DNA of 20,099 bases from a bacterium (GTDB taxonomy: Bacteria > Babelota > Babeliae > Babelales > JAUWHS01). Shown here piece by piece: positions 1 to 20,099 of the stretch. The position numbers and the translations under genes are program-made. Location of the stretch: contig JBDRFY010000011.1 in NCBI GenBank assembly GCA_043818275.1, positions 1 to 20,099 of the forward strand, read 5' to 3'. Position 1 is the stretch's first letter. Every line of letters begins with the position of its first letter. The notes below the pieces were generated by a model that saw only the letters and a program-made list of their open reading frames with translations, was not told the origin of the DNA and did not search any database.

Positions 1-93
1 ACAACAATTCCTTATTGGAAATTACCTTTATCTGAATTTTTACGTTTAAATAAAGTTGAAAAATCTCTAAATTTGAAAGGAGCAATTATGTAA
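1..93 (+). CDS. Possible 3' end of an upstream gene (TTIPYWKLPLSEFLRLNKVEKSLNLKGAIM*), product unknown
   Basis: Frame +1 is open from base 1 to TAA at 91-93 and converges on the TolC stop. Too short to identify. Confidence 0.45.
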   Translation, partial: TTIPYWKLPLSEFLRLNKVEKSLNLKGAIM

Positions 94-148
94 CAAACCG
101 GAAATTTTAATGTTGCTGGAAAGCGGAAATTTTCACTTTGCTTTGACA

Positions 149-1435
149 TCAGATAGAGTAGTTGCAAACGAAATTCAGGTTGTTTTGTTTAACCGTGGTA
201 TTTATTTCTGTAGAAAGCCACTCAATTTGTTTGTTTTCCCAATTCGTTTTTGCATTTTCAAATGTGACAGCCGAGATATTTCCTATTTCAAATTCTTGTT
301 TTCTTAAGATAAATTCATTTTTTGCCTGTTTATATTCAACAAATTTTGCGTTTTGTTCTTTGATTGCCTTGTCTAAGTCATAATAGGCTGTCTGAACATC
401 CAGTTTGATTTGTTTAACGGTGCTTTCTTTTTCCATCATAGCCTTTAATTTTTTTGCATGCGTTTCGTTACTTTTATGAAAATTGGCTGAACCATCAAAC
501 ATATTCCAGGATAAATTTACACCAATATTTGATGTTACTTTATTTAAACGAACAACTGTTCCAGCGGTACTTCCAATTGTTGAAGATCTCGAAATTTCAC
601 CTTGGATACCAACTGATGGAAGATATGTGTTTTTGTAGTAATTTGTATTTAATTGTTCTTGTTCAACCATTGTTTGATAAGCTTTTATTTCAGGTCTGTT
701 TTCCATTGCTGTATTTATATAGTTTTCTAAATTGTTTAATGTGTGTGCTTTTTTTTGAGGGTTCCATTTTAAAATTGTTGAATCTTCTCCAGAAAAAAGA
801 GTTGTTCCTGTTAAACGTTCCAGTTGTTTTTGCGCAATATTTTTTTCATCGATGTAAAATTTTACAAATGATTCGTCTTTAGCATAATTTGCTTTTTCTA
901 TTAGCCATTGATTTTTATCTAAAAGATTAAGTTCATTTTTGTGTTCAGCTGATTTTATATTTTCTTTTGAAGATTTATTTAAAGCATTAATTGAATTTTG
1001 ACGTTCTTGTTCAAGAAAGGCATTCAAATATGCATTTTCAACTTCATTTCTTATTAAATTTTTATGAGAATCTTCCTGGTATTTGGATATAAGCGTTCCC
1101 TTTTTTGCAATCTTTTTTTGATCAATAGGATTTGCAAAACTATAAATTAATTGCGAGCCGCTTAATGTTATCTGATTTTGTAAATTTTTTGTTCCTCTGG
1201 CGTAAAATGAATAATTGTTTAAAGCTACTTGAGGTTTATAACCTGCGATTGCCTGTTTTTCTACATACACATTTGCCTGAGTGTTAAATTGTAACGCTTT
1301 AAGACTTGGCCGAAATTTATATGCCATTTCGACTGCTTCCTGCATGGATAAAATTTTTTGTTTTTCTTTTTCGCTTTGAGCGAATGAATAAAAAATAATT
1401 AAAAGGATAAAAAAACTAAAAAGTTGCCTCTTCAT
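149..1435 (-). CDS. TolC-family outer membrane efflux protein
   Basis: 428 aa with a signal peptide (MKRQLFSFFILLIIFYSFA). OEP-type segments LSMQEAVEMAYKFRPSL, AMENRPEI, YLPSV, NLSWNMFDG, VQTAYYDL and QEFEIGNIS. Confidence 0.9.
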   Translation of the reverse strand: MKRQLFSFFILLIIFYSFAQSEKEKQKILSMQEAVEMAYKFRPSLKALQFNTQANVYVEKQAIAGYKPQVALNNYSFYARGTKNLQNQITLSGSQLIYSFANPIDQKKIAKKGTLISKYQEDSHKNLIRNEVENAYLNAFLEQERQNSINALNKSSKENIKSAEHKNELNLLDKNQWLIEKANYAKDESFVKFYIDEKNIAQKQLERLTGTTLFSGEDSTILKWNPQKKAHTLNNLENYINTAMENRPEIKAYQTMVEQEQLNTNYYKNTYLPSVGIQGEISRSSTIGSTAGTVVRLNKVTSNIGVNLSWNMFDGSANFHKSNETHAKKLKAMMEKESTVKQIKLDVQTAYYDLDKAIKEQNAKFVEYKQAKNEFILRKQEFEIGNISAVTFENAKTNWENKQIEWLSTEINTTVKQNNLNFVCNYSI

Positions 1436-2636
1436 AATGTCCCCGTTCTTTTTTTAAATCTAATTCTGGCTTTTGCATGATTTTATAAATTTTTTCTGAT
1501 AACTTCTCAGGGGTTAGTTTATACATACAATTATCTTTATCACCAGCTTTTTGAGATTTTTCTCCATGAGTCTTTTGATAATGGTGAGGACAATCAATTT
1601 GAATAGCGTTTTTAATATTTTCTTTTTTTAAAAATGGACCATGGCGTAAAGCTAAGGTTGGTCCAAAAATAGCAATTGTTTCCGTTCCAAGGTAATCACC
1701 AAGATGTAATATTCCTGTATCTGGAGCGACTAAAAGATTTGTTTTTGTGATTAAATAAGCTGTGGTTAATAAATCCCATTTTGGAACAAAGACAACATTC
1801 AAATTTTTTTCTTTTATGTATTCAGATAAAATTAATGCTTGTTCTCCAAAATATTGTCCAAGAAGCGCAGCGGTTGTATTTTGAATTTTATTCTCCTTTA
1901 GGGAGTCCTTCGAAGCTTTTTCTCTTTCGCTAAAGCTACAAAGAATATTCTCCGTAGTTTTAACGGAGGAGGAAGCGAAGTAGGATTTATCTAAAATATT
2001 TAGTAAATTTTGCCAATTTGATGTTGGCCAGTGTTTGGAGGGCCAGGTGGTGCTTGGGGCTAAAAGTAAGAGTTTATTAATTTTATTTTCAGCCAACCAT
2101 TTATCAACTTCGTCCTTTTTGTGTTTTGGGTAATTTAAATAAAAATTATTTTGCAAGCTATTTATAGCGGGACTTGATTTGTAGGTTGAATTTATTTTTA
2201 GCAACGCATGAGAAACAAGAGCCATGTTTTTTTGAATAATATTTGTATATTTTGGAGTTATTTGTTTGTGCGTAAAAAAGGTTGTGATACCCGCACGCGC
2301 GTTATTTTTATCAAAACCTATTTTTAAGCCTTTTAAAAAAGATAAAATTACAGAAGTTTTTAAAATTCCCTGAAAATCCAGAATTACATCCCAATTTGTT
2401 TTTCTGATTTCTTTGACAATTTTTGTTGTTTCGGCCCAATTTTTTCTTTTTAAAAATTTATCTGGCAAAACCCAGACATTTTCAAGAAATGATTGCTCAA
2501 ATAAAAGGTGAGCTGCTTTTTTTTGTACCACCCAGCTGATTTTGGCATCCGGAATTATTTTTTTTATTAAAAAAATAGCAGGAAAAGTATGAATTACATC
2601 ACCAATTGCAGAAACTCTCAAAATTAAAATTTTCAT
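1416..2636 (-). CDS. Glycosyltransferase family 9 (LPS heptosyltransferase WaaC/WaaF-like) carrying an in-frame palindromic insertion
   Basis: Motifs MKILILRVSAIGDVIHTFP, DVILDFQG, WPSKHWP, DTGILHL and AIFGPT. Overlaps the TolC start by 20 nt. Confidence 0.92.
   Translation of the reverse strand: MKILILRVSAIGDVIHTFPAIFLIKKIIPDAKISWVVQKKAAHLLFEQSFLENVWVLPDKFLKRKNWAETTKIVKEIRKTNWDVILDFQGILKTSVILSFLKGLKIGFDKNNARAGITTFFTHKQITPKYTNIIQKNMALVSHALLKINSTYKSSPAINSLQNNFYLNYPKHKKDEVDKWLAENKINKLLLLAPSTTWPSKHWPTSNWQNLLNILDKSYFASSSVKTTENILCSFSEREKASKDSLKENKIQNTTAALLGQYFGEQALILSEYIKEKNLNVVFVPKWDLLTTAYLITKTNLLVAPDTGILHLGDYLGTETIAIFGPTLALRHGPFLKKENIKNAIQIDCPHHYQKTHGEKSQKAGDKDNCMYKLTPEKLSEKIYKIMQKPELDLKKERGHYEEATF
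1904..1987. repeat. Nested palindromic (REP/REPIN-like) element inside the GT9 CDS
   Basis: Outer arms TCCTTCGAAG (1906-1915) and CGAAGTAGGA (1976-1985) enclose two inverted 26-nt units (1920-1945 and 1948-1973; 19/26 match, all differences transitions). TCGCTAAAGCTA (1927-1938) is the exact reverse complement of 8293-8304. Confidence 0.8.
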
Positions 2637-2790
2637 TATGACTCCGCATGCTTTTTTGTTTTATTACATGTTTTAATGAAAAATTATTTTAACTTAAATT
2701 TGATAAAAGTAGAATTTTTCCTTATTAAAATTTATCATCTATAGTGTCTTGTTTGTGTAATATTATAAAATTTTAATTTGTTGTGGGATT

Positions 2791-5580
2791 ATGGTTATGG
2801 CATATATGCAAAATTTACTAAATTACAAAATATTTATTTTCCTGATATTTTTAAGCGCAGTTATTTTATTTTTTTATTTTGGTGTAAACAAGAAAAAATT
2901 AGAAAAAATTAAAAATTTTTATAGGGCAAAAATGACAAAATTTGAAATTCCTAAAAACAATATCGTAAAGGTAAAACTTGATAATGGTATGAATATTTTG
3001 ATTTTTAAAAATGATTCGGTACCAAAAGTTTTAGTTCAAATTGCTTATGATATTGGATCATATGTTGAGCAGGAAGGGGAGCGGGGACTTGCTCATTTAA
3101 TTGAACATATGATTTTTAAGGGAACGGATGAATTATCTGAAACTGATATTGATACAATCGCGAAAAAATATGGCGCGACTCTTAACGCGTATACTTCCAA
3201 AGACATAACGAGTTATTTTTTTGAAGCAGATAAAAACAACTGGAAACCGTTTATTGGAATTCTTGCCGATTGTATGCAAAATGCTCGGTTTGACGAGCAA
3301 CACCTTGCTTCAGAGCTTAAAACTGTAATTCAGGAATTAAGAATGTACAAAGATTATTACTGGCGAAATATGCTGGAGAAAGCAAGTGAAATTATTTTTC
3401 CGACAAATCATCCGTACCATCGTCCTGTAATTGGGTATAAAGAAGATTTAATGCAATTATCTGCGCAAAATTTAAAAAAATTTTATAAAGAACATTATTC
3501 TCCAGATCATGCGACTTTATTTATTGTTGGGGATATTGATATTGATGAGGTGATAAGTTTTGCGAAAGAAAAATTTGGAAATATTAAAGGAACAGACAAT
3601 CGCATTGATTATCCGGAAAAATATTTTTTCCCAATTCAAAATGATTTATCAGCTAATAAAACAGTAATTTATGAAGATATTCAAAATGAACAATTAGGAT
3701 TTTATTGGCTGATTCCGGGATTAAAAGAAAAAACAGAAGTTATAGCAGATGTTGTAGAATTTGTTTTGGGTGAAGGGCAGGGAAGCAGGCTTCATAAAAG
3801 ATTAGTTGATGAAGAAAAGGTGGCGACAGGCATTGGAGTTATGGCTCATCAGATGATGGAATCAGGAGAATTTTTAATTTTTGTTGAGCCGATACCTGGA
3901 AAAAGTGAAGATTGCAGAAAAATAATACAGGAAGAAATAGCAAAATTAATTAATGATGGAATAAGCGAGAAAGAATTACAAAAAATTGTAAAAACAAAAA
4001 GAAGAGCTTTTTTTCAGGAATTACAAAGTTTGAGTGGTTTTACAAATGAATGGATTCAGTCTTATTTAGCACATAAAAATGAATTCGCATTGTTTGAAAA
4101 AATAAATGAATTTAATAATGTTGATTCAGATAATGTTCAGGAATTTGCCACTTTATATCTGGATCCATTTTTGATGAATCAGATTGAAATTTTGCCGATT
4201 CCAGAAAGCAAAAGAAAATTATGGGAAGAAAATAAAAAGAAATCAGACGAATTAGATCAAAAAATTTTATCTCAATATATTCGGACAACAAAACTTGAGG
4301 AACCCAGATTTGAAAAAACTTTACCAAAACCAAATAAACTGGAATTTAATTTTCCTAAACCAACTCAAACTTTTACTCTTAATAATGGTCTTGATGTTAT
4401 AGTTCACAAGGATAGTTTTTGGCCTATTTTTTCATTTAATTTACAATTCAAAGAAGCAGAATTTTTATCTGAGTCAAAAGATGGCATTCTCCTCAGCTTG
4501 TTAATGGCAATGCTTACAGAAGGAAGCATAGATTTACCAAAAGAAGAATTAATAGATTTTTTTGAAACAAGGGGTGCGAGTGTTTCTCTTGATGAATCAG
4601 GAGTTGGTCTTTCTGGTTTAAGTGAGGATATGTCTGATTTAGTTTCAAAACTATTTTATGTAATGACAAATCCGGATTTTAGTGAAAATTCTTTGGATAA
4701 ATTAAAAATCGTTTTTATTGATTCTTTTAATCGGGCAAAAGATTCTTCCAAGGCTGTTGCCTTGAATTTGTTAAAAAATGAAATTTATCGTGGATTGTCT
4801 TATGACTGGACTTTTGATCAAGCAATTGAAATTTTAAGCAAGGCTACGATTAAGGATTTGCAAAATTTGCACAAAAAATTATTGTCTCCCGAAAACATGA
4901 TTTTATCTGTTGCGGGTGAATTTGAAGATGAAAAAGTTAAAGTTTTAATTGAAAAAACTTTTACATCCTGGTCAGGTGAAAAATTTGAAACTGAAAAATG
5001 GCACAAATCAGAATTTCGGCCAAATGATAAAATAGATCATTCTATGCTTAGGGATCAGGTAGTTTTATATTTTGGAAAACCAAGCAGTCTGACTATTTAC
5101 GATGATGATTTAATTCCTGTAAAAATTTTAAATTTGATTAGTTTTTCATCACTTGGATCACGTTTATTAAAATTAAGAGAGCAAACAGGGATCTTTTATA
5201 CCGCCACAGGAACGTTTGCTGCCAACGCGACAAGATTTCCGGGCTATGACTTTGTTGGTACTGTTTTAAGCGTGGATAAGCTTGATGAAGCTGAAAAATT
5301 GATAAAAAAACTGGTAGATGAGATTGGTAAAAATGGTATAAAACAAAGTGAAATTGATGCGGCAAAACAGCAATATTTAAAAACATTAATTGATTTAACC
5401 GCGAGCAATGAGGCTATTGCCATGATGCTTGCCAGATTGAAATCCTTTGAGCTTGGTTTTGATTATTATGATAAGGTATTAAATCGAATTCAGAGAATGG
5501 GTATCGAAGAATTAAATGAAATTGCATCAAAATATTTTAATTCAAAAGATTTTGCCAGAGTTCGTGTTGGCAGAATTTAG
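2791..5580 (+). CDS. M16 (insulinase/PqqL-like) zinc metallopeptidase with fused N- and C-halves and an N-terminal membrane anchor
   Basis: HxxEH motif in GLAHLIEHMIFKGT, plus LNAYTS, HPYHRPVIG, SRLHKRLV and SRLLKLREQTG. The second half lacks HxxEH. Start may be at 2791, 2797 or 2806. Confidence 0.92.
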   Translation: MVMAYMQNLLNYKIFIFLIFLSAVILFFYFGVNKKKLEKIKNFYRAKMTKFEIPKNNIVKVKLDNGMNILIFKNDSVPKVLVQIAYDIGSYVEQEGERGLAHLIEHMIFKGTDELSETDIDTIAKKYGATLNAYTSKDITSYFFEADKNNWKPFIGILADCMQNARFDEQHLASELKTVIQELRMYKDYYWRNMLEKASEIIFPTNHPYHRPVIGYKEDLMQLSAQNLKKFYKEHYSPDHATLFIVGDIDIDEVISFAKEKFGNIKGTDNRIDYPEKYFFPIQNDLSANKTVIYEDIQNEQLGFYWLIPGLKEKTEVIADVVEFVLGEGQGSRLHKRLVDEEKVATGIGVMAHQMMESGEFLIFVEPIPGKSEDCRKIIQEEIAKLINDGISEKELQKIVKTKRRAFFQELQSLSGFTNEWIQSYLAHKNEFALFEKINEFNNVDSDNVQEFATLYLDPFLMNQIEILPIPESKRKLWEENKKKSDELDQKILSQYIRTTKLEEPRFEKTLPKPNKLEFNFPKPTQTFTLNNGLDVIVHKDSFWPIFSFNLQFKEAEFLSESKDGILLSLLMAMLTEGSIDLPKEELIDFFETRGASVSLDESGVGLSGLSEDMSDLVSKLFYVMTNPDFSENSLDKLKIVFIDSFNRAKDSSKAVALNLLKNEIYRGLSYDWTFDQAIEILSKATIKDLQNLHKKLLSPENMILSVAGEFEDEKVKVLIEKTFTSWSGEKFETEKWHKSEFRPNDKIDHSMLRDQVVLYFGKPSSLTIYDDDLIPVKILNLISFSSLGSRLLKLREQTGIFYTATGTFAANATRFPGYDFVGTVLSVDKLDEAEKLIKKLVDEIGKNGIKQSEIDAAKQQYLKTLIDLTASNEAIAMMLARLKSFELGFDYYDKVLNRIQRMGIEELNEIASKYFNSKDFARVRVGRI

Positions 5581-5828
5581 TTTTTAAATTTGTTATAAAT
5601 TTTTAGAATTATTGCTGTTATTGGATTGCAACTTAAAACTCTCAGTGTAATTAATGGAATTGCCAAATAAAATGGTTTTTGTTGAAATGTTATTTTGGCA
5701 TATTCAGAACATCGGACATGATAAATACAAACACCGACATTTCTCATGCCTAAAGATAAACGAATTGATGTGTATACAGCTTCAATAAAAGAAAAAATAA
5801 TTGGTTTAATTTGTTTAATTTTATTCAA
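5577..5828 (-). CDS. yidD: Membrane protein insertion efficiency factor YidD
   Basis: Three-Cys pattern CIYHVRCSEYA...LRVLSCNP. Lies directly downstream of rnpA. Confidence 0.82.
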   Translation of the reverse strand: MNKIKQIKPIIFSFIEAVYTSIRLSLGMRNVGVCIYHVRCSEYAKITFQQKPFYLAIPLITLRVLSCNPITAIILKIYNKFKN

Positions 5829-6195
5829 AACTTTCTACCAAAAATTGTTTTAACTGATCAAAAGTTAAGTTTAAAGCTTGTTTATATGTGATTAAAATTG
5901 AAATGAATGGTTTTGCGTATAATTTTTGTTCATAAAATATATTTTTGATTCTTCGGCGAAGCTGATTTCTTTCATGCGCTTTGCCAACTTTGCCTGAAAT
6001 TATGATTAAAATTTTTCCGGTATTTTCTTTAATTTGATTTTCAAACGTTTTAGCAAATTCTTCAATTTTTAATTTTTTAATTTCTTCGATTGGAAATTGC
6101 AATAATTTTAGACCGTTTGTTTGGTTTTTAAGCTTGGCTAGCTTGAAAGCTAAGCTAATTTCTTTTTGACTGAACCTAAATAAATCTTTAAACAT
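5821..6195 (-). CDS. rnpA: Ribonuclease P protein component
   Basis: RNR-type motif ISGKVGKAHERNQLRRRIK. Lies downstream of rpmH. Confidence 0.93.
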   Translation of the reverse strand: MFKDLFRFSQKEISLAFKLAKLKNQTNGLKLLQFPIEEIKKLKIEEFAKTFENQIKENTGKILIIISGKVGKAHERNQLRRRIKNIFYEQKLYAKPFISILITYKQALNLTFDQLKQFLVESFE

Positions 6196-6225
6196 AAATT
6201 TTCATTCTGAAACATTATTTACTTA

Positions 6226-6252
6226 GAAAAATAGGGCTGAAATTTCAGCCCT
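6226..6252 (-). terminator. Rho-independent terminator-like hairpin between rpmH and rnpA
   Basis: Perfect 20-nt palindrome AGGGCTGAAATTTCAGCCCT (6233-6252) followed on the minus strand by ATTTTTC. Confidence 0.7.
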
Positions 6253-6258
6253 TAAAAT

Positions 6259-6417
6259 TTACTTGGTACCGCGAAATTCATCGCTAACCGATAGTTTCTT
6301 GCGGCCTTTGGCTCTTCTTCGGTTAAGAATTTTGCGGCCATCTTTACTTTTCATTCTTTTTCTGAAGCCGTGTTTTCTTTTTCTTTTAATATTGCTTGGT
6401 TTATAAGTTTCTGACAT
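6259..6417 (-). CDS. rpmH: 50S ribosomal protein L34 (52 aa, absent from ORF track)
   Basis: Manual translation gives [52 protein letters not shown], with the L34 signature HGFRxRM...RRRAKGR. Confidence 0.97.
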
Positions 6418-6467
6418 TGTGCTTCCTATATCGTTAATTTTATCTTTAATATTTCCAGGAAGCTCTT

Positions 6468-6496
6468 ATTTTAATGGATAAATTGTAATCGTGCAA
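6468..6496 (-). promoter_or_regulatory. Sigma70-type promoter for rpmH-rnpA-yidD
   Basis: On the minus strand, TTGCAC (6496-6491), a 17-nt spacer and TAAAAT (6473-6468). Confidence 0.65.
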
Positions 6497-6513
6497 CAAT
6501 AAAAAGACAGCTT

Positions 6514-7890
6514 TTATTTTGTTAGGGTATAAATTATATAATTTAGGGTTTTTTCGCGACAGGCAATTTGATTTAAAGTATTCATATTGATAGGCATATT
6601 CGTTTTATCCAGTTGTTCATATGGCGATTTGAAATGAATAAATTCTCTTAAGCGATTGTGGCTTAACAAATGTAAATAATTTTGAATATCATTTTCATCA
6701 GCCATAATATTTTCAGCGTATGTGATTTGATCTATTAAAATTTCTTCTTTTAGCTGTTGTTCTGCAAGAAGGGCAACCTGTCTGTAGAATTCTTTCTGTG
6801 TTCTGTAAACCTGAAAATCCGGTTTTTTCATCAAATTTAGCAAGATATCTTCTTGTCTTCTTATTGAAATATGGGCTGGAATTTCAAATCTGTGTTTGGA
6901 TAAAAGAAGGTGAAAAAGTTCTTCTATTATTGAGTATCTTTGCGAAAGATCATCTTTAAAAGAAAAAGCTTCTATTAATTTTTTGTGAACATCCTGTTTG
7001 CTTTTTAATTTGAAGGCGGCTTTAAAAAGATCAATAGAGAATGATCCGCCTTTTGTTATCTCTCTTATTTTTATTAAAAAGCGAAAACTATTACTTTCTC
7101 CGTCCAGCAAAGAATCTTCTTCGATTGGCATATTTGTTGTAATGAATGTGTCGTCAATGTTTTTTCCGATGAGTGTTTTTTGAAAAGAGCAAGTTAAGTT
7201 TTTTGAATTTATTTTTATGCAGAAGCTGTTTTTTTTATTTTCCCAGATTTGTTTATTATTTTTGTCCAATAAAGTAGCATCAAAAATTACCCAGTCATAT
7301 TCTTCGATGGAAAGTGTTTTTTGTTTTTTATTTATCATTGATTCTTGTTTGATAAAATTTTCTACCTGTTTATCCAGATCTTTATATTTTTTTCTTTTGG
7401 GTGGTCTGAATATAAAATGTTTCCATTCTTTTAGTGAAACGGTTTCTGCGACAGAAAGATCGAAAATGAATTTTAAATTAAAATCGTTATCTTTAATTAT
7501 TCTTATTAATCTTGGGTAGTTTGCTATAGAAATTTTTAATTCTTTTATTTTATAAATTAAAAAATCAAATACGAAATATTTAAATATGAAGATTTTTATT
7601 TTTTCAAAAACCTCGTTTTGATGCTTAATTTCTATGTATTCCGCAGGCGTTTTGTTTTTTTCAAATTCTAAAATTGTTGAATTTTCCCTATATAATTCAA
7701 TTGTTTGATTATAAATATTTTTTACCGTTTCTGGGCCGACATTTATTGTTATTTGCATTAAATGTGAAGATAAATTTTTAACAGTAAAAGTTAAGTCGGA
7801 AAAAATAGAACTTATTGGTTTTTTAGGGATTTTTTTAATATATGAATTTTTTATATCTTGGGATTCGGTTTCGGTTAATGCATCAATCAT
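6514..7890 (-). CDS. tig: Divergent trigger factor-like protein
   Basis: 458 aa. Segments recall the TF N-domain (QITINVGPETV...EFEKNKTP), FKBP-like region (EEYDWVIFDATL, LIGKNIDD) and C-domain (FEIPAH, LIDQITYAENI). Lies downstream of tRNA-Leu, as tig does in several bacterial groups. Confidence 0.7.
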   Translation of the reverse strand: MIDALTETESQDIKNSYIKKIPKKPISSIFSDLTFTVKNLSSHLMQITINVGPETVKNIYNQTIELYRENSTILEFEKNKTPAEYIEIKHQNEVFEKIKIFIFKYFVFDFLIYKIKELKISIANYPRLIRIIKDNDFNLKFIFDLSVAETVSLKEWKHFIFRPPKRKKYKDLDKQVENFIKQESMINKKQKTLSIEEYDWVIFDATLLDKNNKQIWENKKNSFCIKINSKNLTCSFQKTLIGKNIDDTFITTNMPIEEDSLLDGESNSFRFLIKIREITKGGSFSIDLFKAAFKLKSKQDVHKKLIEAFSFKDDLSQRYSIIEELFHLLLSKHRFEIPAHISIRRQEDILLNLMKKPDFQVYRTQKEFYRQVALLAEQQLKEEILIDQITYAENIMADENDIQNYLHLLSHNRLREFIHFKSPYEQLDKTNMPINMNTLNQIACREKTLNYIIYTLTK

Positions 7891-8028
7891 AAATTTTCTC
7901 CTTTTTCAGATAATTTATTTTTTTAAATTATATAAGAAGTTACAAAATATTAATAATTTAGATTTATCTGATTGATAGACCTGAAAAAACAATGTTTTTG
8001 AAAAAATAAAATTTTTATTTAAGAATCA

Positions 8029-8115
8029 TGGTGCAAGGAGGGGGAGTCGAACCCCCACGCCCTTTCGGGAACTGGCTCCTAAGGCCAGCGCGTCTACCAG
8101 TTCCGCCATCCTTGC
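8029..8115 (-). tRNA. tRNA-Leu (anticodon TAG)
   Basis: 87 nt, GCAAGGA...TCCTTGC-A-CCA. Anticodon arm CTGGC-CTTAGGA-GCCAG, long variable arm and GTTCGA T-loop. Confidence 0.97.
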
Positions 8116-8135
8116 ATGGCTAAAATTTTAAAAAT

Positions 8136-8311
8136 GGCCAGAATCCTTTGACTTCGCTTCCTGCTTTGCATGACATGCAGGATTATTGGGCGAAATCTGG
8201 CCTGCCAGCCGCCCTTCGATGCGCTACGCTTACTCAGGATGAGCGGGTATGAAAAAATGTTGAAACTTCGAAGAAAGGCGACTTGTCCGCCATAGCTTTA
8301 GCGACGGCGGA
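8136..8311. repeat. Mosaic of palindromic elements in the tRNA-Lys/tRNA-Leu spacer
   Basis: GGCCAGA/TCTGGCC-closed multi-stem (8136-8202); CCTTCGA...CTCAGGATGAGCGG unit (8209-8246); ACTTCGAAGAA (8265-8275, identical to 19040-19050); TCCGCC-ATAG-CTTTAG-CGAC-GGCGGA (8286-8311). Confidence 0.8.
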
Positions 8312-8315
8312 AGGG

Positions 8316-8391
8316 TGGTGGGTCGCCGGGGAATCGAACCCCGAACCTGCAGATTAAGAGTCTGTTGCTCTACCAATTGAGCTAGCAACCC
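8316..8391 (-). tRNA. tRNA-Lys (anticodon CTT)
   Basis: 76 nt, GGGTTGC...GCGACCC-A-CCA. Anticodon loop CTCTTAA, D arm GCTC/GAGC and T arm CGGGG-TTCGATT-CCCCG. Confidence 0.97.
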
Positions 8392-8468
8392 AATATTTCA
8401 AAAATTTATTTTAGAATGAAATTAAGTATAAACAAAATTTATATAAATTGAATAATTTTTATGATTGT

Positions 8469-9578
8469 TTAAATGCTAAAGCTTCTGCTTTTTTCTATAA
8501 ATATAAATTTTTTCCAGGGATAAAAACCTAATGTTTCTGATATTTTATTGTTGAAAGATGTTTCAGTTTCTTTTAAAGCTTCATCTTTTTCTTTTTCTAT
8601 ATATTCCAATTTGTTAAAGGCAAATGTTTTGTAACGCTCATCTGTAAGATATTGTTCATAGAAATCTTTTTGGATTCCGTTAAATTCGAGAAAATCTTTA
8701 TATTTTTGGGTTGCATTTAGTGTTTTTTTAATTATCAAATTTAATTCTTCTTTATCATCGCCTACAAGATTGACAAAATTTTTTGATGCTTTATCAGGAA
8801 TTACAAATTTCAAAATATCTTCTTTTTGTTGTTTGCTTTTTGTAAATTCCACCGTATAAGGTTCTGAATATATGAGTTCATTAAAATTGATTTCAAATGG
8901 AAATATTTGGCTAAAATCGTTATTTAAAAAAACAAATAAAGCAATGTTGCTTTCAAATGGTTCGACTACTTCAAATTTGCTGTTTAGTGACACAAGTTGT
9001 TCTTCTGGGGCGCGATCCTTTTTTTGTTTAAAATAAATATTCAATTTTAATTTTGTAAAAATGTTTGCTGATTGTTCGGAAAATTTAAAGAACAATGGTG
9101 TTTTGGGAAATTTCATTTGTATTAATGAGATTTCAGGCGTTTGTATTTTATTTAAATTTATTGAGCGAACGTAAGTTTCTTTACGTAGTAGTGGTTTTAG
9201 TTCAAACTCTTCAATTTCTTCTTCAACTCCAAACATTGACAGCTTTTTTTCTAATGAAAAAACTCCATTTAAAGAGTTTCTTTGTTGTTTTTCTAGTTGA
9301 TAAAAAACATTGGTTCCATCTTTTTTTGTTTGTATAAAAAAATCATTTGTTTTTTTTGTTATTTTTAAAGCATTTCTAAATTCTTTTGCTGTTTCTATTT
9401 CCTCTATTGATCTTTTGCTTGAGCGGCCGAGCATTTTTTTTGCTTTTTGAGAGCTGGGACCTGTTTCTGGAATTGCTAATGTTAGATACTTACCTGTATT
9501 GTTTATAATTGTTATTTCTGTTTTTATTGTAAAAAAAAATGGAAAAAATAAGAAAATGGTTATTACAAATTGTTTCAT
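8469..9578 (-). CDS. Hypothetical secreted protein
   Basis: 369-aa ORF with a signal-peptide-like N-terminus and AGGAG upstream. No family recognised. Confidence 0.75.
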   Translation of the reverse strand: MKQFVITIFLFFPFFFTIKTEITIINNTGKYLTLAIPETGPSSQKAKKMLGRSSKRSIEEIETAKEFRNALKITKKTNDFFIQTKKDGTNVFYQLEKQQRNSLNGVFSLEKKLSMFGVEEEIEEFELKPLLRKETYVRSINLNKIQTPEISLIQMKFPKTPLFFKFSEQSANIFTKLKLNIYFKQKKDRAPEEQLVSLNSKFEVVEPFESNIALFVFLNNDFSQIFPFEINFNELIYSEPYTVEFTKSKQQKEDILKFVIPDKASKNFVNLVGDDKEELNLIIKKTLNATQKYKDFLEFNGIQKDFYEQYLTDERYKTFAFNKLEYIEKEKDEALKETETSFNNKISETLGFYPWKKFIFIEKSRSFSI

Positions 9579-9732
9579 CTGATACTCCTGGATTTTGAGA
9601 AAGGATAATTAATCTGATATTTTAAATAACCTAAATTTTTACGAAACAAAAAACAATGTTTTAATGACAAACATATTTTGACTCGATAAAATATGAAATT
9701 GTTAAATTCTTTTTCAGTATTAAGGAGATATA

Positions 9733-10008
9733 ATGTTGCTAGATCCTAAAGCCTTTGGAAAGGCATCCGGTATTTTTGCCGTGATTGGTGTTTATATTAA
9801 CATTATTGTTACAAAATTGCCTACAACATTAGCGGATTTAAAAACTTGTCCTGCTATAGTGGTTTTTTTTATTATTTCATTTGGATTTTTTGTGTTTGGA
9901 TTATTTTCTTATTTAGTTAGTTTTTTCTCTACTTGGTTATTTGCAACATTATACAATCGATTTGCCAAACAAAATCTTGAAAAATCTGAAAAAGAAAAAG
10001 ACTTATAG
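9733..10008 (+). CDS. Small hypothetical membrane protein
   Basis: AAGGAG RBS, 91 aa with hydrophobic segments, ending 2 nt before ruvB. Confidence 0.75.
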   Translation: MLLDPKAFGKASGIFAVIGVYINIIVTKLPTTLADLKTCPAIVVFFIISFGFFVFGLFSYLVSFFSTWLFATLYNRFAKQNLEKSEKEKDL

Positions 10009-10010
10009 AA

Positions 10011-11045
10011 ATGGATTTACCTTTAGAGCTTTTAAATTTACAGGAAACGCCAGACGATAAAGTTTTAAGCTTTGAGCCTTCCACATTTGATCAATACTTA
10101 GGTCAGGCAGAAGTTAAAGAAAAACTTTCAGTTTATACTCAGGCTTGCAAGCAAAGGGGCGAAGCTCTGGATCATTTACTCCTTTTTGGTCCCCCAGGGC
10201 TTGGAAAAACGACGTTAGCCAAGGTTATTGCAAAAGAGATGGGGGTCGGTCTCAAGATAACCAGCGCGCCCATCTTGGAGCGTAGCGGAGATTTGGTTGC
10301 GATTATTTCAAATTTATCTGAGCGTGAGATTTTATTTATTGATGAGATTCATCGGTTACCAACAAATGTTGAAGAAATTTTATATTCCGCAATGGAAAAT
10401 TTTTGCGTGGATATGATTGTTGGTCAGGGTGCAGGCGCCAAATCCATTCGTTTACCGTTAAATCCTTTTACTCTAATTGGTGCTACAACTAGAACTTCAT
10501 TAATTTCAGGACCTTTGCAAACCAGATTTGGAATTGTTGAGAGGTTAGATTTTTATGAACCCAAAGATTTGGCTGACATTGTAATGCAAAATGCAGAGTT
10601 TTTGGGCGTTCCACTTTTGCCTGAAGCTGCAGTTAGTATTGGAAGGCGTGCCCGTGGAACACCAAGAATTGTAAAAAGAATTTTACGAAGAGTTCGTGAT
10701 TTCGCTCAAGTTCATAAATATAAAGTTGTGGATCAAGATGTTGTTGATGCAGCGTTGAAATTTTTGGGTATAGATGAGGATGGTTTAAATAAACTGGATC
10801 ACAAAATATTGACTCATATTATTAAAGATTTTGATGGAGGTCCTGTTGGAATTGAAACCTTAGCTGCAATGACTGGTGAAGATAAGGAAACGCTGGAGGA
10901 TGTGTGTGAGCCTTATCTGATAAGGTTGGGTTTATTGCAAAAAACTACTCGCGGTAGACAGATTCCACCTAAAAAGTTACTATATTTGAGAAAGAAACTT
11001 TTCGGGCAAGCTTTTCCGATAGATACGCAAAATAAACTTTTTTAA
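10011..11045 (+). CDS. ruvB: Holliday junction branch migration helicase RuvB
   Basis: LDHLLLFGPPGLGKTT, FIDEIHRL, FTLIGATTR, RGTPR and GGPVG motifs. Confidence 0.98.
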   Translation: MDLPLELLNLQETPDDKVLSFEPSTFDQYLGQAEVKEKLSVYTQACKQRGEALDHLLLFGPPGLGKTTLAKVIAKEMGVGLKITSAPILERSGDLVAIISNLSEREILFIDEIHRLPTNVEEILYSAMENFCVDMIVGQGAGAKSIRLPLNPFTLIGATTRTSLISGPLQTRFGIVERLDFYEPKDLADIVMQNAEFLGVPLLPEAAVSIGRRARGTPRIVKRILRRVRDFAQVHKYKVVDQDVVDAALKFLGIDEDGLNKLDHKILTHIIKDFDGGPVGIETLAAMTGEDKETLEDVCEPYLIRLGLLQKTTRGRQIPPKKLLYLRKKLFGQAFPIDTQNKLF

Positions 11046-11094
11046 TTTTTTTCATGTTAAGTCAAAATAGTGTATAAATTGCTTAGGAGTGTTA

Positions 11095-11814
11095 ATGTCT
11101 GGACATTCAAAGTGGGCGACAATTAAGCATAAAAAAGCAAAAGAAGATTCAAAAAGGGGCAAAATTTTTACCCGGTTGATTCGAGAATTAACAGTTGCAG
11201 CAAGAGAAGGTGGCGGCGATCCGTCAGGAAACGCAAAATTACGTCTTATAATTGAAAAAGCAAAAGCTGTTAATATGCCGAAAGATAATATTGACCGCGC
11301 GATTAAAAAGGGAACCGGAGAAATTGCGGGCACAAGTTATGAAAATATTGTTTATGAAGGCTATACTCCAGCTGGAGTTGCCGTAATCATTGAAGTCTTA
11401 ACCGATAATAGAAAAAGAGCGGTTGCTGACGTTAGGCATGTTTTTTCAAGATTGGGTGGTAATTTGGCAGAAGCAGGATCGGTTTCCTGGATGTTTGAAC
11501 ATAAAGGTGTAATTAGGGCTGCGGCCAATGGGCATAGTGAAGATGAAATTTTAGAAAAATTAATTGATTATGAAGTTGATGATGTTTCTGTTGATGATGG
11601 AATTGTATCAATTTATTGTGATCAAAAAAATTTGGAAAATATAAAAAAAGCGGTTGAAGAAATAGGTTTAAAAATAGAAGATGCGCAAATTGAATGGGTT
11701 GCAAAAACCTTGATGTCGTTAGAAGATAAAAATCAGGAAGAAAAGGTCTATAAATTTCTTGAACAAATTGAAGAATTAGACGACGTTCAAAATGTTTATA
11801 CAAATTTATCTTAA
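11095..11814 (+). CDS. yebC: YebC/PmpR family protein
   Basis: MSGHSKWATIKHKK N-terminus and ELDDVQNVYTN C-terminus. AGGAG at 11085-11089 favours the ATG at 11095. Confidence 0.97.
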   Translation: MSGHSKWATIKHKKAKEDSKRGKIFTRLIRELTVAAREGGGDPSGNAKLRLIIEKAKAVNMPKDNIDRAIKKGTGEIAGTSYENIVYEGYTPAGVAVIIEVLTDNRKRAVADVRHVFSRLGGNLAEAGSVSWMFEHKGVIRAAANGHSEDEILEKLIDYEVDDVSVDDGIVSIYCDQKNLENIKKAVEEIGLKIEDAQIEWVAKTLMSLEDKNQEEKVYKFLEQIEELDDVQNVYTNLS

Positions 11815-11828
11815 TTTGGGAGATATAA

Positions 11829-12719
11829 GTGTTTTTGAGTATGACTGGTTTTGGAAATGCAAGAGAAACTCTTTTAATTGATAAAAAGAAAAAAATTGGT
11901 TTTTCCGTAGAAGTTAAATCTTTGAATTCACGATTTTTTGAAGCTGTTTGTAAATTGCCGGGGCCACTTAGTTCCCTGGAAATAAAAATTATAGAATTAT
12001 TAAAAGGAAAATTGGTTCGGGGCCGGATTTATTTAACCTTACGGGCAAGTGAAGATTCTTATTTATTTCAAACTGTTAAACCAAATCTTTCTTTGGTTGG
12101 TGATTATCTTTCTGCAGCCAGAAAAATAAAAAAAGAATTTAGTCTGGAATCAGATTTATGCATAGCTGAATTGTTAAAACTTCCGGATGTTTTTATTTCT
12201 GAAGAAAAGGATATTAGTGGAGCAGTTGAAAAAGATATTTTAGCCTTAATTGAAAAAGCTGCTGATTTACTTACAAAATCCCGGGCGGTTGAAGGAAATA
12301 ACCTTAAAAAAGATTTGGAAATGTTTTTTGATGTTTGCTTTGAAAAAATGATAAAAATTAAGCAACTTTTTATTCAGTTGATGAAAAGTAAAAAAGATGC
12401 CATTAAAAAATTGCTTTCCCAACAAAATAATGGCGATGAATCTTCAAAGTTAAAACTGGATGAGCTTTATTCTGTTGTTAATAAAATTGATATTAATGAA
12501 GAAATAACCCGTTTTGACAGTCACCTTAAGGTAATAAAAACAGTATTAAAAGATAAAAGTTCTTCAAAGGGCAAAAGATTAGATTTTATTTTGCAGGAAT
12601 TAGTGCGAGAGCTAAATACGATTAATGCAAAAAGTGGAAGTTTTGATATAAGTTCTTTGGCTGTTGATATAAAAGTTGAACTTGAGAAAGCTAGGGAGCA
12701 GGTTCAAAATATAGTTTAA
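11829..12719 (+). CDS. yicC: YicC/YloC family endoribonuclease
   Basis: SMTGFG, EVKSLNSRF, GKRLDFILQE and REQVQNI motifs. GTG start preceded by GGAG. Confidence 0.95.
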   Translation: MFLSMTGFGNARETLLIDKKKKIGFSVEVKSLNSRFFEAVCKLPGPLSSLEIKIIELLKGKLVRGRIYLTLRASEDSYLFQTVKPNLSLVGDYLSAARKIKKEFSLESDLCIAELLKLPDVFISEEKDISGAVEKDILALIEKAADLLTKSRAVEGNNLKKDLEMFFDVCFEKMIKIKQLFIQLMKSKKDAIKKLLSQQNNGDESSKLKLDELYSVVNKIDINEEITRFDSHLKVIKTVLKDKSSSKGKRLDFILQELVRELNTINAKSGSFDISSLAVDIKVELEKAREQVQNIV

Positions 12720-12725
12720 ATTTAA

Positions 12726-12765
12726 AAAATACTCCGTCCCGCCAGTTGGCGGGACGGAGTATTTT
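12726..12765. terminator. Perfect 19-bp inverted repeat, a likely bidirectional terminator between convergent yicC and the GT4 gene
   Basis: AAAATACTCCGTCCCGCCA-GT-TGGCGGGACGGAGTATTTT, with T tracts following on both strands. Confidence 0.85.
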
Positions 12766-13975
12766 ACTTTAAAATTTCTTTATAAAATTGTTCTAACTTT
12801 TGCATCACTGGATCAGATGTTAAGTTTTCCTTAACAAAATTGTAAGCGTTTAAACCATATTCTTTCTGGAGTTTTGGGTTGGTGATAAGTTTTTCTATCT
12901 GATTTACAAGATCATCCACATTTCCATTTTCAAATAACAGGCCAGTTTTTTCATGCTTGATAACATTTTCCATTCCTGTTCCACTTGTTCCAATTAACGG
13001 TTTTTTTAGTAGTGCGGCTTCCATTAATACAATTCCAAATGCTTCATCTTTTGTTGTAAGAGCTTTTATATCTGAATGATACATAACTTCTATTCTTTTA
13101 TATGTAAACCCAAGAAAATGAATATAATCTTCTATTTTAAGTTGTCTGGCTAATGTTTTTAAATATTTTTTTCTGTAACCTTCACCGCATAGTAATAAAT
13201 TTACCGGTTTGTTTTTTTCATGGATGAATTTTTTTAAAGCATGAAACATTAATTGTTGATTTTTATATCCACGAAGACATGCGACCATAACAATTGTTGG
13301 ATAATTGGGAAGAGTGATACCAAATTCTTTTTTGAAGAATTCATTCTTATTCGCGCAAGGTGTAAATTTTAATGATTCTTCCTCGTCAAAAAATGGTGGC
13401 AGATGATACATTTTGGGAGGTGTTATTTTTTCCTTAAAACATTTATTTTCTATACTTGAAATGCAATTTTGATCTACGCAAAAAAGAGTTTTAAATTTTT
13501 CAAGGTATTTTGTTTTTAGCGGGGACGGTGAATGTCTGGTTAATATAATTTTAACAGGCAGATCAATTGTTTTTTTGAAAAGATTTATCTCTTTGTGTCT
13601 ATTGCAAAGGATGATATCGATGCTATTGTCTTTGACTATTTTTCTTATAATTTTACTTAATCCTGGTTGTATGTGGGGTCTGAAAATTTTTGATTGTTCA
13701 AATGAATAAAAAGATATTTTTTGTTCAATTAATTTTTTTTCAATATCTGAATTTTTGGGAACCAGTATATGAACATTATAAGAATGTCTGAGGTGTGCTT
13801 TGTAAATCGCTAAACTATGCATTAAAAGTCCATCAAATTTATATGGGGTACAAATAATTAAAATATTTGGTTTGGAAGGATTAATTTTTTTGTCTGATGG
13901 AAATGATGTATGCTCACTTTTGTAAAATGAAAAAGGGATAGAAAGTTTTTTAGTTGTTGGGATTTTTTGATTCAT
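12764..13975 (-). CDS. Glycosyltransferase family 4 (GT-B)
   Basis: EAFGIVLMEAA (E-x7-E), IHFLGF and EKTGLLF motifs. The ATG at 13975 with AAGGA upstream is preferred over the track start at 14095. Confidence 0.9.
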   Translation of the reverse strand: MNQKIPTTKKLSIPFSFYKSEHTSFPSDKKINPSKPNILIICTPYKFDGLLMHSLAIYKAHLRHSYNVHILVPKNSDIEKKLIEQKISFYSFEQSKIFRPHIQPGLSKIIRKIVKDNSIDIILCNRHKEINLFKKTIDLPVKIILTRHSPSPLKTKYLEKFKTLFCVDQNCISSIENKCFKEKITPPKMYHLPPFFDEEESLKFTPCANKNEFFKKEFGITLPNYPTIVMVACLRGYKNQQLMFHALKKFIHEKNKPVNLLLCGEGYRKKYLKTLARQLKIEDYIHFLGFTYKRIEVMYHSDIKALTTKDEAFGIVLMEAALLKKPLIGTSGTGMENVIKHEKTGLLFENGNVDDLVNQIEKLITNPKLQKEYGLNAYNFVKENLTSDPVMQKLEQFYKEILK

Positions 13976-14134
13976 TCTGATCCTTAAATAGTTTATTGGA
14001 TTTTTCAAGATTACCTTATTAATCGCATAAAACTTGTTTTCCTTTGTCAGGCATAGTATCATATAATCTTGCGTAAGCAAATAAATTCTTATCATTAAAT
14101 CTGGTTAAAATTTTTAATTTTTGAAGGGTTAAAT

Positions 14135-16633
14135 ATGTCTAACAATAATGATAAACAGGAAACCAAAAATACAAAAAGTATTGTGCCTCTTTCAATTGAA
14201 AAAGAACTGAAAACCTCTTTTTTGGATTATGCGATGTCTGTTATTGTTAGTCGTGCGCTTCCTGATGTCAGGGATGGTTTAAAACCGGTTCATCGCAGAA
14301 TTTTATACGCAATGCATAAACTTGGTTATTATCATGAAAAATCGTACAGAAAATCGGCGACTGTTGTAGGTGAAGTTATGGGAAATTATCATCCCCATGG
14401 TGATGCGGCTATTTATCAGTCTATTGTCGGTCTTGTTCAGGATTTTTCAAAACGTTATCCATTACTTGATGGTCAGGGAAACTGGGGTTCTATCGATGGA
14501 GATAATGCAGCTGCCATGAGGTATAGTGAAGTTCGCATGGCTAAAATTGCAAGAGATTTATTAACTGATATTGATAAAGATACTGTTCATTTTGTTCCAA
14601 ATTTTGATGAATCAAAAACAGAGCCAACGGTATTGCCAAGCAAAGTTCCTAATTTATTAATTAATGGTTCAACCGGTATTGCTGTTGGTATGGCAACATC
14701 AGTTCCGCCGCATAATTTGGGTGAAGTTGTTGATGCAAGTATTACATTATTAAAAAATCCTGAATTAACAGAAGATGAATTATTTAAAATTATTCCGGCC
14801 CCGGATTTTCCAACTGGTGGTATTATTTGTGGACGATCCGGAGTGTTGAAAGCTTATCGGACCGGACACGGACAGGTTATTGTTCGTGGTGTTATTGATG
14901 TTGAGGAAAATAAAAAAGGTTCAGCTTTGGTTATTAAGGAAATTCCTTATCAGGTAAATAAGGCTGATCTTGTTACAAGAATTGCGGATCTGGTCAAAGA
15001 TAAAATTATCGACAGTATTTCAAATATCAGGGATGAATCAGACAGGCGTGGTATACGGGTTGTAATTGAACTAAAAAAAGGCGAAAATCCACAAGTGTTG
15101 CTTAATCAGCTTTATAAACATACAACTCTTCAATCTTCTATTTCTATTATTATGTTAGCGCTTCTTAATAACAGACCTATGATGTTTACATTGCGTGAAA
15201 TGATTGAGCAATTTTTAATTCACAGAAAAGAAATTGTAACTAAACGAACAGAATTTGAATTAGCCAGAGACAAAGCAAGGGCGCATATTTTAGAAGGTTT
15301 GATAATTGCTCTGGATAATATTGATGCCGTTGTTGAATTAATTAAAAAATCTAAAAGCGCGCAGGATGCAATATTTGTTTTGAATAAAAAATTTGCATTA
15401 ACTGAAGCGCAAGGTAAAGCAATCTTGGAAATGAGGTTGCAACGTTTGACCGGTTTGGAACAGGATAAAATTCATGAAGAAACAAAGGAACTGGAAAAAA
15501 CAATTAAGCAATTAGAATTAATTTTGGCTGAGCCGGAAGAATTGAAAAGAATAATAATTGAAGAACTTGAAGAGATCCGGAAAAATTATGCTGATGCAAG
15601 AAAAACTAAAATAGAAAATGTTTTTGAGGGAGATTTAACTGAGGCTGATTTAATTCCAAATGATGAAGTAGTTGTTACCTTAACAAAAAAGGGTTATGTA
15701 AAACGGGTTCCTATCGAAACATATTCAGTTCAGCGTCGTGGCGGAAAAGGTAAAAAAGGTATGACTGCTTTGGAAGAAGCCGATGATATTATTCAGGATT
15801 TATTTGTTCCCAGAAATCATGATGATTTATTTTTCTTTACGAATAAGGGCCGTATTTTTAGTTTAAAAGTTTATCAAATACCAGAAGCTTCCCGTCTTGC
15901 AAAAGGAAGGGCAATTGTAAATTTATTGCAGCTTCCCGAGGGTGAAACAGTTGTTAAACTTCTTTTTATGTCCCCAGACGAAATCGAAGGTAAATTTGTT
16001 GTTATGGTAACGAAGAAAGGTTCTATTAAAAAAACTGATGCAATGGCATTTGCAAAAGTAAGAAGTACTGGAATCAGGGCATTAAATTTACATGACGACG
16101 ATGAACTTGTTTTTTGTGATGTAAGTTCCGGAAGTGATTCAATTGTTGTAGCTACAGCTAAAGGTTATGGAATTCGTTTTGAAGAAAAAGAGGTTCGTTG
16201 CATGGGTCGACAAGCTGCTGGTGTAAGAGCAATAAAATTAAGAAAAGCTGATTATGTTGTTGGACTTGAAATTATCGATGATGAAAGAGATCTTCTTTTT
16301 GCGACATCAAGAGGATATGGAAAACGTGTTCGAATTCAGGATTTTAGAGTTGCGCATCGTGGTGGAATGGGTGTCAGAACAATACCAACAGATTTTAGAA
16401 ACGGTGATGTTATTGGTTTGACAAAGGTTACAGATGAGTCGCATCTTCTTTTGATTGACACTAACGGAAAAATAATTAGACTATCTTCGCAGGAAATCAG
16501 AACCATGGGAAGACAAGCAAAAGGTGTAAGACTTGTCAGGCTTGATTCAAATCAGGAGTTATCGTCTGTGGTTGCTTTTGAAGGAAACGGCGAAGAGGAT
16601 GTTAGTGAAGAAGTTAATGAAATTCAAGAATAA
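14135..16633 (+). CDS. gyrA: DNA gyrase subunit A
   Basis: RALPDVRDGLKP, YHPHGD, catalytic AAMRY, GyrA-box QRRGGKG and C-terminal pinwheel repeats. Confidence 0.98.
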   Translation: MSNNNDKQETKNTKSIVPLSIEKELKTSFLDYAMSVIVSRALPDVRDGLKPVHRRILYAMHKLGYYHEKSYRKSATVVGEVMGNYHPHGDAAIYQSIVGLVQDFSKRYPLLDGQGNWGSIDGDNAAAMRYSEVRMAKIARDLLTDIDKDTVHFVPNFDESKTEPTVLPSKVPNLLINGSTGIAVGMATSVPPHNLGEVVDASITLLKNPELTEDELFKIIPAPDFPTGGIICGRSGVLKAYRTGHGQVIVRGVIDVEENKKGSALVIKEIPYQVNKADLVTRIADLVKDKIIDSISNIRDESDRRGIRVVIELKKGENPQVLLNQLYKHTTLQSSISIIMLALLNNRPMMFTLREMIEQFLIHRKEIVTKRTEFELARDKARAHILEGLIIALDNIDAVVELIKKSKSAQDAIFVLNKKFALTEAQGKAILEMRLQRLTGLEQDKIHEETKELEKTIKQLELILAEPEELKRIIIEELEEIRKNYADARKTKIENVFEGDLTEADLIPNDEVVVTLTKKGYVKRVPIETYSVQRRGGKGKKGMTALEEADDIIQDLFVPRNHDDLFFFTNKGRIFSLKVYQIPEASRLAKGRAIVNLLQLPEGETVVKLLFMSPDEIEGKFVVMVTKKGSIKKTDAMAFAKVRSTGIRALNLHDDDELVFCDVSSGSDSIVVATAKGYGIRFEEKEVRCMGRQAAGVRAIKLRKADYVVGLEIIDDERDLLFATSRGYGKRVRIQDFRVAHRGGMGVRTIPTDFRNGDVIGLTKVTDESHLLLIDTNGKIIRLSSQEIRTMGRQAKGVRLVRLDSNQELSSVVAFEGNGEEDVSEEVNEIQE

Positions 16634-16654
16634 TTAAAATTGAAACTTAGGAAT

Positions 16655-16690
16655 GTCAGGCAACTAAATTTTAGTTGCCTGACTTTTTTT
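16655..16690 (+). terminator. Rho-independent terminator after gyrA
   Basis: GTCAGGCAACTAAA-T-TTTAGTTGCCTGAC followed by TTTTTTT. Confidence 0.85.
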
Positions 16691-16692
16691 AC

Positions 16693-17880
16693 ATGAATGA
16701 AAATACAAAAATATTACTTCATTTATCTTTAATTTATGGAATTGGGCCGAGTGCCGCATTAAAAATTATTAAAAAATTATTTGATGATTTTTATTTCAAT
16801 TCAAAAAATGCTCAAATCAGAAATTTACAAATTAATTTGCAGGATATTTATTTATTTAGAGAATATGATTTTATTCATCGTTTTGGGCTATCAGGTAATA
16901 TTTCAAAAATTGTTTATGATGGTTTGCGAGATCGATCACTTTTAGATAAAGAATTGAGTCTTATTGATAAGCATAAAATAAAAATAGTTTCTTTTTTAGA
17001 TACAGATTATCCGGAAAATTTAAAAGAAATTTATTTGCCTCCGATTATTCTTTATTGTAAAGGTGCAGATTTTTTAAATTATCCAAAAAGATTGGCTGTT
17101 GTTGGCGCAAGGAAAGCGAATAATTATGCAAAACAGGTACTCGATTGTTTTGTGCCTGAATTAGTTGTAAATGGTTGGCAAATTATTAGTGGCGGTGCTA
17201 TTGGTGCTGATAGTTTAGCGCATGAAGCAACTTTAAAATCAAAAGGTAAAACGATTGCTGTTTTGGGATCAGGTTTGTTGAATTTATATCCTGCGCAGAA
17301 TAAAAATTTATTTGACAGAATAATTGAAAATAATGGAACTTTAATTTCACCTTTTCCATTGCAAACTGCACCAGACAGAGGAAATTTTCCTGCAAGAAAC
17401 AGAATTATTTCAGGTATTAGTCAGGGGTGCATGGTTGTTCAGGCTGCGATTAAAAGCGGGGCATTAATAACTGCGCATTTTGCCCTGGAGCAGGGTAGAC
17501 AAGTTTTTGCTGTTCCTGGTCCGATTGATGATGAGTTAAGTTTGGGTTGTCATGAAATTATTAAACATGGCGCAAAAGTTGTTAGTTGTGTATCCGATAT
17601 TTTAGAAGAATTTGATTCCTGTGTGCATTTTACTTCAATACCATGCGATTTAGTGATAGAAGAAAAAATTGATAATCAGGATATAAGTAAAGTTGAAGCT
17701 CAACTTGAGATAGGAGATGAACAATATTATATTTTACGACATTTGAATAATCCGGTTACAATTGATGAGCTTAGCACAAAAACTGGTTTGAGTTTGTCGG
17801 AATTGCAGGAAAAATTATTTGATTTACAACTTGAGAATAAGATAAAACAAAATTTTGCAGGAAGCTGGCAAAGGATTTGA
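16693..17880 (+). CDS. dprA: DNA-processing protein DprA/Smf
   Basis: AVVGAR, IISGGAIGAD, FPARNRIISG, SGALITA and FAVPG motifs plus a C-terminal winged-helix-like segment. The ATG at 16693 is preferred to the TTG inside the terminator. Confidence 0.96.
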   Translation: MNENTKILLHLSLIYGIGPSAALKIIKKLFDDFYFNSKNAQIRNLQINLQDIYLFREYDFIHRFGLSGNISKIVYDGLRDRSLLDKELSLIDKHKIKIVSFLDTDYPENLKEIYLPPIILYCKGADFLNYPKRLAVVGARKANNYAKQVLDCFVPELVVNGWQIISGGAIGADSLAHEATLKSKGKTIAVLGSGLLNLYPAQNKNLFDRIIENNGTLISPFPLQTAPDRGNFPARNRIISGISQGCMVVQAAIKSGALITAHFALEQGRQVFAVPGPIDDELSLGCHEIIKHGAKVVSCVSDILEEFDSCVHFTSIPCDLVIEEKIDNQDISKVEAQLEIGDEQYYILRHLNNPVTIDELSTKTGLSLSELQEKLFDLQLENKIKQNFAGSWQRI

Positions 17881-17881
17881 T

Positions 17882-18544
17882 ATGTCAAAAGATATTTTAT
17901 ATTTAGGTTCTCAATCAAAACCAAGACAAAAATTATTAGATTTTGCACAAATAACTTATAAAATTTTACAGCATAAAAGTGAAGAAAATGTTTCTCATGA
18001 TGGTCTTCCTTTTGAAGATTATGTTTTAAAAATAGCTCAAGATAAAATGAAAAATTTATCCTTCGACGTTGCTCCCCGCTTCGTACCGCCACATGGCGGC
18101 ACTTCTCAGGACAGGCATGATGATTGGATAATTTTTGTTTTAACTTCTGATACTGTTGCAAGAATGATTGAAAGTAAAATGATTTTAAAAAAGCCACTGG
18201 ATCTGGATGATGCCAAAAGATTGTTAATTGAAATTGGCAGTGGCCCGGCAGAAGTTTTTACTGCCTGTTGCCTGGATAAGAAACGTTTTGAAAATAATAA
18301 ATGGGAAACAATCGAAAAAAATCATTTTGTTGTAAGAACAGAAGTTGAATTTTGCATTCAACCGGATGAGATTGACTGGTATTTAAAAAATATGCCGCAG
18401 GCGATCAACGCTTGCGGCGCTACAATCATCGAAGATTTTGGGTTCAATTTTTTAAAATCTGTTAATGGTTCATACACATCAGTTTTAGGTCTCCCTCTTT
18501 ATGAAGTCAGACAAGCGTTAAGGAAAATGGATTTTAGATTTTAA
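17882..18544 (+). CDS. maf: Maf family nucleoside triphosphate pyrophosphatase carrying an in-frame palindromic insertion
   Basis: LYLGSQSKPRQKLL, TSDT, ILKKP and GSYTSVLGLPL motifs. The ATG at 17882 has AAGGA upstream and lies 1 nt after the dprA stop. Confidence 0.92.
   Translation: MSKDILYLGSQSKPRQKLLDFAQITYKILQHKSEENVSHDGLPFEDYVLKIAQDKMKNLSFDVAPRFVPPHGGTSQDRHDDWIIFVLTSDTVARMIESKMILKKPLDLDDAKRLLIEIGSGPAEVFTACCLDKKRFENNKWETIEKNHFVVRTEVEFCIQPDEIDWYLKNMPQAINACGATIIEDFGFNFLKSVNGSYTSVLGLPLYEVRQALRKMDFRF
18058..18117. repeat. GC-rich nested palindromic element inside maf
   Basis: 37 of 60 bases are G+C. ATCCTTCGAC...CTCAGGACAGG encloses CTTCG-TACCGCCA-CA-TGGCGGCA-CTTC. 18058-18085 matches 8143-8170 at 21/28. 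Confidence 0.8.
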
Positions 18545-18990
18545 TTCATTGGTTCATTTAGTTTTGGTTGCCAATTTTCAAGTAATTTTTTAAATAAAAT
18601 TCTTTTAGCTTCATTACTTGTTGTTAATTTCTTTTTTTTCATTGTTGATTTGGCTTGCTGCAAACTTAGCCAAATGGTCTTAGAATCTAATTTTTGCAAA
18701 TCCAGATGTTCAACCGTAGGAATTAATTTTGCCTTTGAATCCTGATCTAAGTTGCTTTTCTCAAGCAATTCAAAAAGGATATCTTCCAATGTGAATAAAA
18801 AATCTAAAATTACATTTGGTAAAATTTCAGCAATTTCCAGATATTTATTTTCATCAATTGTTTGTAATTCTTGAACAAATCCATTTTTTAATGCAAAATC
18901 AATGATTTTTTCAAATTCTTTGTCCCCCTTTTTTAATAACCAATCCATTAATACTATCAATTCTAATGAAAGAGATAGATTAGATTCCAT
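18541..18990 (-). CDS. Hypothetical protein
   Basis: 149-aa ORF with AAGGGGA upstream of the ATG. No family recognised. Confidence 0.75.
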   Translation of the reverse strand: MESNLSLSLELIVLMDWLLKKGDKEFEKIIDFALKNGFVQELQTIDENKYLEIAEILPNVILDFLFTLEDILFELLEKSNLDQDSKAKLIPTVEHLDLQKLDSKTIWLSLQQAKSTMKKKKLTTSNEAKRILFKKLLENWQPKLNEPMN

Positions 18991-19013
18991 TTGCGTCCCC
19001 TTTAAAAGTTTTA

Positions 19014-19050
19014 TTTTACTTCGTACTGCTATTCGCGGTACTTCGAAGAA
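19014..19050. repeat. Intergenic palindromic element
   Basis: TTTTACTTCG-TACTGC-TATTC-GCGGTA-CTTCGAAGAA. The outer arms match those of the GT9 element (reverse complement; 8/10 and 9/10) and the inner stem matches the maf element. Confidence 0.72.
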
Positions 19051-19106
19051 TTTTATTTGCTAAAGTCCTAATTATAAGAGAAATATATTAAAATAAAACC
19101 TAAATT

Positions 19107-19829
19107 TTATCTGATTAATAAATACACACCAAATATTGCAAGAAAGATCGTAACTAACATTCTAAATTTTTGTTGTGGAATAAAGTCTACAAATTTTTTG
19201 GCAAGAAATACTCCCAAGATTGATACGGGAATATAAAAAATTATTGATATAATAAACATTGCATTTAAGCGTGTACCCTGCAACACATAAGTTGTTAGTC
19301 TTACAATGTCTATAAAAAATGAAATAAAAGTAGCAGTAAATATGAATGTTAATTTAGGTAAATCGGCTGCATGTAAAAAAGTTGCTCTTATTGCTCCCCC
19401 AAGGCCAATTAAACCGGAAAGAAAACCTGATATCGCACCACCGGAGGCTATAAAAAAATTGTTTTGGGGCATTATTATTTTTCCATTTAAAAAGATTGTT
19501 GTGCTGTAAATTATAAGGATTGTTCCTATGATTTTGTAAGCATAATATATTGGAATTCTAAGTGTTATGTATGCGCCCAAAAAGCTGCAAATCACTGCAG
19601 ATATTCCAAAAGAAAAAATTAATTTCCAGTCTATTCCGGATCTAAAAATATAAAGCTTCCAGATGCTGCTTATAAATTGAATAATGCCGACAAAAAGAAT
19701 TACCTGATGTAGCGGATAAAAAAGAGAAAGGATTGGTAAAGAAATGCTTGATGTACCAAATCCGACGATACTTTCAATTATGATTGCTAAGGTAATAAGT
19801 AATATTATTAAAATTAATTGAATAATCAA
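19107..19829 (-). CDS. TSUP family (TauE/SafE) membrane exporter
   Basis: Highly hydrophobic 240-aa ORF with IVGFGTS and SGFLSGLIGLGGAIR repeats. TTG start. Confidence 0.88.
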   Translation of the reverse strand: MIIQLILIILLITLAIIIESIVGFGTSSISLPILSLFYPLHQVILFVGIIQFISSIWKLYIFRSGIDWKLIFSFGISAVICSFLGAYITLRIPIYYAYKIIGTILIIYSTTIFLNGKIIMPQNNFFIASGGAISGFLSGLIGLGGAIRATFLHAADLPKLTFIFTATFISFFIDIVRLTTYVLQGTRLNAMFIISIIFYIPVSILGVFLAKKFVDFIPQQKFRMLVTIFLAIFGVYLLIR

Positions 19830-20014
19830 TTTATTTCCTTCAATTTTTTTGAATCAGATAAATTTTAAAATCATTGTTAAAATAATAATTCTTTTGTTAT
19901 TGAGTCAATTGTTTTAAATAATCAAGTTTTTGAATTTGTGTTTATGGATAGCCGAATCAGGAAATTAAAAATGAATCTTTGACTTTGTTTATCAACTTGA
20001 TGATGAATTTGACA

Positions 20015-20078
20015 AGCCCATAAAATGGGCGGCTTTTATTAGCCCAGGGTAAGAAAATTTCATTTTCGCAACCCTGGG
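20015..20078. repeat. Double-hairpin REP-like element
   Basis: GCCCAT-AAA-ATGGGC (20016-20030), then CCCAGGGT...ACCCTGGG (20043-20078) with an inner GAAAAT-TTC-ATTTTC stem. Confidence 0.65.
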
Positions 20079-20099
20079 GAAAAGTTAGAACCCCAACCT

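Follow-up and report, generated by a model that had tools for sequence, protein, structure and literature searches.

How palindromic repeats that lack a transposase originate and spread, and how they enter essential genes in frame, is an open question. For the Ssn/SRM system (cd10448; Chenal et al. 2025), the accessible part of the report (PMC11893778) describes single-domain GIY-YIG genes coding for fewer than 100 amino acids, tied to short oriented hairpins with many dispersed copies, and a gene flanked by its repeat on both sides (NTS-ssnA-NTS). The activities given there for Ssn itself are cleavage and an effect on transformation only, and mobility of the cassette is raised as a hypothesis only. 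Rickettsia palindromic elements (RPEs), as far as the available sections of PMC10969869 and PMC3733652 describe them, are palindromic repeats that have entered unrelated housekeeping genes, keeping the reading frame, in a small genome rich in AT, and the latter source presents CGTC-tagged repeats, RPEs included, as having no dedicated transposase. The GTAG REP/REPIN-RAYT repeats of the same excerpted source are short hairpins in which one end carries an unpaired tag; they form inverted dimers, some copies lie inside genes, and the partner gene has the repeat on its flanks.

Many of these traits recur in the genome studied here, in which the scattered palindromes of a 20,099-nt stretch of DNA (the window) are two hairpin-repeat families, A and B; A, like NTS, stands on both sides of its gene. 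Unlike Ssn, the partner proteins are nearest to Slx1 and UPF0213 entries, B is found on the upstream side of its gene, with tRNA CCA ends as its anchor, and nesting and in-frame gene entry are common, whereas NTS are rarely found in genes (2%, in the portion of PMC11893778 available). A scan of this genome for the SRM pattern gave 0 matches. RPE-1 spans about 150 bp whereas A and B are units of 25-42 bp that form longer composites by nesting, a distinction drawn from the descriptions in the accessible parts of PMC10969869 and PMC3733652, and a nuclease gene is linked to each of the two families here. Their partners are GIY-YIG proteins, not the HUH Y1 enzymes of REP/REPIN-RAYT systems. The hallmarks of IS-derived MITEs, terminal inverted repeats and target-site duplication, were not seen: B is asymmetric, and no duplication accompanies its copy in dnaK.

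Two hairpin-repeat families

Structure-based scans of the AT-rich host genome returned 109 matches to A compared with 0, 0 and 1 in shuffled sequence (105 copies after removal of overlaps, with a core of 24-25 bp), and 77 copies of B compared with 0, 2 and 0 in three shuffles. The anatomy of A is CCTTCGA-loop-CT^CAGG-RYGADCG. The basic form of B is a 30-bp twin-loop hairpin. Its variable stem of 6 bp is followed by a 3x3 internal loop, which reads TTC or TAC on one strand and GAA or GTA on the other; inside lies an inner hairpin that can be exchanged, and a terminal CANG tag (CNTG on the other strand) forms a tail on one side only, which makes the element asymmetric. B has no terminal unpaired GTAG tag; its GTAG/GAAG words are internal and on one strand. 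Gene-less copies of A and B were scattered across the genome, with B found inside A, as proposed in an earlier sequence-only reading of non-autonomous nested hairpins. That reading had assumed one family; there are two, each with a partner gene of its own, and the inner hairpins are exchangeable.

The earlier prediction that the repeats would exceed chance held for the structure-based scans and, under order-4/5 Markov models of the genome, for TAGCTTTAGCGA (11 copies, 0.07-0.09 expected), CCTTCGAC (90, 9-21 expected) and CCCTTCGA (89, 11-20 expected). It did not hold for CTTCGAAGAA (8, 6-8 expected), CTTCGAAGGA (2, 2-3.5 expected) or CTCAGGA (175, 115-182 expected), which occurred at chance as words, and CTTCGAAGRA was not enriched as a word in the genome. 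Under loose hairpin criteria the scan gave too much noise (179 matches vs 50-61 in shuffles), and stricter ones were used instead; a generic repeat finder run on the window gave AT-rich noise only.

Positions 3-5 of the B stem were paired in 440/528 cells vs 199 in permutations. The loop corners covaried (11/17 vs 11/159), which would suit sheared G-A pairs, although G-T on the opposite strand is another reading; the accessible text of PMC13037366 describes sheared G-A pairs for mini-hairpins, not for a B-type loop. Wobble-compatible mismatches numbered 20 toward the GAA strand vs 9 by our own sum, and ViennaRNA folding of either strand gave no consistent strand preference. In many B copies the arms are mismatched and the copy is a mosaic; there are also tandem arrays. 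All 23 adjacent A pairs no more than 200 nt apart were inverted.

Copies of A and B in the window

The following features were assigned in the window.

1416..2636, minus strand: GT9 host gene (heptosyltransferase-like, 406 aa, open frame)
1896..1988, minus strand: in-frame 31-codon GT9 insert, a composite of three B modules
1902..1985, minus strand: outer B of the composite, with a 6-bp stem, TTC/TTC loops and a variant tail, read from its sequence
1944..1973, minus strand: inner B nested in the outer B, with an 8-nt inner hairpin and a variant tail
1924..1943, plus strand: inverted B core of the composite, holding the 12-mer TAGCTTTAGCGA
8144..8189, plus strand: decayed A with a partly deleted B (8159-8177) at CT^CAGG, parsed against intact A+B copies
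8201..8318, minus strand: outer B running from the tRNA-Lys CCA to TGG-CAGG, then a second CCA
8212..8247, plus strand: intact A in opposite orientation, placed in the 3' loop of the tRNA-Lys outer B by a probable parse taken from similar long-inner B copies
8282..8311, minus strand: intact 30-bp B after CT in the 5' loop of the tRNA-Lys outer B, holding TAGCTTTAGCGA
8316..8391, minus strand: tRNA-Lys(CTT), anchor of the B stack
12729..12762, no strand assigned: perfect 15-bp hairpin between converging yicC-like and glycosyltransferase genes (fold about -19 kcal/mol)
17882..18544, plus strand: Maf-family pyrophosphatase host gene (220 aa, open frame)
18059..18127, plus strand: in-frame A copy forming Maf residues 60-82
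18074..18115, plus strand: 42-bp B (20-nt inner hairpin) at the CT^CA site of the Maf A
19014..19050, plus strand: decayed, tail-less intergenic B with its inner hairpin inverted, as judged by sequence

The similarities first noted among these loci were all reproduced at the stated coordinates. The outer arms of the GT9 insert (1904-1985, minus strand) match those at 19014-19050, the layout of 18079-18105 recurs at 19019-19044, TAGCTTTAGCGA is exact at 8293 and inverted at 1927, and 8143-8170 and 18058-18085 are identical at 21/28 positions, 6 of the 7 differences being C/T in our own reading of both strings. The GT9 composite has 8 other genome matches at 92-98% identity. The motif CCGCCA-NN-TGGCGG is present at 12739 and 18086 as described, but the hairpin at 12729-12762 has no B internal loops and its membership is doubtful; it is likely a two-way terminator. 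Its core resembles one B inner hairpin, and 8 of the 11 loose CCGCC..GGCGG cores in the genome are B inner hairpins by our own reading. In an Rfam search of the window, only two tRNAs reached the threshold.

Nesting and target sites

B enters A at a single site, CT^CAGG, in the 3' arm beside the loop (17 copies filled, 49 empty). It also nests in B, at the internal loop, and in a RAYT-type repeat (2 filled with B, 16 empty), and it starts at the CCA end of 27 of the 44 tRNA genes in the genome. Since the sites of B are the A arm, the B loop and the tRNA CCA, insertion into the apex of existing copies, as first suggested, is not the main rule. CT directly precedes 24 of 67 distinct B sites, compared with 4.4% in the genome. 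A second segment led by CCA, in many cases ahead of a T run, is able to pair with the 3' arm of B and covaries with the first (85/159 vs 52 expected).

In-frame copies in housekeeping genes

Sites filled here proved empty in relatives, as the sequence-only reading had anticipated. The GT9 insert was missing in 9/9 aligned homologues, including that of the same-genus genome G001, and the Maf A copy in all 24 aligned relatives. Further inserts filled here and empty in relatives were found in LeuRS (+17 aa), GlmS (+10), MnmE (+19), DnaK (+10, exactly one 30-bp B) and UvrC (two sites). Codon alignment of the DnaK site to relatives showed a clean 30-bp gain with no target-site duplication. MutL and a second GlmS site were ambiguous, these regions being length-variable among relatives. 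Four low-share DNA sequencing runs gave short pieces, and none among the contigs listed bridges an insertion site in the same strain; no RNA run was among those listed for this genome.

The view that the elements add peptide to housekeeping enzymes was correct as to in-frame insertion, but the Maf, UvrC and GlmS copies replace host codons rather than only adding them. In Maf, A has taken the place of most of a native loop, about 10-14 residues long, and was modelled as a low-confidence coil (pLDDT 57-61 vs a mean of 88; the alignment used for folding comprised 23 of the 24 relatives, one with ambiguous bases being left out). Element density was 4.6 per 100 kb within long ORFs and 55 per 100 kb outside them, and the excess of 3n lengths in genes was weak (14/16 vs 37/61, p=0.07). 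In-gene loci numbered 48, of which about 3 look false positive (C78:42162, C50:65298, C56:24367); a simple ORF caller was used, and a few ORFs with in-gene copies may be miscalled. The in-gene copies have probably survived selection in loops that tolerate them and are probably not adaptive additions. Annotators should note that the short, GC-rich loops of peptide in this lineage's proteins derive from repeats.

Each family is linked to a small GIY-YIG gene

The search for other small nuclease genes flanked by the repeats, also suggested at the outset, led to two clades of small GIY-YIG genes. The B cassette has the order tRNA-CCA, B, spacer, inverted B and an 80-aa Slx1-like gene, and the UPF0213-like gene of 91-97 aa is flanked by A as an inverted pair. 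B was found no more than 300 nt upstream of 70/109 Slx1-like genes and downstream of 7, with a tRNA end within 500 nt upstream at 75/109 loci; the background of B was 16 in 233 kb of far flanks and 1 in 118 kb of control loci. A was found within 300 nt of 67/80 UPF0213-like genes, on both sides in 46, mostly inverted. Cross-pairing was 2-4% (B near 3/80 UPF0213-like genes, A near 2/109 Slx1-like genes). Our own scan found no B at 39/109 Slx1-like loci and no A at 13/80 UPF0213-like loci.

Co-occurrence was consistent with this pairing in 150 genomes of the phylum. At least three B were present in 73/94 genomes with the Slx1-like gene vs 12/56 without, and at least three A in 38/51 with the UPF0213-like gene vs 17/99 without; the odds ratios of 12.7 and 14.1 are overstated because genomes and loci are kin, and compare with 3.2 and 2.0 for the wrong partner gene. 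The partner gene was not found in 12 genomes with at least three B (G156 has 25) or in 17 with at least three A, among assemblies that are incomplete. The same-genus genome G001 had 0 A matches vs 89 in this genome, and it carries only a truncated UPF0213-like gene.

The small nucleases are single-domain proteins of 80-97 aa that match PF01541 above the cut-off. They probably belong to subfamilies other than cd10448 (cd10449-like and cd10456-like), and NCBIfam gave no family for them. In 56 sequences the GIY-YIG Tyr, Gly, Arg, His and Glu columns were invariant or nearly so. The 80-aa protein was modelled with a pLDDT of 96.5, and a fold search placed it nearest Slx1. The nearest solved relatives of the small nucleases, Slx1 and UPF0213/YhbQ-type entries (PDB 7CQ2, 7WME, 1ZG2, 1YWL), share their fold and catalytic motif; the 80-aa protein differs in being the bare nuclease domain. 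No link between proteins of these types and repeats was found in the PDB descriptions or the literature searched. Full-text literature searches, with subscription journals mostly outside their range, found no paper on A/B-nuclease pairs; the supplements of PMC11893778 and the figures of PMC3733652 could list A or B, and either may match a repeat family of the latter, for example in Opitutus terrae.

Discussion

The account that we consider reasonably likely is that these loci are copies of A and B, mutually nested, at tRNA ends and in frame in genes, each family being spread by its own single-domain GIY-YIG nuclease. Nuclease-driven spread is inferred from the analogy to Ssn: the nuclease would recognise its cognate hairpin in single-stranded DNA and make a nick close by. 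The hairpin would then be copied in through repair or through strand invasion from another copy; the target would not be duplicated, and a few host bases would often be lost. For B the favoured targets would be existing hairpins, at their base or arm (A, B, RAYT-type repeats and tRNA acceptor ends), a preference that would lead to nesting. We know of no joining activity of the nuclease domain alone, so host repair has to be assumed. Linkage alone would not prove mobilisation, and the position of B mostly upstream of the Slx1-like gene counts against the model, which offers no route for the gene's own movement.

More tentatively, and rather doubtfully as a whole, three or more clades of bare GIY-YIG domain (Ssn, UPF0213-like and Slx1-like) may form a mobilising class for 25-40-bp hairpins. 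The Slx1-like enzyme would cut the bases of stem-loops, and its 30-bp element would home to tRNA CCA ends and other repeats, build composites that move as units, and write peptide loops into core enzymes. If true, this class would supply the driver so far missing for palindromic repeats outside the RAYT systems and for coding insertions of the RPE kind. The presence of two repeat/nuclease pairs in a single genome, with clean cross-specificity, exact ends, a defined target and empty orthologues, makes the question of the driver testable. The pairs would also add two clades of candidate sequence- or structure-specific single-stranded DNA nucleases.

It is less probable, though the chief competitor, that the nucleases recognise hairpins and trim incoming or looped single-stranded DNA like SsnA, while host recombination, gene conversion or replication slippage multiplies the repeats and the genes ride along. 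SsnA restricts transforming DNA, with no transposition shown in the accessible part of PMC11893778; the mosaic B copies and tandem arrays, and the short junction similarity at several in-gene replacements (UvrC, for example), would also fit. This account is opposed by the copies in DnaK, LeuRS and MnmE, at unrelated sites without prior homology, by the fixed ends of B and its fixed site in A, and by copy numbers that track the cognate gene. Spread by a RAYT/IS200-type HUH Y1 transposase, as for REP/REPINs and as first proposed, is largely refuted and very improbable. The genome has 5 intact-looking Y1 genes, A forms inverted pairs, and B carries GTAG/GAAG words on one strand and inserts after CT, where REP cleavage occurs. 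However, neither B (27/47 genomes with Y1 vs 58/103 without) nor A (17/47 vs 38/103) depended on the presence of Y1, and no Y1 was found in 38/54 B-rich and 30/42 A-rich genomes. A was present at 0/34 Y1 loci (mainly best Pfam hits, many of them plain IS200) and a loose B-like match at 2. Other repeats flank the Y1 genes of this genome, although B has entered one such flank (C59).

The CT before many B sites, and the one IS110 gene in the genome, speak for insertion of B into A and other hairpins by an IS110-family recombinase, which uses a CT core. IS110 was found in only 13/150 genomes and in 7/54 with at least ten B, several single-contig genomes combine a B expansion with no IS110, and the end of B is not CT, so that no core duplication is seen; this explanation is the least probable. 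Hardly more credible is a chiefly host role for B at the RNA level, as a trailer 3' of tRNAs that masks CCA or ends transcription and that selection keeps and copies. The start of B at CCA in most tRNA genes and the covarying second CCA-led segment speak for such a role. Against it, most B copies lie away from tRNAs, with both ORF strands used, and 37/151 genomes had no match. A secondary RNA role of B would not exclude nuclease-driven spread. At the orthologous tRNA-Lys of five relatives, B was absent from four (G024, G015, G040 and G027), which likewise opposes selection for a trailer, and G001 carried a different B.

Two families of palindromic repeats

The window is contig C11 of assembly G000 (1.33 Mb, 31% GC). 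Its genes have their nearest named relatives among Dependentiae/TM6/Babeliales records, which suggests that lineage. The following loci had been flagged in the sequence-only reading as sharing palindromic modules:

1416-2636, minus strand: family 9 glycosyltransferase (GT9) gene
tRNA-Leu/tRNA-Lys gap
gap of two converging genes
Maf-family pyrophosphatase (Maf) gene
intergenic gap

All five sequence matches between the loci were confirmed at their window coordinates, and a listing of genome contexts resolved the modules into two families, A and B, in place of the single family proposed. Among the probe words, TAGCTTTAGCGA (11 genome copies versus <0.1 by chance) and CCTTCGAC (90 versus 9-21) were enriched, and CTTCGAAGAA (8 versus 6-8) and CTCAGGA (175 versus 115-182) occurred at the frequency expected by chance.

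Family A opens with CCTTCGA and closes with CT^CAGG-RYGADCG, where the caret marks the site of B; between them lies an inner hairpin or just a short loop. It had 109 matches in the genome (105 non-overlapping) versus 0-1 in shuffles, and neighbouring copies no more than 200 nt apart were inverted in 23 of 23 pairs. The basic 30-bp unit of B has a 6-bp stem, each strand of which is separated by a 3-nt loop from a G-C-closed inner hairpin (the first loop being TTC in 46 and TAC in 16 of 77 copies), and it ends in a CANG tail. The 77 genome copies, compared with 0-2 in shuffles, carried 28 distinct left stems. Among 176 distinct units from G000 and other phyla, variable stem positions paired in 440 of 528 cells versus 199 in permutations; the scan required at least 4 of 6 stem pairs, so that this count, though not the variety of pair types, is partly due to selection.

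Elsewhere in the window, the ORFs at 8469-9578 (369 aa), 9733-10008 (91 aa) and 18541-18990 (149 aa) had no Pfam match, and a divergent, trigger-factor-like ORF (6514-7890) had a weak, N-terminal match. Terminator-like inverted repeats at 16645-16690, 3′ of gyrA, and at 20005-20050, near the window end, appeared by eye unrelated to A or B.

Nesting and insertion sites

The CT^CAGG site of A was filled by B in 17 copies and empty in 49 simple copies. The same site was occupied by B in an A flanking the UPF0213-like gene of a metagenome locus (L229), and the nesting rule is therefore valid outside G000. Distinct B sites (n=67) were preceded by CT in 24 cases (genome 4.4%) and followed by C in 47, a bias drawn from sites that are not independent because many are copies of A. 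In 27 of 44 tRNA genes B started exactly at CCA, with a full stem in 24. A second CCA-led hexamer often followed the tRNA-end B, and the two hexamers covaried (85 of 159 positions versus 52 expected; 53 distinct units, kin included).

Compound elements were also found. The Maf insert is an A containing a 42-bp B, and window 8144-8189 is a decayed copy of this type of nest. The B of tRNA-Lys itself contains another B and an A, and the GT9 insert is a composite of three B modules with 8 further composite matches in the genome. Window 19014-19050 is a decayed B with its inner hairpin inverted; the hairpin at 12729-12762, which lacks B loops, may be a terminator alone.

Filled and empty sites

The 31 extra codons of GT9 were missing in 9 of 9 homologues, including that of the same-genus relative G001. 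The Maf insert spans 23 codons of A+B, and in all 24 relatives the same place is taken by a loop of some 10-14 residues, indicating that the element replaced host sequence. In the predicted Maf structure the insert is a low-confidence coil, three strands of sequence before the intact invariant Asp90.

Alignment of 6 insert-bearing genes with 5 relatives revealed empty sites in 5 of 5 relatives for LeuRS (+17 aa), the first GlmS site (+10 aa) and MnmE (+19 aa), and in 4 of 4 for DnaK (+10 aa, one exact B; the G001 sequence ends before the site). UvrC had two insert sites (2 orthologues aligned), the second a 30-bp B in place of about 21 bp. The MutL site and the second GlmS site were ambiguous. 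At the tRNA-Lys site, G001 carried a different B and four other relatives carried none. Matches to A numbered 89 in G000 and 0 in G001 (90% complete).

The sequence-only reading had proposed mobility and named two outcomes that would speak against it: motifs at chance frequency throughout the genome, or segments conserved as ancestral sequence with no empty sites in relatives. Neither outcome was observed. A and B are a real, mobile, two-family system. The data show the structure of the elements and their precise ends, the site of nesting, their patchy distribution and their linkage to genes.

Across the genome, 48 of 206 merged A/B loci lay inside 39 ORFs of at least 150 aa (about 3 of the 48 being false positives), at a density 12 times below that elsewhere. 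Consecutive ORFs at C19:12335-13912 and C19:14021-14956 of G000 resemble by eye halves of alanine-tRNA ligase, with an in-frame repeat in each.

Association with GIY-YIG nuclease genes

Besides uvrC, G000 encodes six small GIY-YIG genes, and five intact-looking Y1 (HUH transposase) genes. Four of the GIY-YIG genes (80 aa; nearest relatives Slx1) stand 3′ of tRNA genes, with a clear B just upstream in three; the other two (91-97 aa; nearest relatives UPF0213) have inverted A on their flanks. An 80-aa gene is at C50:67836-68078 and the 91-aa gene at C75:30799-31074.

The Slx1-like survey covered 109 loci, 29 from this phylum and 80 from Alphaproteobacteria, Verrucomicrobia, Patescibacteria and others, with at least one locus in both sets. 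B lay within 300 nt upstream in 70 and downstream in 7; in 75 the end of a tRNA was no more than 500 nt upstream, and A was nearby in just 2. At 80 UPF0213-like metagenome loci, A was nearby in 67 (on both sides in 46), B in 3 and a tRNA in none. Across 150 genomes of the phylum, at least three copies of B occurred in 73 of 94 with the Slx1-like gene versus 12 of 56 without, and at least three of A in 38 of 51 with the UPF0213-like gene versus 17 of 99 without, ratios that are overstated because kin genomes and loci are not independent. Both associations persisted after stratification on the other gene. A full-text literature search with partial journal coverage found no publication on either repeat/GIY-YIG pair.

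In Marinibaculum pumilum, a named cultured strain, the B pair that precedes the GIY-YIG gene was tandemly duplicated behind tRNA-Met. A truncated UPF0213-like gene without A (G001:C19:27397-27597) was preceded by an apparent tRNA 3′ fragment.

Proposed mechanism and related systems

SsnA, a small GIY-YIG nuclease, binds NTS hairpins on single-stranded DNA and nicks it (PMC11893778). By our model, each nuclease would bind its cognate hairpin in single-stranded DNA and nick, and host repair would then insert a copy of the hairpin. Nick-and-repair accounts better than terminal-repeat cut-and-paste for clean gains without duplication, for inserts that replaced host bases and for the mosaic arms. 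The location of B at tRNA acceptor ends and in hairpin arms and loops might speculatively reflect a structure-guided cut, consistent with the Slx1-like fold. In the chief alternative, the nucleases recognise the repeats and host recombination spreads them; we regard nuclease-driven spread of A and B as fairly probable.

The A and B pairs resemble Ssn/SRM in their gene-repeat linkage and Rickettsia palindromic elements in entering ORFs. Unlike Ssn/SRM they lack the SRM motif, and unlike REP/RAYT they were negative in the RAYT test; they were placed in neither class because of these two results. An additional G000 family with core GTCATCCTGAAC..TTCAGGATC (13-17 copies) has the look of Ssn-type repeats; it did not match the SRM pattern, and on inspection none of the six small GIY-YIG genes looked Ssn-like.

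IS110 elements were rare among the genomes examined. The Y1/RAYT driver suggested earlier was not borne out: Y1 genes showed no association with A or B across genomes of the phylum, and those of G000 carried other repeats. Y1 genes of 152-162 aa with their own palindromic repeats on the flanks are:

C59:329-814
C60:13439-13897
C76:3807-4268
C36:2772-3260

The flanking repeats have the core CCACGGGTTAAAACCCG, and their top 14-mer has 34 copies in G000. These genes and repeats constitute a separate REP/RAYT-like system, which B has entered twice (2 filled versus 16 empty repeats).
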